Below are positions 1 to 64,000 of a stretch of DNA of 64,000 nucleotides, in pieces. A model generated the notes under the pieces. The model searched no databases and was not told where the DNA came from. It worked only from the letters and a program-made list of their open reading frames with translations. Origin of the DNA: Candidatus Gygaella obscura (lineage in GTDB: Bacteria > Omnitrophota > Gorgyraeia > Gygaellales > Gygaellaceae). Position numbers and translations under genes: made by a program. Location of the stretch: NCBI GenBank assembly GCA_030765485.1, contig JAVCCR010000032.1, positions 166,289 to 230,288 of the forward strand, written 5' to 3'. Each line of letters opens with the position of its first letter. Position 1 is the stretch's first letter.

Positions 1-870
1 AATATCCATGTGAAGTTTAATGAGGAATTATTGCATAATTTGCCGCAGTTTTACGTTTTAGATGATAATAGGCTTATTGATCCTATAGGACTTTATGGAC
101 ATTGTTTGCAGATGCAAGCAATGTTTGTTTTGATGAAAACCAGCATTATGGATAGTTTGATAAAGGCTTTTTCGCAATCAGGCGTTGATGTTGATGAATT
201 TGTCTTTTCAGATTATGCGGCATCTTTCTCCGTTTTGGATAAGGCAGATAAGGAAAAAGGTTGCGTTCTTTTAGATATCGGTAGTGAACTTACTCATGTG
301 ATTGTTTTTGAAGAGGGCAGGATCTCTGCTGTCAGGGTATTGAGTGTTGGGTCAAATTCGATTACTGAAGATATTGCAAAAGAAATCAATATAAGCTTTG
401 ATTTGGCTAATGATTTGAAAGTTAGTCATGGCAGCGTGGCAAAAGAAGTCAGTGAGAGCGATAAAGAAATACTTGTAAAAATCAGTTCTACTTATAAAAA
501 AATCAATAAGGTCAATCTTAATCTAGTTATAGGCGCAAGCACGGATCGTCTTTTAAACGAAATAAAATCCAGCTGTGTTGATATTGTTGATTTTCCTCGG
601 ATTAATAAGGTTGTTGCTATTGGTGAAGGGGTTCTTTTAGACGGGTTTTTGGAAAAGATTGAATCACTGTTTGGAATTACTGTTGTTCTGGGTCAATCTA
701 AAGAAAAAAGTTCACAGATTGCATCAAAATATCCTACTTTTTGTATATGTATGGGCATATTGCGTTATAGTTTAAATGATTACATAGAGAACAAAAAAAG
801 CTTTTATGAACGTTTTTCCCCAGTTGGAATCTTTAATAAACTTAAATTGATTTACCAGGAGTATTTTTAA
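1..870 (+). CDS. ftsA: Cell division protein FtsA, C-terminal ~290 aa (5' end lies outside the window)
   Basis: The open frame continues to position 1 with no upstream stop. The translation shows actin-like ATPase C-terminal motifs (LLDIGSELTHV..., VVAIGEGVLLDGFLEKIE...GILRYSLND) typical of FtsA. It sits in a dcw-like context immediately before yggS. Confidence 0.75.
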   Translation, partial: NIHVKFNEELLHNLPQFYVLDDNRLIDPIGLYGHCLQMQAMFVLMKTSIMDSLIKAFSQSGVDVDEFVFSDYAASFSVLDKADKEKGCVLLDIGSELTHVIVFEEGRISAVRVLSVGSNSITEDIAKEINISFDLANDLKVSHGSVAKEVSESDKEILVKISSTYKKINKVNLNLVIGASTDRLLNEIKSSCVDIVDFPRINKVVAIGEGVLLDGFLEKIESLFGITVVLGQSKEKSSQIASKYPTFCICMGILRYSLNDYIENKKSFYERFSPVGIFNKLKLIYQEYF

Positions 871-928
871 AACCCGTCTTTTTGCTTAACTTATTGACAG
901 CGCAGGAGTTTTATGTTAATTTAATTCG

Positions 929-1615
929 ATGATAGCTGCTAATTTACTCAACTTAAGAAGAAAAATTAAGGGCATTTGCGAAAAATGCAACCGAAACTAT
1001 AACGATATCAGGCTGGTTGTGGTAACCAAGACTGTAAAGCAGGAAGCAATAAAGCAGGCTATCTCAAGTGGAATGCATGAAATAGGCGAAAATTATATCC
1101 AGGAAGCTAATAAGAAGTTTGGATATTTAAAGGATAATGCGCTTAAATGGCATTTTATTGGAAAACTACAGAAAAATAAGAGCAAATACGCTGTTAAGAT
1201 CTTTGATTTGATTCATTCTGTGGATAATCTGGATTTGGCAATAGAGATTGATAAACAGAGCCGTAAGCTTAATAAGATTCAGAATATTTTAATACAGGTT
1301 AATGTTTCCGGATGCGCGAGTCAAAACGGCGTAAACATTAAGGAAGTATTTGAGTTGGTAGAAAAGGTAAGCGAATTAAAAAATATTAGACTTCAGGGTT
1401 TGATGATGCTGGCACCTTTTTTTGAAGTTGCAGAAAGAACAAGGCCTTTTTTCAGGAAGCTACGCGAAATAAAAGATGAGATTAATTCAATCCATGCAGA
1501 TAGATTGAACCTGAATATTCTTTCTATGGGGATGACCTGGGATTTTCGTATTGCTTTAGAAGAGGGTTCTAATATGCTTAGAATTGGCAGGGCAATTTTT
1601 GGAGAAAGAACATGA
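929..1615 (+). CDS. yggS: YggS/YlmE-family pyridoxal-phosphate homeostasis protein (alanine-racemase-fold PLP protein)
   Basis: 228 aa. Contains LVVVTKTV...GENYIQE...WHFIGKLQKNKSK, which are the YggS signature segments. It occupies the classical position downstream of ftsA/ftsZ. Confidence 0.8.
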   Translation: MIAANLLNLRRKIKGICEKCNRNYNDIRLVVVTKTVKQEAIKQAISSGMHEIGENYIQEANKKFGYLKDNALKWHFIGKLQKNKSKYAVKIFDLIHSVDNLDLAIEIDKQSRKLNKIQNILIQVNVSGCASQNGVNIKEVFELVEKVSELKNIRLQGLMMLAPFFEVAERTRPFFRKLREIKDEINSIHADRLNLNILSMGMTWDFRIALEEGSNMLRIGRAIFGERT

Positions 1616-2421
1616 AGAAGATAATTGGATTTATTGGTTGCGGAGTTATGGGAGAGGCAATATTGCGTGGATGCAAAAAAGATAAGGATTTTAAGTTCGT
1701 AGCTATTGATAAAGTTAAGACTACAGAAGCTTTATTCTGCCGAAACCATAAAGCTAAATCAGCAAACAGCATTAAGGATATTGTAAAATTAGCTGATGTT
1801 ATTCTTATTGCTGTTAAGCCGCAGGATATAGATAATGTTTTACTGGAGATAAAAAAAGCGCTACCGGATTTAAAGAAAATGCCGCTGGTAATTTCCATTG
1901 CAGCCGGTATTACTACTAAATATATCGAACACTGCATAGGTTTTAAACTAAAAGTAGTGCGTGCCATGCCGAATATGGCGGCTATATTGGGGGAAAGCGT
2001 AACTGCTTTAAAAAAGGGACGCTTTGCTAATGTTAAAGATTTAGCAATAGCAAAAGACATATTTGAAAAAGTTGGTTTAGTTATTGAGGTAAAAAAAGAT
2101 GAAGATATTGATATTGTCACAGCTTTATCCGGAAGCGGACCAGCATATTTATTTTATATAGTTGCCGCTTTTATGGCTGCTGCAGAATATATGAAGTTTG
2201 ATAAGAAAAAAACAGACGAGCTCATATTTAAGACTTTGATTGGTTCTGCAGAATTATTAAAAGAGAATAAATTTAATACTAAAAAACTTGTTGCTAAAGT
2301 TGCTTCAAAAGGCGGTACTACTGAGGCAGCTTTAAAGGTGTTTAAAAAGAAAAAATTAAATAAGATTATCTCTGATGGTATATTAGCTGCTTTTAAACGA
2401 GCGACAGAGTTATCTCGATAG
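1612..2421 (+). CDS. proC: Pyrroline-5-carboxylate reductase
   Basis: 269 aa with an N-terminal Rossmann motif IGFIGCGVMGEAI and a ProC-like C-terminal dimerisation region. There is a 4-nt ATGA overlap with yggS. The yggS-proC linkage is common. Confidence 0.8.
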   Translation: MKKIIGFIGCGVMGEAILRGCKKDKDFKFVAIDKVKTTEALFCRNHKAKSANSIKDIVKLADVILIAVKPQDIDNVLLEIKKALPDLKKMPLVISIAAGITTKYIEHCIGFKLKVVRAMPNMAAILGESVTALKKGRFANVKDLAIAKDIFEKVGLVIEVKKDEDIDIVTALSGSGPAYLFYIVAAFMAAAEYMKFDKKKTDELIFKTLIGSAELLKENKFNTKKLVAKVASKGGTTEAALKVFKKKKLNKIISDGILAAFKRATELSR

Positions 2422-2429
2422 GAGGAACA

Positions 2430-3287
2430 ATGATTAAGGTTGGCATAATCGGAGGAAGCGGGATATATGATATTGATGGCCTGGATAATATCAAGGAGGT
2501 GGAAGTAAATACCCCTTTTGGCAAGCCGTCGGATAAATTTATTACAGGAAATCTGGAAGGTAAGGATATTGTATTTTTACCAAGACATGGAAGGGGGCAT
2601 TTGGTTTCTCCTACGAACATAAATTATCGCGCCAATATATTTGCGATGAAAAAACTTGGTGTTGAATGCATTATTTCCGTGACTGCCTGTGGAAGTTTAA
2701 AAGAAGAGCTTAAGCCAATGGATTTTGTCGTGGTGGATCAGTTTGTGGATAGGACTAATCATTCACGGGAAATGTCATTCTTTGATAATGGTATAGTGGC
2801 CCATATTATGTTTGCACATCCGGTATGTAAAAGTCTCAGTGAGCTTATTTATAAAAGCGGAAAAGATTTAGGTATTGATATGCACGAAAAAGGCACCTAT
2901 ATTAATATGGAAGGGCCGGCTTTTTCTACATTGGCAGAATCTAAACTCTACCGCAGTTGGGGGATGGATATAATCGGAATGACCAATATGCCTGAGGCAA
3001 AATTAGCCAGAGAAGCTGAGATTTGTTACGCTACTTTAGCTGCTGTTACCGATTATGACTGCTGGCATCCTGAGCATGATAATGTTACTACAGAAATGGT
3101 TATAAATAATCTTATTAAAAATATTGAAAATGCAAAGAAAATCCTAAAACAGGTTATTAAATCTATGCCGGAAACGAGAGTATGCGTTTGTAAAGATTCG
3201 CTTCAGAATGCGATAATTACCGATAAGAAGAAGATTCCCGAATCCGTAAAAAATGATTTATCAATTTTAATTGGAAAGTACCTATAG
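2430..3287 (+). CDS. mtnP: S-methyl-5'-thioadenosine phosphorylase / PNP family-2 nucleoside phosphorylase
   Basis: 285 aa. The segments VGIIGGSG...FLPRHGRGH...NIFAMKKLGVECIISVTACGSL...IGMTNMPEAKLAREAEICYA match MTAP/PNP family 2. Confidence 0.75.
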   Translation: MIKVGIIGGSGIYDIDGLDNIKEVEVNTPFGKPSDKFITGNLEGKDIVFLPRHGRGHLVSPTNINYRANIFAMKKLGVECIISVTACGSLKEELKPMDFVVVDQFVDRTNHSREMSFFDNGIVAHIMFAHPVCKSLSELIYKSGKDLGIDMHEKGTYINMEGPAFSTLAESKLYRSWGMDIIGMTNMPEAKLAREAEICYATLAAVTDYDCWHPEHDNVTTEMVINNLIKNIENAKKILKQVIKSMPETRVCVCKDSLQNAIITDKKKIPESVKNDLSILIGKYL

Positions 3288-3292
3288 ATAAA

Positions 3293-6133
3293 ATGGATTA
3301 TAAAAAAACATTAAATCTTCCCAAGACAAAATTTCCGATGAAGGCTAATCTGCCGATTTCTGAGCCGATGATTTTAAAACACTGGCAGGAAATAGGGATA
3401 TTTTCTTTAATCAGCAGTAAAAAAAATAATAGCGAAAAATATATCCTGCATGACGGACCACCGTATGCAAACGGTAATATTCATTTAGGCCATGCCTTGA
3501 ATAAGATTTTAAAAGATATGATTATTAAGTTTAAGTCTATGCAGGGATTTGATACTTATTATGTACCTGGATGGGATTGTCACGGGCTTCCTATAGAACA
3601 CCAGCTGTTTAAGGAACTAGGCATTAATAAGGCAGAGATAAGTCAGATTAAATTCCGTAAAAAAGCATATCGTTTTGCTGAGAAATTTGTAAATCTGCAG
3701 CGTGAACAGTTCAAGCGTCTTGCTGTTTTTGCAGATTGGGACAATCCTTATCTTACCATGGCGCCGAGTTATGAAGAATCAATTATTACTTCATTCGGCA
3801 AGATAGCCCAAAAGGGGTATATCTACCGCGGGTTAAAACCGGTTAACTGGTGCAAGAGCTGTGAAACAGCCCTTGCCGAGGCGGAAGTTGAATATAAGGA
3901 TGTAACTTCTGCGTCTATCTATGTAAAGTTCAAGCTTGAAGACTGTGATAGGTTTAAAGATAAAACCTATTTACTTATCTGGACAACAACACCTTGGACG
4001 CTTATTGCTAATGTTGCAGTTGCTGCGCATAAGGATTTAGTTTATGTGTATGTACGCTTGGGTGATGAATATTTGGTTATGGCAAAAGATTTATTAGGCA
4101 GCGTGTTAGAAAAATCAGGAAAAACAGAATATGAGGTTATTGAGGAATTTAAAGGAAATGAATTAGAAGGTTTGGGTTACGCGCATCCTTTTATAAATCG
4201 TAAAGGCAAGATTGTGACTGCTGATTATGTTTCTAAAGAAGATGGTTCTGGTTTAGTTCATATTGCCCCTGGTCATGGAGCAGATGATTATCTGGTAGGG
4301 TTAAAATATAAGCTTAATATGATTATGCCTGTTGATGAAAAGGGATGTTTTGATGATTCTGCTGGAGAATTTACCGGATTAAGCGTCAATAAGGCAAATA
4401 CGGCAATAATCGAAAAGCTTAAAGACGAAGGCTATCTATTAACAAGTGAAGAAATTACGCATTCTTATCCTCATTGCTGGCGTTGTAAACAACCGATAAT
4501 TTTTCGTGCCACCAAGCAGTGGTTTCTGTCTTTAGAAAAAGATTCATTGAGGCAAAGACTTATTGAGATAGTTGAAAAACAGGTTCGTTGGGTGCCTGAT
4601 TCCGGTAAGGAGAGAATAAAGTCGATGCTGGAAACGCGTCCTGACTGGTGTCTTTCCCGGCAGAGATACTGGGGTGTACCGATTCCTTCATTAGTCTGCG
4701 TTAAATGTAAGAATGAGTTTTTAGACGAAAAATTTATTGAGCAGTTTGCAAAACTGGTTTCAAAAGAGGGTACTGACTGTTGGTTTCAAAAAGAATTAAA
4801 AGATTTTATGCCGAAAGATACGAAATGCCCTTGTTGCGGTGGTCAGGATTTAGTTAAGGGAACGGATATTTTAGATGTTTGGTTTGATTCAGGTGTGAGT
4901 CATCAAGCAGTTTTAAAAAAGAGAGCCGAATTAGGCTCCACGCCTTGCGCGCTTTATCTTGAGGGTTCTGATCAGCACCGGGGATGGTTTCAATCTTCTT
5001 TGATACCTTCGGTCTGTATTGATAAAATCCCTCCTTTTAAAAGCGTGTTAACCCATGGATTTGTTGTTGATGGTCATGGGAGGAAGATGTCAAAATCTTT
5101 AGGTAATGTAATTTCACCGTTTGACATCATCAAAGATTACGGTGTGGATATTTTAAGGCTTTGGGTTTGTTCGAGTGACTATAATGAAGACATCAGGATC
5201 TCTGCGGAGATTATTAAAAGGTTATCTGAGGCATACCGAAAGATTCGTAATACCACAAGGTTTATTTTAAGCAATCTTTATGATTTTGATTTTGATAAAC
5301 GAAATCTGGACTACAGGCAGTTTTCAAAAATCGATAAATGGATTTTATTCAAACTTAGCTATACAATAAACAAAGTAGAAGCTCATTATGATACTTTTGA
5401 ATTCCATAAGGCATTTAAGGAAATTTATAATTTTTGCAATATTGATTTGTCTATGTTTTATCTGGATATGGTAAAGGGAAGGCTTTATACCTATGCCAAT
5501 GATTCTTTTAAGCGGCGCATGACTCAAACTGTAATTTTTGAAATAGTTAATTCGTTGTTGCGTTTGATTGCACCTGTTTTAAGTTTTACGGCAGAGGAAA
5601 TCTGGCAGTATATTCCAAAGCCAACTCCGGAGAAAGAAATAAAAAGTATTCATCTTCTTGATTGGCCTAAGGAAATTTTAGGTAGGAAAATTTCTGAAAT
5701 AGCAAGAGAGCTGAAACCGCTGGAAGAGGATTTGGATGTTATCTTAAGGCTTTTGCCTGACGTGGCTTTGGCTTTGGAAGAGAGAAGAACTGTCGGAGCA
5801 ATCGGTAGTTCTTTCGATGCAAAAATAAAGTTGTTGACAAATGATGAAATTCGTTATAAATATTTAACATCTTTAAGTGACGGATTAAGCGAGATTTTTA
5901 AGGTTTCGCAGGTGGAGATAGAAAAAACGTCCGATGATAGCGATAAATTAGAAACACTAGGAAAGTCAAGCGGGTTTAAGGATATAGTTTTTGTTGTAGA
6001 TAAAGCAGATGGAAAAAAATGCGTACGCTGCTGGAATTATACGCTTGATATTGGGAATGATGCAGAACATAAAGAAATTTGTGCTAATTGTATAAATGCA
6101 ATAAAAAAGGCGGAAAAAAATGAAACAATTTAA
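3293..6133 (+). CDS. ileS: Isoleucyl-tRNA synthetase
   Basis: 946 aa class I aaRS with HIGH (PYANGNIHLGH), KMSKS (KMSKSLGN), a CP1 editing region, and a C-terminal zinc-binding CxxC...CxxC (CVRCW...CANC). Confidence 0.95.
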   Translation: MDYKKTLNLPKTKFPMKANLPISEPMILKHWQEIGIFSLISSKKNNSEKYILHDGPPYANGNIHLGHALNKILKDMIIKFKSMQGFDTYYVPGWDCHGLPIEHQLFKELGINKAEISQIKFRKKAYRFAEKFVNLQREQFKRLAVFADWDNPYLTMAPSYEESIITSFGKIAQKGYIYRGLKPVNWCKSCETALAEAEVEYKDVTSASIYVKFKLEDCDRFKDKTYLLIWTTTPWTLIANVAVAAHKDLVYVYVRLGDEYLVMAKDLLGSVLEKSGKTEYEVIEEFKGNELEGLGYAHPFINRKGKIVTADYVSKEDGSGLVHIAPGHGADDYLVGLKYKLNMIMPVDEKGCFDDSAGEFTGLSVNKANTAIIEKLKDEGYLLTSEEITHSYPHCWRCKQPIIFRATKQWFLSLEKDSLRQRLIEIVEKQVRWVPDSGKERIKSMLETRPDWCLSRQRYWGVPIPSLVCVKCKNEFLDEKFIEQFAKLVSKEGTDCWFQKELKDFMPKDTKCPCCGGQDLVKGTDILDVWFDSGVSHQAVLKKRAELGSTPCALYLEGSDQHRGWFQSSLIPSVCIDKIPPFKSVLTHGFVVDGHGRKMSKSLGNVISPFDIIKDYGVDILRLWVCSSDYNEDIRISAEIIKRLSEAYRKIRNTTRFILSNLYDFDFDKRNLDYRQFSKIDKWILFKLSYTINKVEAHYDTFEFHKAFKEIYNFCNIDLSMFYLDMVKGRLYTYANDSFKRRMTQTVIFEIVNSLLRLIAPVLSFTAEEIWQYIPKPTPEKEIKSIHLLDWPKEILGRKISEIARELKPLEEDLDVILRLLPDVALALEERRTVGAIGSSFDAKIKLLTNDEIRYKYLTSLSDGLSEIFKVSQVEIEKTSDDSDKLETLGKSSGFKDIVFVVDKADGKKCVRCWNYTLDIGNDAEHKEICANCINAIKKAEKNETI

Positions 6134-6506
6134 AATGAATAAGGCTGATCTTAAGAAACATAAGGAAATTTTATTAAAAAGGAAAGAAGAGATTGTTGAG
6201 CAGATTGAACATATCTCACGGGATACCCTGAAACTTTCACAGAAAGATGCTTCAGGGGATATTTCTGGATATGCTTATCATATGGCAGATTTGGCAACAG
6301 ATTCTTTTGACAGAGAATTTTCTTTGGGGCTAGCATCTAACGAGAGACAGTTGCTTTATGAGATAAACGATGCCTTAAGAAGAGTTGAAGATGGCTCTTT
6401 TGGTAAGTGCAGTGCTTGCGATAAACCAATTCCCAAAACACGATTAAAAGCAATTCCTTATAGTAAGCTTTGCTTGAAATGCCAAAAGCTACAAGAGAAA
6501 TCATAA
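6120..6506 (+). CDS. DksA/TraR-family C4 zinc-finger protein
   Basis: 128 aa with an N-terminal coiled-coil region and a C-terminal CSACDKPIP...CLKCQ four-cysteine finger. It overlaps the ileS stop by 14 nt and the lspA start. Confidence 0.7.
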   Translation: MKQFKMNKADLKKHKEILLKRKEEIVEQIEHISRDTLKLSQKDASGDISGYAYHMADLATDSFDREFSLGLASNERQLLYEINDALRRVEDGSFGKCSACDKPIPKTRLKAIPYSKLCLKCQKLQEKS

Positions 6507-6970
6507 ATAAAGCTTATTGTAAAAACACGTTTCTTGTTTTATTTTGTGTATTGATAGTCGCTTTTGATCAATATACCAAATCTCTTGCTTTAAAATATCT
6601 ATCTTTATTAAGGCCTCAGGAAGTTATCCATAAAATATTTTATCTGACGTTAAGCTTTAATACCGGAGTCGCATTCGGTATGTTTAAAAACCAAACAATA
6701 TTTTTTGTGGTTATTTCTTTTATTGCCGCGATAGTAATTATTATAAATATTTTACGCAGCAAGAATTTTATTGAGAATTTAGGATTTATTTTTATACTTG
6801 CTGGTGCAATCGGTAATTTGATTGATCGTTTAAGGTATGGTTTTGTCGTAGATTTTATTGATTTTGTTATTTGGCCGGTTTTCAATGTTGCCGACAGCTT
6901 CATAACTATAGGCGCTTTTATAATTATTTTTGTTACCTTTTTTACTAAACCAAAACAATACAAAAGTTAA
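6479..6970 (+). CDS. lspA: Lipoprotein signal peptidase (signal peptidase II)
   Basis: Multi-TM protein with conserved FDQYTK, NTGVAFGMF, GAIGNLIDRLRYGFVVDFIDF and FNVADSFI blocks. The ORF track starts at 6470; the ATG at 6479 is the more likely start. It is in the ileS-lspA neighbourhood. Confidence 0.8.
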   Translation: MPKATREIINKAYCKNTFLVLFCVLIVAFDQYTKSLALKYLSLLRPQEVIHKIFYLTLSFNTGVAFGMFKNQTIFFVVISFIAAIVIIINILRSKNFIENLGFIFILAGAIGNLIDRLRYGFVVDFIDFVIWPVFNVADSFITIGAFIIIFVTFFTKPKQYKS

Positions 6971-6972
6971 CA

Positions 6973-7884
6973 ATGAAACGTTTCGAGTTATTTGTAGAGC
7001 CAATAGATAAAGAAAAAAGAATCGATACTTATTTAACTGACGTCTTGGTTAAGTACGGGGTATCAAGGAGTCTTATTAAGGAATTGATTAAGGAAAAGAA
7101 AGTCATTTTAAACAACAAGAAGGCTTTTAAGGTACATTATAAAGTACGGGAAAATGATCGAATATTGATTGATGTTCCGGAAAAAGGGAAGATTGATCTT
7201 CAGCCGCAAGAAATTAATTTCGATATTGTTTATGAAGATGATAATTTAATCGTAGTAAATAAGCCAATTGGTTTGGTGGTTCATCCTGCGCCAGGAAATA
7301 TTGATAGGACTTTGGTAAACGCATTGTTGTTTCATACAAATAAACTCTCTAATATAAATCCTGATAGGCCGGGTATTGTGCATAGGTTGGATAAAGATAC
7401 TTCTGGTCTTCTTGTTGTTGCAAAAGACAATAGTACTCATCTTGATTTATCACGTCAATTTGCCCAGAGGAAAGTGAAGAAAATGTATGTGGCGGTAGTA
7501 GAAGGAGAAGTGGAGTTTGCTGAGGGTGTAATTGATATACCTATTTCGCGCAACCCCAGGGACTTTAAAAAAATGCGTGTCTCTTTCCACGAAGATGCAA
7601 GGAAGGCAAAGACTTTTTATAAAGTTCTTTGTTCAAATAAAAATTTTACGCTTCTTGAATTAAAACCTGTTACGGGAAGAACCCATCAGTTGAGGGTGCA
7701 TATGCGTTATTTGGGCTATCCGATTTTAGGGGATGCTAAATATTCGAATAAAAAAGGCTATGCTCGGCTTTTTCTTCATGCAAAGTATTTAAAGTTTATG
7801 CATCCGGTCAAAAATAAAGTTATGGAGTTTAATCTTAAGATTCCAAAGAAGTTTAAGGAGTTTTTTGACAATAAAATATCTTGA
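6973..7884 (+). CDS. rluD: RluA-family 23S rRNA pseudouridine synthase (RluD-like)
   Basis: N-terminal S4 domain (RIDTYL...), catalytic HRLDKDTSGLLVVAK motif, and THQLRVHM. Confidence 0.8.
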   Translation: MKRFELFVEPIDKEKRIDTYLTDVLVKYGVSRSLIKELIKEKKVILNNKKAFKVHYKVRENDRILIDVPEKGKIDLQPQEINFDIVYEDDNLIVVNKPIGLVVHPAPGNIDRTLVNALLFHTNKLSNINPDRPGIVHRLDKDTSGLLVVAKDNSTHLDLSRQFAQRKVKKMYVAVVEGEVEFAEGVIDIPISRNPRDFKKMRVSFHEDARKAKTFYKVLCSNKNFTLLELKPVTGRTHQLRVHMRYLGYPILGDAKYSNKKGYARLFLHAKYLKFMHPVKNKVMEFNLKIPKKFKEFFDNKIS

Positions 7885-7908
7885 AAATTAGTTCCCCAAT
7901 GCTATAAT
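7881..7908 (+). promoter_or_regulatory. Putative sigma70 promoter (TTGAAA-16-TATAAT) for the 7932 gene
   Basis: TTGAAA at 7881-7886 and TATAAT at 7903-7908, followed by AAGGAGG 6 nt before the ATG at 7932. Confidence 0.4.
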
Positions 7909-7931
7909 ATTTATAAGGTAAGGAGGTTTTA

Positions 7932-8672
7932 ATGAATAAATCAGGAAAAATTACAGGAATTATATTTATTTTACTTATCGTCATTTTGGTTTCTGCTGCC
8001 GGTTATTTATTTTTTCAGTGGCAACAGGAAAAGCAGCGCGGGGATGCTTTGCAGGTAAAAGTTTTATCATTAGAAACGGAAAAAAAAGCTTTAGTCAGTA
8101 AATATAGAATTACTCTTGTTAAGCTAGAGGAATTGGATGTCCAGTTAAAAGAAAAGGATTTAAAGGCGCAGGCCTTAGAAGAGAATTTGCGTAGCGCCGA
8201 AGAGTTGAGAAAAAAAGCCATAGAAGACGTAAACGCGATTCATCAGCAGATGGCAGAAGCTGAGAAAGCAAAGAAAGAACTCGAGATCCAGTTAAATCAG
8301 ACCAAAGAAGAATTAGATTCCTTAAAGTCAAAAATGAACGTAATCCATGAATCTAGTAAGGTTGAAACCCAAGAGCAGATTTATTCTTCAGCGGAAGACG
8401 TGGATTTAGAAAAAATTGTAGTTTCTTCGAATGAAAGCCTTCAGGCTAAAGACGCTCGGGTTTTGGTTGTAAATAAAGAGTATGATTTTGTAGTTCTAAA
8501 CCTTGGTAAGCACGATGATATTGCAATAGGAGATATAGTTCAGGTAATAAGAGGCGATGCTATTATTGGTTCTTTGGAAGTTGAGGAAGTTAGAGAAACT
8601 ATGTCTGTTGCCAGATTCTCCACAGAAGGTTTAAAAGAACAGATAAAAGAAGGCGATTTACTAGCTTTATAA
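7932..8672 (+). CDS. Membrane-anchored coiled-coil protein with a conserved C-terminal beta domain (hypothetical)
   Basis: 246 aa with an N-terminal TM helix (ITGIIFILLIVILVSAAGYLFF), ~130 aa of heptad-rich coiled coil, and a C-terminal block VVLNLGKHDDIAIGDIVQVIRGD..IGSLEVEEV. I do not recognise a family. Confidence 0.45.
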   Translation: MNKSGKITGIIFILLIVILVSAAGYLFFQWQQEKQRGDALQVKVLSLETEKKALVSKYRITLVKLEELDVQLKEKDLKAQALEENLRSAEELRKKAIEDVNAIHQQMAEAEKAKKELEIQLNQTKEELDSLKSKMNVIHESSKVETQEQIYSSAEDVDLEKIVVSSNESLQAKDARVLVVNKEYDFVVLNLGKHDDIAIGDIVQVIRGDAIIGSLEVEEVRETMSVARFSTEGLKEQIKEGDLLAL

Positions 8673-8679
8673 ATTTATA

Positions 8680-9987
8680 GTGCCAGTCCTAATCCCAAAG
8701 TTAAAAAAACTTAGAGGAACAGTAACTTTCCCCGGCGATAAGTCTATAGCTCATCGCGCAATAATAATAAGTTCTATTGCTAAAGGTAGATGCGTGATAG
8801 AACATTTTCCTTTTAATAATGATTGTCTTACCACGCTGGAAATCTTTAAATTACTGGGTGTAAAAATAAAGGTTATAAAAAATAAAGAAAAAATTATTGT
8901 TTATGGTCGGGGAATTGGAAATTTAAAAAAGCCACAGAAAAGTTTATACTGTAAGTCTTCTGGCACCACTATTAGGCTTCTTGCCGGTATTTTGTCTGCT
9001 CAAAGATTCAATAGTAGTTTAACAGCAAGTAAGACTTTATCTAAAAGACCGATGTTGCGCATCACAAGGCCGTTAAGGTTGATGAGCGCTGATATAAAGG
9101 GAAAGTTGAGGCAAAAAGAAGAATACCCGCCATTAAAGATTAAAGGTAAAAGTCTTAAAGGGATTTATTATAAATTGCCTATAGCCAGTGCGCAGATAAA
9201 ATCAGCAATTTTTCTTGCCGGTATATATGCCAGCGGGAAAACAACTGTGGAAGAGGTTTTTGCTTCTCGTGATCATACTGAACGTATGCTTAAAATTTTC
9301 AAAGCGCGCCTTACCAGAAAAAATAGAAAAATTACAATACATAAAGTCAAAGAGTTGATTGCTGTAAAGAGCTTGTTTATTCCTGGAGACATTTCTTCTG
9401 CGGCTTTTTTTATCGTTGCTAGTTGTATTTTACCGGGTTCCAGAATAAAAGTGCGCAATCTTGGTATTAATCCTACTCGTAGCGGTATAATAAAAGTATT
9501 AAAACGCATGGGTGCAGATATAGAAATAACCAGGAAAAATGACAAGGTTGAACCTGTTGCTGACTTGGATGTCTGTTATTCGCCGCTTAAGGCAACAAAA
9601 ATAAAAGTTAAAGAGATACCTTTGTTGATAGATGAGGTGCCTATTTTAATGGTGGCGGCATGCTTTGCAAAAGGAACAACTATCATAGAGGGCGTTAATG
9701 AGTTACGTGTCAAGGAAACCGATCGTGTAAGGTCTATGGTGGATAATTTAATTAAGATGGCAGCAGATATAAAAATTGTGCGTAAGAATAAAAGGCAGGA
9801 TTTGGTTATAAGGGGAGTAAGAAACCTTAAAAGCGCTAGCTTAAAGAGTTTTCAGGATCACAGAACTGCTATGAGTTTGATTATAGCTTCTTTGGGGTTA
9901 AGTAAGGCAGCCCGTATAGATAACTTAAGCTGTATAAATAAGTCTTTTCCTGAGTTCTTCAAGATTCTTAAAAAGCTTAAAAGTTAA
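8680..9987 (+). CDS. aroA: 3-phosphoshikimate 1-carboxyvinyltransferase (EPSP synthase)
   Basis: 435 aa with GTVTFPGDKSIAHRA at the N-terminus (the PGSKS motif region), typical length, and an inside-out alpha/beta repeat pattern. GTG start. Confidence 0.85.
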   Translation: MPVLIPKLKKLRGTVTFPGDKSIAHRAIIISSIAKGRCVIEHFPFNNDCLTTLEIFKLLGVKIKVIKNKEKIIVYGRGIGNLKKPQKSLYCKSSGTTIRLLAGILSAQRFNSSLTASKTLSKRPMLRITRPLRLMSADIKGKLRQKEEYPPLKIKGKSLKGIYYKLPIASAQIKSAIFLAGIYASGKTTVEEVFASRDHTERMLKIFKARLTRKNRKITIHKVKELIAVKSLFIPGDISSAAFFIVASCILPGSRIKVRNLGINPTRSGIIKVLKRMGADIEITRKNDKVEPVADLDVCYSPLKATKIKVKEIPLLIDEVPILMVAACFAKGTTIIEGVNELRVKETDRVRSMVDNLIKMAADIKIVRKNKRQDLVIRGVRNLKSASLKSFQDHRTAMSLIIASLGLSKAARIDNLSCINKSFPEFFKILKKLKS

Positions 9988-9998
9988 TAAAATTATGA

Positions 9999-10027
9999 TT
10001 GACAACAGGTTTTGACTCTGATATATT
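9999..10027 (+). promoter_or_regulatory. Putative sigma70 promoter (TTGACA-17-TATATT) upstream of mreB
   Basis: TTGACA at 9999-10004 and TATATT at 10022-10027. A GGAG Shine-Dalgarno sits 6 nt before the ATG at 10055. Confidence 0.45.
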
Positions 10028-10054
10028 TAACACATTAAACAATTGGAGTTAAAA

Positions 10055-11143
10055 ATGGCAAGAGGAAGATTCCGAAATTTCAAGTTGGTAGAACGTGGTA
10101 AAGACTTCCTGAGTTATCTGTTAGGTCTTTTTTCTAATGATATGGGTATTGATTTAGGTACTGCAACTACTTTAGTCTATGCTAAGGGAGAGGGTGTTGT
10201 TTTATGTGAACCTTCTGTAGTTGCTGTAGAAAAAGGAAAAAATCATGTTTTAGCAGTTGGCCAAGAGGGTAAGCGTATGTTAGGTAGGACTCCTGGTAAT
10301 ATCATTGCCATAAGGCCGATGAAAGATGGAGTTATTGCTGATTTTGAGATAACTGAGGCAATGCTTCGTTATTTTATAAAAAAGGTTCATAATCGTCAGG
10401 TTTTGGTAAGACCCAGAATGGTTATTGCTATTCCCTCGGGTATTACAGAAGTGGAAAAAAGAGCGGTTAAAGATTCTGCTGAACGTGCTGGTGCACGTGA
10501 GGTATATTTGGTGGAAGAGCCTGTGGCCGCAGCAATTGGTGTGGGGCTTCCCATATCAGAGCCGACCGCAAGTATGATTATAGATATTGGTGGCGGTACA
10601 AGTGAAATTGCAGTTATTTCTTTAGGAGGCATAGTTAATTCAAAGTCTATTCGTATTGGCGGCGATGAAATGGATCAGGCTGTAAGTGAATATTTAAAAA
10701 AGACCTATAATCTGATGGTTGGTGAGCGTACCGCAGAAGAAATAAAGATAAAAATTGGTTCGGCTTTTTCTTTGGATGAAGAAAAAAGCATAGAGGTAAG
10801 AGGTCGCGATCTGATAGTGGGGCTTCCAAAAACTGTTACGATTACCTCAGAAGAAATCAGAGATGCGCTTAAAGAAACTATTAGTGCTATTATTGATGCA
10901 GTTAAGATGGTTTTGGAGAGAACTCCGCCGGAACTTTCCTCTGATTTGATAGAATTAGGTATTGTTATGGCTGGAGGAGGGTCACTTTTAAAAGGGTTGG
11001 ATAGAATAATCTCTGATGAGACTGGTCTCCCTGTTCATATAGCAGATGACCCTATAACAGCGGTTGTTTTGGGTACAGGCAAGATACTTAATGAAATACG
11101 TTATTTAAAAAGAGTTACCGTCCCTTCACGTATTGAAATCTAA
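10055..11143 (+). CDS. mreB: Rod-shape-determining actin homologue MreB
   Basis: Contains [14 protein letters not shown] (phosphate 1), adenosine and phosphate 2 motifs, and the [17 protein letters not shown] block. The ORF track begins at TTG 10043; ATG 10055 is the more likely start. Confidence 0.9.
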
Positions 11144-11152
11144 AAAAATGTA

Positions 11153-11935
11153 GTGAAATTAAAGAAGAAAAACCTCGCTGTTTTTTTTGCAATAACAATT
11201 CTAGCTTTATTTATTCTTCCTTTTTTTTCTTTTCTAAAGACTCCGACACACATTGCGCTTAAGTATCCTTTATATGTTGTGAAGTTTTTTCAACAAGAGG
11301 TAAAGGCTTTTTTTATGTTTCACGTGAACATGCAGGAAAACAAGCGGTTAAAGGTGCAGCAGAATAAACTTATTCATAGAATTATAATGCTTAGGGAGTT
11401 GGAAGCAGAAAATAACAGACTTAAAGACCTTTTGGATTTCACTCAGCGTCAAAAGGGTGAGTTTATTTATGCCAGGGTTATTACCAGGGATTCATCGAAT
11501 TTAGTATCCAGTTTATTAATCGATAAAGGTACATTAAGCGGCATAAAAGATGGAATGCCGGTAGTTAATAATTTAGGACTTGTCGGTCGTGTTACCCAGG
11601 CAGGTGTTTTTACCAGTAGGGTGGTATTGATTAACGATACTAGGCTTTTTGTGCCAGCAATAATCCAGCGCAGCCGTATTCAGGGTTTAGTTTCTGGAAG
11701 GCTTGACGGTAATCTGGCAATGAATTATATAGAAAAGGATAGCGATATTGCTTTAAAAGATGTTGTTGTCACTTCCGGTCTTGTTGAATCTGAAGCTAAA
11801 AGCATATATCCCAAAGGTATTCCTATCGGAGCGATTGTTCAGATTGTTCAGGAATCAAAGGGTGGGATGCTTACCGTATACATAAAGCCTTTCATTGATA
11901 TTAATTCTCTCGAAGAAGTCTTGATAATAAAATAA
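11153..11935 (+). CDS. mreC: Rod-shape-determining protein MreC
   Basis: 260 aa with an N-terminal TM, a coiled coil (ELEAENNRLKDLL) and C-terminal beta domains (GLVGRVTQ...). It lies immediately after mreB. Confidence 0.8.
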   Translation: MKLKKKNLAVFFAITILALFILPFFSFLKTPTHIALKYPLYVVKFFQQEVKAFFMFHVNMQENKRLKVQQNKLIHRIIMLRELEAENNRLKDLLDFTQRQKGEFIYARVITRDSSNLVSSLLIDKGTLSGIKDGMPVVNNLGLVGRVTQAGVFTSRVVLINDTRLFVPAIIQRSRIQGLVSGRLDGNLAMNYIEKDSDIALKDVVVTSGLVESEAKSIYPKGIPIGAIVQIVQESKGGMLTVYIKPFIDINSLEEVLIIK

Positions 11936-11940
11936 TTATT

Positions 11941-12504
11941 ATGAGATTTATCGAACAATTATCGAAAAGAATTAAACAGATTTTAAAAAATAACGGATTT
12001 AATTTTTCTCTTGTCAAAAGAGACAATTTATTAAAGCTTGTCACGCTTACGATTTTATTACTGGTTTTTGAAAATAGCTTCCTGGAATGGTTTAAAATTT
12101 TTGGCGTTAGGCCTAATCTTGCTTTATGCCTTATTGTTTTTTTAAGTTTTACTCAAGAGTCTGCGGTAGTTTTATTGGTTGTGCTTTTAGCTGGGATTAT
12201 TAAGGATAGTTTTTCCGGATTCATATTCGGATTAAACTTGATTACTTTTTTTTCTACAATGTTTTTATGCTTTGAGATAAAAAGAAGATTATTTGTGCAG
12301 AAAATCATTATATTTATCCTGGTCGCTTTATTGGGAATATGGATATCCTTTTTTATCTTTTGCTTTTATTCTTTTATTTATGAGTTAAATTATAATTTCT
12401 TTAGAGTGTTTTTTATGACGTTTATGGAGTCTTTGTATAGTTGTGCAGTATTTTATTTAATATTAAAATATTTAAGAAAATGCGTACCAGGTCTGTTTAT
12501 CTGA
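11941..12504 (+). CDS. mreD: Rod-shape-determining protein MreD (polytopic membrane protein)
   Basis: 187 aa, about 5 TM helices, in the canonical mreBCD position. The sequence is poorly conserved in general, so this call is positional. Confidence 0.55.
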   Translation: MRFIEQLSKRIKQILKNNGFNFSLVKRDNLLKLVTLTILLLVFENSFLEWFKIFGVRPNLALCLIVFLSFTQESAVVLLVVLLAGIIKDSFSGFIFGLNLITFFSTMFLCFEIKRRLFVQKIIIFILVALLGIWISFFIFCFYSFIYELNYNFFRVFFMTFMESLYSCAVFYLILKYLRKCVPGLFI

Positions 12505-14180
12505 TATTTTTAGGAATTTTTTCTTTTATCGTCTTAGGACTGTTTTATGCCCAGGTCATTAGAGGCAATCACTATTCAAGGCTTAGTTACCATAATTATA
12601 TCCGTATTTTTCCCGAGGAAGGCATAAGAGGTAGAATTTTAGATAAAGATAATCGTCTGATTGCTGAGAATCAGGTTAGTTTCGATTGCTATGTTAATCT
12701 TAGGCAGACTGGGGATGAAGTAATTTCGTTTTTAAGCAGACATCTGGATCTTTCCAAACAAGAGATAAAAAGAAAGATAAAAAGAAATCTAAAATCTCAA
12801 GACTTGCCTGTTTTAATATATAAAGGTCTATCCAAAGAAAAAGCGTTTCTTATAAAAGAAAATTCTTTAAGCTATCCAGCAGTTTTAGTTAAGTTTAATC
12901 ATTCGCGGTTTTATCCTTATGCAGAAGCTACAAGTCATATCAGCGGGTATTTAGGGCAAATCAGCAAAAGTTTAATTACAAAATTAAAGGATTATGGTTA
13001 CAGTACGCAGGATTTTATCGGTTATGGCGGAGTGGAACAGGCAATGGATAAATTTTTAAGATCCGAATCTGGGGGTAGTCAGATTCAAGTTGATTCTCGT
13101 GGTAGACAGATTGCACTTTTAGGTTTTAAGGCTGCCAATGATGGTTTGGATGTTAGACTCACCGTGGATGTGAGAATGCAGACGATCGCATACAATGTAC
13201 TAAAAAAATATAAAGGGGCGATTGTAATACTTGAGCCTGATACGGGTAAGGTTTTGGCAATGGTTAGTAGTCCTGCCTTTGATGCCAATGTGTTTATTCA
13301 GGGTAAGGATAGCCATAAAATCAGTGAGATATTAACTGATAAGAATTCTTGTTTGTTAAATCGGGCAATAAGCGCATCTTATCCGCCAGCATCGATCTTT
13401 AAGTTGGTTGTGGCTTCATCTGGTTTGGATAATAATAAGATTAGTCTTGAGGATACATTCAATTGTAATGGAGCTTTAAGGATAGGCAATAGAAGTTTTA
13501 GTTGTTCAGGGGTTCACGGTGTACAGAATTTGGAAGATGCTATTGCTAATTCCTGCAACGTGTTTTTTTATAATCTAGGTTTAAGAATTGGAGCACGGGC
13601 CATAATTGAAGCTGCACATAGGTTTAGACTTGGCAAAAAGACCGGAATAGATCTGCCATATGAGGTAAGTGGTTTTTTGCCCAGTCTTTTATCGAATAAG
13701 CTGCTTTTAAAAAAGTGGTATTCAGGAGATACTGCTAATATTTCCATAGGCCAGGGTGAGTTACTTGTTACACCTTTACAGGCAGCGCGTCTAATTTCGA
13801 TTTTTGCTAATTACGGTAAATTGGTTAAACCTTATATTATCGAGAGTATTGCTGGTGTAGATAATTTTTTGCCTCAAGTTACAAAATTGGATTTTGAAAA
13901 AAATGTAATTGCTACGGTAAGATCAGCCTTACGTAGGACTGTAACCGATACAAATGGAACTGCGAAAATAATGAATATGAATAGATTGTCAGTTGCCGGT
14001 AAGACTGGTACAGCGCAGGTAGGAAACAAACGTTCCCACGGTTGGTTTGTTGGTTTTGCACCTTATGATGAGCCTAAGATTGCTTTTTGTGTATTCTTAG
14101 AAAACGCCGGTTCTAGTTATCGTTCTTGTCAGGTTGCACGAAAAATGTTGGAGTTGTTTATAAAAGAAAATTTATTATGA
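12480..14180 (+). CDS. mrdA: Penicillin-binding protein 2 (elongasome transpeptidase)
   Basis: N-terminal TM and PBP dimerisation domain. Transpeptidase motifs SIFK (SxxK), SCN (SxN) and KTGTA (KTG). ATG 12480 is the likely start; the ORF track gives 12441. Confidence 0.85.
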   Translation: MRTRSVYLIFLGIFSFIVLGLFYAQVIRGNHYSRLSYHNYIRIFPEEGIRGRILDKDNRLIAENQVSFDCYVNLRQTGDEVISFLSRHLDLSKQEIKRKIKRNLKSQDLPVLIYKGLSKEKAFLIKENSLSYPAVLVKFNHSRFYPYAEATSHISGYLGQISKSLITKLKDYGYSTQDFIGYGGVEQAMDKFLRSESGGSQIQVDSRGRQIALLGFKAANDGLDVRLTVDVRMQTIAYNVLKKYKGAIVILEPDTGKVLAMVSSPAFDANVFIQGKDSHKISEILTDKNSCLLNRAISASYPPASIFKLVVASSGLDNNKISLEDTFNCNGALRIGNRSFSCSGVHGVQNLEDAIANSCNVFFYNLGLRIGARAIIEAAHRFRLGKKTGIDLPYEVSGFLPSLLSNKLLLKKWYSGDTANISIGQGELLVTPLQAARLISIFANYGKLVKPYIIESIAGVDNFLPQVTKLDFEKNVIATVRSALRRTVTDTNGTAKIMNMNRLSVAGKTGTAQVGNKRSHGWFVGFAPYDEPKIAFCVFLENAGSSYRSCQVARKMLELFIKENLL

Positions 14181-15301
14181 GAAAGAATTTTTCAATAATA
14201 CTGATTCCGGTTGTTATTTGTCTTATTGGTATATTTTCCATTTATACCAATACCTATTTGAGTGATAATTTTGTTGTAGGTTCGAGTTCGTTAATAGATA
14301 AAATTAATAGTTTTTTTAATATATTAGTCGGTAAACAGATTGTTTGGCTTTTAATAAGTCTATGCGTATATTGGCTGGTTAGCTGTATTTATTACCGTAG
14401 GCTATATGATGTAGCATATTTTCTTTATGCATTTTTATTGCTTTTGCTTGTATTTGTTTTTGTGTTAGGGATAGTTAGGCTCGGCGCGCAACGGTGGTTA
14501 AAGATAGGATTTTTTAATTTCCAGCCATCGGAATTTGCTAAAATATGTATTGTGTTAGTGATGGCAAGGTATTTTGATTACAGGCGGTTAAAAAATATTA
14601 AATTATTTGATGTTGATTTTGCAAGAGGTTTTGTTTTGCCTGTTGTGATAGTAGGTATACCTTGTTTTCTAATCGCCAAGCAACCGGATCTTGGCTCGGC
14701 TATTATTGTTTTTTTGATATTAGTTTCTATTCTTTATGTAAAAGGATTTTCTTTGAAATGGTTTTTATTATTAGCGATTTTGTTTTTAATAGCTTTTCCT
14801 TTTGTCTGGAGTTTCCTTGAGGGATATCAAAAGCAACGATTGCTTGTTTTTGTAAATCCGAATATGGATCCTTTGGGCGCAGGTTATACAGTAATTCAGT
14901 CAAAGATTGCCGTTGGTTCCGGTGGTTTTTTTGGCAAGGGTTGGCTTTCGGGAACGCAGAGCCAGTTGCATTTTCTGCCTGAAGCCCACACGGATTTTAT
15001 ATTCGCAACCTGGGCTGAGGAGAGGGGATTTTTCGGATCAGCAATCTTGGTAACGCTTTATGCTCTATTAATAAAAAGTATTATTGATGTAGGCTTAAAG
15101 GCAAAAGATAATTTTGCAAAGTTGATCTGTGTTGGCATTGCCAGTATGTTTGGGTTCCAGATCAGCATAAATATTCTTATGACAATTGGACTTTCTCCGG
15201 TAGTAGGTCTTCCTTTACCATTTATGAGTTACGGCGGTTCATCTCTTTTGATAAGTTTTATTTCTTTGGGAATAATCTCTAATATCAAAAATAATCTTTA
15301 A
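14177..15301 (+). CDS. rodA: SEDS-family peptidoglycan polymerase RodA
   Basis: 10-TM FtsW/RodA/SpoVE family with FIFATWAEERGFFGS and GLPLPFMSYGGSS blocks. ATGA overlap with mrdA. Confidence 0.85.
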   Translation: MRKNFSIILIPVVICLIGIFSIYTNTYLSDNFVVGSSSLIDKINSFFNILVGKQIVWLLISLCVYWLVSCIYYRRLYDVAYFLYAFLLLLLVFVFVLGIVRLGAQRWLKIGFFNFQPSEFAKICIVLVMARYFDYRRLKNIKLFDVDFARGFVLPVVIVGIPCFLIAKQPDLGSAIIVFLILVSILYVKGFSLKWFLLLAILFLIAFPFVWSFLEGYQKQRLLVFVNPNMDPLGAGYTVIQSKIAVGSGGFFGKGWLSGTQSQLHFLPEAHTDFIFATWAEERGFFGSAILVTLYALLIKSIIDVGLKAKDNFAKLICVGIASMFGFQISINILMTIGLSPVVGLPLPFMSYGGSSLLISFISLGIISNIKNNL

Positions 15302-15302
15302 A

Positions 15303-17036
15303 ATGAATCTATCTGACGTTAGAAAACCGGCAAGATATATTGGCAGGGAATGGAATCTTACAAAAAAGAATTTGGATTCTTGTAAGATAAAGATTGCGCT
15401 TTGTTATCCGGATATGTACGAATTGGGAATGAGTAATCTTGGATTTAGAATTATCTATGGGTTATTGAATAAGCAAAAGGATACTTTTTGTGATAGGGTT
15501 TTTACCCCTACTGATGATTATCTGGAATATTTAAAAAAACAAGAACGTAAATTTGCCGCATTAGACTCTGGGCTTTTATTAAACGAATTCGATATTTTAG
15601 GTTTTTCTTTAGGTTGCGAATTAATCTTTACTAATGTATTGACAGTTCTTTCTCTTGCTGGTTTGCCTTTGCGCAGTTGTGATAGAGATGAAAGTTTTCC
15701 TTTAGTGATTGCCGGAGGGCCATGTGCAGTAAATCCTGAACCGATGAGTGAATTTATCGATCTATTCGTAATTGGCGAGGCAGAAGAGGCAATAAAAGAA
15801 ATTTTAAGTTGTTTTATGAAAAATTCTCATAATAAAAAAGAATTATTAAAAAAGATGTCTTTTATAAAAGGAGTCTATGTGCCTTCACTTTATGAGGTTT
15901 TTTATGATAAAGATGCATCTTTAAATAAAATTATACCCAAACAAAAGAGTGTACCTGCAGAAATTCATAAACGCGTGGTAAAGAATTTTAATAAAAGTTA
16001 TTTTCCTGTTAATTGGGTTGTTCCTTTTATTCAAATCGTACATGATAGAGTATCATTAGAAATTATGCGCGGATGTCCCAACAGTTGTCGTTTTTGCCAG
16101 GCGAGGAATATTTATTTCCCCTTTAGATTAAGAAAGCTAAATACTATAATAGATCTTGCCCGAAAAACATTTAAACACAGCGGCTATGAAGAGATTGGCC
16201 TGTGCGGATTATCTGTAAGTGATCACTATCAGATACGGAAATTGATTAAAAAGCTTGTCGGTTGTTTTAAGGAAAAAGGAGTGTCGCTTTCTTTATCAAG
16301 CATGCGCGCAGATATTCTTCTTGGCGGTTCTTTTTCTGAACTTGCCAGTATAAAAAAAACAGGTCTTACTTTTGCTTTAGAGGCTGCCAGCGAGAGATTG
16401 CAGAAAAAAATAAATAAGAATATCAATATGGATAAGTTTTTTTCTTTGGCCGGTCAAAGTATCGATAAGGGATGGCGGAAGATAAAATTATATTTTATGG
16501 TTGGTTTTCCTGATGAGACAGAGGATGATTTAAAAGGTATTATTGAGATTGTCGATAGGTTGCTTAAAATGAGATCTGAATCAGGAGGTAGATTTATTAA
16601 AATCAATTTAAGCGTTAATCCGTTTATTCCCAAACCGCATACTCCTTTTCAGTGGGTAGGAATGGAGTCAATGGAAAGTTTAAAAGCAAAAAAAATGTTT
16701 TTATTGAAAGGTTTAAATGCGCTTTCTAAGAATAGGATTAATTTTACTTTTCATAATGTTGAAACGAGTTTTTTGGAGGCGGTTCTTTCTCGGGGAGACA
16801 GAAGAGTTTCTAAAGCTATTCTCGCAGCCTGGAATAAGGGAGCAAGATTTGATGCTTGGAGCGAATTTTTTGATTTTAAGATTTGGCAGCAGGCATTTGC
16901 AGAATCTAAGATTGATCCTAATTTATTTGCAAACCGTAATATTGCTTTAAGCGAAAGACTTGCTTGGGATCATATTAAAATCTCACCTAATAAGGCCTTT
17001 CTGGTCAAAGAATTTAAAGACAGTCAAAAATACTAA
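15303..17036 (+). CDS. B12-binding-domain radical SAM protein
   Basis: 577 aa with an N-terminal B12-binding-like domain and a CPNSCRFC (CxxxCxxC) radical SAM cluster. Exact function unknown. Confidence 0.7.
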   Translation: MNLSDVRKPARYIGREWNLTKKNLDSCKIKIALCYPDMYELGMSNLGFRIIYGLLNKQKDTFCDRVFTPTDDYLEYLKKQERKFAALDSGLLLNEFDILGFSLGCELIFTNVLTVLSLAGLPLRSCDRDESFPLVIAGGPCAVNPEPMSEFIDLFVIGEAEEAIKEILSCFMKNSHNKKELLKKMSFIKGVYVPSLYEVFYDKDASLNKIIPKQKSVPAEIHKRVVKNFNKSYFPVNWVVPFIQIVHDRVSLEIMRGCPNSCRFCQARNIYFPFRLRKLNTIIDLARKTFKHSGYEEIGLCGLSVSDHYQIRKLIKKLVGCFKEKGVSLSLSSMRADILLGGSFSELASIKKTGLTFALEAASERLQKKINKNINMDKFFSLAGQSIDKGWRKIKLYFMVGFPDETEDDLKGIIEIVDRLLKMRSESGGRFIKINLSVNPFIPKPHTPFQWVGMESMESLKAKKMFLLKGLNALSKNRINFTFHNVETSFLEAVLSRGDRRVSKAILAAWNKGARFDAWSEFFDFKIWQQAFAESKIDPNLFANRNIALSERLAWDHIKISPNKAFLVKEFKDSQKY

Positions 17037-17064
17037 AAATTCAACCCAAAAAAGTTAAAACCTA

Positions 17065-17093
17065 TTGACAAACAAAGGATTATGAAATATAGT
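17065..17093 (+). promoter_or_regulatory. Near-consensus sigma70 promoter (TTGACA-17-TATAGT) heading the T4P/c-di-GMP operon
   Basis: TTGACA at 17065-17070 and TATAGT at 17088-17093. AAGGAGG lies 7 nt before the ATG at 17131. This is the only intergenic gap of about 90 nt or more between rodA and the pilus genes. Confidence 0.5.
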
Positions 17094-17130
17094 ATTATTT
17101 AGATTAACATAATTTTAAGGAGGCATTTAT

Positions 17131-18534
17131 ATGATTAAATTATTTAAAAAAACCTCTATTTCTTCCCGGGGCTTACGCAGTAAACTGGCTGTTGCTTTTG
17201 CTTTAACTTCGACTATTCCTATACTAATCAGCGTTTATTTATTAACACAAATTACTGATATCTCTAAATTGGATTCACGTATTGGTGTGTTTCTTTTTCT
17301 GAGTCTGGTAATTGCTGTTATCGGCTATTTTGTTTTAAATACTATAGTCAGCTCGATTATTAGAACCAGCAAAAAAGCCAATGCCTATATAAACGGAAAA
17401 ACCTTTGGAGGAATGAAAATTTCCACCGATGATGAGATTTCTGATTTGAATAAAGCTATTGATAAGCTTAACGACCGTATACGCGATAATATGGATAAGC
17501 TAAGTTTTTATGATAAACAAAGCAAGCTTGTAGGTATGGATTTAAACAAAAAAATCATTGCGCTTTCAAGTCTTTTACAGATTGGAAGTTTTATTTCTTC
17601 AACCAATAATATCGATGATATTTTTTCGTTGGTTGTCGGAAAGCTGGCCAATATTGAGTCTAGCTTCGAAGTTTTTTTATTTCTGCATAATAAAAGTAAT
17701 GAGTATACGCTTGATTTTGCATCTAACCAGGAAAAAATTAAATCAAATGTTTTTACCTTATCAACCGATTCAAGAAAAATCGTTCAGGCTATTTCTAGCA
17801 ATGAGCCTTTAAGGCTTGATGTTTCTCGTTCCGAATCAAAAACCCTGGAGCGATTGGGAGAAATATTCAATATCCGCAATATAGTTATCTTTCCTATCTT
17901 TGCCTGCGAGGAGACTAAAGGGATTCTTGTAGTAGGTAGCACTAAAGGAGATTATATTTTTGAAGCATCAGATATTGAGCTTATAAGACTATTTTCTAGA
18001 CAAGTTGCTATTTCACTTGAGAAGAATCAGCTTTTTACCAAGGCAAAAAAACTGGAAGTTAAAGACGGGTTAACTGGTTTATATAATGAGCATTTTATAC
18101 GCAGCCGTCTAGAGGAAGAGATAAAACGTGCATTTATTTCTCAGAGGCCGTGTTCTTTTGTTCTTTTGACTGTAGATAGGTTTCAGGATTATCAGCAGCG
18201 CAAGGGTCAGGATGGTGCGGAGAGTTCTTTAAAACATATCGCTACTTTATTAAAAGAATCTTCTCGCGAGATTGATAAACCAGGACGATTTGGATATTCT
18301 GATTTCGCGATACTGCTTCCTGAAATGAATAAAAAGGAAGCGATTGCTCTAGCGGAAGAGGTTAGACAAAAGGTGGCTTTTATTTTTAAGGAAGAGGAAG
18401 ATGTAAAACTTCGTTTGACAATTTCAGCTGCCGTAAGTGAGAATCCCATAGATGGAATAAAAGCAGAAGAATTGATTATACATGCAAGGAATCTTTTGGC
18501 TAATAAAAACTCAGATAATAAGGTTTTTCGCTGA
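17131..18534 (+). CDS. Membrane-anchored GAF-like / degenerate-GGDEF protein with RxxD I-site retained (putative c-di-GMP receptor)
   Basis: 467 aa with two N-terminal TM helices, a HAMP-like coiled coil and a GAF-like middle domain. The C-terminal GGDEF fold has the active-site motif changed to RFGYSDF, while the upstream REID (RxxD) keeps the canonical spacing. Confidence 0.7.
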   Translation: MIKLFKKTSISSRGLRSKLAVAFALTSTIPILISVYLLTQITDISKLDSRIGVFLFLSLVIAVIGYFVLNTIVSSIIRTSKKANAYINGKTFGGMKISTDDEISDLNKAIDKLNDRIRDNMDKLSFYDKQSKLVGMDLNKKIIALSSLLQIGSFISSTNNIDDIFSLVVGKLANIESSFEVFLFLHNKSNEYTLDFASNQEKIKSNVFTLSTDSRKIVQAISSNEPLRLDVSRSESKTLERLGEIFNIRNIVIFPIFACEETKGILVVGSTKGDYIFEASDIELIRLFSRQVAISLEKNQLFTKAKKLEVKDGLTGLYNEHFIRSRLEEEIKRAFISQRPCSFVLLTVDRFQDYQQRKGQDGAESSLKHIATLLKESSREIDKPGRFGYSDFAILLPEMNKKEAIALAEEVRQKVAFIFKEEEDVKLRLTISAAVSENPIDGIKAEELIIHARNLLANKNSDNKVFR

Positions 18535-18536
18535 TA

Positions 18537-18986
18537 ATGTTTTCTCCATTTAGAAAGGTTGTCAATAAACAATTAGGTGAATTGCTGGTAGAGCATAAGA
18601 TTATAAGTGAGGCGCAGTTGAAGAAGGCGCTAGCTTTGCAAAGCCAGCGTTGCGGTGCTTTGATTGGTGAATTAATAGTAGAGCTGGGTTATGCCAAGGA
18701 AGAAGATATTGCTAATACCTTAGCTGCCCAGTACGGTTTTCCTTATTTGCCTTTGGATAATTATTCTGTTGATGAGAATATCGTAAAACTTATACCGAAA
18801 AATGTTGCAAATCAGTATTGCTTATTAGCGATAGACAAATTGGGTAATTCTATCGTTGTAGCAACAAGTAATCCTTTGAATACTCAGGCGATTGAAGACG
18901 TCGAGTATATAACCAATTGCGATGTCCGTGTTTTTATCAGTACAGCCACGAGCATCAGGGGCAAGATTAAAGAATACTACCAATAG
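18537..18986 (+). CDS. Standalone MshEN / T2SSE_N domain protein (predicted c-di-GMP-binding)
   Basis: 149 aa. QLGELLVEHKIISEAQLKKALALQ matches the MshEN 24-residue c-di-GMP binding motif (LGxxLVxx-IIxxxxLxxxLxxQ). The rest matches the GspE N-terminal domain fold consensus (...YGFPYLPLDNY...). Confidence 0.7.
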   Translation: MFSPFRKVVNKQLGELLVEHKIISEAQLKKALALQSQRCGALIGELIVELGYAKEEDIANTLAAQYGFPYLPLDNYSVDENIVKLIPKNVANQYCLLAIDKLGNSIVVATSNPLNTQAIEDVEYITNCDVRVFISTATSIRGKIKEYYQ

Positions 18987-18989
18987 TAA

Positions 18990-20717
18990 ATGGCAACATT
19001 AAAAGAAAACCTAACTAATATTCTTATTGATAATAGCCTTATTACCCGTGAGAATTTAGAAAAAGCCATTTCTACCCAGAAACAACAAGGCGGCAGTCTT
19101 AGTCAAATTCTTATAGATTCTGGAAATGTAAAAGAAAAAGATCTAGTTATTGCCTTAAGTCAAGGTTTAGGTATTCCTCCTATTAATTTAAATAAAATCA
19201 AAGTTGATAAAAAAGTAGTTAAACTGATATCTAAAGATGTTGCGCAGCGTTATTTAATCCTGCCGATTTCTCAGGTTGGGACAACGTTAACTGTGGCTAT
19301 GGCTGATCCTTTGAACGTTTTTACACTGGATGATCTAAAGGTTCTTACGAATATGAAGATTAATCCTGTGATTACTACGGCTAATGATATCAAAGACGCT
19401 ATCAAGATTTATTATGAACAATCCCAGCAGGTGGATGGTGTTAAAATAGATGATATCATTAAGAATATTTCTTCTCCGGATATAGAGTTAGTTAATGATT
19501 CTGGCAAAACGGAAGAAAATATTAGTTTTATGCATATGATCGATGAGGCACCTATTGTAAAAATAACCAATAGGTTTCTTACTGATGCGGTTAAGCTTAG
19601 CGCAAGCGATATTTTGTTTGAGCCTTTTGAGAAGACAACCCGTGTAAGATGCAGGGTAGACGGCGCCTTAAGAGAAATCGAGACTCTGCCTAAGTATATG
19701 CATGAGGCCATAGTATCGCGTACCAAGGTAATTTCCGGGCTTGATATTTCCGAACATAGGCTTCCTCAGGATGGCCGTTTTAAGATAAAATTCCAGAGTC
19801 GGGAAGTCGATTTTAGAATTTCAATTCTGCCTTCTGTTTTCGGAGAAAAGGTTGCTTTGCGTGTTTTAGATAAAACAACTGCAATGCTTGATGTTGAAAA
19901 GCTTAATTTTTCCGACCATAATTTAAATACCATTAAACATTGTTCTTCTTTCCCGCATGGCATGATGCTTGTCTGTGGTCCTACGGGTTCGGGCAAGACC
20001 ACAACACTTTATTCAATTCTTAAATATGTGGATAGTCCTGAAAAAAATATTGTAACTGTAGAAGATCCTGTAGAATATCAGCTTAATGGAGTAAATCAGG
20101 TTACTTGTCGGATTGATATTGGTTTGACATTTGCTGCGGCCTTACGTTCAATATTAAGACAAGACCCTGATATTATTATGGTTGGTGAGATTAGAGATTT
20201 TGAGACTTTGGATATATCCATAAAATCAGCTCTTACAGGGCATATGGTTTTAAGTACACTTCATACTACTACTGCTTCTGGGTCTATAATTAGGATGTTG
20301 AATATGGGGGCAGAACCTTTTTTGATTACGTCCTGCGTAGTGGGTATTATTGCTCAAAGATTGGTGCGTAAGCTTTGTCCGAAATGTAAAGAATCATATA
20401 AGCCATCAAAGGCGGTTTTGGATACTTTAAGCATAAAAGACGATATTAATGAAAATGTTAATTTTTGTCGGCCTAAAGGTTGCCCGGAATGTTTTAATGT
20501 CGGGTACCGCGGAAGAATTGCTATTTGTGAAGTACTTGTATTAACCCATGAAGTAAAGGGTTTGATTTTAAAGCGGGCGCAGGAACATCAGATAAAAAAA
20601 ATGGCTAGGTCTCAAGGGATGCGTACGTTAAGAGAAGATGGGATAGATAAGATAATTACCGGATTAACTACACCAGAGGAAGTTTTAAAGGTAACCGCTT
20701 CAGACGCAAAGGCTTAA
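18990..20717 (+). CDS. pilB: Type IV pilus assembly ATPase PilB/GspE (paralogue 1)
   Basis: 575 aa with an N-terminal MshEN-like domain. Walker A GPTGSGKTT, Asp box VEDPVEYQL, Walker B DPDIIMVGEIRD, His box TGHMVLSTLHT, and a tetracysteine CPKC...CPEC zinc motif. Confidence 0.9.
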   Translation: MATLKENLTNILIDNSLITRENLEKAISTQKQQGGSLSQILIDSGNVKEKDLVIALSQGLGIPPINLNKIKVDKKVVKLISKDVAQRYLILPISQVGTTLTVAMADPLNVFTLDDLKVLTNMKINPVITTANDIKDAIKIYYEQSQQVDGVKIDDIIKNISSPDIELVNDSGKTEENISFMHMIDEAPIVKITNRFLTDAVKLSASDILFEPFEKTTRVRCRVDGALREIETLPKYMHEAIVSRTKVISGLDISEHRLPQDGRFKIKFQSREVDFRISILPSVFGEKVALRVLDKTTAMLDVEKLNFSDHNLNTIKHCSSFPHGMMLVCGPTGSGKTTTLYSILKYVDSPEKNIVTVEDPVEYQLNGVNQVTCRIDIGLTFAAALRSILRQDPDIIMVGEIRDFETLDISIKSALTGHMVLSTLHTTTASGSIIRMLNMGAEPFLITSCVVGIIAQRLVRKLCPKCKESYKPSKAVLDTLSIKDDINENVNFCRPKGCPECFNVGYRGRIAICEVLVLTHEVKGLILKRAQEHQIKKMARSQGMRTLREDGIDKIITGLTTPEEVLKVTASDAKA

Positions 20718-20721
20718 TAAT

Positions 20722-22443
20722 ATGGTTAAATCATTAAGAGATAAAATTCTTGATTTTTTACTTGAGGAAAAACGGATTACAAGAAGCGATATAGAGAGGT
20801 TTTCTAAGCTTCAGGAGCAAAGCAATCTTAAGATTGAAGCTATTTTGATTGATAATGCTATAATTTCTGCACAGGAGTATTTGTCTATGCTGGCAAAAGA
20901 AACTAATACTCCAGTAGTATGTCTTGAAAAAATAGATTGTGATCCGGAAATTTTAAATATTATTCCTGAAAGGATATGTCAGCAGTATAGTATTTTTCCT
21001 GTTGCAAAATTGGGGAATCTTTTAACTTTGGCTATGTCAGATCCAATGAATATTTTTGCTATGGATGATATAAAGTCTTTAACTTCTTTAGAAATCAATA
21101 CAATTTTAGCCAGCGAAGAAGATATTAAAAAGAATATACAGTTTTGGTATGAGGAGTCAAAGAATAAGGATATATCTGAACTTATCGGAGAAGTCAATGA
21201 AGATGAAATAAATGTAGTCGGAGAAGGAAAAAAGAGAGAATTTGAGGGCCAGTTTGATTTAGACAGAGCAATGCTTGAAGCTGAAAAGTCTCCTGTTATC
21301 AAACTTGTTAATCTTATGCTTTCAGAGTCATATCAGAAAAGGGCATCGGATATTCATATTGAACCAGAAGAGGATTTTTTAAGAGTTCGTTACAGAATTG
21401 ATGGAATGTTGCATGATGCTTATCAGATACCGAAAGATAAGCAGAATGCCGTAATTACACGTTTAAAAATAATGTCTAATTTGGATATTACGGAGTTCCG
21501 TATTCCTCAGGACGGTCGTTTTAAAATCCGTTTGGGTCAGAATGAAGTGGATTTCCGTGTTTCCATATTACCGATCAGTTTTGGGGAAAAGGTAGTTTTG
21601 CGTTTATTGGATAAACGTAATCTTTCGATTGGTTTGGAAAAGTTGGGGTTTTTAGCTGAGCCCATGCAGAAATTCAGAGATTGTATCAATAAACCTTATG
21701 GGATGATTCTTGTAACTGGTCCTACTGGTTCTGGTAAATCGACTACGCTTTATTCGATTATCAATCAGCTCAATACTCCTACGACGCATATAATTACTGT
21801 TGAGGACCCGGTAGAGTATCAGATCGAAGGTATAGCCCAGATTCCGGTTAAGCCGGATATTGGTCTTACGTTTTCAGCAGGTTTGAGAGCACTTTTGCGT
21901 CAGAGTCCTGATATTATATTAATTGGTGAGATTAGAGATTCTGAAACTGCAGATATTTCCGTTAAGGCATCTTTGACGGGGCAGATGGTTTTATCTACGT
22001 TACATACCAATGATGCCGCAGGGGCTATAACTCGACTTATTGATATGGGGGTAGAGCCGTTTTTGGTTTCTTCAAGTTTAATCATGACTTGTGCTCAGAG
22101 ATTAAGTAGAAAGATTTGTAGTAATTGCAAGGCAGAATATAAACCTGATCCGACTGTAGTGAAAAATCTGGGAATAAAATTAGAAAAAGGTTCAGTTCTT
22201 TATCACGGAAATGGATGTTCTCATTGTAATAATACAGGTTACCGTGGTAGAATAGGGACAATTGAAGTTTTGGTTATTGACGATAAGATTAGGGAGATGA
22301 TTATTGAAAGAGTTTCATCTGATGAAATCCGTGATTATGCTGTAACCCAGGGCATGGAGACATTGAGGGACAATGGCATTCGTCAGGCTCTCATAGGTTT
22401 AACTACCTTAGAAGAGGTTTTAAGGATAACCTCAGAGGAATAA
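20722..22443 (+). CDS. Type IV pilus/T2SS ATPase PilB/GspE (paralogue 2)
   Basis: 573 aa with the same architecture as paralogue 1 (GPTGSGKSTTLYS, VEDPVEYQI, TGQMVLSTLHT, CSNC...CSHC). Full-length, with an N-terminal T2SSE_N domain. It is not a PilT. Confidence 0.9.
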   Translation: MVKSLRDKILDFLLEEKRITRSDIERFSKLQEQSNLKIEAILIDNAIISAQEYLSMLAKETNTPVVCLEKIDCDPEILNIIPERICQQYSIFPVAKLGNLLTLAMSDPMNIFAMDDIKSLTSLEINTILASEEDIKKNIQFWYEESKNKDISELIGEVNEDEINVVGEGKKREFEGQFDLDRAMLEAEKSPVIKLVNLMLSESYQKRASDIHIEPEEDFLRVRYRIDGMLHDAYQIPKDKQNAVITRLKIMSNLDITEFRIPQDGRFKIRLGQNEVDFRVSILPISFGEKVVLRLLDKRNLSIGLEKLGFLAEPMQKFRDCINKPYGMILVTGPTGSGKSTTLYSIINQLNTPTTHIITVEDPVEYQIEGIAQIPVKPDIGLTFSAGLRALLRQSPDIILIGEIRDSETADISVKASLTGQMVLSTLHTNDAAGAITRLIDMGVEPFLVSSSLIMTCAQRLSRKICSNCKAEYKPDPTVVKNLGIKLEKGSVLYHGNGCSHCNNTGYRGRIGTIEVLVIDDKIREMIIERVSSDEIRDYAVTQGMETLRDNGIRQALIGLTTLEEVLRITSEE

Positions 22444-22444
22444 A

Positions 22445-25400
22445 ATGCAAAAAGATTTAATTATCTATATTGATGAGTTGACCGAACTTTACAATAGAAG
22501 ATATCTTTCCCAGGTTTTTCCCAAGGAACTTAAAAAAGCTCAGGAAAAAAATTACAGTCTTTGGTTTTTTATGATGGATTTAGATAATTTTAAAGGCATC
22601 AATGATACCTTGGGTCATTTGGCCGGAGACGATGCTTTAAAAAGTCTCGCGGTGGTTTTGAAAAAGAATATGCGCGAGCAGGATATACTTTTTCGTTATG
22701 CAGGTGATGAATTTTCCGCAATTATCCCCGGTGGTACGCTTTCTGATGTTCTGGCGGTAGCTAAAAGAATTCTAGAAAACGTTGCCAGGTCCTCTTTTGG
22801 CAGTAATCCTATGCAGCCGGCAATGAAATTCACGGTTAGTATCGGTATTTCTTGTTTTCCTGAAGATGCAGTCGATACCCTGCGTTTGATTGATTTGGCT
22901 GACAAAGCCCTTTATGTATCGAAAAGAAAAGGTAAAAATCATATTTCCGTCGTTAGCGATGTGCCTCCAGAAGTTTTAAGTCTGTATCAGATTTTAGAAA
23001 AATTTCCTTGTCCTGTTTTTATCGATAGAGTAGAAGAATTAAACCAGCTTTTTAAAGCTACAGACGAATTTATAGCGCATAAAAAGAAAAAGAACATTTT
23101 TATATTCGGAAATTCCGGAATAGGAAAGACAAGGATTTTACATGAGTACGGAAAGAGAATTTCCAGTAAAAACATAAGCTTGATAGTTTCGCACGCAAAC
23201 GAAAAAGACATTTTTACAAATTATCATATTTTTATCGATGGTATTAGCGATTATTTCAAGACGCATAGTTTTCAGATGGAACTGCTGGAAGGTTTAGATG
23301 ATAAGGCTAAGTCAATTTTGGTAGGTTTTATTCCGGATTTGAAACGATTCGTAAGCGTTTCCGATACAGAACTTAAAAATCTTTCTGGTAAATCAATTAA
23401 GGATGAAGAAATAAAGATTATTTTCAAGAAATTTATTTCTAATATATGCAAAAAGCATTCTTTGTGTTTTGTGGTTGATGACCTGCAGTGGACAGATAAG
23501 GCAAGTTTGGATTTATTAAAGGAATTTAATTCCATAGAAGAAAGTCTGATGGTTATTGCTGCGGTTTCTAATGATTATGTTGTGCAAAAGGATAACCTTG
23601 TTCCTTTAAGCGATTTTATAACTAAGCATAGTTTATCTTTTGAGAGGCTTGATGTTAAACCATTTGAAAAAGAACAGGCTGCTAAGATGGTTAATGCTGT
23701 TTTTAATTCTTTGGATAATTTGAACGAATTTACATCGTTGTTATTTTCTGTTACCAAGGGTTCACCTTTATTTATTGAAGAGCTTCTAAAGTATTTTATA
23801 AATCGTGGTTTTGTTTTTTATCGTAAAGGAAAATGGGGTTGGTTGGATATAAGAAAAGAAGATCTTCCTTCAAGTATAGAAGAAGTCGTTGCTCAGCGTA
23901 TAAAATCTTTAAGTTCTGAATTAAAAGAGGTCATTACTCAGGCATCTGTAATCGGAGAGGGTTTTGAATTAAATCTTCTTCAGAAGTTAGGTAAAAAGAA
24001 TCAGGGCTATCTTATGGATTTGATTGAAACCGCCAAGAAATCTGGTCTTATCAGGGAGGAAAAAGGAGCTGAAGGCACCAGATTTGTTTTTACTAGTGCA
24101 AAAGTAAAGGATGTTTTATATGGTTTGGCAGATAAAAATGAAATTAAAAATCTTAACCGACAGATCGGACAGATAAAAGAAGAGATTTATAAAGGTAATG
24201 AAGATCAGGTTGCCGGCGAGTTATACTATCGATTTAAAAAGGCAGAAGATGAAAAGAAAGCTACTCGTTATGCAAAGATGGTTAAAGAAGGCCGTTCTTT
24301 TGTTTATGAAAAGAGTATTCATTTTGCCAAGGGTCTTCTGGAAGAAGTACAGGTTACTGAACAGGAAATTCCTGATAAGGTAATTGATGGAGTTTCTGAT
24401 ATTGTACGTCTTATTTATGTTTCCCAAATTAACAGCAGTCTTTATCCAAAGGGCAGCTCCATGCGTACTCAACCTTTGGCAGATTTGATTTCAAAACTAA
24501 AGAATATCTTTGAATATGTTTTGGTGGTAAGTTTTAGTCATTTTAATGAATTTTTAGTTGTTAATAATCGGATTTACGATAATGAGAGCCTTAAGGGAAC
24601 ATTTAGGAATGCATTTATTGGTCTTTTAAAGCAGAACAAGATTGAAAAAATTTCTTTTTTCCCTAGTTTAAGCGTAGAGGAGTTGGAGAATTTTTTAGAA
24701 TTGTTTGAATCAAGTGAAAAAGAAATATTCAAGAATAAATTTAATCAAGAAGAATTTGCTAATATAAAGGTAGAGTATTTAAGTTATGAGAACTATCTTT
24801 CCAAAAGGACCAAAGACAGAGAGCAGTTGCAGGATATTATGCTTTTGGATTATCTTTTAGGTAAAGTTCCTGGAGAAGGCATAGGGGGCAAGATGGATAT
24901 TCTTGATAAAATCCAGACACATAGTCAGGATATAGCTTCTGCTCTTACCAAGATGGCGGATAAAGTTAGCAAGCAAAAAGGAGTTGATAAGGATTCGGCA
25001 AGGGCAGATATACTTTCTGATAATTTTAAGAAAATATCTCAGCATATATTTAATAAAGGAGAAGGGGCCTGGGATAAGTATAAGAAAGGGCTTGCCAATA
25101 CAATACTTTCACTTGAACCTAATCTGCGCGATGAGGTTTTACATAAACAACTTGAAGAGGATAAGAAAAATGCCGCGCTTGAAAATAATCAGTCTGCTTC
25201 TGATACATCCGAAGAAGCTGTTTCTTTTGATAATACAGATGAATCGACTGGTAATTTAAAAAAAGATGCTTTGAAAGATCAGCCGCAGCAGGATATTATC
25301 AAGGCCTTAGCAGGAGAATTTCCCGAAGATGTTGTTCTGGATTTGATAAAGAAGGAATATAAAGATGGCGACAATAGCCCCGAGCAGTTTAAAGAGATAG

Positions 25401-26608
25401 TTCTAAAATTCTTGCCTGAAGATAATGACCAGAAAAAAACCTTGATGGATAAGATTAGTAAGCTTTTAAAAGAAGAAGGGGCTTCGGAAGAAGAGTTGAA
25501 GTTTCTTACTCAGGAAGAATTCTGGCCAAAACTTGGATTTAGTGAAAAGATTATAGATTTTATGAATATGGCTTCAGATAGATATGTATATATTTCCAAC
25601 AAATACGGGTTTAATCCGGTTATGGAGTTTGCGCTTTCTTCAGAGACAGGAGAGGTTAAAAAAATACTTGAACGCTTGGTTTATTTTATTGAGTCGGATA
25701 GCTTAGAAGCAAAAAAGATAGCCAAGCAGGACCTTCTGTCCTTGATTGATCTGGTGTTTACTTATAAGAAAAGCGAATTTTTAGAATTGTTAATTAATAC
25801 ATTTATCGCTGAATTGCGCAAAGAGCATAATGAAGAAACTACCAGTATATTTATTAATCATATTGAAAAACTTACTTATGTTGTTTTTTCTATGGCAGCT
25901 TTTGATTTATTCTCCAAAGTAATTAATGAATTAAAAAAACTTGTTGCAGAAGATAACACTTCCGAAGATATGAAGGCAAATCTCAGTTTGGTTTTATCTC
26001 ATATTTGCTCAGATGAAATAGTTCAACGATTGATTGAAAGATTATTTAATTATGTTGATAGCAATGAGGATTATTCTCAAATTATTCAGATTTTTGTTGC
26101 CATCGGTAAGCAGGCAGCGAATAGATTGATTGATGAGGCAATGTTTGAGAAAAACATAAATGTTGTAGGTTATTTCGGCGGATACCTTAGAAGAAAGGCT
26201 GTCGGTAATATTTTAAATATGATGGATAAAAATGATGTTATGGAGTTTATAAAAAATAGACTTCAAAACGAGAAGTGGTTTATTGTACGCAATACAATTG
26301 ATTTAATTATGCATATAGATAATCCTGAGTATATTTTACTTCTTGGAATCGTGAAAGATAATAACGATTCGCGCGTAAGAAGAAAACTGCTTTTTGTTTT
26401 GGGTAGGTTTAAGAGCAAGCAGGCATTGGATATTTGTTATTCTCTGGCTAATGACCGTGATGATGCTATTGCTATGGGTTCGATAAAGCTGATTGCTTCT
26501 ATTGGAGATAAAGATTCTCTTGATTTTTTGAACAATTTATCTGTAAAACATTCCTTGCGTGATGAGAAAAATAAAGCTATTGAAGAGCTGAAAGAAAGGT
26601 TAAAATAA
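22445..26608 (+). CDS. Large multidomain signalling protein: GGDEF (RYAGDEF, I-site REQD) - AAA16/STAND-type P-loop NTPase - helical/HEAT-like repeats
   Basis: 1387 aa. Residues 1-175 form a GGDEF fold (DLDNFKGINDTLGHLAGD...RYAGDEF...KALYVSKRKGKN). Walker A is FGNSGIGKTR and Walker B is LCFVVDDLQWTDKASLDLL, the AAA_16/STAND signature. The C-terminal ~250 aa are HEAT/PBS-like repeats (DSRVRRKLLFVLGRF...NDRDDAIAMGSIKLIASIGD). It is translationally coupled to pilB2 upstream and to the MshEN gene downstream. Confidence 0.7.
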   Translation: MQKDLIIYIDELTELYNRRYLSQVFPKELKKAQEKNYSLWFFMMDLDNFKGINDTLGHLAGDDALKSLAVVLKKNMREQDILFRYAGDEFSAIIPGGTLSDVLAVAKRILENVARSSFGSNPMQPAMKFTVSIGISCFPEDAVDTLRLIDLADKALYVSKRKGKNHISVVSDVPPEVLSLYQILEKFPCPVFIDRVEELNQLFKATDEFIAHKKKKNIFIFGNSGIGKTRILHEYGKRISSKNISLIVSHANEKDIFTNYHIFIDGISDYFKTHSFQMELLEGLDDKAKSILVGFIPDLKRFVSVSDTELKNLSGKSIKDEEIKIIFKKFISNICKKHSLCFVVDDLQWTDKASLDLLKEFNSIEESLMVIAAVSNDYVVQKDNLVPLSDFITKHSLSFERLDVKPFEKEQAAKMVNAVFNSLDNLNEFTSLLFSVTKGSPLFIEELLKYFINRGFVFYRKGKWGWLDIRKEDLPSSIEEVVAQRIKSLSSELKEVITQASVIGEGFELNLLQKLGKKNQGYLMDLIETAKKSGLIREEKGAEGTRFVFTSAKVKDVLYGLADKNEIKNLNRQIGQIKEEIYKGNEDQVAGELYYRFKKAEDEKKATRYAKMVKEGRSFVYEKSIHFAKGLLEEVQVTEQEIPDKVIDGVSDIVRLIYVSQINSSLYPKGSSMRTQPLADLISKLKNIFEYVLVVSFSHFNEFLVVNNRIYDNESLKGTFRNAFIGLLKQNKIEKISFFPSLSVEELENFLELFESSEKEIFKNKFNQEEFANIKVEYLSYENYLSKRTKDREQLQDIMLLDYLLGKVPGEGIGGKMDILDKIQTHSQDIASALTKMADKVSKQKGVDKDSARADILSDNFKKISQHIFNKGEGAWDKYKKGLANTILSLEPNLRDEVLHKQLEEDKKNAALENNQSASDTSEEAVSFDNTDESTGNLKKDALKDQPQQDIIKALAGEFPEDVVLDLIKKEYKDGDNSPEQFKEIVLKFLPEDNDQKKTLMDKISKLLKEEGASEEELKFLTQEEFWPKLGFSEKIIDFMNMASDRYVYISNKYGFNPVMEFALSSETGEVKKILERLVYFIESDSLEAKKIAKQDLLSLIDLVFTYKKSEFLELLINTFIAELRKEHNEETTSIFINHIEKLTYVVFSMAAFDLFSKVINELKKLVAEDNTSEDMKANLSLVLSHICSDEIVQRLIERLFNYVDSNEDYSQIIQIFVAIGKQAANRLIDEAMFEKNINVVGYFGGYLRRKAVGNILNMMDKNDVMEFIKNRLQNEKWFIVRNTIDLIMHIDNPEYILLLGIVKDNNDSRVRRKLLFVLGRFKSKQALDICYSLANDRDDAIAMGSIKLIASIGDKDSLDFLNNLSVKHSLRDEKNKAIEELKERLK

Positions 26609-26610
26609 TA

Positions 26611-27081
26611 ATGCCTTTTAAAAGACAGTCGATATATAAGAAGCAATTATTGGGCCAGATTTTTTTAAAAAGCGGGATTATCTCTAAGGAGCAGCTTAAG
26701 GAAGCGCTTGAAACACAGAAAAAAGAGGGTGGGTTTTTAGGAAGCGTATTGATTAAGCTTGGTTATTTGACTGAGATGGATTTGGTTACAGGTTTGTCTA
26801 GCCAGTGCAGTATACCTTATTTGCCGCCTCAAAGATATAAAATACCGAAAAGTGTTTCTGAAATCATGACTGAGGATTTTTTAAGAGAGAATAGTTTTGT
26901 TCCTATTGATAAATTTCACGATACTCTGACAGTTTGTATGGTTAATCCTTTAAATGATCGGGCAATAAGCGAGATTTCACGAGTTAGCAATATGGAAGTT
27001 CTTGCCTGTATTGCCACAAAGGAAGAAATAGAAAAAACAATTAATAGCTTATTTAAGAAAAATTCTAAAAATGGATTGTAA
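26611..27081 (+). CDS. Standalone MshEN / T2SSE_N domain protein (second copy)
   Basis: 156 aa. LLGQIFLKSGIISKEQLKEALETQ is an excellent match to the MshEN c-di-GMP binding motif. Downstream is ...CSIPYLPPQRY..., as in GspE N-domains. Confidence 0.7.
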   Translation: MPFKRQSIYKKQLLGQIFLKSGIISKEQLKEALETQKKEGGFLGSVLIKLGYLTEMDLVTGLSSQCSIPYLPPQRYKIPKSVSEIMTEDFLRENSFVPIDKFHDTLTVCMVNPLNDRAISEISRVSNMEVLACIATKEEIEKTINSLFKKNSKNGL

Positions 27082-27143
27082 TTGTACACATATTATTATA
27101 CAATTAAAATATTACTTGTTATATTTAAAGAAAGGATTTTTAA

Positions 27144-28349
27144 ATGCCACAATTTAAATATTACTCAAAAGACAAAAAAGGAGCTTCTGTAAATGGTATC
27201 CTTGAAGCGGAAAATAAAAACGTTGTAATTGAAGAATTAAGGCGTAGGCAGTTAACTATCATTACCTTAAAGGAAGTAAAGAAGGCCTTTAGTTTTGGTG
27301 GTAAGAAAAAGGTTTCTTCGGATGATTTGGTTATTTTCTCCCGTCAGTTAGCCACAATGGTAAATTCTGGCATACCGTTAGTTCAGTCTTTGGATATTCT
27401 AGGTGAACAACTTGATAATAAGCAATTCCGTTCGATAATTATGACTATTAGAGATGATATACAGACAGGTCTTAGCTTATCCGGTGCGTTTGCAAAACAC
27501 CCCAGTGTTTTTTCTACACTTTACATAAACATGGTAAAAGCTGGGGAGACTTCTGGTATGCTTGATGAGATTTTAGATCGGCTTGCTATCTACTTGGAAA
27601 AGTCCAATTCTTTAAAAAAGAAGATAATGGCAGCTATGATTTATCCTGCTTTGGTTTTTAGTATGGCGATAATAATCACTTCCGGTCTTTTGATTTTCGT
27701 TGTCCCTCAGTTTAAATCGATTTTTAGTTCTTTTGGCGGCAAACTTCCATTACCTACGGTTATTTTAATCGCTATAAGTGATAATTTTGCAAAGATTATA
27801 CCTTCTTTGATTGTGCTAATAATTATTACTGCGGTTGTATTTTCCCGGGTCATTAAAACTCCGAAAGGAAGATTCAAATTTGATCAGTTTAAGCTAAAAG
27901 TGTTTATTTTCGGTAAGATGTTTCAGATGGTGGCAGTAAGTAGGTTTTCTAGGACATTATCTACGTTAGTCAGAAGCGGCGTTTCTATTTTAACTGCCTT
28001 AGATATAGTTTCTAAAACAACGGGAAATAAAGTTATTGAACAGGCATTGGATAATGTAGGTGCTAATATAAAAGAAGGTAAATCCATTGCTTTGCCTTTG
28101 GCTGAGGCTAAGGTTTTTCCTCCTATGGTTGTAAGGATGATTTCTGTAGGTGAGCAGTCAGGAGAGTTAGAAAAGATGCTTACTAAGATCTCTGATTTTT
28201 ATGATGAACAGGTGGATATTGCCGTATCTGGACTTTCCAGCGTAATAGAGCCTGTAATTATTATATTTTTAGGTCTTGTTATTGGCTCAATCGTTATTGC
28301 CATATTCTTGCCGATATTGAAGATGTCTTCTCTTGTCGGAGGAATGTAA
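27144..28349 (+). CDS. pilC: Type IV pilus platform protein PilC (GspF family)
   Basis: 401 aa with two GspF repeats and 3 TM segments. Characteristic blocks are SRQLATMVNSGIPLVQSL and MISVGEQSGELEKML. Confidence 0.9.
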   Translation: MPQFKYYSKDKKGASVNGILEAENKNVVIEELRRRQLTIITLKEVKKAFSFGGKKKVSSDDLVIFSRQLATMVNSGIPLVQSLDILGEQLDNKQFRSIIMTIRDDIQTGLSLSGAFAKHPSVFSTLYINMVKAGETSGMLDEILDRLAIYLEKSNSLKKKIMAAMIYPALVFSMAIIITSGLLIFVVPQFKSIFSSFGGKLPLPTVILIAISDNFAKIIPSLIVLIIITAVVFSRVIKTPKGRFKFDQFKLKVFIFGKMFQMVAVSRFSRTLSTLVRSGVSILTALDIVSKTTGNKVIEQALDNVGANIKEGKSIALPLAEAKVFPPMVVRMISVGEQSGELEKMLTKISDFYDEQVDIAVSGLSSVIEPVIIIFLGLVIGSIVIAIFLPILKMSSLVGGM

Positions 28350-28353
28350 AAGG

Positions 28354-28824
28354 ATGAAGAAAAGTTTTTCTCTTATAGAGCTGGTGTTTGCTCTTGGGAT
28401 ATTGGCTCTTGTGGCAGCGACTTTTATGATGAGTTTTGCTAATTACTCTAATCTTAATGAAACTAATATAAATATTAATTTAGCTACCATAAAGGCAAAG
28501 TCTATTGCTGAAGAGCTGATTTCAATCAATGATTCTGATCAGGGGCATTTGAAGACTGCAAAAAATGCCTGTGGTACTATGAAAGTAGTGGAAAGCGGTG
28601 AATTAACCGGTGTGGGCCAATCCGGAACCGGTATATACTCAGTGTTGGTAAAATGTTTAAAAAATTCCAGTGGAACTAGTTGTTTGGATCAGACATTTGA
28701 TGTAAGTGTAATAGTTTGTTGGGTGCAGTCAAACGGCAGATTGATTGGTATAAGAGACGATGATAATGAAGAATGTACGGTTTCTAATTACGGGTATAAT
28801 ACTAGCTTTACTACTGATAATTAA
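28354..28824 (+). CDS. Prepilin-type N-terminal domain protein (pilin/pseudopilin candidate)
   Basis: MKKS|FSLIELVFALGILALVAATFM has a class-III signal-peptide-like N-terminus with Glu at +5 and Phe at +1, but Ser rather than Gly at -1. It is a small secreted protein with a Cys pair in the C-terminal region. Confidence 0.5.
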   Translation: MKKSFSLIELVFALGILALVAATFMMSFANYSNLNETNININLATIKAKSIAEELISINDSDQGHLKTAKNACGTMKVVESGELTGVGQSGTGIYSVLVKCLKNSSGTSCLDQTFDVSVIVCWVQSNGRLIGIRDDDNEECTVSNYGYNTSFTTDN

Positions 28825-28827
28825 GTT

Positions 28828-29442
28828 ATGATATTGAACAAAAAAATTAGATCTAACAAGGCTTTTAGTATATTAGAATTAGTTACATCAATGACGATTT
28901 TTTCATTTTTGACTATATTTTTGTTTTCCGGCATTATCACTGTGCGTAATATCTGGCTGAAGTCTTCAGCTAAATTAAAGCTTACGGATGAATTGACCAA
29001 CGCTTTTGAGGTTATGAAAAATGATTTGTCTTATGCTGTTTCGAACAGGCTGAAGGTTTCGTCGTTATCAGCCGATTACTGCGCTGCAACTAGCGCCAGT
29101 AGCGGAGTTTTGATTTTATTCCCAGTACCTACCGTAATCAGCGGAAGTTATTTTAGTAGTTCCGGTAGTGTGCAAATAGGTTGTGATGGAGATAGCAATA
29201 AAAGAATCAGGTATAGGGTTGATGGTAAAAAGTTACTTAGAGAGATAGTCAGTGCAACTTCACCCTGCCATGCGCATGAGACGAAAGCCTTGGTTTATAA
29301 TATGGATACTGATTCTCCTATTGGATTTAGTTTTGACGGTACATATAAAACTTTAACCATTACTATGAATTTAGAAGATAGCGATTTTCAGGATAATGAG
29401 GTTGTCTTAAGTTTCGAGGAGACAGTTTATCTAAGGAATTAA
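28828..29442 (+). CDS. Prepilin-type N-terminal domain protein (second pilin/pseudopilin candidate)
   Basis: ...NKA|FSILELVTSMTIFSFLTIFLF has Phe at +1 and Glu at +5, with Ala at -1, followed by a hydrophobic helix. Confidence 0.45.
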   Translation: MILNKKIRSNKAFSILELVTSMTIFSFLTIFLFSGIITVRNIWLKSSAKLKLTDELTNAFEVMKNDLSYAVSNRLKVSSLSADYCAATSASSGVLILFPVPTVISGSYFSSSGSVQIGCDGDSNKRIRYRVDGKKLLREIVSATSPCHAHETKALVYNMDTDSPIGFSFDGTYKTLTITMNLEDSDFQDNEVVLSFEETVYLRN

Positions 29443-29452
29443 AAAGGAAATG

Positions 29453-32038
29453 ATTATGAAAAATAAAAAAGGTATTGCTATTATTGTAACATATTCTATC
29501 CTTGTGCTTTTGTTGATGCTTTCTGCCGCGTTTATGTATCAGGGTATAAACGCCAATTATTTAACTAAAAAAAAGCTTACTAATAATACTGCGCGTGCAA
29601 ATGCAGAAAAAGGTATTGCTTATGTTTTAAGGGAGCTTTCTTTTAATTCTGATTTGATAACGCATACGGTTAATGCTTCTACAGATGTCTTAGAGAGTGC
29701 TGATCTTACTGCGACTCTTAAATTGCCCAATACTGCTATTTTAAATGATGCCCAACTTGATATAGACGGTTGTTACTTTGGTTATGGAAGTTCTGTTAGC
29801 GATGTTCTATTTAGGGTAAAAACATATCATAAGCCAGGTTCAGAAGGTGATACAGTGGTTGTAAGTCAAGGTATAGACGCAGGTCATACTGTTTATCTGG
29901 CTTCGACTATAAGCTCTACGAGTCTTTATGATTATTTTATGTTTTTTCAAGGGAATCAGTCTTTTGGTTGGGGAAGTAATTTTGATGGGAAAGGTTTAGG
30001 AAGAATTTTTGTTAACGGCAATGCTTATTTTACTCAGGGTAAGATTACCGATGCTGCAGAATTTGCTGTTGCAAAGGATATAAAGATTCCCGCGAGTACT
30101 TATAATACGCCTGCTAGGTTAGACTCAATTGATGGAACAACAGATAATAAGGCTCCGTTACCTACTCTATATGTAGATATGGATTGTGGTAGTATTGCAA
30201 GTGATCCTGCGTTGAAACAAGTCGCGTTTGACAATATTCATTATAATGATGCTAGTGATTGGCCGCCACCTTACATGACAATGACTACGGAAGCACGAAA
30301 GGCGATTTATAACGAAATCCATGATTTTAACGGAGATGGTAATGTAAATAAACTTGATTATGTTTACATCCCGGATAAGACCGATGAAACAAAATCTTTA
30401 CCTTGGAAAGCAGATGGTTATGTTTATAACGAATGGTTGCCCGCAGGTAGTTATATCAGGGACTGGAAAGATGTAGATAACCATTTTTATATACCTTCAA
30501 ATTTTTATAAGCAGTTTATTTTTACTGCTGAAGGAAGTGGGACTACTGCAGATTATTCATTTAATCTTCCTAGTACAGGCAGTACACCTGCTTTTGCAAC
30601 GAGTTGGGATTGGCAGATGTATAATACAAGCGAGCCATATCCTTTAACCTGGCAGGCTTATGATTATGAAACAGGCGCAGTGGTGGACGTTGCGAATAAT
30701 TTTAGTGATGAAGGATACTGGAAAAATATTCTAAGGGCCTTAGAGGATACTGGTAATCTTAGTGATATTGATAAAGCCGATATTGAAAATTACGCCTGGG
30801 CTTATGGAAGTAATACAACAGTAAGCGTTAATTATTTGGATACTGCCGTACAATCTCTAGAATGGAATGGTTGGCTTGAAAGCACAACTATGGCTTTGGA
30901 TTCCGGAGATACTTTAAAATTGTCTGATGTTGTTAAAACCAATGAAGGTATTATTAATCCTCCTGAGGTAGCAGAGTATTATGCTACATTAGCCCAGGAT
31001 CCTACCGTGGGTATTTATATTGATCCAGATGAGATTATTGCAGGAAGTTCTGCTGATCCTAAAGTTCAGGCTTTAATTGATGAAAGTTGCATTACAATGA
31101 CACAATTCTATAATAATTATAATCCTGTTGTTGATACAACTACAACAAAAGATCCCGATACAACCAATGATATTACATTTCCTGAACCGGCAGTAAAAGT
31201 TGATGTTGCCTGTGTAAAGGCTTTATCTGACTCAGGTGAATCTTTTAAGGCAAATGTGATTTATGTAAAGCCTGCGATAAAAAGTGTTGCCGGTCAATTA
31301 GTAGATAATTCTCCTTCTGGCACAAATAAAGATATACCTATAAGTAGTCTTCTTGTTAATGGTGAAAGTATTCCCGATGGGGGCATGACTTTTGTAGCAC
31401 CTTATCCAGTTTATGTAAAGTCAGATTTTAATATTTCCGATCCTCAGCCAGCATCCATTATAACGAATTCTAACTACTATGTTTTATCTGATCAATATCA
31501 GGATTATGGTACAGAAAGACGTACATCACTCAATAAACCTGCGACAACCTGTACAGGTGAATTTACTGATCCCAGTTGTGATGGGCCTCAGCATCTGCCC
31601 GGTCTTAGATATTCAACTGACGGTTATTCAAATCCGCTTGAGTATCCATATGAAACTCCGGAACATACTATTTTTGCGGGAAAGAACAATCCACCTGTTG
31701 CTGCAGAAAATAAAATGGGTGATATAACACAAAGGGTATCAGTTGTTATTCCCGGAGGTCTTTATACTTCGATTGAAAACGGCTATGGTTCAACAGTTAG
31801 TATAATCGGTTCGAGAATAGAAGTAGATTCATGGACAAGTGAAAGTAGTAGGCTTGGGTATTATGATCGCAGTAGGGTAAGCCCTGGTGGTGTTAGTACA
31901 TACTATGGTGCTAGCGTTGTCCGGGATTATGATGAAATGTTACTGACAAGTAAGCCCCCGGGAGATTTTAGCGGTACAGCAAGTGAGCTGATGGTTGAGG
32001 TAACAGCAGATGATTTCTTGAAGAACACGAAATTCTAA
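29453..32038 (+). CDS. Large PilX-N-like pilus-associated protein with EF-hand/dockerin-like Ca-binding loop (putative tip adhesin, PilY1-like role)
   Basis: About 860 aa. The N-terminus KKGIAIIVTYSILVLLLMLSAAFM resembles the PilX_N minor-pilin anchor. There is a DFNGDGNVNKLDY loop (nt ~30323-30361). The protein is Gly/Thr/Asn/Asp-rich with no other recognisable family. Confidence 0.45.
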   Translation: MMKNKKGIAIIVTYSILVLLLMLSAAFMYQGINANYLTKKKLTNNTARANAEKGIAYVLRELSFNSDLITHTVNASTDVLESADLTATLKLPNTAILNDAQLDIDGCYFGYGSSVSDVLFRVKTYHKPGSEGDTVVVSQGIDAGHTVYLASTISSTSLYDYFMFFQGNQSFGWGSNFDGKGLGRIFVNGNAYFTQGKITDAAEFAVAKDIKIPASTYNTPARLDSIDGTTDNKAPLPTLYVDMDCGSIASDPALKQVAFDNIHYNDASDWPPPYMTMTTEARKAIYNEIHDFNGDGNVNKLDYVYIPDKTDETKSLPWKADGYVYNEWLPAGSYIRDWKDVDNHFYIPSNFYKQFIFTAEGSGTTADYSFNLPSTGSTPAFATSWDWQMYNTSEPYPLTWQAYDYETGAVVDVANNFSDEGYWKNILRALEDTGNLSDIDKADIENYAWAYGSNTTVSVNYLDTAVQSLEWNGWLESTTMALDSGDTLKLSDVVKTNEGIINPPEVAEYYATLAQDPTVGIYIDPDEIIAGSSADPKVQALIDESCITMTQFYNNYNPVVDTTTTKDPDTTNDITFPEPAVKVDVACVKALSDSGESFKANVIYVKPAIKSVAGQLVDNSPSGTNKDIPISSLLVNGESIPDGGMTFVAPYPVYVKSDFNISDPQPASIITNSNYYVLSDQYQDYGTERRTSLNKPATTCTGEFTDPSCDGPQHLPGLRYSTDGYSNPLEYPYETPEHTIFAGKNNPPVAAENKMGDITQRVSVVIPGGLYTSIENGYGSTVSIIGSRIEVDSWTSESSRLGYYDRSRVSPGGVSTYYGASVVRDYDEMLLTSKPPGDFSGTASELMVEVTADDFLKNTKF

Positions 32039-32048
32039 TTTTTAATTA

Positions 32049-32702
32049 ATGGCGCAGATAAATCTTTTACAGACAAGGATGGTTTTAAAGACAAAAAAAG
32101 CCAAGGCGCAAAATGGTGCAGGTAGCGCTAAGGGTTTTAATTTTGATTTTAAGATAAATTTCAGAAGAATGCCCCGCTGGTTTTTTATAATTGCTATTGG
32201 CTGGATTGCGTTTTTATTTATCGGTGAAACTGTATTGCTTTTGCGTCTGAGTGGTGAGAAGAAGAAATTAAGAATTTTAGAAACCGAAGGAACTCTTTTT
32301 TCAAAGAGCCCTAAGGAATTGAGTGCTTTAAAGAAAAGAAAAAAAAGCATGCAGGATGCTTTAGGTATTATTGAGAGTTTTTTGATTACCAAAACACCGT
32401 TTTCGCAGGCGCTAAATATTATCAGTGATGAAGTAGTTGATGGTCTTTGGCTCGAGAAGATATTTTTTAATTCTAAAAAAATTGATAAAGATAACGATCA
32501 AATAATTATAAAGATAAACGGTAAGGTTTATTCAGTAATTGCCCAAGAACAGATTGATATTCTGGGACAGTTTTCTAGTGGTTTAAAAAATAATCCTTAT
32601 TTTGAGTTATTATTTAGTGGTCTAAAGGTAGGCAATCTTAAAAATGTAAATTTTCTTGGTTTTGATGTGTTGGATTTTGAGATGGAGGTAACTTTAAAAT
32701 AA
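32049..32702 (+). CDS. pilN: Type IV pilus inner-membrane alignment protein PilN
   Basis: N-terminal MAQINLLQTR (the INLL hallmark of PilN), a single TM (WFFIIAIGWIAFLFIG), then a periplasmic domain. Confidence 0.6.
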   Translation: MAQINLLQTRMVLKTKKAKAQNGAGSAKGFNFDFKINFRRMPRWFFIIAIGWIAFLFIGETVLLLRLSGEKKKLRILETEGTLFSKSPKELSALKKRKKSMQDALGIIESFLITKTPFSQALNIISDEVVDGLWLEKIFFNSKKIDKDNDQIIIKINGKVYSVIAQEQIDILGQFSSGLKNNPYFELLFSGLKVGNLKNVNFLGFDVLDFEMEVTLK

Positions 32703-32707
32703 GGCAT

Positions 32708-33289
32708 ATGGATTTCGATATTAAACAAATTATTGATTGGGCTAAGTTGCGCAAAGTAGAACTGATTCTGCTTAGCGTGTTATTTTTGATAAGTACTGTA
32801 TTGTCTTTCTTGCTATTTCAACCGCAGGCAAGAAAAATCATGCAGTCTCAAGAGAATCTTAAAGCAAGCACAAAAGATACTAGTAATCTGCGTACGGCAC
32901 AGGTTGAGTTAGCTAATTTGAAAAAAGAGATTATTTCTATCGAGGAGAAATTAGTAAGCCACGAGGGAAAACTTTTTTCTCAGGAAGACTCGCAGGCATT
33001 TTTAAATTATATCAACCGGATTTCAAAGTTTTATAACGTGAGGATTCAAAAGATTAATCCACTTTCACAGGTAAAGAAGGAAGTGAAATCTCTTGATAAG
33101 ATTTATTTAGCTTCTCCTTATCGGTTGAGTTTAACTTGCAGTTATCATAATCTGGGTAAATTCTTAAATAAATTGGAGCAGTCAAAAGATAGGTTTGTTA
33201 GGGTTGATAGTCTTTCCGTACAGGCTGATAGTTCTAAGACAAGAGAGCATAAAGTTGAGCTGGGGATAACTATTTTTTCCATAATGTGA
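32708..33289 (+). CDS. pilO: Type IV pilus protein PilO-like
   Basis: 193 aa with an N-terminal TM, a coiled coil and a ferredoxin-like C-terminus. Position after pilN. Confidence 0.5.
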   Translation: MDFDIKQIIDWAKLRKVELILLSVLFLISTVLSFLLFQPQARKIMQSQENLKASTKDTSNLRTAQVELANLKKEIISIEEKLVSHEGKLFSQEDSQAFLNYINRISKFYNVRIQKINPLSQVKKEVKSLDKIYLASPYRLSLTCSYHNLGKFLNKLEQSKDRFVRVDSLSVQADSSKTREHKVELGITIFSIM

Positions 33290-33290
33290 G

Positions 33291-33677
33291 ATGAAAAGAA
33301 TAATTATAATATTTTTGGTTTTGATTTTAACTTCAATTTGTCTTGCAGAAGAAAATGCTTTTGAAGAAAGATTGAGTTTTAAGTATAATGATAATGATAA
33401 GCGTGATCCGTTGATCCCTTTACTTGATAAAGATGGTTTACGTCCTAAATCAGAGTTGTTTGAGAAGGCAGAGCTGCCTATAGAAATAAATTTATCAGGT
33501 ATTGTTTGGAATAAAGATGTGCAATTTGCTATAATAAATGGTAAAATAGTAAAAGAAAATGAAGAAGTTGCAAGAGGGTTGATTTTAGAAAAAATAAATC
33601 TTGAAAGCGTCGTCTTGGAGTATGGAGAAAGAAGCACTACTATATATATAGGAGGCCCCAAGAAGGATGGTAAGTAG
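33291..33677 (+). CDS. pilP: PilP-like pilus assembly protein
   Basis: 128 aa with a signal peptide, the KRDPLIP motif (the RDPF-type motif of PilP), and a C-terminal beta domain. Position between pilO and pilQ. Confidence 0.5.
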   Translation: MKRIIIIFLVLILTSICLAEENAFEERLSFKYNDNDKRDPLIPLLDKDGLRPKSELFEKAELPIEINLSGIVWNKDVQFAIINGKIVKENEEVARGLILEKINLESVVLEYGERSTTIYIGGPKKDGK

Positions 33678-35211
33678 TAAAAGAATAAAATTAGTTTTAA
33701 TTTTTTTATTTATTTTTAGTTTCTGCAACTTTACACTTTACGGTGAAGAGCCGTCTATGATTGAGCCTTTATCTGATGAGTATCAGATGGCCTTTGAGCA
33801 AATATCCCAAGAAAAACCACAGCAAGAGATTAAACAAGAGTCTAAAGAAGAGCCTATTGCTATTGAAGCAGGCCGGTCTTTTAACGGAGAAAATACTATA
33901 GATGAAGATTTTGTGAATCTGGCCTTTGATAATGCTGATATCCGCGATGTTATTAAGGTATTGGCTGCGAAAAGCGATATGAATATTATCGTTGGAGAAG
34001 ACGTAAAGGCTAATGTTACCATGAAGCTTAAGGATGTTATCTGGGAGTCGGCCTTAGAATTAATTCTAAACACGTATAATCTTACTTATCAAAAAGAAGG
34101 CAATCTTATAAGAGTTATGACTTTAACTGAGGCAGAAGAGGTAGCGAAGAAAGTACCTATGATTACAAAGATTATTCCTCTTAATTTTGCTCAGACTGCG
34201 GAGATGTCAGCATCGATTGCAAAGATGCTTTCTGCAAGAGGTTCTGTTCAGGAAAATAGCCGTACTAATACGCTGATTATTACTGATATTCCTTCGCGCG
34301 TAAGGATGATGGAAGAGACTATTGAAAAACTTGATACGCCTACGCCGCAGGTTTTAATTAATGTGTTGATTGTCGATATTACTTTAACCGACAGTGATGA
34401 TTTAGGTGTTGACTGGCAGGCAATTACTACAAATCAGCTTGCAGATCTTTCTTCTGCTAATAGATCGAAGACAGCTACATTAACACAGCCCAGCAACATG
34501 TCTTCAACCGGAGGACCGGCATTTACGCTAGCGCTTGTTAAAAAATTCGGCGAAGCTGATTTCACCGCTAATCTACAGGCATGGATTGAAAATAAAGAAG
34601 CAAAGGTTTTAGCAAATCCAAGGATTTTGACGCTTGATAACCAGGAAGCAAAGATTGAGATAATAAATCAATTTCCTTATTTGCAGACTTCCAGTTCAAG
34701 TGATGGCGGTACTACATCGGGAACTGAATATAAGAATATTGGAACAAGTCTTAGCGTTACTGCGCATATTACTAATGATGGGCATATAACTTTGAATCTA
34801 AAACCTTCTCAGGATATAAATGCTGGAAGTGATTCTACTACAGGTGCACCAATAGTTGATACACGTTCAGCGGAAACAAACGTGTTGGTAAGAGATGGCC
34901 AGACTGTTGCTTTAGGCGGTTTAAGGCGCGTTGATAGGGCTACAACTGTTAATAAAGTTCCTATTTTAGGAGATATCCCCTTTATTGGTAAAATATTCCA
35001 GAATAGACAGATTGATGATAAAGATGTTGAGTTGGTGATGTTTGTCACGCCTTATATAATTAAGGATGCTGGAATTAGCGAAGAGGAAAAAATATTTATA
35101 GAAGCAAATCTTCCTGGTCCGCAGAGGCCGTTTTCCCGGAATAGTCCTTTTCTTCTGGAAGAAAAATACGATTTAAGACCTCCTGTAAAAAAAATTAAAG
35201 GGAATTGGTAA
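33667..35211 (+). CDS. pilQ: Type IV pilus secretin PilQ
   Basis: Signal peptide and N0/secretin_N domains. The C-terminal secretin block is GGLRRVDRATTVNKVPILGDIPFIGKIFQNRQIDDKDVELVMFVTPYII. Confidence 0.9.
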   Translation: MVSSKRIKLVLIFLFIFSFCNFTLYGEEPSMIEPLSDEYQMAFEQISQEKPQQEIKQESKEEPIAIEAGRSFNGENTIDEDFVNLAFDNADIRDVIKVLAAKSDMNIIVGEDVKANVTMKLKDVIWESALELILNTYNLTYQKEGNLIRVMTLTEAEEVAKKVPMITKIIPLNFAQTAEMSASIAKMLSARGSVQENSRTNTLIITDIPSRVRMMEETIEKLDTPTPQVLINVLIVDITLTDSDDLGVDWQAITTNQLADLSSANRSKTATLTQPSNMSSTGGPAFTLALVKKFGEADFTANLQAWIENKEAKVLANPRILTLDNQEAKIEIINQFPYLQTSSSSDGGTTSGTEYKNIGTSLSVTAHITNDGHITLNLKPSQDINAGSDSTTGAPIVDTRSAETNVLVRDGQTVALGGLRRVDRATTVNKVPILGDIPFIGKIFQNRQIDDKDVELVMFVTPYIIKDAGISEEEKIFIEANLPGPQRPFSRNSPFLLEEKYDLRPPVKKIKGNW

Positions 35212-36854
35212 TGAGAAGAAAGCTTCCATTTGTTTTTGCACTTTTATTTTCCATTTCTTTTTTAAATTGTTCCTTTGTTAAAGCAGAGTATTCTCTTATT
35301 GGTGAAGAGGGATTGATTTGGAAGAAAAGCGTCGACGGCATAAAAGATGCAGTAAGAGATTTGCTTGCAGAGAATAAGAATTTAAAGCAGCAGATCGATT
35401 TAAGATCTCTTGAGATGCATAAGCTAAATGAAGTTCTTAAGGCTTTGCAGGATAAAAACGACACGTTGGAAAAGAAGATTGAATCAATGGATCTTAAGGT
35501 TACATTAAATAGCAAAGTCAAATCTCTTACCCGGAGAAATGAATCTTTAAAAGGGCTAAAAGGCTCGTTAGAAGTGGAGGTTAAACAGCTAAGGGCAAAT
35601 AATATAAAATTAAAAAAAGATTCCGATGTTTTGGAGAAAGAGGTTAGTTCTTTAGGTAAAAGATTCGAAATCACTCAAACCCAGCTTGAGGAATTAAAGG
35701 ATTCGTATATAAATTTTAAACAAAAGTCAGTTGATTATGAGAAAGAGTTAGAAGGAAAGTTGATAAATCTACAATCAGAAAATAAAAGGTCATCTGGAGC
35801 TATCCAGGATAACGAGAAATTAGCTGTTCAGCTTCGAGATTTAAAAGAAGAAAAGATTGATCTTCTAAGTCAGCTTAAGACTACAAAAGAGCAGTTTAAG
35901 AATATCGATTCATTAAGTCAGAAGATTGTTGATTTACAGAATGAAAAGCAAAGATTATCCGATAGTTTAGAAAATTCTCGAATTGAAATTGAGGAGCTGA
36001 AAAAAACTCTGGAAGAAAAAGACAATTTTATAGATTCCAATAAAAATGAACTTAAAAAGATTGAATTGCTCTCAAATGAATTATCTAAAGCCGAGAAGGA
36101 AAAGTTAGGTTTTAAAGATGAAATTGTTTCTCTTAAGATACAGTTAAATGAATCCAACAATAAATTAGAGATTTCTGAAAAAGAGATAGAGGTTTTAAGC
36201 GAATCTTTCAATAAATTCAAGCAAAAATCTATTGAAAATCAAGAAAAACTAATTGAAACACAAAAAGAAAACACCAACCTAGGAAGCAGAATCGCTCCTT
36301 TAAAAAATCAACTTGATAATTTACAGGAAAAACTCGTAATTTTAGAAAAAGAAAAAGACTTGGCTTTAAGAAAATCCGTTGTTGTAAATGATGCAGATAA
36401 GGCTAAAAAGGTTAAAAGAATTCCTGTTTATTTAAAAGAGCAGGTTGAAGATAAAAGTAGCACAATACCTAAAGTTATAAAATTAAGGGCATTTCAACAA
36501 GCAGAAAAAAAACTTAACAGCTTACAAAAGCTTGATTTAGGTATTATTGAAGTCATGCTAAGTAACGCTTATAATTACGCTAATAATAATCAGATAAGCC
36601 TAGCATCTCGGGAATATAGAAAGGTTTTAGATCTTGATTCTAAGAATAAAGATGCGCTTTTTAATCTTGGTGTTGTTTATTTAAATAATCATAATGTTAA
36701 ACATGCGATTGCTAATTTTGAGAAACTTGTAGAATTAGATCCAAATGATGCGCAGGCTTTGTATAACCTTGCTTTATGTTACAGTAAGATGCATAATAAA
36801 AAGCAAACCGAATTTTATTATTTAAAATACCTGGAACTTGAAAATGACTCTTGA
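35211..36854 (+). CDS. Secreted long coiled-coil protein with C-terminal TPR repeats (FimV/PilF-like candidate)
   Basis: Signal peptide MRRKLPFVFALLFSISFLNCSFVKA, then about 400 aa of continuous heptad coiled coil (ELKK..., LQNEKQRL...), then 2-3 TPR motifs (ALFNLGVVYL..., AQALYNLALCYSKM...). Confidence 0.45.
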   Translation: MRRKLPFVFALLFSISFLNCSFVKAEYSLIGEEGLIWKKSVDGIKDAVRDLLAENKNLKQQIDLRSLEMHKLNEVLKALQDKNDTLEKKIESMDLKVTLNSKVKSLTRRNESLKGLKGSLEVEVKQLRANNIKLKKDSDVLEKEVSSLGKRFEITQTQLEELKDSYINFKQKSVDYEKELEGKLINLQSENKRSSGAIQDNEKLAVQLRDLKEEKIDLLSQLKTTKEQFKNIDSLSQKIVDLQNEKQRLSDSLENSRIEIEELKKTLEEKDNFIDSNKNELKKIELLSNELSKAEKEKLGFKDEIVSLKIQLNESNNKLEISEKEIEVLSESFNKFKQKSIENQEKLIETQKENTNLGSRIAPLKNQLDNLQEKLVILEKEKDLALRKSVVVNDADKAKKVKRIPVYLKEQVEDKSSTIPKVIKLRAFQQAEKKLNSLQKLDLGIIEVMLSNAYNYANNNQISLASREYRKVLDLDSKNKDALFNLGVVYLNNHNVKHAIANFEKLVELDPNDAQALYNLALCYSKMHNKKQTEFYYLKYLELENDS

Positions 36855-37920
36855 TCAAAAAGGCTTTTTAGGAATAAAGAGTAGTTTTTTTAAGAAAAAA
36901 GAAAAAAGTTTTGTTGGAATTGATATTGGTTCATCAAATCTTAAAATTGTAAGGCTTGCCCCGAATAAAGAAACTAAGAAAATCCAGTTAACTGATTTTG
37001 CGAATATAGCTTTTGAGGAACAGGTTTCTAGTGACCAGATAAAAAAGGCATTAGAGGAGGCATTACGCCAAACCAATATTTCCAAAGATAGCGATGTGGT
37101 TTTTAATATCCCCAATAACTCTGCGATAACCCGTTATGTTGTGATGCCGAAAATGAACCATGATGATTTAAGAAAGGCTATTGGGTATGAGCTGGAGAAA
37201 TATATTGCTTTTGATACAAAAGAAGCCGTTTACGACTTCCGTATTTTAGAAAACGCACAAGTAAAAGAAGGACATTTGAAGGTCCTTTTGGTTATTACTA
37301 AAAAGGAAACTGTTGATGAAAGGGTGAAGGCAATCGAGGATGTAGGGTTTATTCCTAAGGTGGTGAGTATTGATTCAGTTGTGATTTCTAATACATTTTA
37401 TCTTAATCATGCTGATAAAAAGGATAAGAATATCGCTATTGTAAATCTTGGTTCAAGGCTTTGTAGTATAAGTGTTGTAAGGGGCGGTATCTCCAATTTT
37501 ATGCGTGATATCGCTGTTGGCATAGAAAATATCGTAAGTCTGGTTTCGGAAAAGCTAGAGATGAATAAGGCCGATATCTTAAATTCTATATTAAAGCCGG
37601 AACTTCAGTCGAAAGAGTTTAAAGATATAATAAATTCTGTACTTTCAAATCTATTAAATGAACTTTACCTTTCTTTTGATTATTACGAAACGCAGTTTGA
37701 GACTTCTATCGATGAAATTTATATAACCGGTGGACTTTCGCAACAGCCGGGATTAATAGAATTTTTATCCAATAATCTAGGTATAACGGTAAATAAGCTT
37801 AATCCTTTACAGAACCTTGATATGTCAGTCGATTTGAGGTCGAAGCTTGATTCGAAGAAGGATATTATGGCTGTAAGCATAGGTCTTGCCTTAGAAGATT
37901 CCGATTTAAAATATTTTTAA
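36844..37920 (+). CDS. pilM: Type IV pilus assembly protein PilM (actin-like)
   Basis: FVGIDIGSSNLKIVRL phosphate-1 motif with a PilM/FtsA-like fold. ATG 36844 is the likely start; the ORF track gives TTG 36838. Confidence 0.85.
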   Translation: MTLDQKGFLGIKSSFFKKKEKSFVGIDIGSSNLKIVRLAPNKETKKIQLTDFANIAFEEQVSSDQIKKALEEALRQTNISKDSDVVFNIPNNSAITRYVVMPKMNHDDLRKAIGYELEKYIAFDTKEAVYDFRILENAQVKEGHLKVLLVITKKETVDERVKAIEDVGFIPKVVSIDSVVISNTFYLNHADKKDKNIAIVNLGSRLCSISVVRGGISNFMRDIAVGIENIVSLVSEKLEMNKADILNSILKPELQSKEFKDIINSVLSNLLNELYLSFDYYETQFETSIDEIYITGGLSQQPGLIEFLSNNLGITVNKLNPLQNLDMSVDLRSKLDSKKDIMAVSIGLALEDSDLKYF

Positions 37921-37928
37921 AATTTCTT

Positions 37929-38315
37929 ATGAAAAAAGAACTTATCGTTATTGGTGATAAAGTGTTGATTTCTGTTTATGAAGGAAGCGATAAGACAGAT
38001 TTTGGACTGTATTTACCTCAAGGGATAAAAGAAAAAGAAAAAGTTGCCGCAGGTTTGATTGTTAAATCCGGTCCCGGTTATCCTGTGTGGCAGGCAAATA
38101 CAATAGAGAATGAAGACTGGAAACAGCCTTATAATAAAGAAGCTACAAATTACATAGCGCTTCAAGCAAAAGAAGGTGATTATTGTATTTTCTTGCGTGA
38201 TTCTGCAGTGGAAGTCCGTTATGAAAAGAAAAAATACGTTGTAGTACCGCATTCGGCAATACTTCTTTTGGTCAGAGGCGATATTGACAAAGCGATAAAT
38301 CTTCTGGAAAAGTAA
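37929..38315 (+). CDS. GroES/cpn10-fold protein (orphan co-chaperonin-like)
   Basis: 128 aa. LIVIGDKVLISVYEGSDKTDFGLYLPQGIKEKEKVAAGLIVKSGPG aligns to the GroES pattern (L.P.GDRVLV....T.GGI.LP....K...G.VVAVG.G). It carries a ~30 aa insertion. No groEL is adjacent. Confidence 0.45.
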   Translation: MKKELIVIGDKVLISVYEGSDKTDFGLYLPQGIKEKEKVAAGLIVKSGPGYPVWQANTIENEDWKQPYNKEATNYIALQAKEGDYCIFLRDSAVEVRYEKKKYVVVPHSAILLLVRGDIDKAINLLEK

Positions 38316-38316
38316 T

Positions 38317-39405
38317 ATGAAAAAGGTTTTTATTGCAGCTACCAAGCAGAATGACGGTAAGACTACGGTAAGCCTTGGTCTTATCTCTAATCTTAACAGA
38401 CATTTTAAGAATATTGGTTTTATAAAGCCAATTGGCCAGCGTTATTTGGAAGAAGAAGGTTTTAAGGTTGATGAGGATTCAATTCTTATTGAAGAGGTTT
38501 TTGGGATAAGATGCGGTCTTAAGGATATGAATCCTATTGCTGTGGAAAGGGGTTTTACGGAAAAATATATCATAACTCCTAACGGCAAAAAGCTCACTCA
38601 GCAGATTAAAGATGCCTATAGGCATGTTTCAAAAAATAATGATTTTGTTGTTATTGAAGGCACCGGTCATGCAGGTGTGGGCTCTGTATTTGATTTGTCT
38701 AATGCTGCTGTGGCAAAACTTCTTAAGGCCAAGGTGATTATTATATCTTCTGGCGGTATAGGTAGGCCTGTAGACGAGATAATGCTTAATAAGGCGCTTT
38801 TTGATAAGTTAGGGGTAAAGGTTTTAGGCGTTATTATAAATAAAGTACTACCGGAGAAATCTGCAAAGATAGAAAAACTTTTGAAAAAACGGCTCACGCA
38901 ACTAAAAGTAGAAGTTTTAGGCGTTTTGCCTTACCTCCCGTTTCTTTCTTATCCTAATGTTGCACGGATCTCTGAGGAATTAGGTTTTAAGTTTTTTGTC
39001 GGTAAAGATAATGCGCATAATGTGGTTAAAAAAATCGTTATTGGGGCAATGCTGTCTCATGATGCCGTAGCCTATATAGAGGACGGTTCTTTAGTGATTA
39101 CCCCTGGTGATAGAGGAGATATGATTTTGACTGTTTTAAACTGTCATTTTGTCCAGACAAAAAAACGGATAAAAATATCAGGATTAATTTTAACAGGTGG
39201 TATAATGCCTAATAAAAGAGTACAGGAACTTCTTAAAAAATCCAATATCCCTGTTCTTTTATCTGAAAAAGACACCTATAGTGTTGCTTCATTAGTGCAT
39301 GATTTAGTAGTTAAGATCAGGTCTGATGATAAGGAAAAGATTGCCATGGCTCATGATATGTTTAAAGAAAATATTGATATAGAAAAGATTATTGGAGGAA
39401 TTTAA
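38317..39405 (+). CDS. Phosphotransacetylase N-terminal regulatory module (CobQ/MinD-like P-loop + DRTGG domain) as a separate protein
   Basis: 362 aa. The N-terminus is ATKQNDGKTTVSLGL (dethiobiotin-synthetase-like P-loop). The later PGDRGDMIL is the DRTGG motif. The order matches the N-terminal half of long Pta enzymes. Confidence 0.7.
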   Translation: MKKVFIAATKQNDGKTTVSLGLISNLNRHFKNIGFIKPIGQRYLEEEGFKVDEDSILIEEVFGIRCGLKDMNPIAVERGFTEKYIITPNGKKLTQQIKDAYRHVSKNNDFVVIEGTGHAGVGSVFDLSNAAVAKLLKAKVIIISSGGIGRPVDEIMLNKALFDKLGVKVLGVIINKVLPEKSAKIEKLLKKRLTQLKVEVLGVLPYLPFLSYPNVARISEELGFKFFVGKDNAHNVVKKIVIGAMLSHDAVAYIEDGSLVITPGDRGDMILTVLNCHFVQTKKRIKISGLILTGGIMPNKRVQELLKKSNIPVLLSEKDTYSVASLVHDLVVKIRSDDKEKIAMAHDMFKENIDIEKIIGGI

Positions 39406-40337
39406 TGCAGATTGTAGAAAAAATTAGAGATAAGGCTAAGCAGAATAAAAAAAGAATAGTTCTTCCTGAAAGCGAAGATGCAAGAGTAAAAGAGGCAGTT
39501 GATTTTATAAATAAAGAGTCAATTGCCGAAGCGGTTTTAATTTCTAAAGAGGATATGGAAGAAGTAATGATGAAAAAATATGTGCAGGAGTATTTCAAAT
39601 TGCGTAAGCATAAGGGAATAACCGAATTAGATGCGATGGAAAAAATCAAAAATCCGCTTTATTATGCTGCAATGATGACTCGTTTTGGTGATTGTGATGG
39701 TTTTGTTGCCGGGGCAATCAATACAACGCCTAATGTTATTCGCGCATCTCTTCATTGTCTTGAACTGGATAAGACAATCGGTGCGGTATCAAGTTGTTTT
39801 ATTATGGTAGTACCAGATTGTATTTACGGTGACAATGGTGTGTTCGTATTTGCTGATTGCGGTGTAATGCCAGAGCCGTCAAGCAAGCAGCTTGCTAAGA
39901 TTGCGATTTCTAACGCCCTTTTAGCTAAAAAGGTCTTAGGGATTGAGCCTAAGGTGGCAATGTTGAGTTATTCTACTAAAGGTTCGGCTGGTGGTAAATT
40001 CGTGGAAAAAGTACAGGAGGCAACAAGGCTAGCTAATGAACTTAGGCCGGATTTGATTATTGACGGAGAATTGCAGCTGGATGCAGCTATTGTACCTGAG
40101 GTTGCGAAAATAAAAAAATCCCATAATGGCATTAAGGGCGATGCCAATGTATTGATCTTTCCTGATTTAGAAGCTGGTAATATCGGTTATAAACTTGTCC
40201 AGCGCTTGGCTAAGGCAAGGGCAATCGGTCCGATTTTGGAAGGTTTTACAAAACCTTGTTCTGATCTTTCCCGGGGATGCGAAGTGGATGACATAATAGA
40301 CTGTGTGGCTGTAACAGCGATAAGGGCAAACAGATGA
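39405..40337 (+). CDS. pta: Phosphate acetyltransferase, catalytic PTA_PTB domain
   Basis: 310 aa PTA_PTB fold (GAINTTPNVIRASL..., SYSTKGSAGG, ANVLIFPDLEAGNIGYKL...). TAATG overlap with the upstream gene. Confidence 0.9.
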   Translation: MQIVEKIRDKAKQNKKRIVLPESEDARVKEAVDFINKESIAEAVLISKEDMEEVMMKKYVQEYFKLRKHKGITELDAMEKIKNPLYYAAMMTRFGDCDGFVAGAINTTPNVIRASLHCLELDKTIGAVSSCFIMVVPDCIYGDNGVFVFADCGVMPEPSSKQLAKIAISNALLAKKVLGIEPKVAMLSYSTKGSAGGKFVEKVQEATRLANELRPDLIIDGELQLDAAIVPEVAKIKKSHNGIKGDANVLIFPDLEAGNIGYKLVQRLAKARAIGPILEGFTKPCSDLSRGCEVDDIIDCVAVTAIRANR

Positions 40338-41398
40338 AAATTCTTGTTATAAATTCAGGCAGCTCTTCTATAAAATACCGTCTTTACGATATGCCTAAAG
40401 AGAGATTATTTTTAAAGGGGATGATTGATAAAATCGGTGAAGGTTCTTCCTGTGTAAAAAACCACCACGAAGGTTTTAGGAAAATATTAAAAAAAATTGA
40501 CGGTGTGGATGCAGTGGGACATCGAGTTGTACATGGAGCAGAGGAGTTTCAAAAGCCCATTGTGATTAAAGATAATATCATCAAACGGCTTAAAAAATAT
40601 AATATCCTTGCTCCTTTGCATAATCCGGCCAATCTATCCGGTGTTATTGCCTGCAAGAAACTATTGAAAAATATTGCTCAGGTTGCTGTTTTTGATACTT
40701 CCTTCCATCAGAGTATTCCTGATTATGCCTATATCTATGGTCTGCCGTTTAGTTTTTATAAAAAGCACAAAATTAGAAGATATGGATTTCACGGAACAAG
40801 CCATCATTATGTAGCTGAAGAGGCGAGTAAATTACTGAAAAAACCTTTGAATAAATTAAATCTTATAACCTGTCATTTGGGAAATGGCTGTAGTATGGCA
40901 GCGGTAAAAAAAGGTAAATGTATTGATACAACTATGGGGTTTACTCCTCAAGAGGGACTTTTGATGGGTACACGTGCTGGGGATATGGATACGGCTATTT
41001 TGATTTATTTGATGGAAAAGCTGCATCTAGGTATTGAACAGATAAACCGGATAATCAATAAAGAAAGCGGTCTTAAAGGTATATCCGGCGTAAGCAATGA
41101 TATGCGTAAAATCGAACAGGCAATTGCCAAAGGTAACAAAAGGGCAAAATTAGCCAGGGAGATATTTATTTATAGAATCAAAAAATATATCGGAGCATAT
41201 AGCGCTATAATGGGTGGAGTTAATGCGGTGATTTTTACTGCCGGAATCGGAGAGAATCAAATTCGTTTAAGAGGTGACATTATTAAAGGTTTATTTGATT
41301 ACTTAAAACATAAGCCTAAGGTAATGGTTATTTCTACAAACGAAGAATTGATGATCGCCAGGCAGACGTATAAAGCAATAAAGAAAGGCGTAAAATGA
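40334..41398 (+). CDS. ackA: Acetate kinase
   Basis: MKILVINSGSSSIKY at the N-terminus, and HLGNGCS and GFTPQEGLLMGTRAGD motifs. Confidence 0.95.
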   Translation: MKILVINSGSSSIKYRLYDMPKERLFLKGMIDKIGEGSSCVKNHHEGFRKILKKIDGVDAVGHRVVHGAEEFQKPIVIKDNIIKRLKKYNILAPLHNPANLSGVIACKKLLKNIAQVAVFDTSFHQSIPDYAYIYGLPFSFYKKHKIRRYGFHGTSHHYVAEEASKLLKKPLNKLNLITCHLGNGCSMAAVKKGKCIDTTMGFTPQEGLLMGTRAGDMDTAILIYLMEKLHLGIEQINRIINKESGLKGISGVSNDMRKIEQAIAKGNKRAKLAREIFIYRIKKYIGAYSAIMGGVNAVIFTAGIGENQIRLRGDIIKGLFDYLKHKPKVMVISTNEELMIARQTYKAIKKGVK

Positions 41399-41742
41399 GA
41401 ACAATGCTTAAATCAAAATTAAAGAATTTAAAAGTTACCGAGACTGAACTTTTTTATGAAGGCAGTATTACTATTGATGAGGCGTTAATGGAAGCGTCTG
41501 ATATTTTACCCGGAGAAAAAGTTGAGGTTTTAGATGTCAATAACGGCGCCCGTATTTCAACCTATGCGATTAAAGGTAAACGTGATAGCGGAATAATCTG
41601 TATGAACGGACCTGCAGCCAGGCTTGTTTATAAACATGATATAATAATGGTGCTTTCTTATGTTTTACTTGATGATGATAAGGCCAAGACACATGAGGGT
41701 GTAGCAATCGCAGTAGATGAAAATAATAGAATAAAGAGTTAA
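41395..41742 (+). CDS. panD: Aspartate 1-decarboxylase
   Basis: 115 aa pyruvoyl-dependent PanD (MLKSKLKNLKVTE...YEGSITID..., with the G-S processing site). Confidence 0.9.
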   Translation: MRTMLKSKLKNLKVTETELFYEGSITIDEALMEASDILPGEKVEVLDVNNGARISTYAIKGKRDSGIICMNGPAARLVYKHDIIMVLSYVLLDDDKAKTHEGVAIAVDENNRIKS

Positions 41743-41755
41743 TTAAATAAATAAT

Positions 41756-42709
41756 TTGAAAAAAATCATTATAATTTTCTTTAAGATAGCAATAAGTTTT
41801 TTCTTATTGCTATTTTTATTTAAGAAAATCGATACCGAAAATGTATTTATTCTTTTGGGTAGCTTTAATAAGTTTTTTATTGTTGTTAGTTTTTTATTAT
41901 TTTGTTTCGCTTATTTTCTTGGGATGGTTCGTTGGTTAATGCTTTTATATATAAGCGAAGTAGATTTCAGTATAAAAAAGGTTGTGGTTACGTATTTAGG
42001 ATCACAGTTTTTTAGTTTGTTTGTACCTTCGATTATCGGTTCGGATGTGGCAAGAAGCATTGATTTGGGAAAGTATTCGAATAGTTTCAAAAAAGTTGCA
42101 GTCACTGTATTTTTGGATCGATTAAGCGGTAGTATAGGTCTTGTTTTAGTAGCTTTTTCTTCTTTGCTGTTGGGGAAAAGTTTTATTAATAATTTCTATG
42201 TGTATTTGATTATTTATGTTTTTGTTTTGGCAATTTTAATAATATTAACTTTATTATTTAATAGCCGTATATTTGATTTTTTCTCTAGAGTCCTTCAAGG
42301 CAGAGGCAGGTTTTGGGATAAGTTTTTTCTTATTCATAAAGAGATATTTTATTTTCGAAAACATAGATTCTTGTTGTTGTTAAATATCGCAATTTCTGTG
42401 GTGATTCAATTAGTAGTACCGGTTATTTTCTGGATTTTGACAAATAGTCTTTACGGGGGAGTTTCGATTTTTCCATTTTTGATTATTGTGCCTATAGTTA
42501 CTGTTATATCGGCAATCCCTATTACTATTGGCGGTCTTGGAGTAAGAGAGTGGTCTATGGTGCTTTTTTTATCGCAGCTGGGGTTAGATAAAAGCTTGTC
42601 TGCAAGCCTATCGTTGTTGCAGTTTGTTTTCTTAATTAGCGTTGGTGTTATTGGTGGAATTGTTTATGTCCTTACATTTCATACTAGACGGTTACAATAT
42701 AACAAATAA
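41756..42709 (+). CDS. Flippase-like (UPF0104 / LPG-synthase-TM family) membrane protein
   Basis: 317 aa with about 8 TM helices. The family's conserved GxxVxxxxD-like block is LGSQFFSLFVPSIIGSDVARS. Confidence 0.55.
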   Translation: MKKIIIIFFKIAISFFLLLFLFKKIDTENVFILLGSFNKFFIVVSFLLFCFAYFLGMVRWLMLLYISEVDFSIKKVVVTYLGSQFFSLFVPSIIGSDVARSIDLGKYSNSFKKVAVTVFLDRLSGSIGLVLVAFSSLLLGKSFINNFYVYLIIYVFVLAILIILTLLFNSRIFDFFSRVLQGRGRFWDKFFLIHKEIFYFRKHRFLLLLNIAISVVIQLVVPVIFWILTNSLYGGVSIFPFLIIVPIVTVISAIPITIGGLGVREWSMVLFLSQLGLDKSLSASLSLLQFVFLISVGVIGGIVYVLTFHTRRLQYNK

Positions 42710-43136
42710 ATTTAAATATAAGCCTGTGTCTGATTTGCGTCATTCAAGGTTTCAGCTTTATAAATTTATTCAGGAAAATAAGTTCAAGGGCTCAAAGAAT
42801 AATATTTTGACCGTTGTTTTTGACGGTAAGGAAGATGTTATATCTAATGAAACGGCAGAGGGCATTAGTATTATTTTTTCAAAGAATAAAAGCGCTGACT
42901 GTGTTATCATGGAATTGATTGAAAGTTCTTCTCAGCCAAAGAACATGGTTTTAGTTACAGATGATAAGGAACTTATCATTTTTGCGCGCTCTAAAAGGGT
43001 AAAATTAATGCCTGTTAAACAGCTTTTGGCTAAGAAAAAAACGGTTATTTTTAAGAAGAAAATGAGAATAACTACAGAAGACGCTCGGAAAATCAACAGG
43101 GAACTTCGCAATATTTGGTTAAATGAAGCAGAATAA
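42666..43136 (+). CDS. NYN-domain (YacP-like) predicted RNA-binding/ribonuclease protein
   Basis: The N-terminus MSLHFILDGYNI..VVFDG... is the YacP/NYN signature. ATG 42666 is preferred over the ORF-track start at 42642. Confidence 0.55.
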   Translation: MSLHFILDGYNITNKFKYKPVSDLRHSRFQLYKFIQENKFKGSKNNILTVVFDGKEDVISNETAEGISIIFSKNKSADCVIMELIESSSQPKNMVLVTDDKELIIFARSKRVKLMPVKQLLAKKKTVIFKKKMRITTEDARKINRELRNIWLNEAE

Positions 43137-43893
43137 TTTTATAAAATTCTTAGGTACTGCTGGTGCGCGTTTTGTTACTATTAGTCAACTGCGAGCTTCA
43201 GGCGGGATCTGGATTAGGTATCAGAATACAAATATTCTTATTGATCCAGGTCCGGGAAGCCTGGTTAAGGCATTAGAGGCGCGACCTAAGCTTTTACCAA
43301 AGACACTTGATGCGATCATTTTAACACATAGGCACCTTGATCATGCTAGCGATTTAAATATTATGACCGAGGCAATGACTGAAGGTTGCCGTAACAAAAG
43401 AGGAATGCTTTTAGTGCCTGAAGATAGTCTAAAAAAAGAAACAATGATACTTTCTTTTTTAAGAAAAAGCGTTAAATCGGTTAAATTGTTAAATGTAAAG
43501 AAAAGTTTTGTTATAAAAGATATCCGTTTACAGAATGTTTACCGTTTGAGGCATAGCGTCGAGACTTATGCCTTAAAATTTATTTTTGGTAAAACAAGTT
43601 TATGTTTAGTCAGTGATACCATGTTTTTCCCCTCATTAAGCAAAAAGATTAACAGTTGCGATTATTTGATACTTAATGTAGTGTTTTATAAGCCCAATGC
43701 GGATATAAAACATCTTGATTATTTTTCAGCAATAAAACTGATTAAAGAAGTGAAGCCTAAAAGAGCGATAATAACTCATTTTGGTACGCCGATGTTAAAG
43801 GCGAATCCAAAAAAACTGGCTAAAAAAGCAAAAAAGATGACAGGTATTGATGTTCTTGCGGCAGAAGACGGCATGAAGTTGATGATTAAATAG
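43123..43893 (+). CDS. MBL-fold metallo-hydrolase
   Basis: LTHRHLDHASDL (an HxHxDH variant) and downstream His/Asp ligands. Confidence 0.7.
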   Translation: MKQNNFIKFLGTAGARFVTISQLRASGGIWIRYQNTNILIDPGPGSLVKALEARPKLLPKTLDAIILTHRHLDHASDLNIMTEAMTEGCRNKRGMLLVPEDSLKKETMILSFLRKSVKSVKLLNVKKSFVIKDIRLQNVYRLRHSVETYALKFIFGKTSLCLVSDTMFFPSLSKKINSCDYLILNVVFYKPNADIKHLDYFSAIKLIKEVKPKRAIITHFGTPMLKANPKKLAKKAKKMTGIDVLAAEDGMKLMIK

Positions 43894-43894
43894 A

Positions 43895-43923
43895 TTGACA
43901 GTTTGGAAAGGCTTTTTTATAAT
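43895..43923 (+). promoter_or_regulatory. Consensus sigma70 promoter TTGACA-17-TATAAT
   Basis: TTGACA at 43895-43900 and TATAAT at 43918-43923. AAGGGAGG lies just before the start of the 43946 gene. Confidence 0.55.
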
Positions 43924-43945
43924 AATAATAGGATAGGAAAGGGAG

Positions 43946-44620
43946 GTGTTTATGTCTATATTTATAGAACCTGCTAAAACAGTATTATTGCAAATCGGAT
44001 CATTTTTGCCGAAGTTGATTGCTGCGATTATTGTTTTTATTGTCGGCTGGCTTTTAGCAAAAGTAATCGGTGAGCTTCTAAAAAGATTTTTAAAACTTAT
44101 TAAGTTGGAACAATTTGCGGATAATGTTGGTGTTAATAAGTTTTTAACCAAAGGTGGTATCAAGTATACTTTTTGTGAATTATTAAGCTTTTTGGTATAT
44201 TGGTTGGTTGTGTTAGTTGTGTTGGTGGTAGCTGTGGACATATTAGGTCTTACCGTAGCCGGAAATATAATTGAAAAGGTAGCTTCATATATTCCTAATG
44301 TTATTGCTGCATTGTTTATTTTAATATTAGGTATATTTGCATCCAGTTTTTCTGGTTCTACTGTTACAGCAGCTTTGACCAATGCTGGGATAGAGCAGGC
44401 TCGTCTTTTAGGCAAGGTTGCAGAGATAATCATAATTGTATTTACAATCTTTGTTGCCATTGAACAACTGGGTATTGCTGGTCAAGTTATTGTGCTAGCG
44501 ATAACTATAACTTTTGCATCTATTGGTTTAGCAGTAGGTCTTGCGTTTGGTCTAGGCTGTAAGGACATAGCTGCTGATTTTTTGAAGAATTTTTTAGCAA
44601 AAATTAAGGTAAAGAAATAA
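43946..44620 (+). CDS. Membrane protein with Conserved-TM-helix repeats (MscS-N-terminal-like)
   Basis: 224 aa, 4-5 TM helices. The repeated pattern hydrophobic helix - KxxxxxLxxxGxxxxxxG resembles the TM_helix repeat family. The start may be the ATG at 43952. Confidence 0.5.
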   Translation: MFMSIFIEPAKTVLLQIGSFLPKLIAAIIVFIVGWLLAKVIGELLKRFLKLIKLEQFADNVGVNKFLTKGGIKYTFCELLSFLVYWLVVLVVLVVAVDILGLTVAGNIIEKVASYIPNVIAALFILILGIFASSFSGSTVTAALTNAGIEQARLLGKVAEIIIIVFTIFVAIEQLGIAGQVIVLAITITFASIGLAVGLAFGLGCKDIAADFLKNFLAKIKVKK

Positions 44621-44626
44621 TTTTTA

Positions 44627-45025
44627 ATGCATAAACTTTTAATCGCCGATGATGAGCTTGATGTGCTTAATAGTCTTAGCAATAGGCTCAAAAAGGAAGG
44701 TTTTTTTGTCTCAACTGCCAGAGACGGTCAGGAGGCATTGGATCTGGCTCTGGCAGTTGATGGACCTGATATTCTTATTTTAGATATTGAGATGCCAAAA
44801 AAAAACGGCTTCGAAGTGTTAAAAGAGCTTCGTGAAAGTAATATTAAACATAACCAATGGCAGCCTGTTATAATACTTTCGGCAAAAAGTGATTTTGATG
44901 ATATCAAGAAAGGCTATGGTTTGGAGGCTGATTTTTATATTACGAAACCTTTTAACTTTCAGCAGCTGTTAAAGGGAATTGAAACGATGATTACGCTTTT
45001 ATCCGTTAGAAGGATAGAGAAATGA
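44627..45025 (+). CDS. Single-domain CheY-like response regulator
   Basis: 132 aa with the acidic pocket LIADDE, the phospho-acceptor LILDIEMP, and T/K residues in the conserved positions. Confidence 0.8.
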   Translation: MHKLLIADDELDVLNSLSNRLKKEGFFVSTARDGQEALDLALAVDGPDILILDIEMPKKNGFEVLKELRESNIKHNQWQPVIILSAKSDFDDIKKGYGLEADFYITKPFNFQQLLKGIETMITLLSVRRIEK

Positions 45026-45678
45026 TTGCATTATTTATAACTATTTTTATATTTATTTTATTAGCGGTAGTAGTTGAGGTGGCAACTACTGCTTTGCGTA
45101 TGACAGGTTTGGATATTCGTATCGCCCGTTTTCAGGCAATGTCAGCTTTAACCGGTACAGGCTTTACCACAAGAGAAAGTGAGCTTATCACTGATAATAA
45201 ACAGCGTAGAATCATCGTAATGAGTTTGATGATAATTGGGCCTATTGGTTTTGTTACTATACTTACTTCAATTTTATTGTCAGCAAGGGAGCATGTTATG
45301 CTTTATCAGCTTTTAGTTTTGGCAGTTCTTGCTTTGTTGCTTTTGAAGTTTTCTAAAAGCCGCAAGCTGATGAGTGTATTCCATAAGGCAATTGAAACTA
45401 CATTAAAGAAACGCCATTATCCTAGGAAGATAGTTTTAGAAGAGATATTGCAGTTGGATGAGAATTTTGGAGTATGTGAGATAAAAATCGATAAACACTC
45501 TAAATTAGCAGATAAAACCTTGGCTCAAAGTGATATTAAAGAGAAAGGATTTATTGTATTAGCGATTCAACGTGAGGATAACTTAATCACTGTTCCTCAC
45601 GCAAACGACAAAATTTTAGTTAATGATATATTAGTTGTTTTTGGTAATCTTAAGCACTTACGAGATTTTGCGAGGTAG
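45022..45678 (+). CDS. Membrane protein with C-terminal TrkA-C (RCK_C) domain
   Basis: 218 aa with 3 TM helices, then a TrkA_C-like beta domain (VCEIKIDKHSKLADKTLAQSDIKEKGFIVLAIQREDNLIT...ILVVFG). Overlaps the RR gene by 4 nt. Confidence 0.5.
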   Translation: MIALFITIFIFILLAVVVEVATTALRMTGLDIRIARFQAMSALTGTGFTTRESELITDNKQRRIIVMSLMIIGPIGFVTILTSILLSAREHVMLYQLLVLAVLALLLLKFSKSRKLMSVFHKAIETTLKKRHYPRKIVLEEILQLDENFGVCEIKIDKHSKLADKTLAQSDIKEKGFIVLAIQREDNLITVPHANDKILVNDILVVFGNLKHLRDFAR

Positions 45679-45684
45679 TTTTAA

Positions 45685-46083
45685 TTGAAACTTTATCTAT
45701 TCATTATTTTAGGGTTTTTATTCATGCTATTGTTTTTTAACGGCTGCAGAAAAAAGTCTTCAGTTGAAACATTTCAGTCTCCCTATGAGTTGATAGATGA
45801 AATTGAGTCTCTCAGCCTTTTGGAAACCGAATCGGTCGAAACAGCTTCTGTATCTGTAGCTAAAACAATTTCAAAAGAAAAAAATATTGATCTGGATTTA
45901 AATGATAAAAAGATCCAGACCGCTTTAAAAGAAGCTGGGTTTTATGATGGTAAAATCGATGGTAAAATCGGTTTAAAGTCAAAGCAGGCAGTGAGAGACT
46001 TCCAGACAGCGAATAATTTAAAAGTTGATGGAGTTGTTGGTATAAATACTAAAAAAGCTCTTCAGAAATATTTGACGCAATAG
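45685..46083 (+). CDS. Lipoprotein with peptidoglycan-binding (PG_binding_1) domain
   Basis: Lipobox LFFNGC. The C-terminus LKEAGFYDGKIDGKIGLKSKQAVRDFQTANNLKVDGVVG is a canonical PGB repeat. Confidence 0.7.
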   Translation: MKLYLFIILGFLFMLLFFNGCRKKSSVETFQSPYELIDEIESLSLLETESVETASVSVAKTISKEKNIDLDLNDKKIQTALKEAGFYDGKIDGKIGLKSKQAVRDFQTANNLKVDGVVGINTKKALQKYLTQ

Positions 46084-46108
46084 TTTTTAAAATAGTTTCA
46101 ATCAAGCG

Positions 46109-46903
46109 ATGAAGAAAAAAATAAGCGATATAATTATTCGTATGGGTAGATATATTTTAGGCATTATACAGGAAATAGGTTCAATTCTGGTTTTTTCGAT
46201 TAAAGTCTTTAGTTTTATTCTTAAAGGCAAGGTAAGATTTTTTGATGTATTAAAGCAGATCTATGAGCAGGGTTTTGAGTCTATATTTATAGTAGCGATA
46301 ACTTCACTTACCACAGGTATGGTTTTGGGGCTTCAAGGTTATTTTGCTCTTGTACGGTTCGGTGCAAAGGAATTTGTTGCTGCTTTGGTGGCAATTTCAA
46401 TTCTAAGAGAGCTAGGTCCAGTGTTGACTTCGATAGTTTTCTCAGGCAAAGTAGGGGCAAAGATAACCTCTGAGTTAAGCACAATGAATGTCTCCGAACA
46501 GATATTAGCAACGCGTACCATGGGCGTAGATCCATTAGAGTATTTTGTTGTTTCAAGAGTTATAGCCTGTGTTATAGTTTTGCCTATTTTGGTAGTCATA
46601 TCAGGTGTAATCGGGATATTCGGCGGGTATTTGGTAGTTTCCTGGGAGGGAGCAACTAATGCCATTTATTACTTTCATAATACCTTAGATATAGTTGCGC
46701 TAAGGGACTTTTTAAGCGGAATCATAAAGGCAATTGTTTTTTCTGTAATAATAGGTATTATTTGTTGCTATCAGGGTTTTCGGGCCAAAGGAGGCTCTTT
46801 GGGTGTCGGAAGGTATACTACTAAGGCTGTTGCTTTTTGTTATATTTTGATAATTGTGTTTAATTTTATTTTGACTAAGATTTTGTTAAAACTTGGATTT
46901 TAA
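46109..46903 (+). CDS. mlaE: Mla-type ABC transporter permease
   Basis: 264 aa MlaE family (GFESIFIVAITSLTTGMVLGLQ..., RELGPVLTSIVFSGKVGA...). Confidence 0.8.
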   Translation: MKKKISDIIIRMGRYILGIIQEIGSILVFSIKVFSFILKGKVRFFDVLKQIYEQGFESIFIVAITSLTTGMVLGLQGYFALVRFGAKEFVAALVAISILRELGPVLTSIVFSGKVGAKITSELSTMNVSEQILATRTMGVDPLEYFVVSRVIACVIVLPILVVISGVIGIFGGYLVVSWEGATNAIYYFHNTLDIVALRDFLSGIIKAIVFSVIIGIICCYQGFRAKGGSLGVGRYTTKAVAFCYILIIVFNFILTKILLKLGF

Positions 46904-46917
46904 AAAGGAGATTTATT

Positions 46918-47238
46918 ATGCATGTTAAAATTATTTGTATATCCCTATTGATATCTTTTGTTTTTTTATCCGGTTGTAGCTTAAACGGCGGAATTATAAA
47001 TTATTATCATGTTAATGAAGCGTCTTGGATTAGAAAAGGAGAACCTATTGAGTTTGAAGAGGATTTTTGGTATCCGACCGATACAGTAGAAAACTTTCTG
47101 GGTAAGGAAATGCTTTTTAAGGGGAAATTTAAAGGGGTTAAATTTTTTACAGAACGAAAAGATATCCGTCCGTTTAGTTACCTTTATACGAAGTTTGGCG
47201 AAAATCAATTCCGTACTTACGAGAAAAACCATGATTGA
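46918..47238 (+). CDS. Small lipoprotein of unknown function (inside mla operon)
   Basis: 106 aa with a signal peptide and lipobox LSGC, then a soluble domain. Its 3' end overlaps the mlaF start. Confidence 0.4.
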   Translation: MHVKIICISLLISFVFLSGCSLNGGIINYYHVNEASWIRKGEPIEFEEDFWYPTDTVENFLGKEMLFKGKFKGVKFFTERKDIRPFSYLYTKFGENQFRTYEKNHD

Positions 47239-47980
47239 AGTAATAGGATTAAGTAAGTCTTTCGATGATGTACAGGTTTTAAAAGATATAAACGTTACAT
47301 TTAATGATAACGAAATTACCTGTATCTTAGGTGAAAGTGGAAGCGGCAAAAGCGTGTTTTTACAAACCATGGCAGTTTTGCATGGGCCTGATTCTGGAAA
47401 AATCTTGATAGATAATCAGGATATCCTGCGTAAAAGCGAAGAACAACTGTTGGATTTAAGGAAAAAAATCGGGTATTTGTTTCAGTCAAGCGCACTGTAT
47501 GATTTTATGAATATTTTTGATAATTTAGCATTTCCTTTAAGAGAAAATACAAAGCTATCAGAACCTGAAATCGAAAAAAAAATAAAAGATATTTTGCATG
47601 ATGTTAATCTTTCTGATGTGGAAGAAAAATTTCCCAATGAACTATCCGGAGGAATGCAGAAAAGAGCGTCTTTAGCACGTTCGGTTATCTTAAAACCACA
47701 GTTTTTATTATGTGATGAGCCGACATCTGGTCTTGATCCTGAGCATGCGCGTATAATTGCTCAACTTATTGCCAAGATATCCAAATTTTATAAATCTACG
47801 ACTATTATTACTAGTCATGATATACCGAATTCTTTAGCTATAGCTGATAGATTAATTTTTATTTTTGATGGACAGTTTACGGAGATTGGTTCACCCAGCA
47901 ATTTAACGAAGAATACAGATAAGCGGATTAATAATTTTTTGGGTCCTTATGTGGAGGTTACGAAATGCATGACAGATTAA
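47231..47980 (+). CDS. mlaF: Mla-type ABC transporter ATP-binding protein
   Basis: Walker A GESGSGKSV, signature LSGGMQKRASLAR, Walker B LLCDEPTSGLD. Confidence 0.85.
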   Translation: MIEVIGLSKSFDDVQVLKDINVTFNDNEITCILGESGSGKSVFLQTMAVLHGPDSGKILIDNQDILRKSEEQLLDLRKKIGYLFQSSALYDFMNIFDNLAFPLRENTKLSEPEIEKKIKDILHDVNLSDVEEKFPNELSGGMQKRASLARSVILKPQFLLCDEPTSGLDPEHARIIAQLIAKISKFYKSTTIITSHDIPNSLAIADRLIFIFDGQFTEIGSPSNLTKNTDKRINNFLGPYVEVTKCMTD

Positions 47981-48558
47981 AAGAATTTATCGCCGGGTTA
48001 TTTTTTATTTTTGGTATTGTTGTTTTCTTGATTGTTTTCTTTGTTATTGGAAACGATAAAGGAATAACCTCTTTGAAATTTAATAAAAAAGTTATTTTCT
48101 CCGATGTCGCCGGTTTAAGTATTGGTGCACCCGTGCGTTTATCGGGAGTAAACGTTGGAATTGTTGAATCGATCCATTTTACCAAAGAAGAGATTATAAA
48201 GGAAAAGAATATAGTTGTGGTTTTAAGCATTCTTTCTAGGTACGGTCCGCAGTTTAAAGGATGTTTGGATTATTCAATACGCACTGAAGGTGTTTTAGGC
48301 GGGAAGCTCATTGAAATAAAGCCTTCCAAAAGTTATCAGAATTGTCAGGATTCAGAATTCGCTGTAGGAGATGATCCTTTGGATATCCAGGATCTGACAG
48401 TTTCTTTTGATAATACTGCTAAATCCCTTACCAGCCTTTCTCAAAGAATTGAAGATTATCTAAAACAGCTGAGCAAAATCTCCTATACGATAAAAAGGAC
48501 GATTGATCGGCTTGAGAAACGCATCATTGAAGGGACTTTATTCAATATTTTTAAATAA
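47965..48558 (+). CDS. mlaD: MCE-domain protein MlaD
   Basis: N-terminal TM plus MCE domain (VAGLSIGAPVRLSGVNVGIVESI). Confidence 0.75.
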   Translation: MHDRLKEFIAGLFFIFGIVVFLIVFFVIGNDKGITSLKFNKKVIFSDVAGLSIGAPVRLSGVNVGIVESIHFTKEEIIKEKNIVVVLSILSRYGPQFKGCLDYSIRTEGVLGGKLIEIKPSKSYQNCQDSEFAVGDDPLDIQDLTVSFDNTAKSLTSLSQRIEDYLKQLSKISYTIKRTIDRLEKRIIEGTLFNIFK

Positions 48559-48563
48559 TTTAA

Positions 48564-49061
48564 ATGAAGTATCTAAAAAAACAATTAACTTTATTGGATG
48601 TTTTCTCTGTTGCCACCGGTGCAATGATTAGCTCTGGTATTTTTATTCTGCCAGGTTTAGCTTTTGCCAAGGCAGGCCCGGCTGTGATTTTATCTTATTT
48701 TTTGGCTGCGCTAATCTGTATCCCTACGCTTTTTTCCCAAGCTGAGCTTACCACTGCTATGCCTAAAGCAGGAGGAGATTATTTTTATATTATGCGCGGT
48801 TTTGGTCCTTTATTAGGTACTATTGCTGGTTTTAGCTCTTGGTTTGTTTTAAGTTTTAAAGGCGCGTTTGCGCTTATAGGTATGGGTGAATTTTTAAGCG
48901 TTTTTAGTAATCTGTCGTTTCATATTGTTGCTATGGTTCTATGTGTGTTTTTTGTAATTTTAAATCTAATTGGGGTAAAGTTCGCTGGCAGATTTCAGGT
49001 TTATCTTGCATTTAAAGATGCTTGCGGCAATCGCTCAGATTACACAGAACAAGGATTTTGA
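48564..49061 (+). pseudogene. Truncated APC-superfamily amino-acid permease (N-terminal ~150 aa only)
   Basis: The translation begins as a typical APC permease (LTLLDVFSVATGAMISSGIFILPG...AMPKAGGDYFYIMRGFGPLLG...) but stops after 165 aa with a non-homologous tail. Full-length members are about 450 aa. Confidence 0.5.
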
Positions 49062-49145
49062 TAAAAATTGGATGGCGTCAAAAAATATCGATGAGTTTAA
49101 GAATTTGGTGTTATTGGCTGAACGGAAAAGGAGTCGTTAATAAAG

Positions 49146-50822
49146 ATGAGTATCTTTGATAATATTTTAGCAAGCATACATGTGTATCAGTTAAATATCT
49201 TAGTGCTTTTGGGCCTTGCTTTATTCGGCGGGGTATTAGGCGGCAGGGTGTTTCAGAAGCTTAAGGTGCCTCAGGTAGTAGGCTATATCGTTATTGGTAT
49301 TTTAATCGGTCAATCAGGGTTAAAAATAGTAGATGAGAAGCTTCTTACAATGCTTGAACCTCTTAATTACTTTGCTCTTGGTTTAATCGGCTTTATGGTT
49401 GGAGGAGAGTTGCACCGTAGTATTTTTACCAAGCACGGCAGACAGTTTATGACGATTCTTTTTTGTGAGGGTATAACCCCGTTTTTGTTAGTTACTATTT
49501 TAGTAGGTTTTGTTGGCTCAATTTTCTTTGACTGGCGTATTGCTTGGGGTCTGGGGTTACTGTTTGGCGCAATTGCTTCAGCTACGGATCCGGCTACAAC
49601 AACCGAAGTGTTAAGAGAGTATAGAACAAGAGGGCCGTTAAGTAAGACTGTCTTAGGTATTGTCGCTCTAGATGATGGTTTGGCTTTGATTCTTTTTGCA
49701 ATTGCCTCCAGCATTGCTGGATCTTTAAGCGGGATAACTCATGAAAGTCTTTTAAAAACCTTTATTCATCCGATTTATGATATTGGTGGTTCTATCCTTT
49801 TGGGGACCGTTCTTGGGTTTACATTAAGTAAGATTTTAAATAAATACACTGAAAAAGAACGTCTTTTGGCTTTTACTATTGGCATAGTTTTGCTTGTCGT
49901 AGGATTGTCTCTTACCTTAAATGTAGAAATGCTTCTTACTGCCATGACTGTAGGTATTATTGTAGTGAATTTTAGCCCGCAAAAAAGTAAAGGTGTATTT
50001 AAATTAGTCGGAGGATTCACGCCGCCAATATATGTACTCTTTTTTGTGCTCATCGGAGCAAAATTAAATTTATCACATATGGGTTTATCTACAAGCGTGC
50101 TTGTTTTGGTTTATTTGTTTGGTACGATGGCAGGTAAAGTGATAGGTTCAAAGTTTGGCGCACGTATCGCCCGTTCTCCAAAAACAGTACAAAAATATCT
50201 GCCGCTTGCACTGTTTTCTCAGGCTGGCGTAGCTATTGGTTTATCCATATTGGCAGCACAGTATTTTCCTGGAGCAATCGGTAATACCATTATTATTGTT
50301 ATTACCGCAACTACTTTTATCTTGCAGCTTGTGGGGCCATACTTGACTAAGGTTGCCGTAACTCGTGCCAAAGAGGTAGGGCTTAATGTTACTGAAGAAG
50401 ATTTGATTTTTAATACAAAAGCAAAAGACGTGATGGACGCTAATCCACCGTTGATAATAAACAATATGCCTCTCACTAATATTTTAAAGATATTTTCCAG
50501 TGATACCAATCTTTATTATCCGGTTGTGGATAAAACCAAAAAATTACTTGGAATAATAACTGTGGATAATTTAAAGAATATTTTTATGGAGACTGATTTA
50601 AATGAGCTACTTTTAGCAGTAGATGTTATGGAACCGGTTTTAACAACCGTATCAATTGATTCTCCTGTTCAAAAAGTAAAAGAGGCTTTAAATAGGTATA
50701 ATCTTGAATATATCCCGGTTACCAATAGTGAAAATAAACTTATTGGTTTTATCGAAGAAAGAACTTTAGACAGAATCATATCTACTAAACTTATGGAGCT
50801 TCAAAGGGAAGTAGATATGTAG
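49146..50822 (+). CDS. CPA-family monovalent cation:proton antiporter with C-terminal CBS-domain pair
   Basis: About 12 TM helices in the Na_H_Exchanger pattern, followed by two CBS domains. Confidence 0.8.
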   Translation: MSIFDNILASIHVYQLNILVLLGLALFGGVLGGRVFQKLKVPQVVGYIVIGILIGQSGLKIVDEKLLTMLEPLNYFALGLIGFMVGGELHRSIFTKHGRQFMTILFCEGITPFLLVTILVGFVGSIFFDWRIAWGLGLLFGAIASATDPATTTEVLREYRTRGPLSKTVLGIVALDDGLALILFAIASSIAGSLSGITHESLLKTFIHPIYDIGGSILLGTVLGFTLSKILNKYTEKERLLAFTIGIVLLVVGLSLTLNVEMLLTAMTVGIIVVNFSPQKSKGVFKLVGGFTPPIYVLFFVLIGAKLNLSHMGLSTSVLVLVYLFGTMAGKVIGSKFGARIARSPKTVQKYLPLALFSQAGVAIGLSILAAQYFPGAIGNTIIIVITATTFILQLVGPYLTKVAVTRAKEVGLNVTEEDLIFNTKAKDVMDANPPLIINNMPLTNILKIFSSDTNLYYPVVDKTKKLLGIITVDNLKNIFMETDLNELLLAVDVMEPVLTTVSIDSPVQKVKEALNRYNLEYIPVTNSENKLIGFIEERTLDRIISTKLMELQREVDM

Positions 50823-50843
50823 TTTTTGTATAGAGGTCGTTTA

Positions 50844-50872
50844 TTGAAAATAATTTTAGCTTGTGGTATGAT
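50844..50872 (+). promoter_or_regulatory. Putative sigma70 promoter (TTGAAA-17-TATGAT) for the gcv-lipA operon
   Basis: TTGAAA at 50844-50849 and TATGAT at 50867-50872, about 55 nt upstream of the gcvT ATG. Confidence 0.4.
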
Positions 50873-50928
50873 ACAAGGTGTTTAGGGCATTTAATAATTA
50901 TATTTAAGGCAGGTTTTTCTTTCCTTTG

Positions 50929-52011
50929 ATGAATTTAAAATTTACTCCCTTAATTGAAGTTCATAAAAATCTAGGCGCAAAGATTGCCCCTTTTGGCGGT
51001 TGGCTTATGCCCATACAATATGCTGGTATAATCCAGGAGCATAACTGGACGAGAAAAAGCGCTTCTTTATTTGATATCTGCCATATGGGAGAGTTCTATC
51101 TAGATGAAGATTTAAAAGAATCCGGCTTGGATAATATAGTCAGTGCGAATTTAGATTCTATGCCTGTAAAAGCTTGCCGATATGGGTTTTTACTTGACGA
51201 GAAAGGCAATATTCTTGATGATATGGTTACTTACCGAAAAGGTAAAGATGAATGGATGCTGGTAGTCAATGCTGCTACAACTAATGCTGATTTTAAACAC
51301 ATACAAAGTAATTTAAAGATAAAAACCCTAAAGGATATTTCAAATAATACAGCCAAGCTTGATTTGCAAGGTCCGTTATCACGTGATGTGCTAAAAAGTC
51401 TAGGATGTAAAGATATAGAAAGCCTGACCTATTACAGTTTTGATTATTTTGTTCTTTTAGGTAATGATGTATTAATCAGTAGAACCGGCTATACCGGAGA
51501 ACTTGGTTTTGAGATCTATATTGAATCCAGTAAAGCAGTTGTGTTGTGGAATAGTTTGCTAAAAGATGAAAGGGTAAGGCCTGCAGGTCTAGGTGCGCGC
51601 GATACGCTAAGATTGGAAATGAATTACCCTTTATACGGACAGGACATATCAAAAGATAATAACCCAATTGAAGCAGGGTTTATCAAGTTTATTGATTTTG
51701 AGAAAGATTTTATTGGTAAAGACACGCTTTTAAACAAAAGGGATAATATCGATAAAAAATTGGTTTGTTTTATCTGTGACTCGCGCCGAGCGCCCAGGCA
51801 TAATAATAAGATTTTAATTGATAAAGCTGTTGTGGGAAGAGTGACCAGCGGGTCGTTTTCACCAAGTTTGGGTGTTGGTATTGGTACGGGTTATGTAGAT
51901 AAAGATAAGGCAGTTATTGATAAAGATATAACAATCACCGATGGCAGAAAAGAATTGAGCGCTAAAATAGTAAAAAGGCCTTTTTATAAAAATGGTTCTT
52001 TAAGAAGATGA
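50929..52011 (+). CDS. gcvT: Glycine cleavage system T protein (aminomethyltransferase)
   Basis: 361 aa GcvT fold (FDICHMGEF..., YTGELGFEIY...). Confidence 0.9.
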   Translation: MNLKFTPLIEVHKNLGAKIAPFGGWLMPIQYAGIIQEHNWTRKSASLFDICHMGEFYLDEDLKESGLDNIVSANLDSMPVKACRYGFLLDEKGNILDDMVTYRKGKDEWMLVVNAATTNADFKHIQSNLKIKTLKDISNNTAKLDLQGPLSRDVLKSLGCKDIESLTYYSFDYFVLLGNDVLISRTGYTGELGFEIYIESSKAVVLWNSLLKDERVRPAGLGARDTLRLEMNYPLYGQDISKDNNPIEAGFIKFIDFEKDFIGKDTLLNKRDNIDKKLVCFICDSRRAPRHNNKILIDKAVVGRVTSGSFSPSLGVGIGTGYVDKDKAVIDKDITITDGRKELSAKIVKRPFYKNGSLRR

Positions 52012-52023
52012 AAGGAATTTTTT

Positions 52024-52413
52024 ATGGATGTTAGAGATGGTCTCTATTACAGTAAAGAGCATGAGTGGGTAAAGTTAGATAACAAAATCGCAATTATAGG
52101 TATAACTGATTATGCTCAGTCGGCCTTAGGAGATGTTACCTTTGTGGAGCTTCCTAAGCCGGGCGAAAGCTTTAAACAGTCACAGCAGATTGCTACAGTT
52201 GAGTCTGTTAAGGCTGCATCAGATGTGTATGTTCCTATAAGCGGTGTGGTAAAAGAGGTAAACTTAGAACTTGACAATACGCCTGAGTTGGTTAATCAAT
52301 CCTGTTATGAAAAAGGGTTTTTCTTGAAGATGCAAGTAGAGGATGAAACTGAGGTTAAAAATCTTATGGATTCAGCAAGTTATAAGGCTTATTTAGAAGG
52401 ATTATCTAAATGA
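52024..52413 (+). CDS. gcvH: Glycine cleavage system H protein
   Basis: 129 aa with the lipoyl-lysine context ATVESVKAASDVY. Confidence 0.9.
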   Translation: MDVRDGLYYSKEHEWVKLDNKIAIIGITDYAQSALGDVTFVELPKPGESFKQSQQIATVESVKAASDVYVPISGVVKEVNLELDNTPELVNQSCYEKGFFLKMQVEDETEVKNLMDSASYKAYLEGLSK

Positions 52414-53741
52414 ATTTTGTTCCCCATACAGACAAAGAACGTCAGGAGATGCTAAAAACAATCGGCGTATCTTGTTTAGATGAGCTTTTTAAAGATATTA
52501 CCCCCAGTTTAAAAGCTAAATCATTTGATTTAGAAAAAGGTAAGTCTGAATTTGAGGTAATGAGTTTTTTTAAAGGCTTGGCTAATAAAAACAATATAGG
52601 ACTAACGAGTTTTTTAGGCGCAGGGTTCTATGATCACTATATTCCATCAGTTGTCGATAGCCTTGCTTCCAGGCCGGAGTTTTATACTGCCTATACGCCT
52701 TATCAGGCAGAGTGTTCTCAAGGTTGGCTTCAATCTATTTTTGAATTTCAGACTGCTATATGTGAATTGACTTCTTTGGATGTTTCCAATGCCTCACTTT
52801 ATGACGGTGGAACTGCGCTTTATGAAGCAGCAATGATGGCTGTGCGTATTACCGGTAGAAAAAAAATAATCGTTGATAGTGGAGTGAATTTACTCTATAG
52901 AAGCATGATTTATACCTATACCACTAATCTGGAACTTGAGTTTAAAGAAACCCCGGTTGTGCACGGTCAGAGTTCCCGTAAGCATATATTTGAGCTTTTA
53001 GATAAAGACACTGCAGCGATAATTTTGCAGAATCCGAATTTTTTCGGTGCTGTAGATGATCATACGGATATCGTAAAAAAAGCGCATGAGTTGGGTGTTT
53101 TGGTGATTCAATCGGTTTATCCGATTGCCTTAGGATTAGTAAAATCCCCTCAAGAGATGGGAATTGATATTGCAACCGGAGAGGGACAAAGCCTGGGGTT
53201 AAATTTAAATTTTGGTGGGCCTTACTTAGGTTTTATGGCAACAAAAAAAGAATATATGCGCAAAATGCCTGGTCGCATTGTAGGCGAAACGATTGATAAA
53301 CAAAACAGAAGAGGTTTTGTATTAACCTTGCAGACACGGGAACAACATATAAGGCGTGAAAAGGCAACTTCTAATATTTGTTCTAATGAAGCCTTGTGTG
53401 CTCTGCGTGCGGTGATTTATTTATCCGTATTAGGAAAAAAAGGTTTTAAAGAACTTGCGTTATTAAATTATAAAAAGGCAGAATATACTAAGAGTCTATT
53501 TGATAAAATTAAAGGTGTTGAGGTTAAGAAAAATTCCCCTACATTTAATGAGTTTACGGTGATGCTACCTAAGCGTGCAGATGAGGTTGTTTGTAAATTG
53601 ATTAAGAAAGGATTCCTCTGCGGTTTTCCTCTGGGTAGGTTTTATAAGGGAATGGATAATTATCTTCTTGTTAGTGTAACGGAAAAACGCACCAAGGAAG
53701 ATATTGTCAAGTTAGCTGATACTCTGGAGACTGTTTTATGA
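52410..53741 (+). CDS. gcvPA: Glycine dehydrogenase (decarboxylating) subunit 1
   Basis: 443 aa GDC-P N-terminal-half family. Confidence 0.9.
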   Translation: MNFVPHTDKERQEMLKTIGVSCLDELFKDITPSLKAKSFDLEKGKSEFEVMSFFKGLANKNNIGLTSFLGAGFYDHYIPSVVDSLASRPEFYTAYTPYQAECSQGWLQSIFEFQTAICELTSLDVSNASLYDGGTALYEAAMMAVRITGRKKIIVDSGVNLLYRSMIYTYTTNLELEFKETPVVHGQSSRKHIFELLDKDTAAIILQNPNFFGAVDDHTDIVKKAHELGVLVIQSVYPIALGLVKSPQEMGIDIATGEGQSLGLNLNFGGPYLGFMATKKEYMRKMPGRIVGETIDKQNRRGFVLTLQTREQHIRREKATSNICSNEALCALRAVIYLSVLGKKGFKELALLNYKKAEYTKSLFDKIKGVEVKKNSPTFNEFTVMLPKRADEVVCKLIKKGFLCGFPLGRFYKGMDNYLLVSVTEKRTKEDIVKLADTLETVL

Positions 53742-55192
53742 AACTTATATTTGAAAAAAGCGTAAAAGAAAGAACTGCTTTTAAAGTGCCTGAGTTTGAT
53801 GTGGCAATAAAGGTGAATTTTCCAGATAAGTATGCAAGAAAGCAAAGCGTAGAACTTCCTGAAGTTTCAGAGTTAGATGTGGTTAGGCATTTTACAGGGC
53901 TTTCTAAGAAAAACTTTTCCATTGATGGTAATTTTTATCCTTTAGGTTCATGTACTATGAAATACAACCCAAAGTTTACTGAAGCTATTGCTAATTTAGA
54001 AGGGTTTACCCAGCTTCACGGGCTTCTGCCGCAGGTTGTAGGTGCAGGAATGCTCTGTCAGGGTGCGTTGCAGGTTATTCATGATCTGCAGAGACTACTT
54101 TGCGAGATAACCGGGATGAAAGTTTTTACCACCCAACCTTTGGCTGGCGCGCATGGTGAGTTAACCGGAGCGATGATTATTGCTGCGTATCATAAGGAGA
54201 AGGCGCGTAAACGTAAATACGTGATTATACCGGATTCATCCCACGGCACTAATCCAGCCAGTGCATCAATTGCAGGCTATGAAATAATTACAATCCCTAC
54301 GGATGAATCAGGCTGTATGGATTTTGAAAAGTTTAAATCTAAACTTACAGAAGATGTGGCCGCGGTGATGCTGACGTGTCCGAATACTCTGGGGATTTTT
54401 AATTCGCGTATAAAAGATATCTGTGATGAAGCCCACAAGGTGGATACCTTGGTTTATTATGACGGAGCAAATCTTAATGCAATATTAGGCAAAGCGCGTC
54501 CAGGTGATATTGGTTTTGATATCGTGCATATTAATCTGCATAAAACCTTTGCTACTCCTCATGGCGGAGGAGGTCCGGGAGCTGGACCAGTAGGGGTAAG
54601 TGAGAAGTTAATACCTTATTTGCCTATTCCCCGCGTAGTTAAAAGAACTGATGCCACCTATGGCTTAAGTTATAATAAGCCAAAGTCTTTAGGGTATATG
54701 GCAGCGTTTTTCGGTAACTTTAGTGTGATATTAAAAACCTATGCCTATATCATGATGCTAGGTAAAGATGGTCTGATTGAGGTAAGTGAGGCTGCGGTAT
54801 TAAATGCTAATTATTTAAAAGAAAGGTTAAAGAAATATTTTACTTTAGCTTACGACAGGAGATGTATGCATGAATTTGTACTTTCGGCTGAGAAGCAACT
54901 AAAAAATAATATTCATGCTTTTGATATTGCTAAATATTTGATTGATAAAGGAATTCATCCGCCTACTGTATATTTCCCGTTGATTATCAAGGAAGCGATG
55001 ATGATTGAGCCAACTGAGACCGAAAGTAAACAAACCATGGATGAGTTTATTGAAGTGATGATTGAGATTGCTGATTTAGCAGAGCATAATCCACAAGAGT
55101 TAAAAAATGCACCCACTACTACTTGTGTAGGCCGGCTTGATGAGGCAAAGGCTGCACGTGAATTAAAGCTGCGTTGGCAAAAAGAGGCATGA
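53738..55192 (+). CDS. gcvPB: Glycine dehydrogenase (decarboxylating) subunit 2
   Basis: 484 aa with the PLP-lysine region INLHKTFATPHGGGGPGAGP. Confidence 0.9.
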   Translation: MKLIFEKSVKERTAFKVPEFDVAIKVNFPDKYARKQSVELPEVSELDVVRHFTGLSKKNFSIDGNFYPLGSCTMKYNPKFTEAIANLEGFTQLHGLLPQVVGAGMLCQGALQVIHDLQRLLCEITGMKVFTTQPLAGAHGELTGAMIIAAYHKEKARKRKYVIIPDSSHGTNPASASIAGYEIITIPTDESGCMDFEKFKSKLTEDVAAVMLTCPNTLGIFNSRIKDICDEAHKVDTLVYYDGANLNAILGKARPGDIGFDIVHINLHKTFATPHGGGGPGAGPVGVSEKLIPYLPIPRVVKRTDATYGLSYNKPKSLGYMAAFFGNFSVILKTYAYIMMLGKDGLIEVSEAAVLNANYLKERLKKYFTLAYDRRCMHEFVLSAEKQLKNNIHAFDIAKYLIDKGIHPPTVYFPLIIKEAMMIEPTETESKQTMDEFIEVMIEIADLAEHNPQELKNAPTTTCVGRLDEAKAARELKLRWQKEA

Positions 55193-56049
55193 GTACAACT
55201 ATTGTAAAAAAACCTTCCTGGATGAAAAAGAAAATCATCCTTAAAGACTGCGTAAAATTAAACCAGCTATTTTCCAGGTTAAAACTACATACAGTTTGTC
55301 ATGAGGCAATGTGTCCTAATATTTCAGAGTGTTTTAATAAAGGCGTAGCAACATTTTTGATTATGGGTGATACTTGTACACGTCGCTGCGGGTTTTGTAA
55401 TGTGAAAAAAGGTAATCCTAAAGATCTAGATGATAATGAACCTGATAGGGTTTTAGAAGCTGTAAAAGAACTCAAGTTGAATCATGTTGTGGTTACAAGC
55501 GTTACCCGGGATGACTTAGAAGACAAGGGAGCAAGTCATTTCGTTAAAACGATTAAGACAATAAAGGATTTCGACAATGTTATTAAAGTAGAAGTGTTGG
55601 TGCCGGATTTTTTAGGCAGGAAGGATTTGATTGAGATTGTTTTAAATGAAAAACCGGATATCTTTGCGCATAACGTGGAAATGGTATCTAGACTTTATAC
55701 AGAAGTGAGACCAGATTCAGATTACAGGCGGTGTCTGGAAGTTTTAAGAATAGCCAAAGATATTAATAAAGATATTTATACCAAGTCCGGTATTATGTTA
55801 GGGCTTGGTGAAACCCATCAGGAAGTAATGGAAGTTTTGGGGGATTTAAGAAAAGTTAATTGCGATTTTTTAAGCATCGGTCAATATTTATCGCCATCTA
55901 AGAGTCATTATCCTGTAAAAGAGTTTGTTAAAGAAAGCGTATTTAACGAGCTTAAGATCAAAGCACTTGAGATGGGTTTTTTGCATGTAGAAAGCGCTCC
56001 TTATGTGAGAAGCTCTTATATTGCCTGCGAATACCTAAAAAATAAATAG
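55174..56049 (+). CDS. lipA: Lipoyl synthase
   Basis: Two Cys clusters: CHEAMCPNISEC and CTRRCGFC (radical SAM). Confidence 0.9.
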   Translation: MAKRGMSTTIVKKPSWMKKKIILKDCVKLNQLFSRLKLHTVCHEAMCPNISECFNKGVATFLIMGDTCTRRCGFCNVKKGNPKDLDDNEPDRVLEAVKELKLNHVVVTSVTRDDLEDKGASHFVKTIKTIKDFDNVIKVEVLVPDFLGRKDLIEIVLNEKPDIFAHNVEMVSRLYTEVRPDSDYRRCLEVLRIAKDINKDIYTKSGIMLGLGETHQEVMEVLGDLRKVNCDFLSIGQYLSPSKSHYPVKEFVKESVFNELKIKALEMGFLHVESAPYVRSSYIACEYLKNK

Positions 56050-56052
56050 TAT

Positions 56053-56787
56053 ATGAAAGAAAAAATCCAGATTACAAAAAAGTGGTTTAAAAGTTGGTCT
56101 AATGAGTTTGACCAGTCTTTAGGCAGTATGAGTTTTCATAAGGGGCTGTTGCGTCTCATGGTGGAATCTTCCGGAGTAAAGAATAATAGCCGTATTCTTG
56201 ATATCGGATGCGGTACGGGATTATTGAGTATTAATTTCTTAAGTAAAAGAAACTGTTCTATTGTTGGAATCGATAATTCCAAGGATATGCTTTTGATATT
56301 GAATAAAAAGATCAAGAAGTTTGCAATAACTGATAACTTAAAAGTTCAATATATGGATATATCAAAGCTTGATTTTAAGGCGAATAGTTTTGATATAGTG
56401 ACTAGTTCTATGGTGTTGCATCATTTTGATAAGGATAAGCTGAAATTGCTTAAGAAAATTAAAAAGGTGCTAAAGCCAGGGGGATTGTTTATTTTAGGCG
56501 ATATTGATATGGATACCCGTGGGCTTCATACAGATACAAAAAGATTAAAGAAGATAGTGGAAGTTTTATTAAGCGAGTGGGTTTGTGCGTTAACAGAGGT
56601 AGGAACAGAAGCCTTTAAGCGAATGTATGATAATGGTAAAAAACATATTCTTAACATCGGTGAATTCTGCGTGAGTTTTAATGAGTGGGCTGCGCTTTGT
56701 AAAAAGGCAGGATTAAAGATTGTTAAAGTACTGCCGGTTAAGGAAAACAAGCATTTTAAGGTGCTGGTGGCTAAAAGGGTAAAATAA
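56053..56787 (+). CDS. Class I SAM-dependent methyltransferase
   Basis: Motif I ILDIGCGTGLLS, and post-I/II motifs. Confidence 0.7.
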   Translation: MKEKIQITKKWFKSWSNEFDQSLGSMSFHKGLLRLMVESSGVKNNSRILDIGCGTGLLSINFLSKRNCSIVGIDNSKDMLLILNKKIKKFAITDNLKVQYMDISKLDFKANSFDIVTSSMVLHHFDKDKLKLLKKIKKVLKPGGLFILGDIDMDTRGLHTDTKRLKKIVEVLLSEWVCALTEVGTEAFKRMYDNGKKHILNIGEFCVSFNEWAALCKKAGLKIVKVLPVKENKHFKVLVAKRVK

Positions 56788-56897
56788 TGAAATGCAAGAT
56801 AGTACTAAAAAGAGTATAAAAAAATCGCCCTCCTAAAAGAAAAATCTACTATCGGTAAAGTCATAATCGTTGAAGGGTATAAAGAGTAAAATAATTC

Positions 56898-57290
56898 ATG
56901 AAGAATAAATTTGCAACATGTATTAGCTGCATAGACGGGCGGGTACAGCTACCGGTAATTAGTTTTATCAAGAAGCATTTTAAGGTAGATTTTGTAGATA
57001 TGATAACTGAACCTGGGGTAGATAAGGTATTATCAAAAAACCAGGATAAAACTACCATTGTTGCTATAAAAAACAAAGTATCTCTTTCAGTTAAAAAACA
57101 CAATCCTAAAGTTATTGTACTTGTGGGGCACTTTGATTGTCTTGCTAATCCTGTAAGCAAGCAAATACATATTAGGCAGATAAAGCTTTCGGTTGAAATA
57201 ATTCGAAAGTGGGCTTTGAATGTTTCCGCAGCAGGCGTATGGGTAAATAGTTGTTGGCAGGCAAAGGAAGTATTAATTTATAAATATTAA
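56898..57290 (+). CDS. Small beta-carbonic-anhydrase-like protein (tentative)
   Basis: 130 aa. CISCIDGRVQ resembles the beta-CA CxDxR zinc-ligand motif and VLVGHFDC resembles the HxxC motif. It is much shorter than typical beta-CAs. Confidence 0.3.
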   Translation: MKNKFATCISCIDGRVQLPVISFIKKHFKVDFVDMITEPGVDKVLSKNQDKTTIVAIKNKVSLSVKKHNPKVIVLVGHFDCLANPVSKQIHIRQIKLSVEIIRKWALNVSAAGVWVNSCWQAKEVLIYKY

Positions 57291-57293
57291 TTT

Positions 57294-58703
57294 ATGACGG
57301 TTAAGCGCAAACGTAAAATCAATAATGATACTACTGGCGGCAATCTAAAATCTTCCATTTGGAAATTAGCTGTTCCGATGATGTTTGGGGCAGTTTTGCA
57401 TGATCTTTTTTCCTTGGCGGATTTGTTTTTTGTCGGCAGGCTCGGTCATGAAGCAGTGGCGTCTTTGACTATATCGGGGTTTATTCTTTCTGTGATAATG
57501 ATGGCGATTATCGGTATTGCTACAGGTACAACTGCCTTGATTGCACATTTTACAGGTAGAAAGGATTATGAATCTGCCGATTTAGTACTTTTTCAGACAG
57601 TGGTAGTTAGCATTGTTGGTTCTTTGATTATGGTTTTTATCGGTTTATTTGCTACTGATTTCCTGCTGCGTTTATTTGGGGCAACGCCAGAGATTATTCC
57701 TGCAGCCGCAGAGTATTTAAGAATATGTTTTGTTTGGTCGATTTTTATATTCCTTTTTATCGGTTTTAACCAGGCCCTAAGGGGTTCAGGTGATGTTGTT
57801 GTTCCTTTAAAGGTGCTTATTTTAGCTAATGTTATCAATATAATTATTGATCCGATGTTTATTTTCGGCTTTGGCATTATTCCTTCAATGGGAGTAGCTG
57901 GTTCAGCCATAGCTACTGTCTTAAGCCGCGGTATAGGAGTTTTTATTCTTTTGTTTCATTTTATGTTTGGTCATTCCAGCCTGCATTTTCGTAAGAATAT
58001 CTTTAGGCTCAATTTTATGCTTATAACTAGAATGATAAAGATCGGGTTTTTTGCTTCATTCGAGGTGTTGTTAAGACAGATTTCTATTCTTTTATTGGCT
58101 CGTCTTGTGGTTTCATTTGGTGCAGTAGCCTTAGCTGCTTTTGGTATTGCCATGAGATTGCGGATGTCTATTATTATGTTGGGTATGGGTATGGCTGATA
58201 CAGCTTCTGTATTAATCGGTCAGAATATGGGCTCAGGTAATCCCAATAGGGCGCAGAAGTCCGGCATGAAAACCTTAAAATATTTTGAATTAATGATTAT
58301 TCCAATAGCAGTGTTATTCTTTGTTTTTTCCGGGAAAATTATTGGGCTATTTAATAATTATCCTTTAGTTATAGATATAGGAAAACCCCTTTTAAAGCTG
58401 GTGGCAGTTACTCTTCCATTTTTGGCTTTGGCGCTTATTTTAGGTAGAGGCGTAACCGGAGCAGGAGATACGCTTGCACCGGCAGTAGTGACCGGCATTG
58501 CCCAGCTGGGCCTGCGTGTTCCTGTTGCTTATCTTATGGTTAGTGTTTTCGCCTTAGGCGTAAATGGTGTTTGGATGGGAATTATTGTTTCTGATATATT
58601 CCAGGGTTTGGCAATGTTATGGTATTTTAAGAAAGGATACTGGAAAAAAAGATATTATAAGCATAGAGTGATATTAGAGCAGGGCGGATTTATTGATGCA
58701 TAG
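57294..58703 (+). CDS. MATE-family efflux transporter
   Basis: 469 aa, 12 TM helices, MatE repeat pattern. Confidence 0.85.
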   Translation: MTVKRKRKINNDTTGGNLKSSIWKLAVPMMFGAVLHDLFSLADLFFVGRLGHEAVASLTISGFILSVIMMAIIGIATGTTALIAHFTGRKDYESADLVLFQTVVVSIVGSLIMVFIGLFATDFLLRLFGATPEIIPAAAEYLRICFVWSIFIFLFIGFNQALRGSGDVVVPLKVLILANVINIIIDPMFIFGFGIIPSMGVAGSAIATVLSRGIGVFILLFHFMFGHSSLHFRKNIFRLNFMLITRMIKIGFFASFEVLLRQISILLLARLVVSFGAVALAAFGIAMRLRMSIIMLGMGMADTASVLIGQNMGSGNPNRAQKSGMKTLKYFELMIIPIAVLFFVFSGKIIGLFNNYPLVIDIGKPLLKLVAVTLPFLALALILGRGVTGAGDTLAPAVVTGIAQLGLRVPVAYLMVSVFALGVNGVWMGIIVSDIFQGLAMLWYFKKGYWKKRYYKHRVILEQGGFIDA

Positions 58704-58926
58704 CCCAACATGTAATAAAAATACAATTTTTCATAGGATATAATTCTGATTTAAAGATTCTCAAGCTGTTTTAAAAATACAGGCTCTATATCAATGCTTT
58801 GTATTTGCTATTCATCTATAATTTTATACTTTGTAACACTTATTCCTCCAAGCAGTTAACGAGTAAATACTTTTGTTAATTATAGAGAAAAAATTAATAT
58901 AAATATATAAATTTTTGTCTAGGTAA

Positions 58927-58950
58927 TGTTATAATATTATATTAAGGAGA
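58927..58950 (+). promoter_or_regulatory. Extended -10 promoter element (TGtTATAAT) and AAGGAGA Shine-Dalgarno for the giant gene
   Basis: TGTTATAAT at 58927-58935 inside a ~250 bp AT-rich intergenic region. AAGGAGA at 58944-58950 lies 7 nt upstream of the codon at 58958. Confidence 0.45.
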
Positions 58951-58957
58951 TAGGCTA

Positions 58958-61900
58958 ATCAAAAAACAAATTCTTATAACAGTACTGGTTTGTTTATCCT
59001 TAGTTGTCTATGCGGGTAAAGCGTTTGCGGCAGACATAACCTGGAATTCCGCTGATGCTGGTACTTGGGGTGATGATACGAACTGGGCAGGGGGATCAAA
59101 ACCAGGGGCCGATGATACAGCAATATTTGATGGGACGGGAGCAGGAGTTTGTACTATCGATACAGACGAAGTTTGTACAGGAATTACTCTCAGCAGCGGA
59201 ACTATAAGCGTTACAACTGGCAGTCTTGATTTGAGCGGAGATTTTACGATATCCGGCGGGTCTTTTACAGCACCCAATGCTGCAGATAAATTTTATGTTG
59301 GAGGTACCTGGACTAATAACGGTGGAACATTTAATAATGGCGGTACTTCATCTGAAGTAACATTAGATGGCGCTAGTAAGAATATAGCAGGAACTGCAAC
59401 AACCACATTCAATGATCTTACCATAGATGGATCTTATTTAGCAACTACCAGCGTAACAGTAACTGATGTATTGATAATTGATTCGGACGATTCCGGTACG
59501 GATTCTTTGACATTGGATGCTACTTCTAATGCCGTTACCCTTTCGGTTGAAACTTCAATAACTATAGGAAACAATGGCGATCTGATTAATGACAATGGTA
59601 ATGATTCTGATAGGCATCTAACGCTCATCGGTACCAATGTGGGGACTCCGCTTTCCATAACTAAAGCACCGGAATTTAGACTAACCACCTATCTCCAGAA
59701 CGTAGATATACAAACAACTACTGTATTAGATACTAATGTTTCGCTTATATATTTAAATGATAGCAATTGCAATTTTGCCGGATTTACAGTTTCTACAGGT
59801 GTAGCAATTGCTGGTCTGTTTATGCAAGGTTATGATGTGAGTTTTACCGGTGATATTTCGATAGCTGGTACAATATCGGGAATACAGAATAACGGTGGGA
59901 ATATCAATGCAGGGACAAACTCCATAACCCTCAATGGAAATGATACAACTGCAACTATATCATTAGATGGAAATGGAATCCTTACCGCAGGCGCTGTCAA
60001 TGTTACTTCCGGAAAATTTGACCTTGATAGCAGTACGTGTTCGGTAGACTTTTCCGGTAATTTGACTATTGGCGCAAGCGGTACGGTAGAAGCAACAGGA
60101 TTTTCGCCGGATATTAATGTTGCCGGTAATTGGGATAACAACGGGACATTTACTGCCGGAAGTAGTAAAGTTATCCTGGATGGTACAACTAGTACGACTT
60201 TTGAAGCAGGTTCATCTAGTTATTATCAAATAGAAATAAACAAAACGGGTACTGATTCCAATGATGAGGTTACTGTTCAAACAGATACCCTGACAATGAC
60301 TAATGCTTTAACGGTGACTAACGGTGTATTGGATCAGGATATAGCAATATCTGGACCCACAGGAGTTACGATAGCAGCTGGTGGTGAATGGATAAATGAT
60401 ACTAATAGTGATGTTACGTTAGCGGGCGATGTAGCTAATGCCGGAATAGTAACGTTTAATGGGATAACGGTGAATAATGGTATAACCATAGCTTCAAGCG
60501 ATACCACAAAGCGTAACTGGCAGACTTCAGGCGCAGGTTCGTTTAGTTTTACCGATGTCACTGCATCATATCAGTCATGTACTGGTGGTAGTCCAGCTAC
60601 GATAGCTGTAACAAGCGGAACTAGCGGGGGTAACAACTTAAACTGGACGTTTGGGACGAATACGGTTACGGGAGCTGTTTATAAAGGGGTTACGCTACAG
60701 ACATCAGATCCCATTGGAGTAGTTTTTCATGACGTTAGTGCCGGAACAACTGATATTATCCTTGATAATACGAACGGCAGTGGTATTTTTGGTACGACAG
60801 TTGGAACAATAGGGGCGGGCGACATTATCGGCCTATATACTGATGATGATAACGCAGAGACAGGATGTACAGTTATTGAATGTGAATCCGGAGGAGATCA
60901 GGCTGGATTGACAATGGCTTATTATTATGTGTTTTTGTCTAGTTCAAATTTAACGAATGCGGATTTGAATGAAGTTGATGCTGACATAGATGATGAGATG
61001 AATTTTACAGTTGATGGTAGTGGGCATCTTACAACTGGAACCAGTAGCCAGTTAATGTTACAGCTGAGTGCCAATACAAATTATGTACCCGGAGGGAATG
61101 TGACCGTTCCTGGGTCAGTCGGAGATGATGGTGATATAACTCTGGGGGCTCTTGCGATAATGAATATGGAGGGAAATGATCTCAATATGACGGGTACTTT
61201 GAATGTTCAAGGTACTTTTTTACAGACGGTTGGAGGGACAACCACGATAAGTGGTGCTACAGAAGCTATTGTTGCGTCTTCGAATTTTGTTAGTGCTACT
61301 TTTTATGATCTAGATATCACGGGAACATACTCGTTAGATGATGGAGATATTAACGCTATTATGGTCTTGAATGATCTTACTGTCGGTGACGGGGCATCAT
61401 TAACCTTAGGCGGAACCGCTGGACCGCTCACAGTCACTGTTGATAACTCTATAATCTATGCCGAAGGATGTAGTGTCTCCGGGGAATATGACGAAGGTAT
61501 TATAATTTCGAATGATGACAATGCTGTTACATTGGTAGGCAATACTGGTGATGAAACCTTTGTGGGTACGGGCGGTGGTAGTGCTGAGATATTTTATGTC
61601 GCGAATAATAAGATGATCTATCTATCGGGTCTTGATGTGCAGATGCCGACGATAATCGAAGGATCAAACGGAGGAAGCTTAGCTTCTGCAGTTTCAGCTA
61701 TTACTCTTAGCGGAGCTTGTACATTTGATGCCATAACTATACAAAACGGTTTGTGGAATCTTACCAGATTTTATACTGGTGCTAATGTGTGTACAGTTGG
61801 AGGTACGATTACGGTTGATGGTAATGGTACTACTGGGGGGGCTTTTCATGTAGATAATGGAGGAACTTTGACGGCTACCGGGCAAGATATTGTTGTGAAT

Positions 61901-64000
61901 CTTGGTGGAAGCGGGTTTTGGGTAAACGGTAACGGTACGGCAACATTTGATGATATGACAAGCAGTGGTTGGACTGGATTTGCGTCTACACCGACCGGAT
62001 CTATGAATATTACCGGTAATTACACTAACACCGGGACAGTAAATTTTGGCAGCGGCGCTTGTGCTATTTCACTTGAAGGTAATTGGAACAACTCCGGTGG
62101 TGTGATCTCCAATGCCGGAAGTTCCACGATTACGCTCGATGGTAGCACAGCAAGTACAACCTTTATTGCAAAATCTGACGGCAGCGATGTCTATAACAAC
62201 ATTACGATCAACAAAACAGACGGTGATGATGGTGATGATAATGTCACATTTCAGACAAATGCGTTTACTATTGATGGAACATTAACCGTAACTGACGGTG
62301 AAGCGGTGCAGCAGGTACCTTTTACACGCGTTGATGCAGTGGATCTTGCGAATGCAGGAAAATGGACCAATACGACAGCAGGAGCTGATATAACCCTTGG
62401 CGGTAATGTTACAGGATACGGTTCGGGGCATCTTAATTTTGATGCTGCTTTCAATATCAGGTCAAGTGCAGCAACTCAACGTAATTGGGACGGTGGGCTT
62501 ACAGCAGATGCCATGTCGAACGTTGATGTGAGTTATCAGAACTGGATAACAGATAGGATAAAGGTAACCAGCGGAACAGATTCAGGCAATAACACAAACT
62601 GGGTTTTCGGTGAAAACCAGATATTCGGAACAGTTTATACAGATGATACTAAAGTTTCAACTCAGAATAGTACGGCAGTAACAGTGGTTGTCTATGATAA
62701 TTCTGCTGGGACGCAATCAATTTATACGACTACCACCCATGCCAGTGACGGAACGTATTCAGTAGGCAACGGTACTTTAGCGGAGAACGATCTCATTGGT
62801 GTTTACTTAGATACAGGTGGTGCGACAAAAGCAACATCTGTATATAAATGTGCGGGTCCAGGAGATGTTACAGGGCTTGATCTTTATGTTGGTGATCTGG
62901 TAATAAGTGGCGGTAGCATTACCACAACTAATTTAAGTAATGCCGATGATACGGATACGGATATCTTGTATTCCATAGATGGTGATGATGATTTTACCTT
63001 AAATTCCGGAGTTAATCTTTATATAGAATCCGGCGCAACACTAAATCTTGAGAGCAATAATATTGATGATATCTCCGGCAACATGACAATAGAATCGATT
63101 GGTACCTTAACCCAGGCAGGTGGGACAACGATTTTATCCGGTACAAGTAAAACTATAACCGGCGCAGGAACATATACGTTTTATAATCTTACCATAGATG
63201 GCACGTATACATTTCAGCCTTCAGCTAGTGTGACCATGACAGTTTCGGGTACATTGTTAACGAATGATTCAGGAGATACACTCAGTTTGGATGCGGATAC
63301 AGGAAATATAGATTTAGTGCTTGAGGCAAGAGCTTATGTTAATAACGGTAATATTGAAATTATATCTTCAGATGATGACACTGTTACAATTCAGGGCACA
63401 GATGATACCGTAAGAGATTTTGGTGAAGATTCCGGAGATAATTTTATTGATCTTAACGGAAGGGGTGTATATGTGCGATATCTAGATTTTAAGATGAATG
63501 CTGTTGCTGATGAGTCTGGTGATAATATTAAAGTTACTGGGCCCTGCACATTTGTAGATGTTTCTCTGCTCAATGTATGGACAGGTTTTCAGGTTTTTGA
63601 GGGTGCAACTGCTACTATAAATGGTAATGTTACAACAGCGTCGACTAGTTGGCTCTTGGTTGGCGACAATCTTGACACTGATACTATCGGTATCATGAAC
63701 GTTTCAGGAGATATCAATATTGGTGCTTCTGGTTGGCTTGGGTCTGGTTTAGCTGTGGCATATGGTGATTCAATCATTACAGCAACCAATATCGATGTAA
63801 GTAGTGGTAGTATTATTGTTGTAGATGAAGATTCGACCACAGGAAAAATAGATGTAAGTGGAAATATTACTATGTCTGGAGGGAGCGTTAAACTTACAAA
63901 TTATGGAACTATTGAACTTGAAGGTAACTGGGATAACTCGGGAACAACTTCATTTATCTCAGGAACGAGTTCCACGATTACGCTTGATGGCAGTGCGGCA
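58958..64000 (+). CDS. Giant secreted Gly/Thr/Asn-rich repeat protein (putative surface adhesin / beta-helical repeat protein), 5' part only; ORF open to the end of the window
   Basis: My own translation from 58958 gives (I)KKQILITVLVCLSLVVYAGKAFA|ADITWNSADAGTWGDDTNWAGG..., a classical signal peptide with an AFA-A cleavage site, followed by unbroken coding sequence. The ORF track reports no complete + ORF in this 5 kb stretch, which is consistent with a frame that has no stop before the window end. A module recurs, of the form GNW(D/N)N(N/S)G...(I/V)TLDG(S/T)...TTF...(Y/N)(D/N)LTIDG. I found no in-frame ATG, GTG or TTG between the upstream TAA at 58943-45 and the signal peptide. Confidence 0.65.
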   Translation, partial: MKKQILITVLVCLSLVVYAGKAFAADITWNSADAGTWGDDTNWAGGSKPGADDTAIFDGTGAGVCTIDTDEVCTGITLSSGTISVTTGSLDLSGDFTISGGSFTAPNAADKFYVGGTWTNNGGTFNNGGTSSEVTLDGASKNIAGTATTTFNDLTIDGSYLATTSVTVTDVLIIDSDDSGTDSLTLDATSNAVTLSVETSITIGNNGDLINDNGNDSDRHLTLIGTNVGTPLSITKAPEFRLTTYLQNVDIQTTTVLDTNVSLIYLNDSNCNFAGFTVSTGVAIAGLFMQGYDVSFTGDISIAGTISGIQNNGGNINAGTNSITLNGNDTTATISLDGNGILTAGAVNVTSGKFDLDSSTCSVDFSGNLTIGASGTVEATGFSPDINVAGNWDNNGTFTAGSSKVILDGTTSTTFEAGSSSYYQIEINKTGTDSNDEVTVQTDTLTMTNALTVTNGVLDQDIAISGPTGVTIAAGGEWINDTNSDVTLAGDVANAGIVTFNGITVNNGITIASSDTTKRNWQTSGAGSFSFTDVTASYQSCTGGSPATIAVTSGTSGGNNLNWTFGTNTVTGAVYKGVTLQTSDPIGVVFHDVSAGTTDIILDNTNGSGIFGTTVGTIGAGDIIGLYTDDDNAETGCTVIECESGGDQAGLTMAYYYVFLSSSNLTNADLNEVDADIDDEMNFTVDGSGHLTTGTSSQLMLQLSANTNYVPGGNVTVPGSVGDDGDITLGALAIMNMEGNDLNMTGTLNVQGTFLQTVGGTTTISGATEAIVASSNFVSATFYDLDITGTYSLDDGDINAIMVLNDLTVGDGASLTLGGTAGPLTVTVDNSIIYAEGCSVSGEYDEGIIISNDDNAVTLVGNTGDETFVGTGGGSAEIFYVANNKMIYLSGLDVQMPTIIEGSNGGSLASAVSAITLSGACTFDAITIQNGLWNLTRFYTGANVCTVGGTITVDGNGTTGGAFHVDNGGTLTATGQDIVVNLGGSGFWVNGNGTATFDDMTSSGWTGFASTPTGSMNITGNYTNTGTVNFGSGACAISLEGNWNNSGGVISNAGSSTITLDGSTASTTFIAKSDGSDVYNNITINKTDGDDGDDNVTFQTNAFTIDGTLTVTDGEAVQQVPFTRVDAVDLANAGKWTNTTAGADITLGGNVTGYGSGHLNFDAAFNIRSSAATQRNWDGGLTADAMSNVDVSYQNWITDRIKVTSGTDSGNNTNWVFGENQIFGTVYTDDTKVSTQNSTAVTVVVYDNSAGTQSIYTTTTHASDGTYSVGNGTLAENDLIGVYLDTGGATKATSVYKCAGPGDVTGLDLYVGDLVISGGSITTTNLSNADDTDTDILYSIDGDDDFTLNSGVNLYIESGATLNLESNNIDDISGNMTIESIGTLTQAGGTTILSGTSKTITGAGTYTFYNLTIDGTYTFQPSASVTMTVSGTLLTNDSGDTLSLDADTGNIDLVLEARAYVNNGNIEIISSDDDTVTIQGTDDTVRDFGEDSGDNFIDLNGRGVYVRYLDFKMNAVADESGDNIKVTGPCTFVDVSLLNVWTGFQVFEGATATINGNVTTASTSWLLVGDNLDTDTIGIMNVSGDINIGASGWLGSGLAVAYGDSIITATNIDVSSGSIIVVDEDSTTGKIDVSGNITMSGGSVKLTNYGTIELEGNWDNSGTTSFISGTSSTITLDGSAA

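Follow-up and report, generated by a model that had tools for sequence, protein, structure and literature searches.

Control of type IV pili (T4P) by c-di-GMP through MshEN domains is established and, to our knowledge, always involves a sensor that is fused to the motor ATPase. In the Xanthomonas FimX-PilZ-PilB structures (7LKM/7LKO), the PilB N-domain has the MshEN fold and does not read c-di-GMP, and it serves as a docking site for a sensor acting in trans. Proteins that join a cyclase to a STAND switch and helical repeats are known as well, among them the mycobacterial AC-NB-ARC-TPR proteins. In Escherichia coli, DgcJ and NfrB are an experimentally shown pair of diguanylate cyclase and MshEN receptor that signals locally (PMC8669469). 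The G11L and G40I substitutions eliminate c-di-GMP binding by MshEN (PMC5013675), Gly-to-Ala changes in the motif cause a 10-30 fold loss, and no binding is left when position 1 is Ser or position 24 is anything but Gln (PMC12002112). A hydrophobic first residue has been proposed as a predictor of very high (nanomolar) affinity (PMC11731258).

The locus described here, from the uncultured Candidatus Gygaella obscura (Omnitrophota), is new in that the sensor is split off, the motors are sensor-dead by motif, and a STAND-type cyclase appears to be wired in, an arrangement conserved across this candidate phylum. At positions 17131-37920 of the 64-kb stretch of DNA analysed (the window), genes for a T4aP-type machine are interleaved with c-di-GMP genes, all on the plus strand. 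The pilus parts are two PilB, PilC, two pilins, an 862-aa pilin-like protein, PilN, PilO, a PilP-like protein, PilQ, a coiled-coil/TPR protein, and PilM. The c-di-GMP parts are a membrane GAF-GGDEF protein with a degenerate A-site, two MshEN-only proteins of 149 and 156 aa, and BIG, a GGDEF-STAND-HEAT protein of 1387 aa. A Pfam search of the ORFs reproduced all of the c-di-GMP and pilus domain calls of the preliminary description of this DNA.

BIG (22445-26608; Pfam GGDEF, AAA_16, and HEAT_2) consists of a GGDEF domain, a STAND NTPase, a middle region, and an ARM/HEAT solenoid. Its A-site, AGDEF rather than GGDEF, is invariant in the 37 aligned sequences (alignment A1), as are D45, D47, K50, N53, D54, H58, D62, and R84 and the Walker residues (Walker A G225/G227/K228, and D351). 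An AGDEF A-site supports catalysis in VCA0965 (PMC3974145), and the invariance of D62 speaks against a Hypr/cGAMP enzyme. Five residues before the A-site is an RxxD I-site, REQD in the window, with the consensus VRxxD and an invariant D80. The STAND part covers residues of about 190-640 (AAA_16, 3.6e-14), and residues 193-632 match TIGR03903. In PDB sequence searches, only the GGDEF part of BIG found matches. For the AF2 model, Foldseek ranks the STAND-TPR protein 6MFV, Apaf-1, and Cdc6/Orc1 highest, with ARM/HEAT proteins below them. Judged by its residues, BIG looks like a competent and putatively dedicated diguanylate cyclase. Its gene sits beside one for an MshEN protein, which supports the synthesis part of the earlier proposal. 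No c-di-GMP phosphodiesterase gene was found within the window.

The gene for MshEN_B (26611-27081; 156 aa) starts 2 nt past the cyclase gene, and that for MshEN_A (18537-18986; 149 aa), a second stand-alone copy found in the Gygaella clade, lies just before PilB1. The only Pfam match in either protein is MshEN (PF05157), a model that covers the C-terminal subdomain only and leaves the ligand site outside. Both exceed the cut-off of 38 of NF053729 (55.2 bits for MshEN_A and 58.8 for MshEN_B), and both give full-length phmmer alignments to the N-domains of MshE, PilB, and PilF. The AF2 model of MshEN_B (pLDDT 86) superimposes in Foldseek on the MshE/c-di-GMP structure 5HTL (TM 0.75/0.82, rmsd 2.2-2.3 A) and also matches the PilF GSPII-B complexes and the Xanthomonas FimX-PilZ-PilB complex (7LKM), while its C-subdomain matches the GspL-binding N1 domain of GspE (4PHT, 2BH1). 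The two-subdomain MshEN fold, a four-helix bundle and an alpha/beta C-subdomain, is thus supported by AF2 for MshEN_B and by alignment for both proteins.

Conservation of the ligand site was scored on tandem 24-residue motifs with hydrophobic residues at positions 2, 17, and 21, Gly3, and Gln24, giving 10 key positions over both copies. All 19 stand-alone proteins (2 in the window and 17 orthologues) score 10/10, and the motif residues are invariant and the best-conserved part of the family (alignment A4). The motif of both proteins is arginine-free with a hydrophobic residue or Gln in first position: MshEN_B has LLG...Q and FLG...Q (position 1 L/F) separated by 5 residues, and MshEN_A has QLG...Q and LIG...Q (Q/L) separated by 6, compared with R/K/L and 5 residues in the extended consensus (PMC11731258). 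Spacers of 5-7 residues are seen in relatives and in Geobacter PilB. Fold and motif predict that MshEN_A and MshEN_B are c-di-GMP receptors of the arginine-free type, which in GSPII-B of Thermus PilF binds with nanomolar affinity. A perfect motif is not sufficient for binding, since restoring the consensus in PilF GSPII-A led to binding only once contacts between the subdomains had been taken away (PMC12002112).

The motor ATPases show the opposite pattern. PilB1, of extension type (18990-20717; 575 aa), and its paralogue PilB2 (20722-22443; 573 aa) both have MshEN and T2SSE domains, are 43% identical, and have intact Walker A/B and tetracysteine motifs. Their N-domains keep the MshEN fold and lack Gly3 in both motifs as well as Gln24 in motif II. 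In PilB1, with the degenerate motif NLT.../SLS..., position 3 is Thr and Ser and position 24 of motif II is Gly; in PilB2, position 3 is Leu and Glu and position 24 of motif II is Glu. The loss of these Gly and Gln ligand contacts suggests that PilB no longer senses c-di-GMP. PilB1 narrowly passes the NF053729 cut-off (44.2), so residual c-di-GMP binding is possible; PilB2 fails (24.2). Among about 28 ATPases in the cassette loci, none has an intact motif (key-position scores 6-8/10) and one, in L091, still has Gly3 but in the first motif alone, and this split between intact stand-alone MshEN and ATPases without the motif is seen in every related locus examined. The PilB N-domains nevertheless retain 7-8 of 8 core positions of the bundle, indicating that the ligand-contacting residues are unnecessary for the fold. 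The preliminary description had counted MshEN four times in the operon; four folds are there, but not four receptors. A single cyclase and one or two receptors acting in trans, which serve sensor-dead ATPases, would fit the layer better than four sensors and an I-site receptor. That the PilB ATPases are gated by c-di-GMP is something that we infer.

The first gene of the cluster (17131-18534) encodes a membrane-anchored protein with two TM segments and Pfam GAF and GGDEF domains. Its substrate residues K, N, D, and H are lost, and the A-site is degenerate in all aligned orthologues (GYSDF in the window; SDSEF, SEYQF, and DHSQF), which occupy the same position in L005, L090, L168, and L169. We considered a PopA/PelD-like I-site receptor. 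The RxxD motif on which such a role would depend, and which had been described as retained, is present five residues upstream of the A-site in Gygaella alone (REID), and is replaced by SDID in L005, L090, and L168 and by DQID in L169, so this assignment is not supported. The protein is conserved as an accessory and is unlikely to be a canonical I-site receptor.

Most of the machinery of a T4aP is encoded downstream. PilC (27144-28349) has two T2SSF domains and is followed by two N_methyl pilins with Glu5, of 156 aa from the ATG at 28354 (28354-28824; MKKSF/SLIELV) and 204 aa (28828-29442; NKA/FSILELV). The 862-aa protein (29450-32038) has an N-terminal hydrophobic segment without Glu5, no match in Pfam, NCBIfam, or the PDB, and homologues at the equivalent position in L094, L095, L098, and L099; we regard it as a possible pilus-tip or minor-pilin-like component. 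HMM searches supported neither the earlier PilX-like label nor PilN (32049-32702), although the latter stands on its N-terminal MAQINLL motif and single TM helix, and the L168 orthologue in the equivalent position has a weak PF05137 PilN match. PilO (32708-33289) matches PF04350, and a small periplasmic protein (33291-33677) is weakly assigned as PilP-like from its position, a T2SSB-like stretch, and an N-terminal signal sequence. The secretin PilQ (33667-35211), also identified by Pfam, exceeds the TIGR02515 cut-off (293.5 versus 284.35). Next to it, a protein with a signal sequence, a long coiled coil, and C-terminal TPR (35205-36854), with a counterpart of similar size at the same position in L005, is a candidate for a pilotin or for an accessory role in the periplasm. 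PilM (36838-37920) matches PF11104 (PilM_2; 1e-40) and TIGR01175 (152.7 versus a cut-off of 133). The cluster thus holds PilB, PilC, PilM to PilQ, and Glu5 prepilins, with PilN recognised by motif and TM helix and PilP by position. Neither PilT nor PilD is encoded within the 64-kb window, and the pilus set is therefore not complete as had been claimed, although both genes may be located in another part of the genome; a PilT-like gene sits inside the cluster of some relatives (L006, L168, L169, and L170).

The promoter proposed earlier was located at 17065-17093, in the 94-nt gap 5' of the first gene. This sigma-70-like TTGACA-17-TATAGT site (11/12 positions match) is the top promoter-like site within 16.5-36.4 kb (20 kb), although the total for such sites in this region equals the chance level given by shuffles. 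By ORF coordinates, the genes overlap or are 1-10 nt apart; the exceptions are pilC, with 62 nt in front of it, and the first gene, with 94 nt. The preliminary description of a tight putative operon on one strand is accurate as to this spacing, but the entire window is co-directional and tightly packed, so that strand and spacing cannot delimit an operon in it. No terminator was found after pilM, and the next strong promoter past this gene is at 43895. A Cpn10-like ORF (37929-38315; weak GroES similarity, under all cut-offs) had been included in the interval. It is absent from the conserved cluster, HisG following pilM in L005, and probably lies outside the pilus/c-di-GMP system.

Gene neighbourhoods across the Omnitrophota preserve the proposed linkage of c-di-GMP genes to pilus genes. 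MshEN lies directly downstream of BIG in 14 of 16 distinct loci, at 24-42% identity and despite permutations of gene order, with a gap that is often only 0-17 nt, and in 14 of the 16 the pair adjoins pilB/pilC. The identity of BIG in syntenic loci is as low as 24-28%. The order PilB-PilB-BIG-MshEN-PilC is found in L005, L089, L090, L092, L094, L095, L097-L100, and L102, and BIG-MshEN-PilT-PilB-PilC in L006 and L170. In L168 and L169, the degenerate GAF-GGDEF gene is followed by PilT-BIG-MshEN-PilB-PilB-PilC-pilins-PilMNOPQ. Linkage of the same genes in such distant relatives indicates that their clustering is not due to chance, and fortuitous adjacency fails as an explanation. BIG homologues without pilus neighbours occur in L096, L104, and a planctomycete locus (L007), so the cyclase need not be exclusive to pili.

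We favour, with a probability of about 0.6, a private c-di-GMP circuit: a cyclase gated by its STAND module would supply, probably through a local pool, a high-affinity MshEN receptor that acts in trans and has the PilB motors under its control. The solenoid of BIG would sense or scaffold a signal and promote nucleotide-dependent oligomerisation of the STAND part. Such oligomers could pair the GGDEF domains, as catalysis requires, with the RxxD I-site capping output. The c-di-GMP made would be captured by MshEN_B and, in the Gygaella clade, also by MshEN_A. The N-terminal fold of PilB1 and PilB2, its own sensing apparently gone, would serve as a docking surface, and ligand-loaded MshEN may act on PilB in trans or on the PilM/PilC platform via its GspE-N1-like C-subdomain. 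This would license pilus extension, though the control may be activating or inhibiting. In a bolder version, which is speculative and which we consider unlikely as a whole, an apoptosome-like BIG oligomer would be docked at the pilus base by its solenoid, and a contact or prey cue would trigger a private c-di-GMP burst by which MshEN of nanomolar affinity turns on the sensor-dead PilB. This would be a phylum-wide pilus firing switch in Omnitrophota, and the first case of an MshE sensor domain that has parted from its ATPase and is coupled to a dedicated cyclase instead.

The sign of control could also be the reverse, with the stand-alone MshEN proteins acting as c-di-GMP-dependent decoys that compete with the PilB N-domains for PilM, PilN, or PilC, so that c-di-GMP brakes piliation. 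The fold common to both and the resemblance of the MshEN_B C-subdomain to GspL-binding GspE N1 (4PHT, 2BH1) would suit such competition, but c-di-GMP promotes pilus function in the MshE system and in that of PilF (PMC11731258), and we think a brake improbable. More doubtful still is that there is no dedicated circuit, BIG being a general cyclase that lies near pilus genes by accident while MshEN reads the global pool. This is what the unlinked homologues in L096, L104, and L007 would suggest, yet it leaves the BIG-MshEN pairing in permuted loci of low identity to coincidence.

The MshEN-only proteins might instead have a structural role as assembly adaptors without nucleotide binding, their motif being kept for the sake of the four-helix bundle. 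Most motif positions are indeed hydrophobic core residues, and a consensus motif can fail to bind, as in PilF GSPII-A (PMC12002112). However, the PilB bundle stands without Gly3 and Gln24, and both are invariant in the 19 stand-alone proteins, which makes an adaptor very improbable. There is a similarly slender chance that the cluster encodes a type II secretion system rather than a pilus. PilT is missing from the window, and the PilB paralogues and PilC score nearly as well on GspE/GspF models, under all equivalog cut-offs. PilQ and PilM, on the other hand, are above T4P-specific cut-offs where GspD fails its own, PilM and PilN (with its INLL motif) are separate genes, GspC, GspL, and GspM are absent, and the clusters of relatives hold a PilT-like ATPase.

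Should the private circuit be real, it would be a natural split system for studying how MshEN passes ligand binding to the PilB hexamer and would give GGDEF-STAND proteins their first functional context. Omnitrophota are thought to be predators or epibionts, and the circuit would be a candidate switch for host attachment in this phylum. The small size of MshEN_A and MshEN_B makes them easy targets for binding assays.

The closest parallels each share part of this arrangement. The MshE/MSHA system of Vibrio cholerae (5HTL) has the same two-subdomain fold, tandem 24-residue motif, and output to a T4P extension ATPase. In Gygaella, however, the sensor is a separate polypeptide of about 150 aa with an arginine-free motif, the ATPase N-domains lack Gly3/Gln24, and a dedicated putative cyclase is encoded in the operon. 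GSPII-B of Thermus thermophilus PilF (8PDK; PMC11731258) is likewise arginine-free, with Lys/Leu as first residues compared with L/F, Q/L, or L/M in the stand-alone proteins of the analysed loci, but it is one of three such domains and is fused to the ATPase. FimX-PilZ-PilB of Xanthomonas offers a trans c-di-GMP sensor docking on a non-sensing PilB N-domain; in that system, a degenerate EAL protein with a PilZ adaptor takes the place of MshEN as sensor, and the operon includes no cyclase. DgcJ-NfrB resembles the putative Gygaella pair in joining a specific cyclase to an MshEN receptor, whereas its MshEN is fused to a glycosyltransferase with exopolysaccharide output and DgcJ is not a STAND protein. 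Our search found no characterised GGDEF-STAND protein. A comparable architecture, with a cyclase joined to an AAA_16/STAND switch and to helical repeats as the sensor, is that of the TOMM kinase/cyclase fusions (TIGR03903), and BIG is set apart from cyclase-STAND-repeat proteins by its N-terminal GGDEF domain, its ARM/HEAT repeats, and its tie to a pilus operon.

Pfam searches reproduced all of the domains named for this cluster in a preliminary description. On the forward strand, a GAF+GGDEF gene (17131-18534) is followed by a gene encoding only an MshEN domain (MshEN_A, 18537-18986), two MshEN+T2SSE genes for extension-type ATPases (PilB1, 18990-20717; PilB2, 20722-22443), a GGDEF+AAA_16+HEAT_2 gene for a 1387-aa protein (BIG, 22445-26608), and a second MshEN-only gene (MshEN_B, 26611-27081). 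The rest of the cluster, on the same strand, encodes T2SSF, two N_methyl pilins, PilO, a secretin, a TPR protein, and PilM_2. The secretin and PilM exceed type IV pilus-specific NCBIfam cut-offs, and GspD is below its own cut-off. A 217-aa unannotated open reading frame (ORF) with the N-terminus MAQINLL and one transmembrane helix is PilN-like. PilB1 and PilB2 share 43% identity, and both retain the Walker A/B and tetracysteine motifs. An 862-aa protein encoded downstream of the pilins (29450-32038) has no sequence match in Pfam, NCBIfam, or PDB; it keeps the same position in several Omnitrophota loci, and in a 1.8-Mb Omnitrophota record (L006) a divergently oriented copy of its gene lies upstream of BIG. 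The interval originally drawn around the cluster also took in a Cpn10-like ORF straight after pilM (37929-38315, 128 aa), which is not conserved in relatives. It matches GroES/Cpn10 weakly (41 bits in Pfam, under all NCBIfam cut-offs) and is missing from the equivalent position in the related locus L005.

Genes within the cluster overlap or are separated by 1 to 10 nt; the exceptions are gaps of 62 nt ahead of pilC and of 94 nt upstream of the first gene, the latter containing the sequence TTGACA-17-TATAGT. No terminator-like site was found at the 3' end of the cluster, and we infer that its genes are co-transcribed. Since every gene is on the forward strand and packing is tight over 64 kb, co-directionality and short gaps are not special to the pilus cluster. 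All called genes in the window, which has a G+C content of about 35%, share this orientation, and GC skew is positive across it (0.13 to 0.27 in each 2-kb bin). The next strong promoter (43895-43923) has a perfect 12/12 sigma-70 consensus, TTGACA-17-TATAAT, ahead of a mechanosensitive-channel-like gene, and may mark where transcription next begins beyond a long co-directional block.

Upstream of the cluster are a radical-SAM gene and the mreB-mreC-mreD-PBP2-rodA elongasome genes (10043-15301), all on the forward strand. The elongasome genes also adjoin the cluster upstream in the related loci L005, L168, and L169, where BIG identity is only 24% to 34%; this neighbourhood could reflect either functional coupling or mere conserved gene order. 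Downstream, also on the forward strand, phosphotransacetylase is apparently split into two adjacent genes (38317-40337), AAA_26+DRTGG (362 aa) and PTA_PTB (310 aa), the start codon of the second overlapping the stop of the first by one base. Next come acetate kinase and housekeeping genes. A 165-aa ORF (48564-49061) matches just the first ~147 of 427 positions of an amino-acid permease model and may be a truncated gene or pseudogene. The final ORF (58946-64000, forward strand) is at least 1685 aa, has an N-terminal hydrophobic segment, continues past the window end, and has a G+C content (0.41 to 0.43) above that of the rest of the window. Giant secreted proteins with flanking pilus or secretion genes have been reported in the order Gygaellales (bioRxiv 10.64898/2026.06.07.730766). 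The 64-kb window contains no genes for PilT, PilD, EAL, or HD-GYP proteins. Rfam families and tRNAs were likewise not found in it, and thus it holds no c-di-GMP riboswitch.

BIG is 100% identical to a protein that NCBI assigns to a 'Candidatus Gygaella obscura' MAG, and the pilus/c-di-GMP locus is also present on several metagenome contigs. Gygaella, a genus of Omnitrophota, was described from Ace Lake, Antarctica, with no mention of pili (PMC8542988). Homologues of BIG with full-length coverage form about 100 clusters at 90% identity; in all cases with a named source they belong to Omnitrophota, and Planctomycetota hold partial relatives. Gene neighbourhoods were taken from an identity look-up and from a scan of metagenomes that used the non-GGDEF middle region of BIG as its seed, with loci annotated by phmmer. 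A scan with the full-length alignment picked up generic GGDEF patterns (at least 80 GGDEF loci, unrelated and spread over many phyla) and was not used for synteny. An alignment of nine middle-region sequences was too divergent as a seed; a five-sequence version was usable and gave about 17 true orthologues among the 80 loci listed. The order PilB-PilB-BIG-MshEN-PilC is present in 11 loci with BIG identities of 30% to 42% (L005, L089, L090, L092, L094, L095, L097-L100, and L102), and four incomplete contigs (L091, L093, L101, and L103) fit this order.

On deeper branches (24% to 28% identity), the parts remain linked in a different order. L168 and L169 have mreBCD-pbp2-rodA, the GAF-GGDEF gene, a PilT-like ATPase, BIG, MshEN, PilB, PilB, PilC, pilins, and PilMNOPQ, while L006 and L170 have BIG-MshEN-PilT-like-PilB-PilC. 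The PilT-like T2SSE ATPase is short (352 to 420 aa; L168 8920-9978, L169 8916-9992, L006 14632-15894, L170 14654-15874), and in L168 and L169 it occupies the exact slot of MshEN_A in Gygaella and the P0004 clade. In L170, pilB and pilC are separated by an inserted 23S_rRNA_IVP-family gene (17546-17941), and two Kelch/beta-propeller proteins follow pilC (19254-22633). An MshEN-only gene lies directly downstream of BIG in 14 of the 16 distinct loci with downstream DNA at hand. The exceptions are L096, where BIG is flanked by TPR, ROK, and LacI genes, and L104, where the BIG homologue is 3.6 kb from a lone divergent PilB; a planctomycete homologue also lacks pilus genes nearby. The L104 protein (1448 aa, in 1237-10909) is more distant and not in any pilus operon; a Wzy_C (O-antigen-ligase-like) gene separates it from the lone PilB, which has a fully intact fused MshEN motif, an arrangement that may represent the unsplit ancestral state. 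The preliminary description had allowed for a fortuitous adjacency, with homologues unlinked to pilus genes; that reading fails because the linkage of BIG to pilus genes is kept in relatives' loci.

Residues expected of a cyclase are conserved in BIG. Across 37 homologues, A86-G87-D88-E89-F90, D45, D47, K50, N53, D54, H58, D62, and R84 do not vary, nor do Walker A G225/G227/K228 and Walker B D351, and the RxxD Arg and Asp are in the consensus. We take D62 to be the counterpart of the guanine-specific Asp of GGDEF domains, and its invariance argues against a cGAMP-making Hypr-GGDEF enzyme, a reading that we rejected. V. cholerae VCA0965 provides a case in which the AGDEF variant is active (PMC3974145). 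Past residue 180, BIG has no sequence match in PDB. Residues 190-1387 were modelled with AF2; at a mean pLDDT of 79 and a pTM of 0.43, single domains are trustworthy and their relative placement is not. The best Foldseek matches of this model include a STAND-TPR protein, Apaf-1/apoptosome, Cdc6/Orc1, and NLRs, with ARM/HEAT solenoids next, and residues 193-632 of BIG match the STAND portion of TOMM kinase/cyclase fusions. GGDEF catalysis requires two domains together, and STAND modules oligomerise when activated; oligomerisation of the STAND region would thus gate BIG by joining its GGDEF domains.

Four MshEN domains had been noted in the operon as c-di-GMP receptors; the fold is supported in all four, and the intact ligand motif in MshEN_A and MshEN_B but not in PilB1 or PilB2. 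The Pfam MshEN model covers only residues ~60-149, the C-terminal subdomain, whereas the ligand site is in the first ~62 residues. In MshE, G11L or G40I abolishes c-di-GMP binding, and altering conserved hydrophobics costs more than 10-fold (PMC5013675). Changing Gly3 to Ala lowers affinity 10- to 30-fold, binding by resurrected PilF GSPII-A is abolished by Ser at motif II position 1 or a non-Gln residue at 24, and the consensus motif alone is insufficient for binding (PMC12002112). The Arg at position 1 is replaceable by Lys or Leu, a hydrophobic residue there predicts nanomolar affinity, and the KD is 6 nM for PilF GSPII-B and 2 nM for its K167L variant (PMC11731258).

MshEN_B (156 aa) carries the motif LLGQIFLKSGIISKEQLKEALETQ-KKEGG-FLGSVLIKLGYLTEMDLVTGLSSQ, and MshEN_A (149 aa) carries QLGELLVEHKIISEAQLKKALALQ-SQRCGA-LIGELIVELGYAKEEDIANTLAAQ. 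All key positions (hydrophobic 2, Gly3, hydrophobic 17/21, and Gln24) are present in both copies of each, and they are invariant columns in an alignment of the 16-member MshEN_B family. On a motif score over these positions, which exclude position 1, all 19 stand-alone proteins (the two in the window and 17 orthologues) reach 10/10. At position 1, motif I has Leu, Gln, or in one case Arg, and motif II always has a hydrophobic residue; the Phe and Gln found at this position are outside the Arg/Lys/Leu set covered by published binding data. PilB1 (NLT.../SLS...) and PilB2 (KIL.../KIE...) lack Gly3 in either motif and Gln24 in motif II, and the G-to-L change in PilB2 is identical to the one that kills MshE binding. 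Every PilB encoded in a locus with the BIG-MshEN cassette scores 6 to 8 out of 10, compared with 7 for PilF GSPII-A, a known non-binder, and 9 to 10 for Myxococcus and Geobacter PilB. The four-helix bundle is wholly absent from the L006 and L170 PilB, and L104, the sole relative with an intact fused motif, has no stand-alone MshEN. With the 53-residue NCBIfam c-di-GMP-motif model (cut-off 38), MshEN_B scores 58.8, MshEN_A 55.2, PilB1 44.2, and PilB2 24.2; PilB1 is thus borderline on profile score despite its missing contact residues.

An AF2 model of MshEN_B (pLDDT 86) superposes on the MshE/c-di-GMP structure 5HTL with an rmsd of 2.2 to 2.3 A and also matches PilF GSPII-B complexes and the Xanthomonas PilB N-domain/PilZ complex. 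Its C-subdomain by itself matches the GspE N1 domain, the GspL binder. The PilB N-domains retain a helical-bundle core even though Gly3 and Gln24 are missing, so these residues are dispensable for folding, and yet they are invariant in the small proteins, which points to ligand binding and argues for the stand-alone proteins as putative c-di-GMP binders. A split gene or frameshift could in principle produce MshEN-only ORFs; this was rejected, since each PilB has a complete N-domain of its own and many assemblies keep the small ORFs as separate genes. MshEN occurring alone is already known. A word-indexed search with MshEN_B returned 16 proteins and an exhaustive profile search ranged far wider (~30,000 clusters), with 43 of the best 150 being single-domain proteins of 115 to 200 aa, and novelty of the stand-alone form in itself was dropped.

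The first gene belongs to the conserved cluster and occurs in the window and in L005, L090, L168, and L169. Its product has two transmembrane helices, a GAF domain, and a GGDEF domain without GTP-binding residues, to which orthologues add a HAMP domain. The RxxD I-site remarked on earlier (REID) is found in the window protein only; aligned orthologues have SDID or DQID, so canonical I-site receptor function is not a conserved trait of the family, and this reading of the gene was rejected.

On the best-supported reading, this T4aP operon contains a dedicated cyclase-receptor pair. BIG would produce c-di-GMP, which MshEN_B, plus MshEN_A in the Gygaella clade, would bind at high affinity, and the complex would act in trans on PilB motors that would themselves have lost c-di-GMP sensing; the sign of regulation and the locality of the c-di-GMP pool are what we infer. 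The initial observation of a pilus operon wired with c-di-GMP domains is confirmed, and its interpretation as a multi-input control layer stands in part, in sharpened form. Our search of the literature on Omnitrophota pili and c-di-GMP and on Gygaella found no description of this module. Nor could we find a report of the combination itself, which is conserved across Omnitrophota: ATPases that are putatively sensor-dead, a stand-alone sensor whose motif is arginine-free, and a GGDEF-STAND-HEAT cyclase. MshE and PilF work in the same way as the proposed model, the difference here being that the sensor is split off from the ATPase. In the FimX-PilZ-PilB system, as proposed here, a sensor acting in trans docks on the PilB N-domain, and DgcJ-NfrB is a local cyclase-MshEN pair that the proposed one resembles (PMC8669469).

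Follow-up and report, generated by a model that had tools for sequence, protein, structure and literature searches.

A pseudo-cyclase and a free-standing MshEN protein head the type IVa pilus operon of Omnitrophota: a putative c-di-GMP receptor acting in trans

Omnitrophota are uncultivated, mostly ultra-small bacteria to which a predatory or parasitic lifestyle is ascribed. A role as host-contact organelle has been proposed for their type IVa pilus (PMC10066038), in a paper that leaves GGDEF, PilB and diguanylate cyclases unmentioned. The window analyzed here, a stretch of 64,000 nucleotides whose source organism is Candidatus Gygaella obscura, carries such a pilus operon, and its first two genes raise the question of which protein, if either, senses c-di-GMP for the pilus motors. 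The first encodes a membrane-anchored HAMP-GAF-GGDEF protein of 467 aa, a predicted pseudo-cyclase that we label GGDEF* (17131-18534, plus strand; Pfam GGDEF and GAF). The second encodes a free-standing MshEN protein of 149 aa (18537-18986, plus strand; Pfam, NCBIfam and structure). The original prediction for this DNA held that both are c-di-GMP receptors and that they are genes 1 and 2 of the pilus operon.

The operon layout agrees with the second of these statements. About 80 other Omnitrophota species likewise have GGDEF* and the free MshEN at the start of their type IVa pilus operon, and the order RodA, radical-SAM gene, GGDEF*, MshEN (~149 aa), PilB, PilB, (X), PilC recurs in nearly all of 80 species loci. 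This phylum-wide conservation was not part of the prediction. Of 75 loci, 67 have GGDEF* directly next to the MshEN gene, and the median gap is about 4 nt; in the window, the last base of the GGDEF* stop codon (TGA) is 18534 and the MshEN ATG lies at 18537, so that 2 nt separate the two genes and their frames differ. A promoter-like site (TTGACA-17 nt-TATAGT; 17065-17093, plus strand), the region's best with 11 of 12 positions matching and identified by consensus match only, lies within the 94-nt gap 5′ of the operon's first gene and thus fits an operon start. An AAGGAGG Shine-Dalgarno-like sequence immediately precedes the GGDEF* ATG. Further along are the PilC platform protein (27144-28349, plus strand; Pfam T2SSF) and, 3′ of it to position 37920, genes for pseudopilins, PilO, a secretin, a TPR protein and PilM, among which Pfam N_methyl, PilO, Secretin and PilM_2 matches are found.

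The N-terminal part of GGDEF* has two hydrophobic helices (residues 12-40 and 49-87) linked through a loop of about 8 residues; a HAMP-like connector comes next and leads into a long signalling helix (residues 100-157). Together these elements occupy 17164-17601 (plus strand) according to the secondary structure of the model. A GAF domain follows (residues 159-297; 17605-18021, plus strand; GAF_2 32.4 bits and GAF 27.8 bits, both above their cut-offs), and then a degenerate GGDEF domain (residues 312-458; 18064-18504, plus strand) that matches Pfam GGDEF with an E-value of 1e-22 and 81 bits and aligns with PleD without gaps. The AlphaFold model (pLDDT 80.7) has the same order of two N-terminal hydrophobic helices, HAMP-like helix-loop-helix, GAF and GGDEF. 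A profile search of GGDEF* itself for Pfam HAMP PF00672 did not reach an E-value of 0.01, and precomputed PF00672 matches exist for most of its orthologues.

The case for GGDEF* as a receptor depends on the RxxD motif REID (residues 379-382; 18265-18276, plus strand), which is followed by KPGRF and then by GYSDF (residues 388-392; 18292-18306, plus strand) in place of GG(D/E)EF; both elements are spanned by SSREIDKPGRFGYSDF, which is present in GGDEF*. In the phmmer alignment REID falls on PleD R359-A-I-D362 and GYSDF on PleD G368-G-E-E-F372. The region is free of gaps, and the RxxD stands 5 residues before the signature position. The predicted location of the motif at the canonical I-site is therefore borne out, and no handling of gaps displaces it. 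The equivalent of PleD R366 is also kept. What does not hold is the claim that the protein keeps an I-site and hence is a receptor. RxxD occurs in only 10 of the 75 syntenic GGDEF* orthologues from other Omnitrophota, scattered over about six lineages, and in only 6 of 120 homologues; a neighbour-joining tree requires at least six changes, with the root state inferred as absent. Moreover, the residue equivalent to PleD R390 is Glu in GGDEF* and E, D or N in 97 of 120 homologues. This arginine is not universal among I-sites, as WspR has Lys; its counterpart in PelD is R402. The RxxD Arg is replaced by Thr or Ser in 53/75 orthologues, and Asp is already present at position 362 in 64/75, so a single substitution to Arg suffices to create the motif. 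Given a motif so rare and scattered, and Glu at the R390 position, the I-site is not, as far as these alignments can tell, the conserved function of the GGDEF* family: I-site binding cannot be what conserves it, and the RxxD of the Gygaella protein is by the same reading a lineage-specific feature. It is nevertheless possible that this one protein binds c-di-GMP at its I-site.

The reading in which both proteins are receptors, GGDEF* through RxxD in the manner of PelD, CdgA, PopA and SgmT and the MshEN protein through tandem motifs, has several points in its favor. Beyond the gap-free position and the retained R366 equivalent, it has a precedent in Bdellovibrio CdgA, which combines GVNEF with RxxD and binds c-di-GMP with a Kd of ~2 uM (PMC3271064). 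The four closest homologues, the least similar of them at 43% identity, also have the RxxD Arg. In addition, xx[DN]EF is lost in 9/10 RxxD orthologues versus 24/65 of the others (Fisher p = 0.004), which could mark a functional shift to the I-site, but the test does not correct for shared ancestry and we therefore treat the association as suggestive and do not build on it. Against these points stand the sparse distribution, the Glu at the R390 position, the ease with which one substitution creates the motif and a degraded C-terminal AKxxGKNRV segment. We consider it possible, though doubtful, that both proteins are receptors.

The free MshEN presents a different picture. It comprises an N-terminal four-helix bundle and a C-terminal alpha/beta subdomain, and its domain and structure scores are far beyond chance: 60.1 bits against Pfam MshEN PF05157 (cut-off 23.1), an E-value of 1.2e-15 against the V. 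cholerae MshE N-domain (5HTL), and 55.2 bits against NCBIfam NF053729, 'c-di-GMP_motif, MshE-related' (cut-off 38), with residues 12-65 covering profile positions 1-53 of 53. The AlphaFold model (pLDDT 85.8) has helices at residues 13-19, 25-37, 43-49 and 55-66, followed by the alpha/beta part, and its best structural match is 5HTL (TM 0.79-0.83). These results support the earlier identification of the ORF as a free-standing, complete MshEN domain with binding motifs.

We compared the motifs by alignment to T. thermophilus PilF GSPII-B and M. xanthus PilB, by the NCBIfam motif model and by the structural match. Motif I, QLGELLVEHKIISEAQLKKALALQ (residues 12-35; 18570-18641, plus strand), was placed by the Wang 2016 motif and the extended consensus. 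It had been said to fit the published motif, and it does so at 9/11 specified positions, including the key residues L13, G14, L28, L32 and Q35; the Leu, Gly and Gln positions on which that statement hinged are all present, with the NF053729 score in agreement. The fit fails at position 1, which is Q rather than R/K/L, and at position 10, where K21 replaces G. Neither the relaxed motif of Wang 2016 ([RKPN]) nor the extended consensus of R/K/L (PMC11731258) includes Gln at position 1. Among orthologues, position 1 is Q in 68/79, behind an invariant Lys, and position 10 is G in 54/79 and K in 18/79. Motif II, LIGELIVELGYAKEEDIANTLAAQ (residues 42-65; 18660-18731, plus strand), is placed by the alignment of orthologues and PilF GSPII-B. 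Its key residues are I43, G44, I58, L62 and Q65, position 10 is Gly, and position 1 is L in 79/79 orthologues, in line with L196 of PilF GSPII-B. This second motif, which is obligatory and went unmentioned in the original prediction, is present and good. The two motifs are separated by 6 residues (SQRCGA) versus the usual 5; the shorter spacer is found in 76/79 orthologues, and the longer one only in the window's clade.

In 79/79 species both motifs have their Gly3, and L2, L17/I17, L21 and Q24 are nearly invariant in the 79 orthologues. These glycines matter for binding in known MshEN domains, wherein G11L and G40I abolish it, and the loss of binding in XpsE goes back to G11V, G40L and further changes (Wang et al., PMC5013675). 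Relatives of the free MshEN are encoded in at least 577 species genomes, and the protein forms a monophyletic paralogue clade apart from PilB N-domains (79 tips, 79 under the common ancestor). The mean pairwise identity over 55 species is 67% for the free MshEN, 66-69% for the PilB ATPase cores and 46-56% for the PilB N-domains. We also considered whether the small gene is a recent PilB fragment or a pseudogene. This is ruled out by a monophyletic clade in 79 species, and is countered as well by conservation like that of the ATPase cores, by a frame that differs from that of the upstream gene and by intergenic gaps that vary between species.

The two pilus ATPases encoded next carry MshEN domains of their own, both of them degenerate, which is a further feature absent from the original prediction. 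PilB1 is an extension-type ATPase of 575 aa (18990-20717, plus strand; Pfam T2SSE and MshEN), in which T and S stand at the Gly3 positions of motifs I and II, respectively, and motif II no longer has Q24. Despite these Gly to Thr/Ser changes it scores 44.2 bits on NF053729, still above the cut-off of 38, which counts against the reading that PilB has lost its sensor. PilB2 (573 aa; 20722-22443, plus strand; Pfam domain search) has L and E at the two Gly3 positions and falls below the cut-off with 24.2 bits. Both glycines are present in 0/79 PilB1 orthologues and in 0/63 PilB2 orthologues.

Taken with these comparisons, the receptor reading of the MshEN protein is much better supported than was apparent when it was proposed, despite the Gln at motif I position 1, and it is likely, as judged by residue conservation, that the free MshEN rather than GGDEF* is the c-di-GMP sensor of the pilus motors. 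[quoted passage not shown] The Gln and the GSPII-A example also favor a reading in which neither protein binds the ligand, the free MshEN being a structural adaptor or decoy that docks PilB hexamers to PilM/PilC or competes with PilB N-domains, and GGDEF* a plain membrane scaffold. MshEN folds serve as protein-protein interfaces as well; the Xanthomonas PilB N-domain binds PilZ (7LKO, among the best structural matches), and the N1 domain of GspE binds GspL (2BH1, 4PHT). Furthermore, the invariance of the C-terminal subdomain (QYGFPYLPL, SNPLN, FVSTS) equals that of the motifs, and the non-binding N-domains of XpsE and PilF GSPII-A are comparable. However, the ligand-contacting positions (L2, G3, L17, L21 and Q24) are invariant only in the free paralogue and have decayed in the PilB copies of the same fold, and structural constraint alone would not single out two glycines. 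The NF053729 score well above the cut-off and the HD-GYP or GGDEF enzymes that share the operon in most species likewise speak against a protein without ligand, and we consider this reading rather unlikely.

The departure of GGDEF* from the catalytic signature had been recognized, and comparison with PleD extends the loss more widely than GYSDF: the changes are D327T, K332Q, N335Q, D344E, G369Y, E370S and E371D, by which both metal ligands (D327 and E370), the guanine-binding residues N335 and D344 and the second glycine are replaced. The family signature varies (GDDEF, GDNEF, GGDEF, SGDEF, EDGVF and others), the D344 position is Glu in 62/75 orthologues, and the combination of D327, N335, D344 and GG(D/E)E occurs in 0/75; hence the family is, by its residues, one of pseudo-enzymes. 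That GGDEF* still works as a diguanylate cyclase despite its odd signature, with REID serving in product inhibition, as might be supposed from the public annotation of a 100% identical Ca. Gygaella obscura protein as a diguanylate cyclase and from closest structural matches that are real sensor-coiled-coil-GGDEF cyclases, is ruled out as far as a residue-by-residue PleD alignment can do so, and we give it almost no credence. Membership in the PelD family, suggested by the TM-GAF-GGDEF* layout, was rejected as well: no PelD family match, including Pfam PelD_GGDEF, was obtained for GGDEF* at E <= 0.01, and PelD is absent from its top 50 structural matches, which are canonical cyclases.

A possible source of the ligand lies between PilB2 and PilC. 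In the window, this slot holds a 1387-aa protein (22445-26608, plus strand; Pfam) in which a GGDEF domain (RYAGDEF, with an REQD I-site) is joined to AAA_16 (STAND-type NTPase) and HEAT repeats. An ungapped alignment to solved cyclases finds all catalytic residues except for G368A, and the protein is a probable active diguanylate cyclase. Its gene is followed by one for a second free-standing MshEN protein (156 aa; 26611-27081, plus strand; Pfam MshEN) that is 30% identical to the first and scores 58.8 bits on NF053729. The motifs of this protein, LLGQIFLKSGIISKEQLKEALETQ and FLGSVLIKLGYLTEMDLVTGLSSQ, match 10/11 and 9/11 specified positions and are separated by the 5-residue spacer KKEGG. Neither gene had figured in the original prediction. 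The cyclase gene is found only in the window and three other loci (L003, L065 and L082), always with the second MshEN gene, and this pair fills the slot in 4 of 51 loci; about 29 carry a REC-HD-GYP gene instead. About 18 of the 51 lack a c-di-GMP enzyme in the operon, which counts against a ligand of local origin.

On balance, and with moderate confidence, we favor a trans-acting MshEN receptor for c-di-GMP that works with a membrane pseudo-cyclase as the best explanation, based on domain identities, catalytic-residue loss, motif conservation, synteny and phylogenetic distribution; that c-di-GMP binds, which proteins are physical partners and which way the regulation runs are what we infer. 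Together, GGDEF* and the free MshEN would be a conserved regulatory module at the head of the type IVa pilus operon in Omnitrophota. GGDEF* would make no c-di-GMP and, as a dimer at the inner membrane, would most likely take in signals or act as a scaffold. The free MshEN, an ancient paralogue of the PilB N-domain that stands alone and kept its tandem motifs, would be the operon's putative receptor and act in trans on PilB1 and PilB2, in which the MshEN domains no longer have the guanine-reading glycines, or on the PilM/PilC platform, and would thereby gate pilus extension. From gene adjacency only, we infer that it interacts with PilB or GGDEF*. The ligand level might be set locally by an operon-encoded enzyme, which in Gygaella would be the AGDEF cyclase with its fused STAND NTPase and HEAT repeats, paired with the second free MshEN, and in most other Omnitrophota the REC-HD-GYP phosphodiesterase. 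The RxxD of the Gygaella GGDEF* may supply a second c-di-GMP input. More speculatively, c-di-GMP sensing may have moved off the motor altogether, with MshEN and pseudo-cyclase as a trans-acting switch that loads, or selects between, two sensor-dead PilB motors; Gygaella would have regained an I-site and acquired a cyclase-MshEN cassette as a local circuit for a predation or attachment pilus. We offer this extension as a tentative scenario that is unlikely to hold in full.

The arrangement is a new combination of known parts. In the literature searched on stand-alone MshEN proteins and on c-di-GMP or pilus regulation in Omnitrophota, no account of the gene pair was found, although incomplete coverage leaves its novelty unproven. 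If the free MshEN is indeed a receptor, it would provide a clear case of an MshEN domain working in trans on a secretion-type ATPase as well as a testable handle on pilus switching in Omnitrophota, and Gln at motif position 1 would join the binding consensus. For annotation, hundreds of public Omnitrophota 'diguanylate cyclase' entries almost certainly do not make c-di-GMP, and finding RxxD beside a degenerate GGDEF in one sequence argues only weakly for a receptor if the orthologues do not share it.

Each part has a known relative. The free MshEN resembles the V. cholerae MshE N-domain (5HTL, PMC5013675) in fold, in its tandem 24-residue motifs, in the Gly3, Leu and Gln positions and in its association with a pilus. 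However, the V. cholerae domain is the N-terminus of an ATPase, whereas the Gygaella protein is separate; position 1 is Arg in both MshE motifs versus Gln and Leu here, the Gygaella spacer of 6 residues differs from that of MshE, and MshE Asp108 in the C-terminal subdomain appears as Asn (in SNPLN), as judged from alignment offsets. In T. thermophilus PilF, GSPII-B recognizes c-di-GMP free of arginine (8PDK, PMC11731258), with motif II position 1 as Leu (L196, L42 here), and binds it at 6 nM, or at 2 nM as the K167L variant (PMC11731258); motif I position 1 is Lys in GSPII-B and Gln in Gygaella. PilF is also similar in having several MshEN copies per pilus motor, of which only some bind ligand. 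Its three copies are fused in one polypeptide, whereas in Gygaella separate genes encode the intact copies, and it is the fused ones that are degenerate.

The pairing with a pseudo-enzyme recalls the Xanthomonas FimX-PilZ-PilB assembly (7LKM/7LKO), wherein a degenerate protein resembling a c-di-GMP enzyme, a small adaptor and the PilB N-domain jointly control the type IV pilus; a similar three-part logic may apply in Gygaella. In Xanthomonas a degenerate EAL domain reads the ligand, with a non-binding PilZ as the adaptor, whereas the Gygaella pair has neither EAL nor PilZ, and its small protein itself carries the putative binding site. P. aeruginosa PelD and Bdellovibrio CdgA are like GGDEF* in having a non-catalytic GGDEF domain with RxxD 5 residues before the signature, and PelD shares the TM-GAF-GGDEF architecture. 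GGDEF* differs from both in its HAMP module, in the Glu at the R390/R402 equivalent and in an RxxD that is unconserved among orthologues. CdgA functions in a predator, at the pole that contacts prey (PMC3271064). Finally, NfrB and other non-ATPase proteins with MshEN domains show that this c-di-GMP sensor is portable outside secretion ATPases (Junkermeier and Hengge 2021), and fusions with REC, HD-GYP, CheA and kinase domains have been described (Wang 2016, PMC5013675). In all of these an output domain is fused to MshEN, whereas the Gygaella MshEN has no fused output and its neighbours are ATPases with a degenerate copy; among NCBIfam models, the one for NfrB ranks second for the free MshEN.

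The contrast that appears clearest from the sequences concerns glycine 3 (Gly3) of the two tandem 24-residue c-di-GMP motifs (I and II) of MshEN domains. The second gene of the pilus operon (18537-18986, + strand) encodes a stand-alone protein of 149 aa, hereafter free MshEN, which spans a whole MshEN domain (60.1 bits with Pfam) and matches V. cholerae MshE with an E value of 1.2e-15. Its predicted model (pLDDT 85.8) has MshE with bound c-di-GMP (5HTL) as its top structural match (TM 0.79-0.83), and its assignment as MshEN in the original prediction holds against a curated 53-residue profile (NCBIfam 'c-di-GMP_motif, MshE-related'), where it scores 55.2 bits with a cut-off of 38. The adjacent pilus ATPases PilB1 (18990-20717, + strand) and PilB2 (20722-22443, + strand) each carry an MshEN domain of their own. 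When free MshEN and the first 170 residues of both ATPases from the same loci were aligned to a single profile, both Gly3 residues were present in 79/79 free copies, with no replacements, versus 0/79 PilB1 and 0/63 PilB2 N-domains. PilB1 typically has Thr in motif I and Ser in motif II, where Q24 is also lost, and PilB2 typically has Ile or Leu in motif I and Arg or Lys in motif II. Through their backbone amides, the motif glycines contact the Hoogsteen edge of guanine. The substitutions G11L and G40I eliminate binding by MshE, and XpsE has lost binding via G11V, G40L and further changes (PMC5013675). On the NCBIfam model (NF053729, cut-off 38), however, the window's PilB1 still reaches 44.2 bits, and PilB2 scores 24.2.

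The published motif, RLGxx(L/V/I)(L/V/I)xxG(L/V/I)(L/V/I)xxxxLxxxLxxQ, occurs twice with a 5-residue spacer (PMC5013675). Work on GSPII-B of T. thermophilus PilF showed that position 1 may be R, K or L: this domain has an affinity for c-di-GMP of 6 nM when its two position 1 residues are Lys and Leu, and of 2 nM when both are Leu (PMC11731258). In free MshEN, motif I (residues 12-35) deviates at positions 1 (Gln) and 10 (Lys) and is followed by a 6-residue spacer (SQRCGA), and motif II (residues 42-65), which the original prediction did not name, is a good fit whose Leu at position 1 aligns with GSPII-B L196. Among 79 orthologues, Gly3 is invariant in both motifs and L2, L17/I17, L21 and Q24 are nearly so, and position 1 of motif II is always Leu (79/79). 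Position 1 of motif I, which follows an invariant Lys, is Gln in 68/79, and this Gln is thus conserved across the family. The spacer has 5 residues in 76/79 orthologues; its lengthening by one residue and the Lys10 of motif I are confined to the Gygaella lineage or to a minority. Mean identity over 55 species is 67% for free MshEN, 66-69% for the ATPase cores, and 56% and 46% for the PilB N-domains. The free proteins form a clade of their own, which marks them as an ancient paralogue and not as a gene fragment.

Relatives of free MshEN were found in at least 577 genomes by a pattern scan (one genome per species), and the loci compared here are the best 80 of these, among them Ca. Velamenicoccus archaeovorus LiM, whose genome is complete. 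In nearly all of them the order is rodA, a radical-SAM gene, a gene for a HAMP-GAF-GGDEF pseudo-cyclase, MshEN (about 149 aa), PilB, PilB and PilC. The pseudo-cyclase gene (17131-18534, + strand, 467 aa in the window) directly adjoins MshEN in 67/75 loci (median gap about 4 nt), and a PilT-sized ATPase separates the two in the non-adjacent loci. In the window, which belongs to Candidatus Gygaella obscura (phylum Omnitrophota), the 467-aa pseudo-cyclase matches a protein of this species with 100% identity, and free MshEN begins 2 nt past the pseudo-cyclase stop, in a different reading frame. All genes in this region lie on the + strand: mreB, mreC, a PBP2-type gene, rodA and the radical-SAM gene are followed, after a 94-nt gap, by the pseudo-cyclase gene, and within this gap, at 17065-17093 (+ strand), is the best predicted sigma-70-like site in the region (TTGACA, 17 nt, TATAGT). 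PilC (27144-28349, + strand) precedes the pseudopilins, PilO, secretin, TPR protein and PilM (28333-37920, + strand).

The slot between PilB2 and PilC contains a REC-HD-GYP gene, a domain type of c-di-GMP phosphodiesterases, in about 29 of 51 loci, and is empty in about 18 of 51. In 4 of about 51, the window included, it holds a 1387-aa GGDEF-STAND-HEAT protein (GGDEF-AAA_16-HEAT, 22445-26608, + strand) and a second free MshEN (26611-27081, + strand, 156 aa, NF053729 58.8 bits), and these cassette genes (22445-27081) always occur paired. In an ungapped alignment to cyclases of solved structure, the GGDEF domain of the large protein retains all catalytic residues except for G368A (RYAGDEF), as well as a REQD I-site. 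Because REC-HD-GYP or GGDEF genes sit in most loci, the operon is linked to c-di-GMP metabolism in most species.

What we observed are domain identities, conservation patterns and synteny. The most likely mechanism, which we favor with modest confidence, is that free MshEN is a trans-acting receptor operating with the membrane pseudo-cyclase; c-di-GMP binding and the partners are what we infer. The dinucleotide would be bound in the four-helix bundle of free MshEN, and the equally conserved C-terminal subdomain would act on PilB hexamers or on the PilM/PilC platform and so gate pilus extension. The pseudo-cyclase, encoded directly upstream on the same message, would either supply sensory input via its HAMP and GAF domains or serve for docking. 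The local c-di-GMP level would be determined by the enzyme that the operon encodes, be it a cyclase or an HD-GYP protein. The likelihood of each reading was estimated separately, and the readings overlap in part.

The original prediction held that the pseudo-cyclase and free MshEN are both c-di-GMP receptors, a reading that we regard as rather doubtful. Its claim of a retained RxxD is correct for the Gygaella protein itself, in that REID (379-382) falls on PleD R359-A-I-D362 without gaps in a phmmer alignment, but the Arg is found in just 10/75 orthologues and in 6/120 database homologues. Bdellovibrio CdgA, which combines GVNEF with RxxD, binds c-di-GMP at about 2 uM (PMC3271064), and binding at the Gygaella I-site is possible. 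Thr or Ser replaces the Arg in 53/75 orthologues, Asp362 is retained in 64/75, and at the PleD R390 position the Gygaella protein has Glu and most family members an acidic residue or Asn. The 10 RxxD tips imply at least 6 changes when placed on a neighbour-joining tree, with the root state inferred as absent. A residual xx[DN]EF is lost in 9/10 RxxD-bearing members versus 24/65 others (p = 0.004, kinship ignored), an association that is intriguing but not conclusive. Thus, judging from its distribution, I-site binding of c-di-GMP is not what keeps this gene conserved.

Three segments of the pseudo-cyclase, QRPC ahead of the first strand, LPExNK following the signature and SENPxDG close to the C-terminus (residues 339-341, 396-401 and 436-442 of the Gygaella protein), are invariant in the family and lie outside the A-site and I-site. 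They point to a role other than catalysis or product binding, and may form the real functional surface of the protein. A structural role only for the two proteins, with no ligand involved, is unlikely in our estimation.

The sequence statements of the original prediction about both ORFs were all borne out by the PleD alignment, Pfam and the MshEN models, including the degenerate signature, and neither of the refutations it proposed, from a gapped I-site alignment or from a curated MshEN HMM, came true. The phmmer alignment to PleD is ungapped from the beta-strand before D327 to past R392, GYSDF (388-392) aligns with GGEEF 368-372, and the catalytic losses extend outside this motif (D327T, K332Q, N335Q, D344E, G369Y, E370S and E371D in PleD numbering). 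Homologues number in the hundreds, are about 471 aa long and come nearly all from Omnitrophota. Because D327, N335, D344 and GG(D/E)E occur together in 0/75 orthologues (same operon position, different species), the whole family, beyond the Gygaella member, is a pseudo-enzyme. D344 is Glu in 62/75, N335 is retained in 5/75, and the signature variants include GDDEF, GDNEF, ADDEF, GGDEF, EDGVF and SEDVY, among others; residual cyclase activity is extremely improbable.

The predicted pseudo-cyclase model (pLDDT 80.7) starts with two hydrophobic helices that only a very short loop separates; a HAMP-like helix-loop-helix and then a long signalling helix lead on to GAF and GGDEF. Its structural neighbours are sensor-coiled-coil-GGDEF cyclases, among them Dcsbis, DgcR, WspR, PleD and a phytochrome-linked cyclase. 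PelD also has a TM-GAF-GGDEF layout with a degenerate GGDEF domain, but it is absent from the matches listed in the structure search, and membership of the PelD family is excluded.

The component parts are already known: MshEN receptors, GGDEF proteins that have degenerated, and regulation of PilB by c-di-GMP. In Xanthomonas FimX-PilZ-PilB, the closest functional analogy, the PilB N-domain is the target of a small adaptor and of a degenerate enzyme-like protein, although there an EAL domain reads the ligand and the adaptor is PilZ. Thermus PilF divides labor among several MshEN copies, but all are fused in one chain. By sequence, the Omnitrophota arrangement appears to place a free, intact MshEN beside motors with dead MshEN domains, with a phylum-wide pseudo-cyclase at the head. 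Our literature search found no published description of this combination, and the main Omnitrophota survey covers type IVa pili with no mention of GGDEF, PilB or diguanylate cyclases (PMC10066038).

Several additional features were observed. The radical-SAM gene (Radical_SAM_N2 and Radical_SAM, 15303-17036) lies just 5' of the pseudo-cyclase gene in most Omnitrophota loci, after mreBCD-pbp2-rodA, so that the cell-shape genes show a conserved linkage to the pilus operon. Tandem PilB-type ATPases (about 570 aa) whose N-terminal MshEN lacks the motif glycines are present in most loci (18990-22443 in the window; L002-L082, homologous loci of other species), and seven loci have an extra PilT-sized ATPase (about 355 aa) between pseudo-cyclase and free MshEN. 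Among the pseudopilin genes, 29450-32038 encodes an 862-aa protein with an N-terminal hydrophobic helix and no Pfam match, which may be a tip adhesin or a minor pilin of large size. Nearly all long ORFs in 1-64000, and every Pfam-matched one, are on the + strand, and GC skew is positive throughout in 2-kb bins (+0.13 to +0.27), a very strong strand bias. A 165-aa ORF (48564-49061) covers just positions 1-147 of an amino-acid permease model that has 427, and may be a truncated gene or pseudogene. Directly 3' of pilM is a Cpn10-like gene (37929-38315). Phosphotransacetylase is seemingly split into two ORFs (AAA_26 and DRTGG, 38317-39405; PTA_PTB, 39405-40337), followed by an acetate kinase gene (region 38317-41398).

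Follow-up and report, generated by a model that had tools for sequence, protein, structure and literature searches.

A tandem pair of PilB-class ATPases in a pilus cassette conserved across the Omnitrophota

Organization of the pilus cassette

The window, meaning the whole 64-kb stretch of DNA that was analysed, comes from Candidatus Gygaella obscura, an uncultivated member of the Omnitrophota. Two ATPase genes, referred to here as pilB1 and pilB2, lie in it on the same strand, 4 nt apart by their ORF coordinates. They belong to a tightly packed cassette with the following features.

17065..17093, + strand: sigma-70-like promoter match, TTGACA-17-TATAGT (11/12), the best of the region and a consensus match only
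17131..18534, + strand: GAF-GGDEF protein (Pfam GAF and GGDEF), active site GYSDF, degenerate
18537..18986, + strand: M1, stand-alone MshEN protein of 149 aa (Pfam MshEN; NF053729 55.2 bits)
18990..20717, + strand: PilB1, PilB-class ATPase of 575 aa
20722..22443, + strand: PilB2, PilB-class ATPase of 573 aa
22445..26608, + strand: GGDEF-STAND(AAA_16)-HEAT protein of 1387 aa (Pfam; NCBIfam GGDEF 160 bits)
26611..27081, + strand: M2, second stand-alone MshEN protein, 156 aa (Pfam; NF053729 58.8 bits)
27144..28349, + strand: PilC/GspF platform protein (Pfam T2SSF), the only one in the window
28333..28824, + strand: prepilin-type pilin (Pfam N_methyl), N-terminus KKS/FSLIEL
28828..29442, + strand: second prepilin-like protein, 204 aa, KA/FSILEL (N_methyl 16.7 bits, weak and under the cut-off)
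29450..32038, + strand: 862-aa protein with one N-terminal hydrophobic segment
32049..32702, + strand: 217-aa protein in the PilN position, its place before PilO conserved; no Pfam match
32708..33289, + strand: PilO
33291..33677, + strand: small T2SSB-like protein (29.7 bits, cut-off 28.4)
33667..35211, + strand: PilQ-type secretin (Pfam Secretin, Secretin_N and STN; TIGR02515 293.5 bits, cut-off 284.35)
35205..36854, + strand: TPR-repeat protein
36838..37920, + strand: PilM (Pfam PilM_2, E 1e-40), closing the cassette

Spacing between the cassette genes is 10 nt or less, save for 62 nt ahead of pilC. The promoter match is located in the 94-nt gap ahead of the first cassette gene; promoter-like sites are not enriched overall, with 81 found against 69 expected. 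The operon has a single pilC, pilM, pilO and pilQ. On the platform protein the NCBIfam PilC and GspF models score 407–416 bits, all under their equivalog cut-offs. The true start of the first prepilin is likely to be a Met at about 28354. No Pfam or NCBIfam match was found for the 862-aa protein, which is missing at this position in three related loci (L084–L086), while one ortholog of the 217-aa protein (L085) has a faint PilN match.

Gene order is conserved phylum-wide, with mreBCD-pbp2-rodA followed by MshEN-PilB1-PilB2-PilC-...-PilQ-PilM, and this synteny is kept in related cassettes at 55–57% protein identity. The larger context goes beyond what the first-pass annotation of this DNA had described: stand-alone MshEN proteins and GGDEF proteins are each encoded twice, the cassette is phylum-wide, and it is linked to mreBCD-pbp2-rodA.

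Family assignment of the two ATPases

The first-pass annotation had reported two tandem full-length PilB/GspE-type ATPases, and this is borne out by ORFs of 575 and 573 aa that each carry the MshEN (T2SSE_N) and T2SSE Pfam domains (E 1e-132 for PilB1 and 1e-134 for PilB2). The two proteins are 43% identical across 575 residues. The motifs that it listed for both are present as far as the N-domain, Walker A (GPTGSGKT in PilB1, GPTGSGKS in PilB2), Walker B with the catalytic Glu (DPDIIMVGEIRD in PilB1, SPDIILIGEIRD in PilB2), Asp box (TVEDPVEY in both) and tetracysteine (CPKC...CPEC in PilB1, CSNC...CSHC in PilB2) are concerned. The exception is the His box, which is canonical in PilB1 (TGHMVLSTLHT) but has Gln for the first His in PilB2 (TGQMVLSTLHT).

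The best family for both proteins is PilB (TIGR02538), matched over the full model length with 638.0 bits for PilB1 and 627.9 for PilB2; neither reaches the equivalog cut-off of 675.65 bits. Both have the PilB architecture of N1 (MshEN/T2SSE_N), N2 and C-terminal ATPase together with the catalytic residue set, and the genes around them (pilC, pilM/N/O, the pilQ secretin and prepilins) are those of a PilB context. Neither paralogue has all of the residues that never vary among PilBs from other phyla (the ASDIH His, both His-box His, the FGEK Glu and HTND). By model score and architecture both are PilB-class proteins, without certified equivalog status, and their predicted job would be extension.

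A PilT or PilU identity is rejected, in agreement with the earlier view that neither protein is of this short type: TIGR01420 gives 175.7 and 187.6 bits, well under its cut-off of 319.1, and the lengths of 575 and 573 aa compare with about 345–380 aa, lacking N1, for PilT/PilU. True Omnitrophota PilTs, used as a control, reach 433–478 bits with the same model. A TfpB identity is likewise rejected (NF053534 452.2 and 464.0 bits, cut-off 850). The closest solved structures are the Geobacter and Myxococcus PilBs, with 515–537 bits.

GspE identity is rejected on the TIGR02533 scores, 571.9 bits for PilB1 and 603.7 for PilB2, below the cut-off of 630.25, and on the neighbouring genes, which are PilM, PilO and PilQ with no Gsp context. 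PilB2 is nonetheless the nearer of the two to this model (604 against 572 bits, cut-off 630) and to the GspE structures (417 against 384 bits). This lends something to the idea that one motor serves a surface pilus and the other a secretion pseudopilus of the T2SS-like kind, or a different set of pilins. The pilC gene is followed by two or more prepilin-like genes, and a giant ORF begins 21 kb downstream of the cassette; giant proteins of Omnitrophota have been reported beside T2SS/T4P-like loci (10.1101/2023.11.21.568195). However, PilB is the top family for both proteins, and both stand at the same distance from E. coli GspE and HofB (44% core identity). A single platform protein and a single secretin are encoded, about 21 kb of housekeeping genes separate the giant ORF from the cassette, and neither motor is tied to any particular pilin. 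Two separate outputs are therefore considered improbable.

Age of the pair

In a neighbour-joining tree, the deep nodes of which are without resolution, PilB1 and PilB2 form separate clades with bootstrap values of 98% and 100%, and no more than 5% of replicates place the two as sisters. Inside the clades, core identity is 66% and 69%; between PilB1 and PilB2 it is 50.6%, and either shares about 50% with PilBs from other phyla. The ortholog sets are separate, yet they are found on the same contigs. This indicates that the pair is old and conserved throughout the phylum rather than the product of a recent duplication; it may have originated by duplication or by transfer.

The earlier doubt, that this might be a simple duplication, is settled by the separate old clades. 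A recent tandem duplication with redundant copies would fit the adjacency, the shared strand and the identical domain architecture of the two genes. Against it are an identity of just 43%, the phylum-wide clades with their strong support, the presence of the same pair in cassettes with a mere 55–57% identity to the window, and reciprocal differences that are fixed across 120 PilB1 and 121 PilB2 orthologs. The identity level, the tree and these fixed residues refute it, leaving next to no probability for this origin.

Signature residues and possible ring composition

Residues were counted in an alignment of 120 PilB1, 121 PilB2 and 67 other PilB sequences. The Walker A Lys, the Asp-box Glu, the GEIRD Glu, both Arg fingers, the gamma-phosphate His (H420 of the Geobacter PilB, Gm) and the four Cys are all kept in 100% of the 120 and 121 members. 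Both paralogues therefore look competent and appear to be under selection.

The differences are equally fixed. The His of ASDIH is found in 0/120 PilB1, 121/121 PilB2 and all 67 other PilBs, and the first His of the His box in 120/120, 0/121 and again all 67. The PilB1 clade is marked by the change of ASDIH to ASDIL (L209), by C329 preceding Walker A and by HTTT in place of HTND. The PilB2 clade is marked by Gln for the first His-box His (Q421) and SPD for DPD; its members retain the FGEK Glu in 5/121 cases and the DPD Asp in none of the 121. A partner of the ASDI[L/F] type lies upstream in all 33 of the complete tandem pairs, which were collected through a His-box DNA pattern. The ASDIH and His-box changes flank D32 and T221/H230, which are closed-interface contacts of PilT and PilB (PMC6858323; 10.1101/082750).

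In these motors each packing unit joins the N2 domain of a chain to the C-terminal domain of the neighbouring chain (10.1101/082750), and both of the changed positions flank known contacts between such units (PMC6858323). The losses are reciprocal and mutually exclusive, in N2 of PilB1 and in the C-terminal domain of PilB2. This raises the possibility of an obligate mixed heterohexamer, in which the ASDIL N2 face of PilB1 meets the TGQ face of PilB2 and active-site interfaces of two kinds result. Co-occurrence and order are strict (33/33 complete pairs), a gap of 4 nt separates the genes in the window, two other loci (L089 and L090) have a 4-nt overlap instead, and hetero-oligomers of PilB and TfpB were raised as a possibility in a 2024 review (PMC11656802). 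Strict adjacency and reciprocal interface losses fit a mixed ring at least as naturally as they fit separate rings. On the other side, the characterised pair PilT/PilU is described as separate homohexamers (PMC6821130). For PilB, a C2-symmetric mode of working around a dimer of PilC has been described (10.1101/082750), and the composition of a 3:3 alternating ring is, by our own reasoning, incompatible with C2. For at least one distant PilB of the TGQ type (L119), the 2.7 kb that precede it contain no partner of the ASDIL type, and a ring of identical subunits can thus probably accommodate the Gln change. The mixed ring is regarded as unlikely.

PilT in the window and in related cassettes

A tblastn search with PilB1 and PilB2 found no third ATPase of the superfamily in the 64-kb window, and no PilT-like ATPase is present among the other window genes by Pfam annotation. 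Nor is there one in the dcw cell-division cluster, which occupies the 9 kb preceding the window; the downstream edge of the window falls inside the giant ORF. The reported lack of a PilT-like retraction ATPase at the locus thus holds for the window and the 9 kb upstream.

In 17 of 43 homologous cassettes the same PilB1-PilB2 pair is directly adjoined by a genuine PilT (TIGR01420 433–478 bits). PilT is downstream of the pair in 3 further cassettes, and 26 of the 43 are PilT-less. As the pair stands beside PilT in 17 of these cassettes, it is older than the PilT-less state and did not evolve as a replacement for PilT. The suggestion in the first-pass annotation that one paralogue had been recruited as a retraction motor is for this reason not sustained as the origin of the pair. 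The window-type cassette looks like a pilT deletion, the gap between the GGDEF and MshEN genes being just 2 nt. Comparison of the cassettes indicates that the operon of the Gygaella lineage has lost pilT and has acquired genes for a probable diguanylate cyclase and for a further MshEN protein.

One paralogue could still have taken over retraction in the PilT-less lineages only, making an extension and retraction set that is switched by c-di-GMP. The lack of a PilT in the window and the 9 kb upstream, and in 26 of the 43 cassettes, is in favour of this, as is the location of the paralogue-specific changes at interfaces that are proposed to set motor direction through their open and closed pattern (10.1101/082750; PMC6858323). 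Additional c-di-GMP parts, namely M2 and cyclases encoded in the pilB2–pilC interval, are also commoner in PilT-less cassettes. However, both paralogues carry identical signature residues whether or not the cassette contains PilT, the C329/HTTT variant of PilB1 being present in cassettes of either kind, and the loss of PilT is not accompanied by any sequence change in the pair. Both proteins are far under the PilT family cut-off, and PilT may be encoded elsewhere; a PilT family of 358 aa, well conserved, occurs widely in the phylum. A takeover of this kind is judged to have a small chance of being correct.

A bolder and slightly less probable version, which would be a long shot, is that PilB1 and PilB2 of PilT-less Omnitrophota are a self-sufficient bidirectional set, the remodelled interfaces driving opposite movements of PilC and the MshEN proteins choosing between them by c-di-GMP. 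Such a set could be composed of separate rings or of one mixed ring. If true, this would be retraction of a type IVa pilus without any PilT-class ATPase.

Components with predicted links to c-di-GMP

GGDEF-domain genes recur upstream of or within the cassette in most loci. The GAF-GGDEF gene is kept upstream in most of them, and its product has two N-terminal hydrophobic segments by eye. None of the four orthologs compared has an intact motif (GYSDF, ADSQF, GDYEF and GDSEY), and the protein is probably a sensor or receptor and not a cyclase. In the 1387-aa protein an I-site (RxxD) is combined with the active-site sequence AGDEF, and REQD-ILFRY-AGDEF is kept in two related loci (L084 and L086); this protein is probably the operon's diguanylate cyclase. 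AGDEF is reportedly active in a Vibrio enzyme. The STAND-fused GGDEF gene is present in L084, L086 and L093 and absent from L085 and L091.

The NCBIfam model for the c-di-GMP motif, NF053729 (cut-off 38 bits), describes a pair of 24-residue motifs separated by a spacer of 5 residues. M2 (58.8 bits), M1 (55.2 bits) and PilB1 (44–49 bits) pass, and PilB2 (28.6 bits) fails. The double motif is well preserved in M1, with its spacer of 5 residues, and in M2. M1 precedes PilB1 in every cassette in which that region is covered, while M2 occurs solely in some PilT-less cassettes. In the N-domain of PilB1 the first Arg of the motif is replaced by Asn, and both motif Gly are replaced as well; the PilB2 motif is degenerate and the weakest of its clade. 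M1, M2 and the PilB1 N-domain are predicted to bind c-di-GMP.

These scores uphold the earlier observation that the N-domains differ and that PilB1 is closer to the MshEN motif. The accompanying idea of one c-di-GMP-responsive and one less responsive motor agrees with the scores for this genome. At the level of the clades the gap is moderate (means of 51 bits for PilB2 and 66 for PilB1 with our own N-domain profile), so that a split into responsive and unresponsive motors is clear in this genome only.

A proposed model with two cooperating motors

The reading preferred here, at a probability of roughly 0.45, is that PilB1 and PilB2 are a cooperating two-motor extension system of one type IVa pilus machine, under c-di-GMP control and similar to PilB/TfpB of Acinetobacter. 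As all catalytic residues are kept in both, we infer that each would form an active hexameric motor. The single PilC, PilM and secretin of the operon suggest that both would serve the same machine.

The two motors may have different assembly jobs, for example initiation and processive extension, with separate PilB1 and PilB2 rings, the arrangement favoured here, docking in exchange on the platform. The division of labour would lie in the reciprocal changes beside the packing-unit contacts, at the ASDIH His in N2 of PilB1 and the His-box His of PilB2. The AGDEF cyclase of the operon would make c-di-GMP, to be read by the MshEN domains of M1, M2 and the PilB1 N-domain, PilB2 having here largely lost the motif. 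Any retraction would be by a PilT encoded elsewhere, or independent of a motor.

Comparison with known systems

PilT and PilU are likewise paralogues that cooperate in driving a single pilus, frequently from tandem genes, one being dependent on the other (PMC6821130, PMC6762196). They are short retraction-class proteins, whereas PilB1 and PilB2 are extension-class, with N1 (MshEN) and the tetracysteine, and are under the PilT cut-off.

Five loci of Planctomycetota and Verrucomicrobiota (L031, L041, L065, L079 and L080) have the order PilB-PilT-PilB, and so likewise have two full-length PilB-class genes per pilus locus. The Omnitrophota are usually allied with these phyla in the PVC superphylum. 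Unlike PilB1 and PilB2, both copies in these loci keep ASDIH and TGH, fall in tree groups of their own and flank PilT, and they are therefore a different pair. We know of no published study of these loci.

PilF of Thermus thermophilus is also a PilB-class motor, in a system with several MshEN-type N-terminal domains, and its structure matches both paralogues well (474–484 bits). In PilF the extra domains are in one polypeptide, while here four MshEN domains are spread over M1, PilB1, PilB2 and M2.

In motors with MshEN domains, such as MshE of the V. cholerae MSHA pilus, PilB2 of C. perfringens and PilB of M. xanthus, assembly is promoted when c-di-GMP binds the extension ATPase (PMC11656802). 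The MshEN domain with two 24-residue motifs and a 5-residue spacer is shared with these, and PilB1, M1 and M2 pass the model. The differences are that the best motifs here are on the small proteins M1 and M2 and not on a motor, that the PilB2 motif is degraded, that the cyclase is within the operon and that binding is predicted.

The closest parallel is A. baylyi, in which two phylogenetically distinct extension motors, PilB and TfpB, act on one type IVa pilus (PMC8213720; review PMC11656802). In both cases there are two full-length, distinct PilB-class ATPases, each as far from its partner as from the rest of the family, and PilT coexists with them in A. baylyi as it does in 17 of the 43 Omnitrophota cassettes. 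The Omnitrophota pair does not include a TfpB ortholog (452 and 464 bits against 850 for NF053534), and its function is predicted from sequence. Its genes, in contrast to those of Acinetobacter, are adjacent, coupled in one operon across the phylum, and marked by reciprocal losses at the interface.

Two PilB-class ATPases in one pilus operon

Nearly all genes of the window (35% G+C) are on the + strand. The type IV pilus cassette begins after a 94-nt gap (17037-17130), where the best promoter-like match of the region is located, and ends with pilM at 37920. Intergenic distances within it are 10 nt or less, except for 62 nt 5' of pilC. The genes are, in order:

17131-18534, +, GAF-GGDEF protein, gene 1 of the cassette; active site GYSDF
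18537-18986, +, M1, stand-alone MshEN protein of 149 aa, gene 2
18990-20717, +, PilB1, 575 aa, gene 3
20722-22443, +, PilB2, 573 aa, gene 4
22445-26608, +, GGDEF-STAND(AAA_16)-HEAT protein of 1387 aa; RxxD I-site and AGDEF
26611-27081, +, M2, stand-alone MshEN protein of 156 aa
after M2, PilC
after PilC, two prepilin-like genes
29450-32038, +, 862-aa protein with no family match
after the 862-aa protein, the gene in the PilN position
after the PilN-position gene, PilO
after PilO, a small T2SSB-like protein
after the T2SSB-like protein, the PilQ secretin
after PilQ, a TPR protein
ending at 37920, PilM, the end of the cassette

The two ATPase genes are 4 nt apart and their products are 43% identical over the full length. 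Each product has the Pfam domains MshEN (formerly T2SSE_N) and T2SSE (E-values of 1e-132 and 1e-134). The top NCBIfam family is PilB for both, at 638 bits for PilB1 and 628 bits for PilB2, just below the equivalog cut-off of 675.65, and their best structural matches are the solved PilB proteins of Geobacter and Myxococcus. Neither is PilT-like, with scores of 176 (PilB1) and 188 bits (PilB2) against a cut-off of 319 for TIGR01420 (PilT). The two tandem full-length PilB-class ATPases of the first-pass annotation are therefore confirmed. The motifs that it listed for both proteins are present, except that the first His of the PilB2 His box is Gln (TGQMVLSTLHT). A tblastn search of the 64-kb window with PilB1 and PilB2 found no further member of the superfamily, the extra matches being only the MshEN domains of the two small neighbouring genes, and the remainder of the window, annotated with Pfam, has housekeeping genes and no PilT. 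The claim that the locus lacks PilT thus holds within the 64-kb window. No match to Rfam families and no tRNA was found in the window.

Surroundings of the cassette

The Ca. Gygaella obscura MAG is an Omnitrophota genome from Ace Lake (PMC8542988). Upstream of its pilus cassette (window 10043-17036) are murA, mreB, mreC, mreD, pbp2, rodA and a radical-SAM gene. These cell-elongation genes are physically linked to the pilus cassette across the Omnitrophota, being found together in the window and in the homologous loci L084-L086, L089-L093, L111, L117, L166, L168, L169, and L172, often with a Radical_SAM_N2-type gene between the two groups. A pilT just outside the window, the situation raised in the first-pass annotation as one that would point to a simple duplication, is not found on the readable upstream side, where the dcw cluster, mraY to ftsA, fills the 9 kb 5' of the window.

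The 862-aa protein, encoded amid the pilin genes, has a single hydrophobic segment near its N-terminus. It has no Pfam or NCBIfam match, there is no such protein at the matching position in L084-L086, and it could be a tip protein or an adhesin restricted to this lineage. At 37929-38315, 8 nt past pilM and before a DRTGG/AAA_26 gene and pta-ack, a 128-aa ORF matches Cpn10 weakly (41 bits).

At the other end of the window, a giant ORF opens at 58946 (+) and the window stops inside it at 64000, after more than 1685 codons. It has a signal-peptide-like N-terminus (LIKKQILITVLVCLSLVVYAGKAFA), a G+C content of 0.41-0.43, which is above that of the rest of the window, and no Pfam match. None of ATG, GTG, and TTG occurs close to where the frame opens, therefore it may use a rarer start codon. 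The product probably belongs to the giant proteins of the Omnitrophota. A 165-aa ORF at 48564-49061 covers just the initial third of amino-acid permease profiles (positions 1-147 of 427) and may be a truncated gene or pseudogene.

Age and distinctness of the pair

As queries, PilB1 and PilB2 each retrieved their own set of Omnitrophota proteins (55-60% identity), with at least 10 matches of the PilB1 and PilB2 types apparently coming from common contigs. Loci fetched at 55-57% identity keep the order murA-mreBCD-pbp2-rodA-...-M1-PilB1-PilB2-...-PilC-...-PilO-secretin-PilM. A neighbour-joining tree was made from 155 sequences (380 core columns, 200 bootstraps), with outgroup PilBs from an alignment-based scan of a genome collection, in which the matches listed were mostly from other phyla. 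The PilB1 and PilB2 clades have bootstrap values of 98% and 100%, and the two are sisters in 5%, in a tree that does not resolve the deep nodes. Mean core identity between PilB1 and PilB2 is 50.6%. The corresponding values for each paralogue are 50-51% with PilBs of other phyla, 44% with E. coli GspE and HofB, and 30% with PilT.

A simple recent tandem duplication is refuted by the full-length identity, the separate clades, the low sister value, and the reciprocal residue differences described below. The phylogenetic check proposed in the first-pass annotation, run as this tree, thus shows more than a simple duplication, with two well-supported phylum-wide clades. On the evidence of these sequences the pair is old and phylum-wide in the Omnitrophota. 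Mobile-element-like insertions are seen in two of the loci: the PilB1 and PilB2 genes of the closest family-level relative are separated by a 79-aa GIY-YIG ORF (L094 5433-5672), and a Y1 transposase lies past pilC in the otherwise conserved cassette of an Orphnella-like locus (L091 13034-13708).

Reciprocal signature residues

Residues were compared between 120 PilB1-type proteins, 121 PilB2-type proteins, and 67 PilBs of other phyla.

Table. Occurrence of signature residues in the two PilB types and in other PilBs
Residue; PilB1 type; PilB2 type; other PilBs
ASDIH His (N2-domain motif); 0/120 (Leu 117, Phe 2, Met 1); 121/121; 67/67
First His-box His (G. metallireducens H413); 120/120; 0/121 (Gln 93, Glu 23, Thr 3, Val 2); 67/67
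FGEK Glu; 120/120; 5/121, including PilB2 of the window; 66/67
DPD Asp; 120/120; 0/121; 59/67

In most PilB1-type proteins Cys also replaces Thr three positions ahead of the Walker A Thr, and HTTT replaces HTND. Both clades are invariant (100%) at the Walker A Lys, Asp-box Glu, catalytic Glu, both Arg fingers, the gamma-phosphate His, and the four Cys.

In the PilB structure, T411 is positioned between H413 and H420, and the His box is responsible for inter-chain cooperativity (10.1101/082750). The closed-interface contacts between packing units of PilT are D32 and the His-box residues T221/H230 (PMC6858323), D32 being, in our reading of the alignment, the Asp of the ASDLH motif. Mapped by alignment onto these published PilB and PilT structures, both signature changes would lie two positions away from established contacts between subunits. 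The distant PilB-class protein of L119 (2783-4618, 611 aa) combines a TGQ His box with a canonical xSDIH motif, and no ASDIL-type partner is present within 2.7 kb upstream of it. The Gln change is therefore not strictly tied to the pair.

PilT and the cassette census

ORFs adjoining some Omnitrophota cassettes are genuine members of the PilT/PilU family, scoring 433-478 bits. A 358-aa PilT family, with members 75-82% identical, is widespread in the phylum among the best 120 matches of a three-PilT profile to a 5.8-billion-protein set. Its context is rodA-(small ORF)-PilT-M1-PilB1-PilB2-PilC, which is identical in L092 with the addition of a radical-SAM gene upstream.

A metagenome collection was scanned for DNA encoding the PilB2-type His box (TGQ...STLHTND), giving at least 80 loci, from which the proportions are those of a sample. 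Among the matches listed, all 33 complete tandem pairs have an upstream gene of the ASDI[L/F]/TGH type and a downstream gene of the ASDIH/TGQ type. The gene before M1 is visible in 31 of the listed cassettes and is PilT in 13 and another gene in 18; several have the order rSAM-GAF-GGDEF-PilT-M1-PilB1-PilB2-PilC. PilT follows PilB2 in three of the listed loci (L121, L127, and L151, metagenome contigs of 30-35% G+C), which keep the signature pair, xSDIL/TGH then ASDIH/TGQ. With 12 loci fetched earlier added, the sample comprises 17 PilT-containing and 26 PilT-less cassettes.

Because many relatives have both the pair and PilT, the pair did not originate to replace PilT. Recruitment of one paralogue as a retraction motor, put forward in the first-pass annotation, is therefore not the origin of the pair, the same two genes being present with PilT in 17 of the 43 sampled cassettes. 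A retraction role acquired by one paralogue within the PilT-less lineages is a separate proposal and an improbable one, as no sequence change in either paralogue tracks the loss of PilT. The PilB1 variant C329/HTTT was considered as linked to this loss and rejected, being found also in eight PilT-containing cassettes. The cassette of the window, with 2 nt between the GAF-GGDEF gene and M1, is best read from its gene order as the common PilT-less form, generated by clean loss of pilT.

Two other patterns were rejected. A swap of PilT and GGDEF at one slot was suggested by the first loci, but many sampled cassettes carry both GAF-GGDEF and PilT. Mutual exclusion of PilT and M2 was suggested by eight loci and is broken by L091, which has neither.

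c-di-GMP-related components

Against the NCBIfam model of the MshE-type c-di-GMP motif (curated cut-off 38 bits), M2 scores 58.8, M1 55.2, PilB1 44-49 and PilB2 28.6 bits, the last being below the cut-off. All four align over two 24-residue motifs and a 5-residue spacer. The motifs of M1 and M2 are close to canonical, those of PilB1 are partial, and those of PilB2 are degraded. With a profile built here from canonical PilB N-termini, the PilB1 clade has a mean of 66 bits (48-97; window PilB1 56) and the PilB2 clade a mean of 51 bits (29-70), with PilB2 of the window at the clade minimum of 29. The better MshEN fit of the first paralogue, noted at first pass, is thus seen by both measures and is most marked in Ca. 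Gygaella obscura. Because stand-alone MshEN proteins in the 145-180 aa range abound in a 1.84-billion-protein library, neither M1 nor M2 represents a new type of protein.

The GAF-GGDEF active site is degenerate in all four orthologs: GYSDF in the window (17131-18534), ADSQF (L084 6549-7823), GDYEF (L085 6387-7820), and GDSEY (L086 6452-7816). This protein appears to be conserved as a non-cyclase, perhaps a sensor or a c-di-GMP/GTP-binding regulator. The STAND-fused GGDEF protein has orthologs in L084, L086, and L093, and keeps its I-site and AGDEF in 3 of 3 compared. Its fusion of an N-terminal GGDEF domain, an AAA_16 STAND NTPase, and C-terminal HEAT repeats is unusual for a putative cyclase located between motor genes and pilC. 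REC-GGDEF or short GGDEF genes occupy the matching places in other cassettes.

Interpretation and comparison with known systems

The most likely reading of the sequence comparisons, and of the analogy with a known two-motor system, is that PilB1 and PilB2 would both serve extension on a single platform, be differentiated at their subunit interfaces and be placed together under c-di-GMP control. A ring of mixed PilB1 and PilB2 subunits is a serious alternative. The observations of the first-pass annotation stand and its interpretation is supported in part. By alignment, the clean signatures of the pair lie at interfaces that govern motor cooperativity, and its operon exists both with and without PilT. 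These provide testable handles: residues to swap, natural variants to compare, and the MshEN proteins as candidate c-di-GMP adaptors. The pair will be missed by annotation tools that count a single pilB for each system.

Omnitrophota cells are ultra-small, with a probable predatory or parasitic lifestyle, and attachment to hosts is the presumed function of their pili. According to the main survey of the phylum (PMC10066038), type IVa pili are present in almost every genome; PilB, PilT and c-di-GMP do not feature in it. No published description of the PilB1/PilB2 pair was found, and PilB duplication, PilT and c-di-GMP are not mentioned in the context of Omnitrophota pili in the Gygaella description (PMC8542988), that survey or the two giant-gene papers. 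The two-PilB arrangement is the rule for the whole phylum.

Another two-PilB arrangement is the PilB-PilT-PilB locus of the PVC group (L031, L041, L065, and L080 in Planctomycetota, L079 in Opitutae, L060 in Omnitrophota, and L021). Both PilB copies of these loci keep ASDIH and TGH, and they therefore differ from the pair described here. Extension of type IV pili has long been ascribed to one PilB motor, the sole well-studied exception, to our knowledge, being PilB/TfpB of Acinetobacter. The A. baylyi proteins provide the functional precedent (PMC8213720; PMC11656802), and the purpose of multiple PilB homologues is an open question according to the 2024 review of the field (PMC11656802). The Omnitrophota system is of a known kind, a two-motor type IVa system; what is new is an extension-class motor pair conserved across a phylum, with clear signatures and natural PilT-plus and PilT-minus forms.
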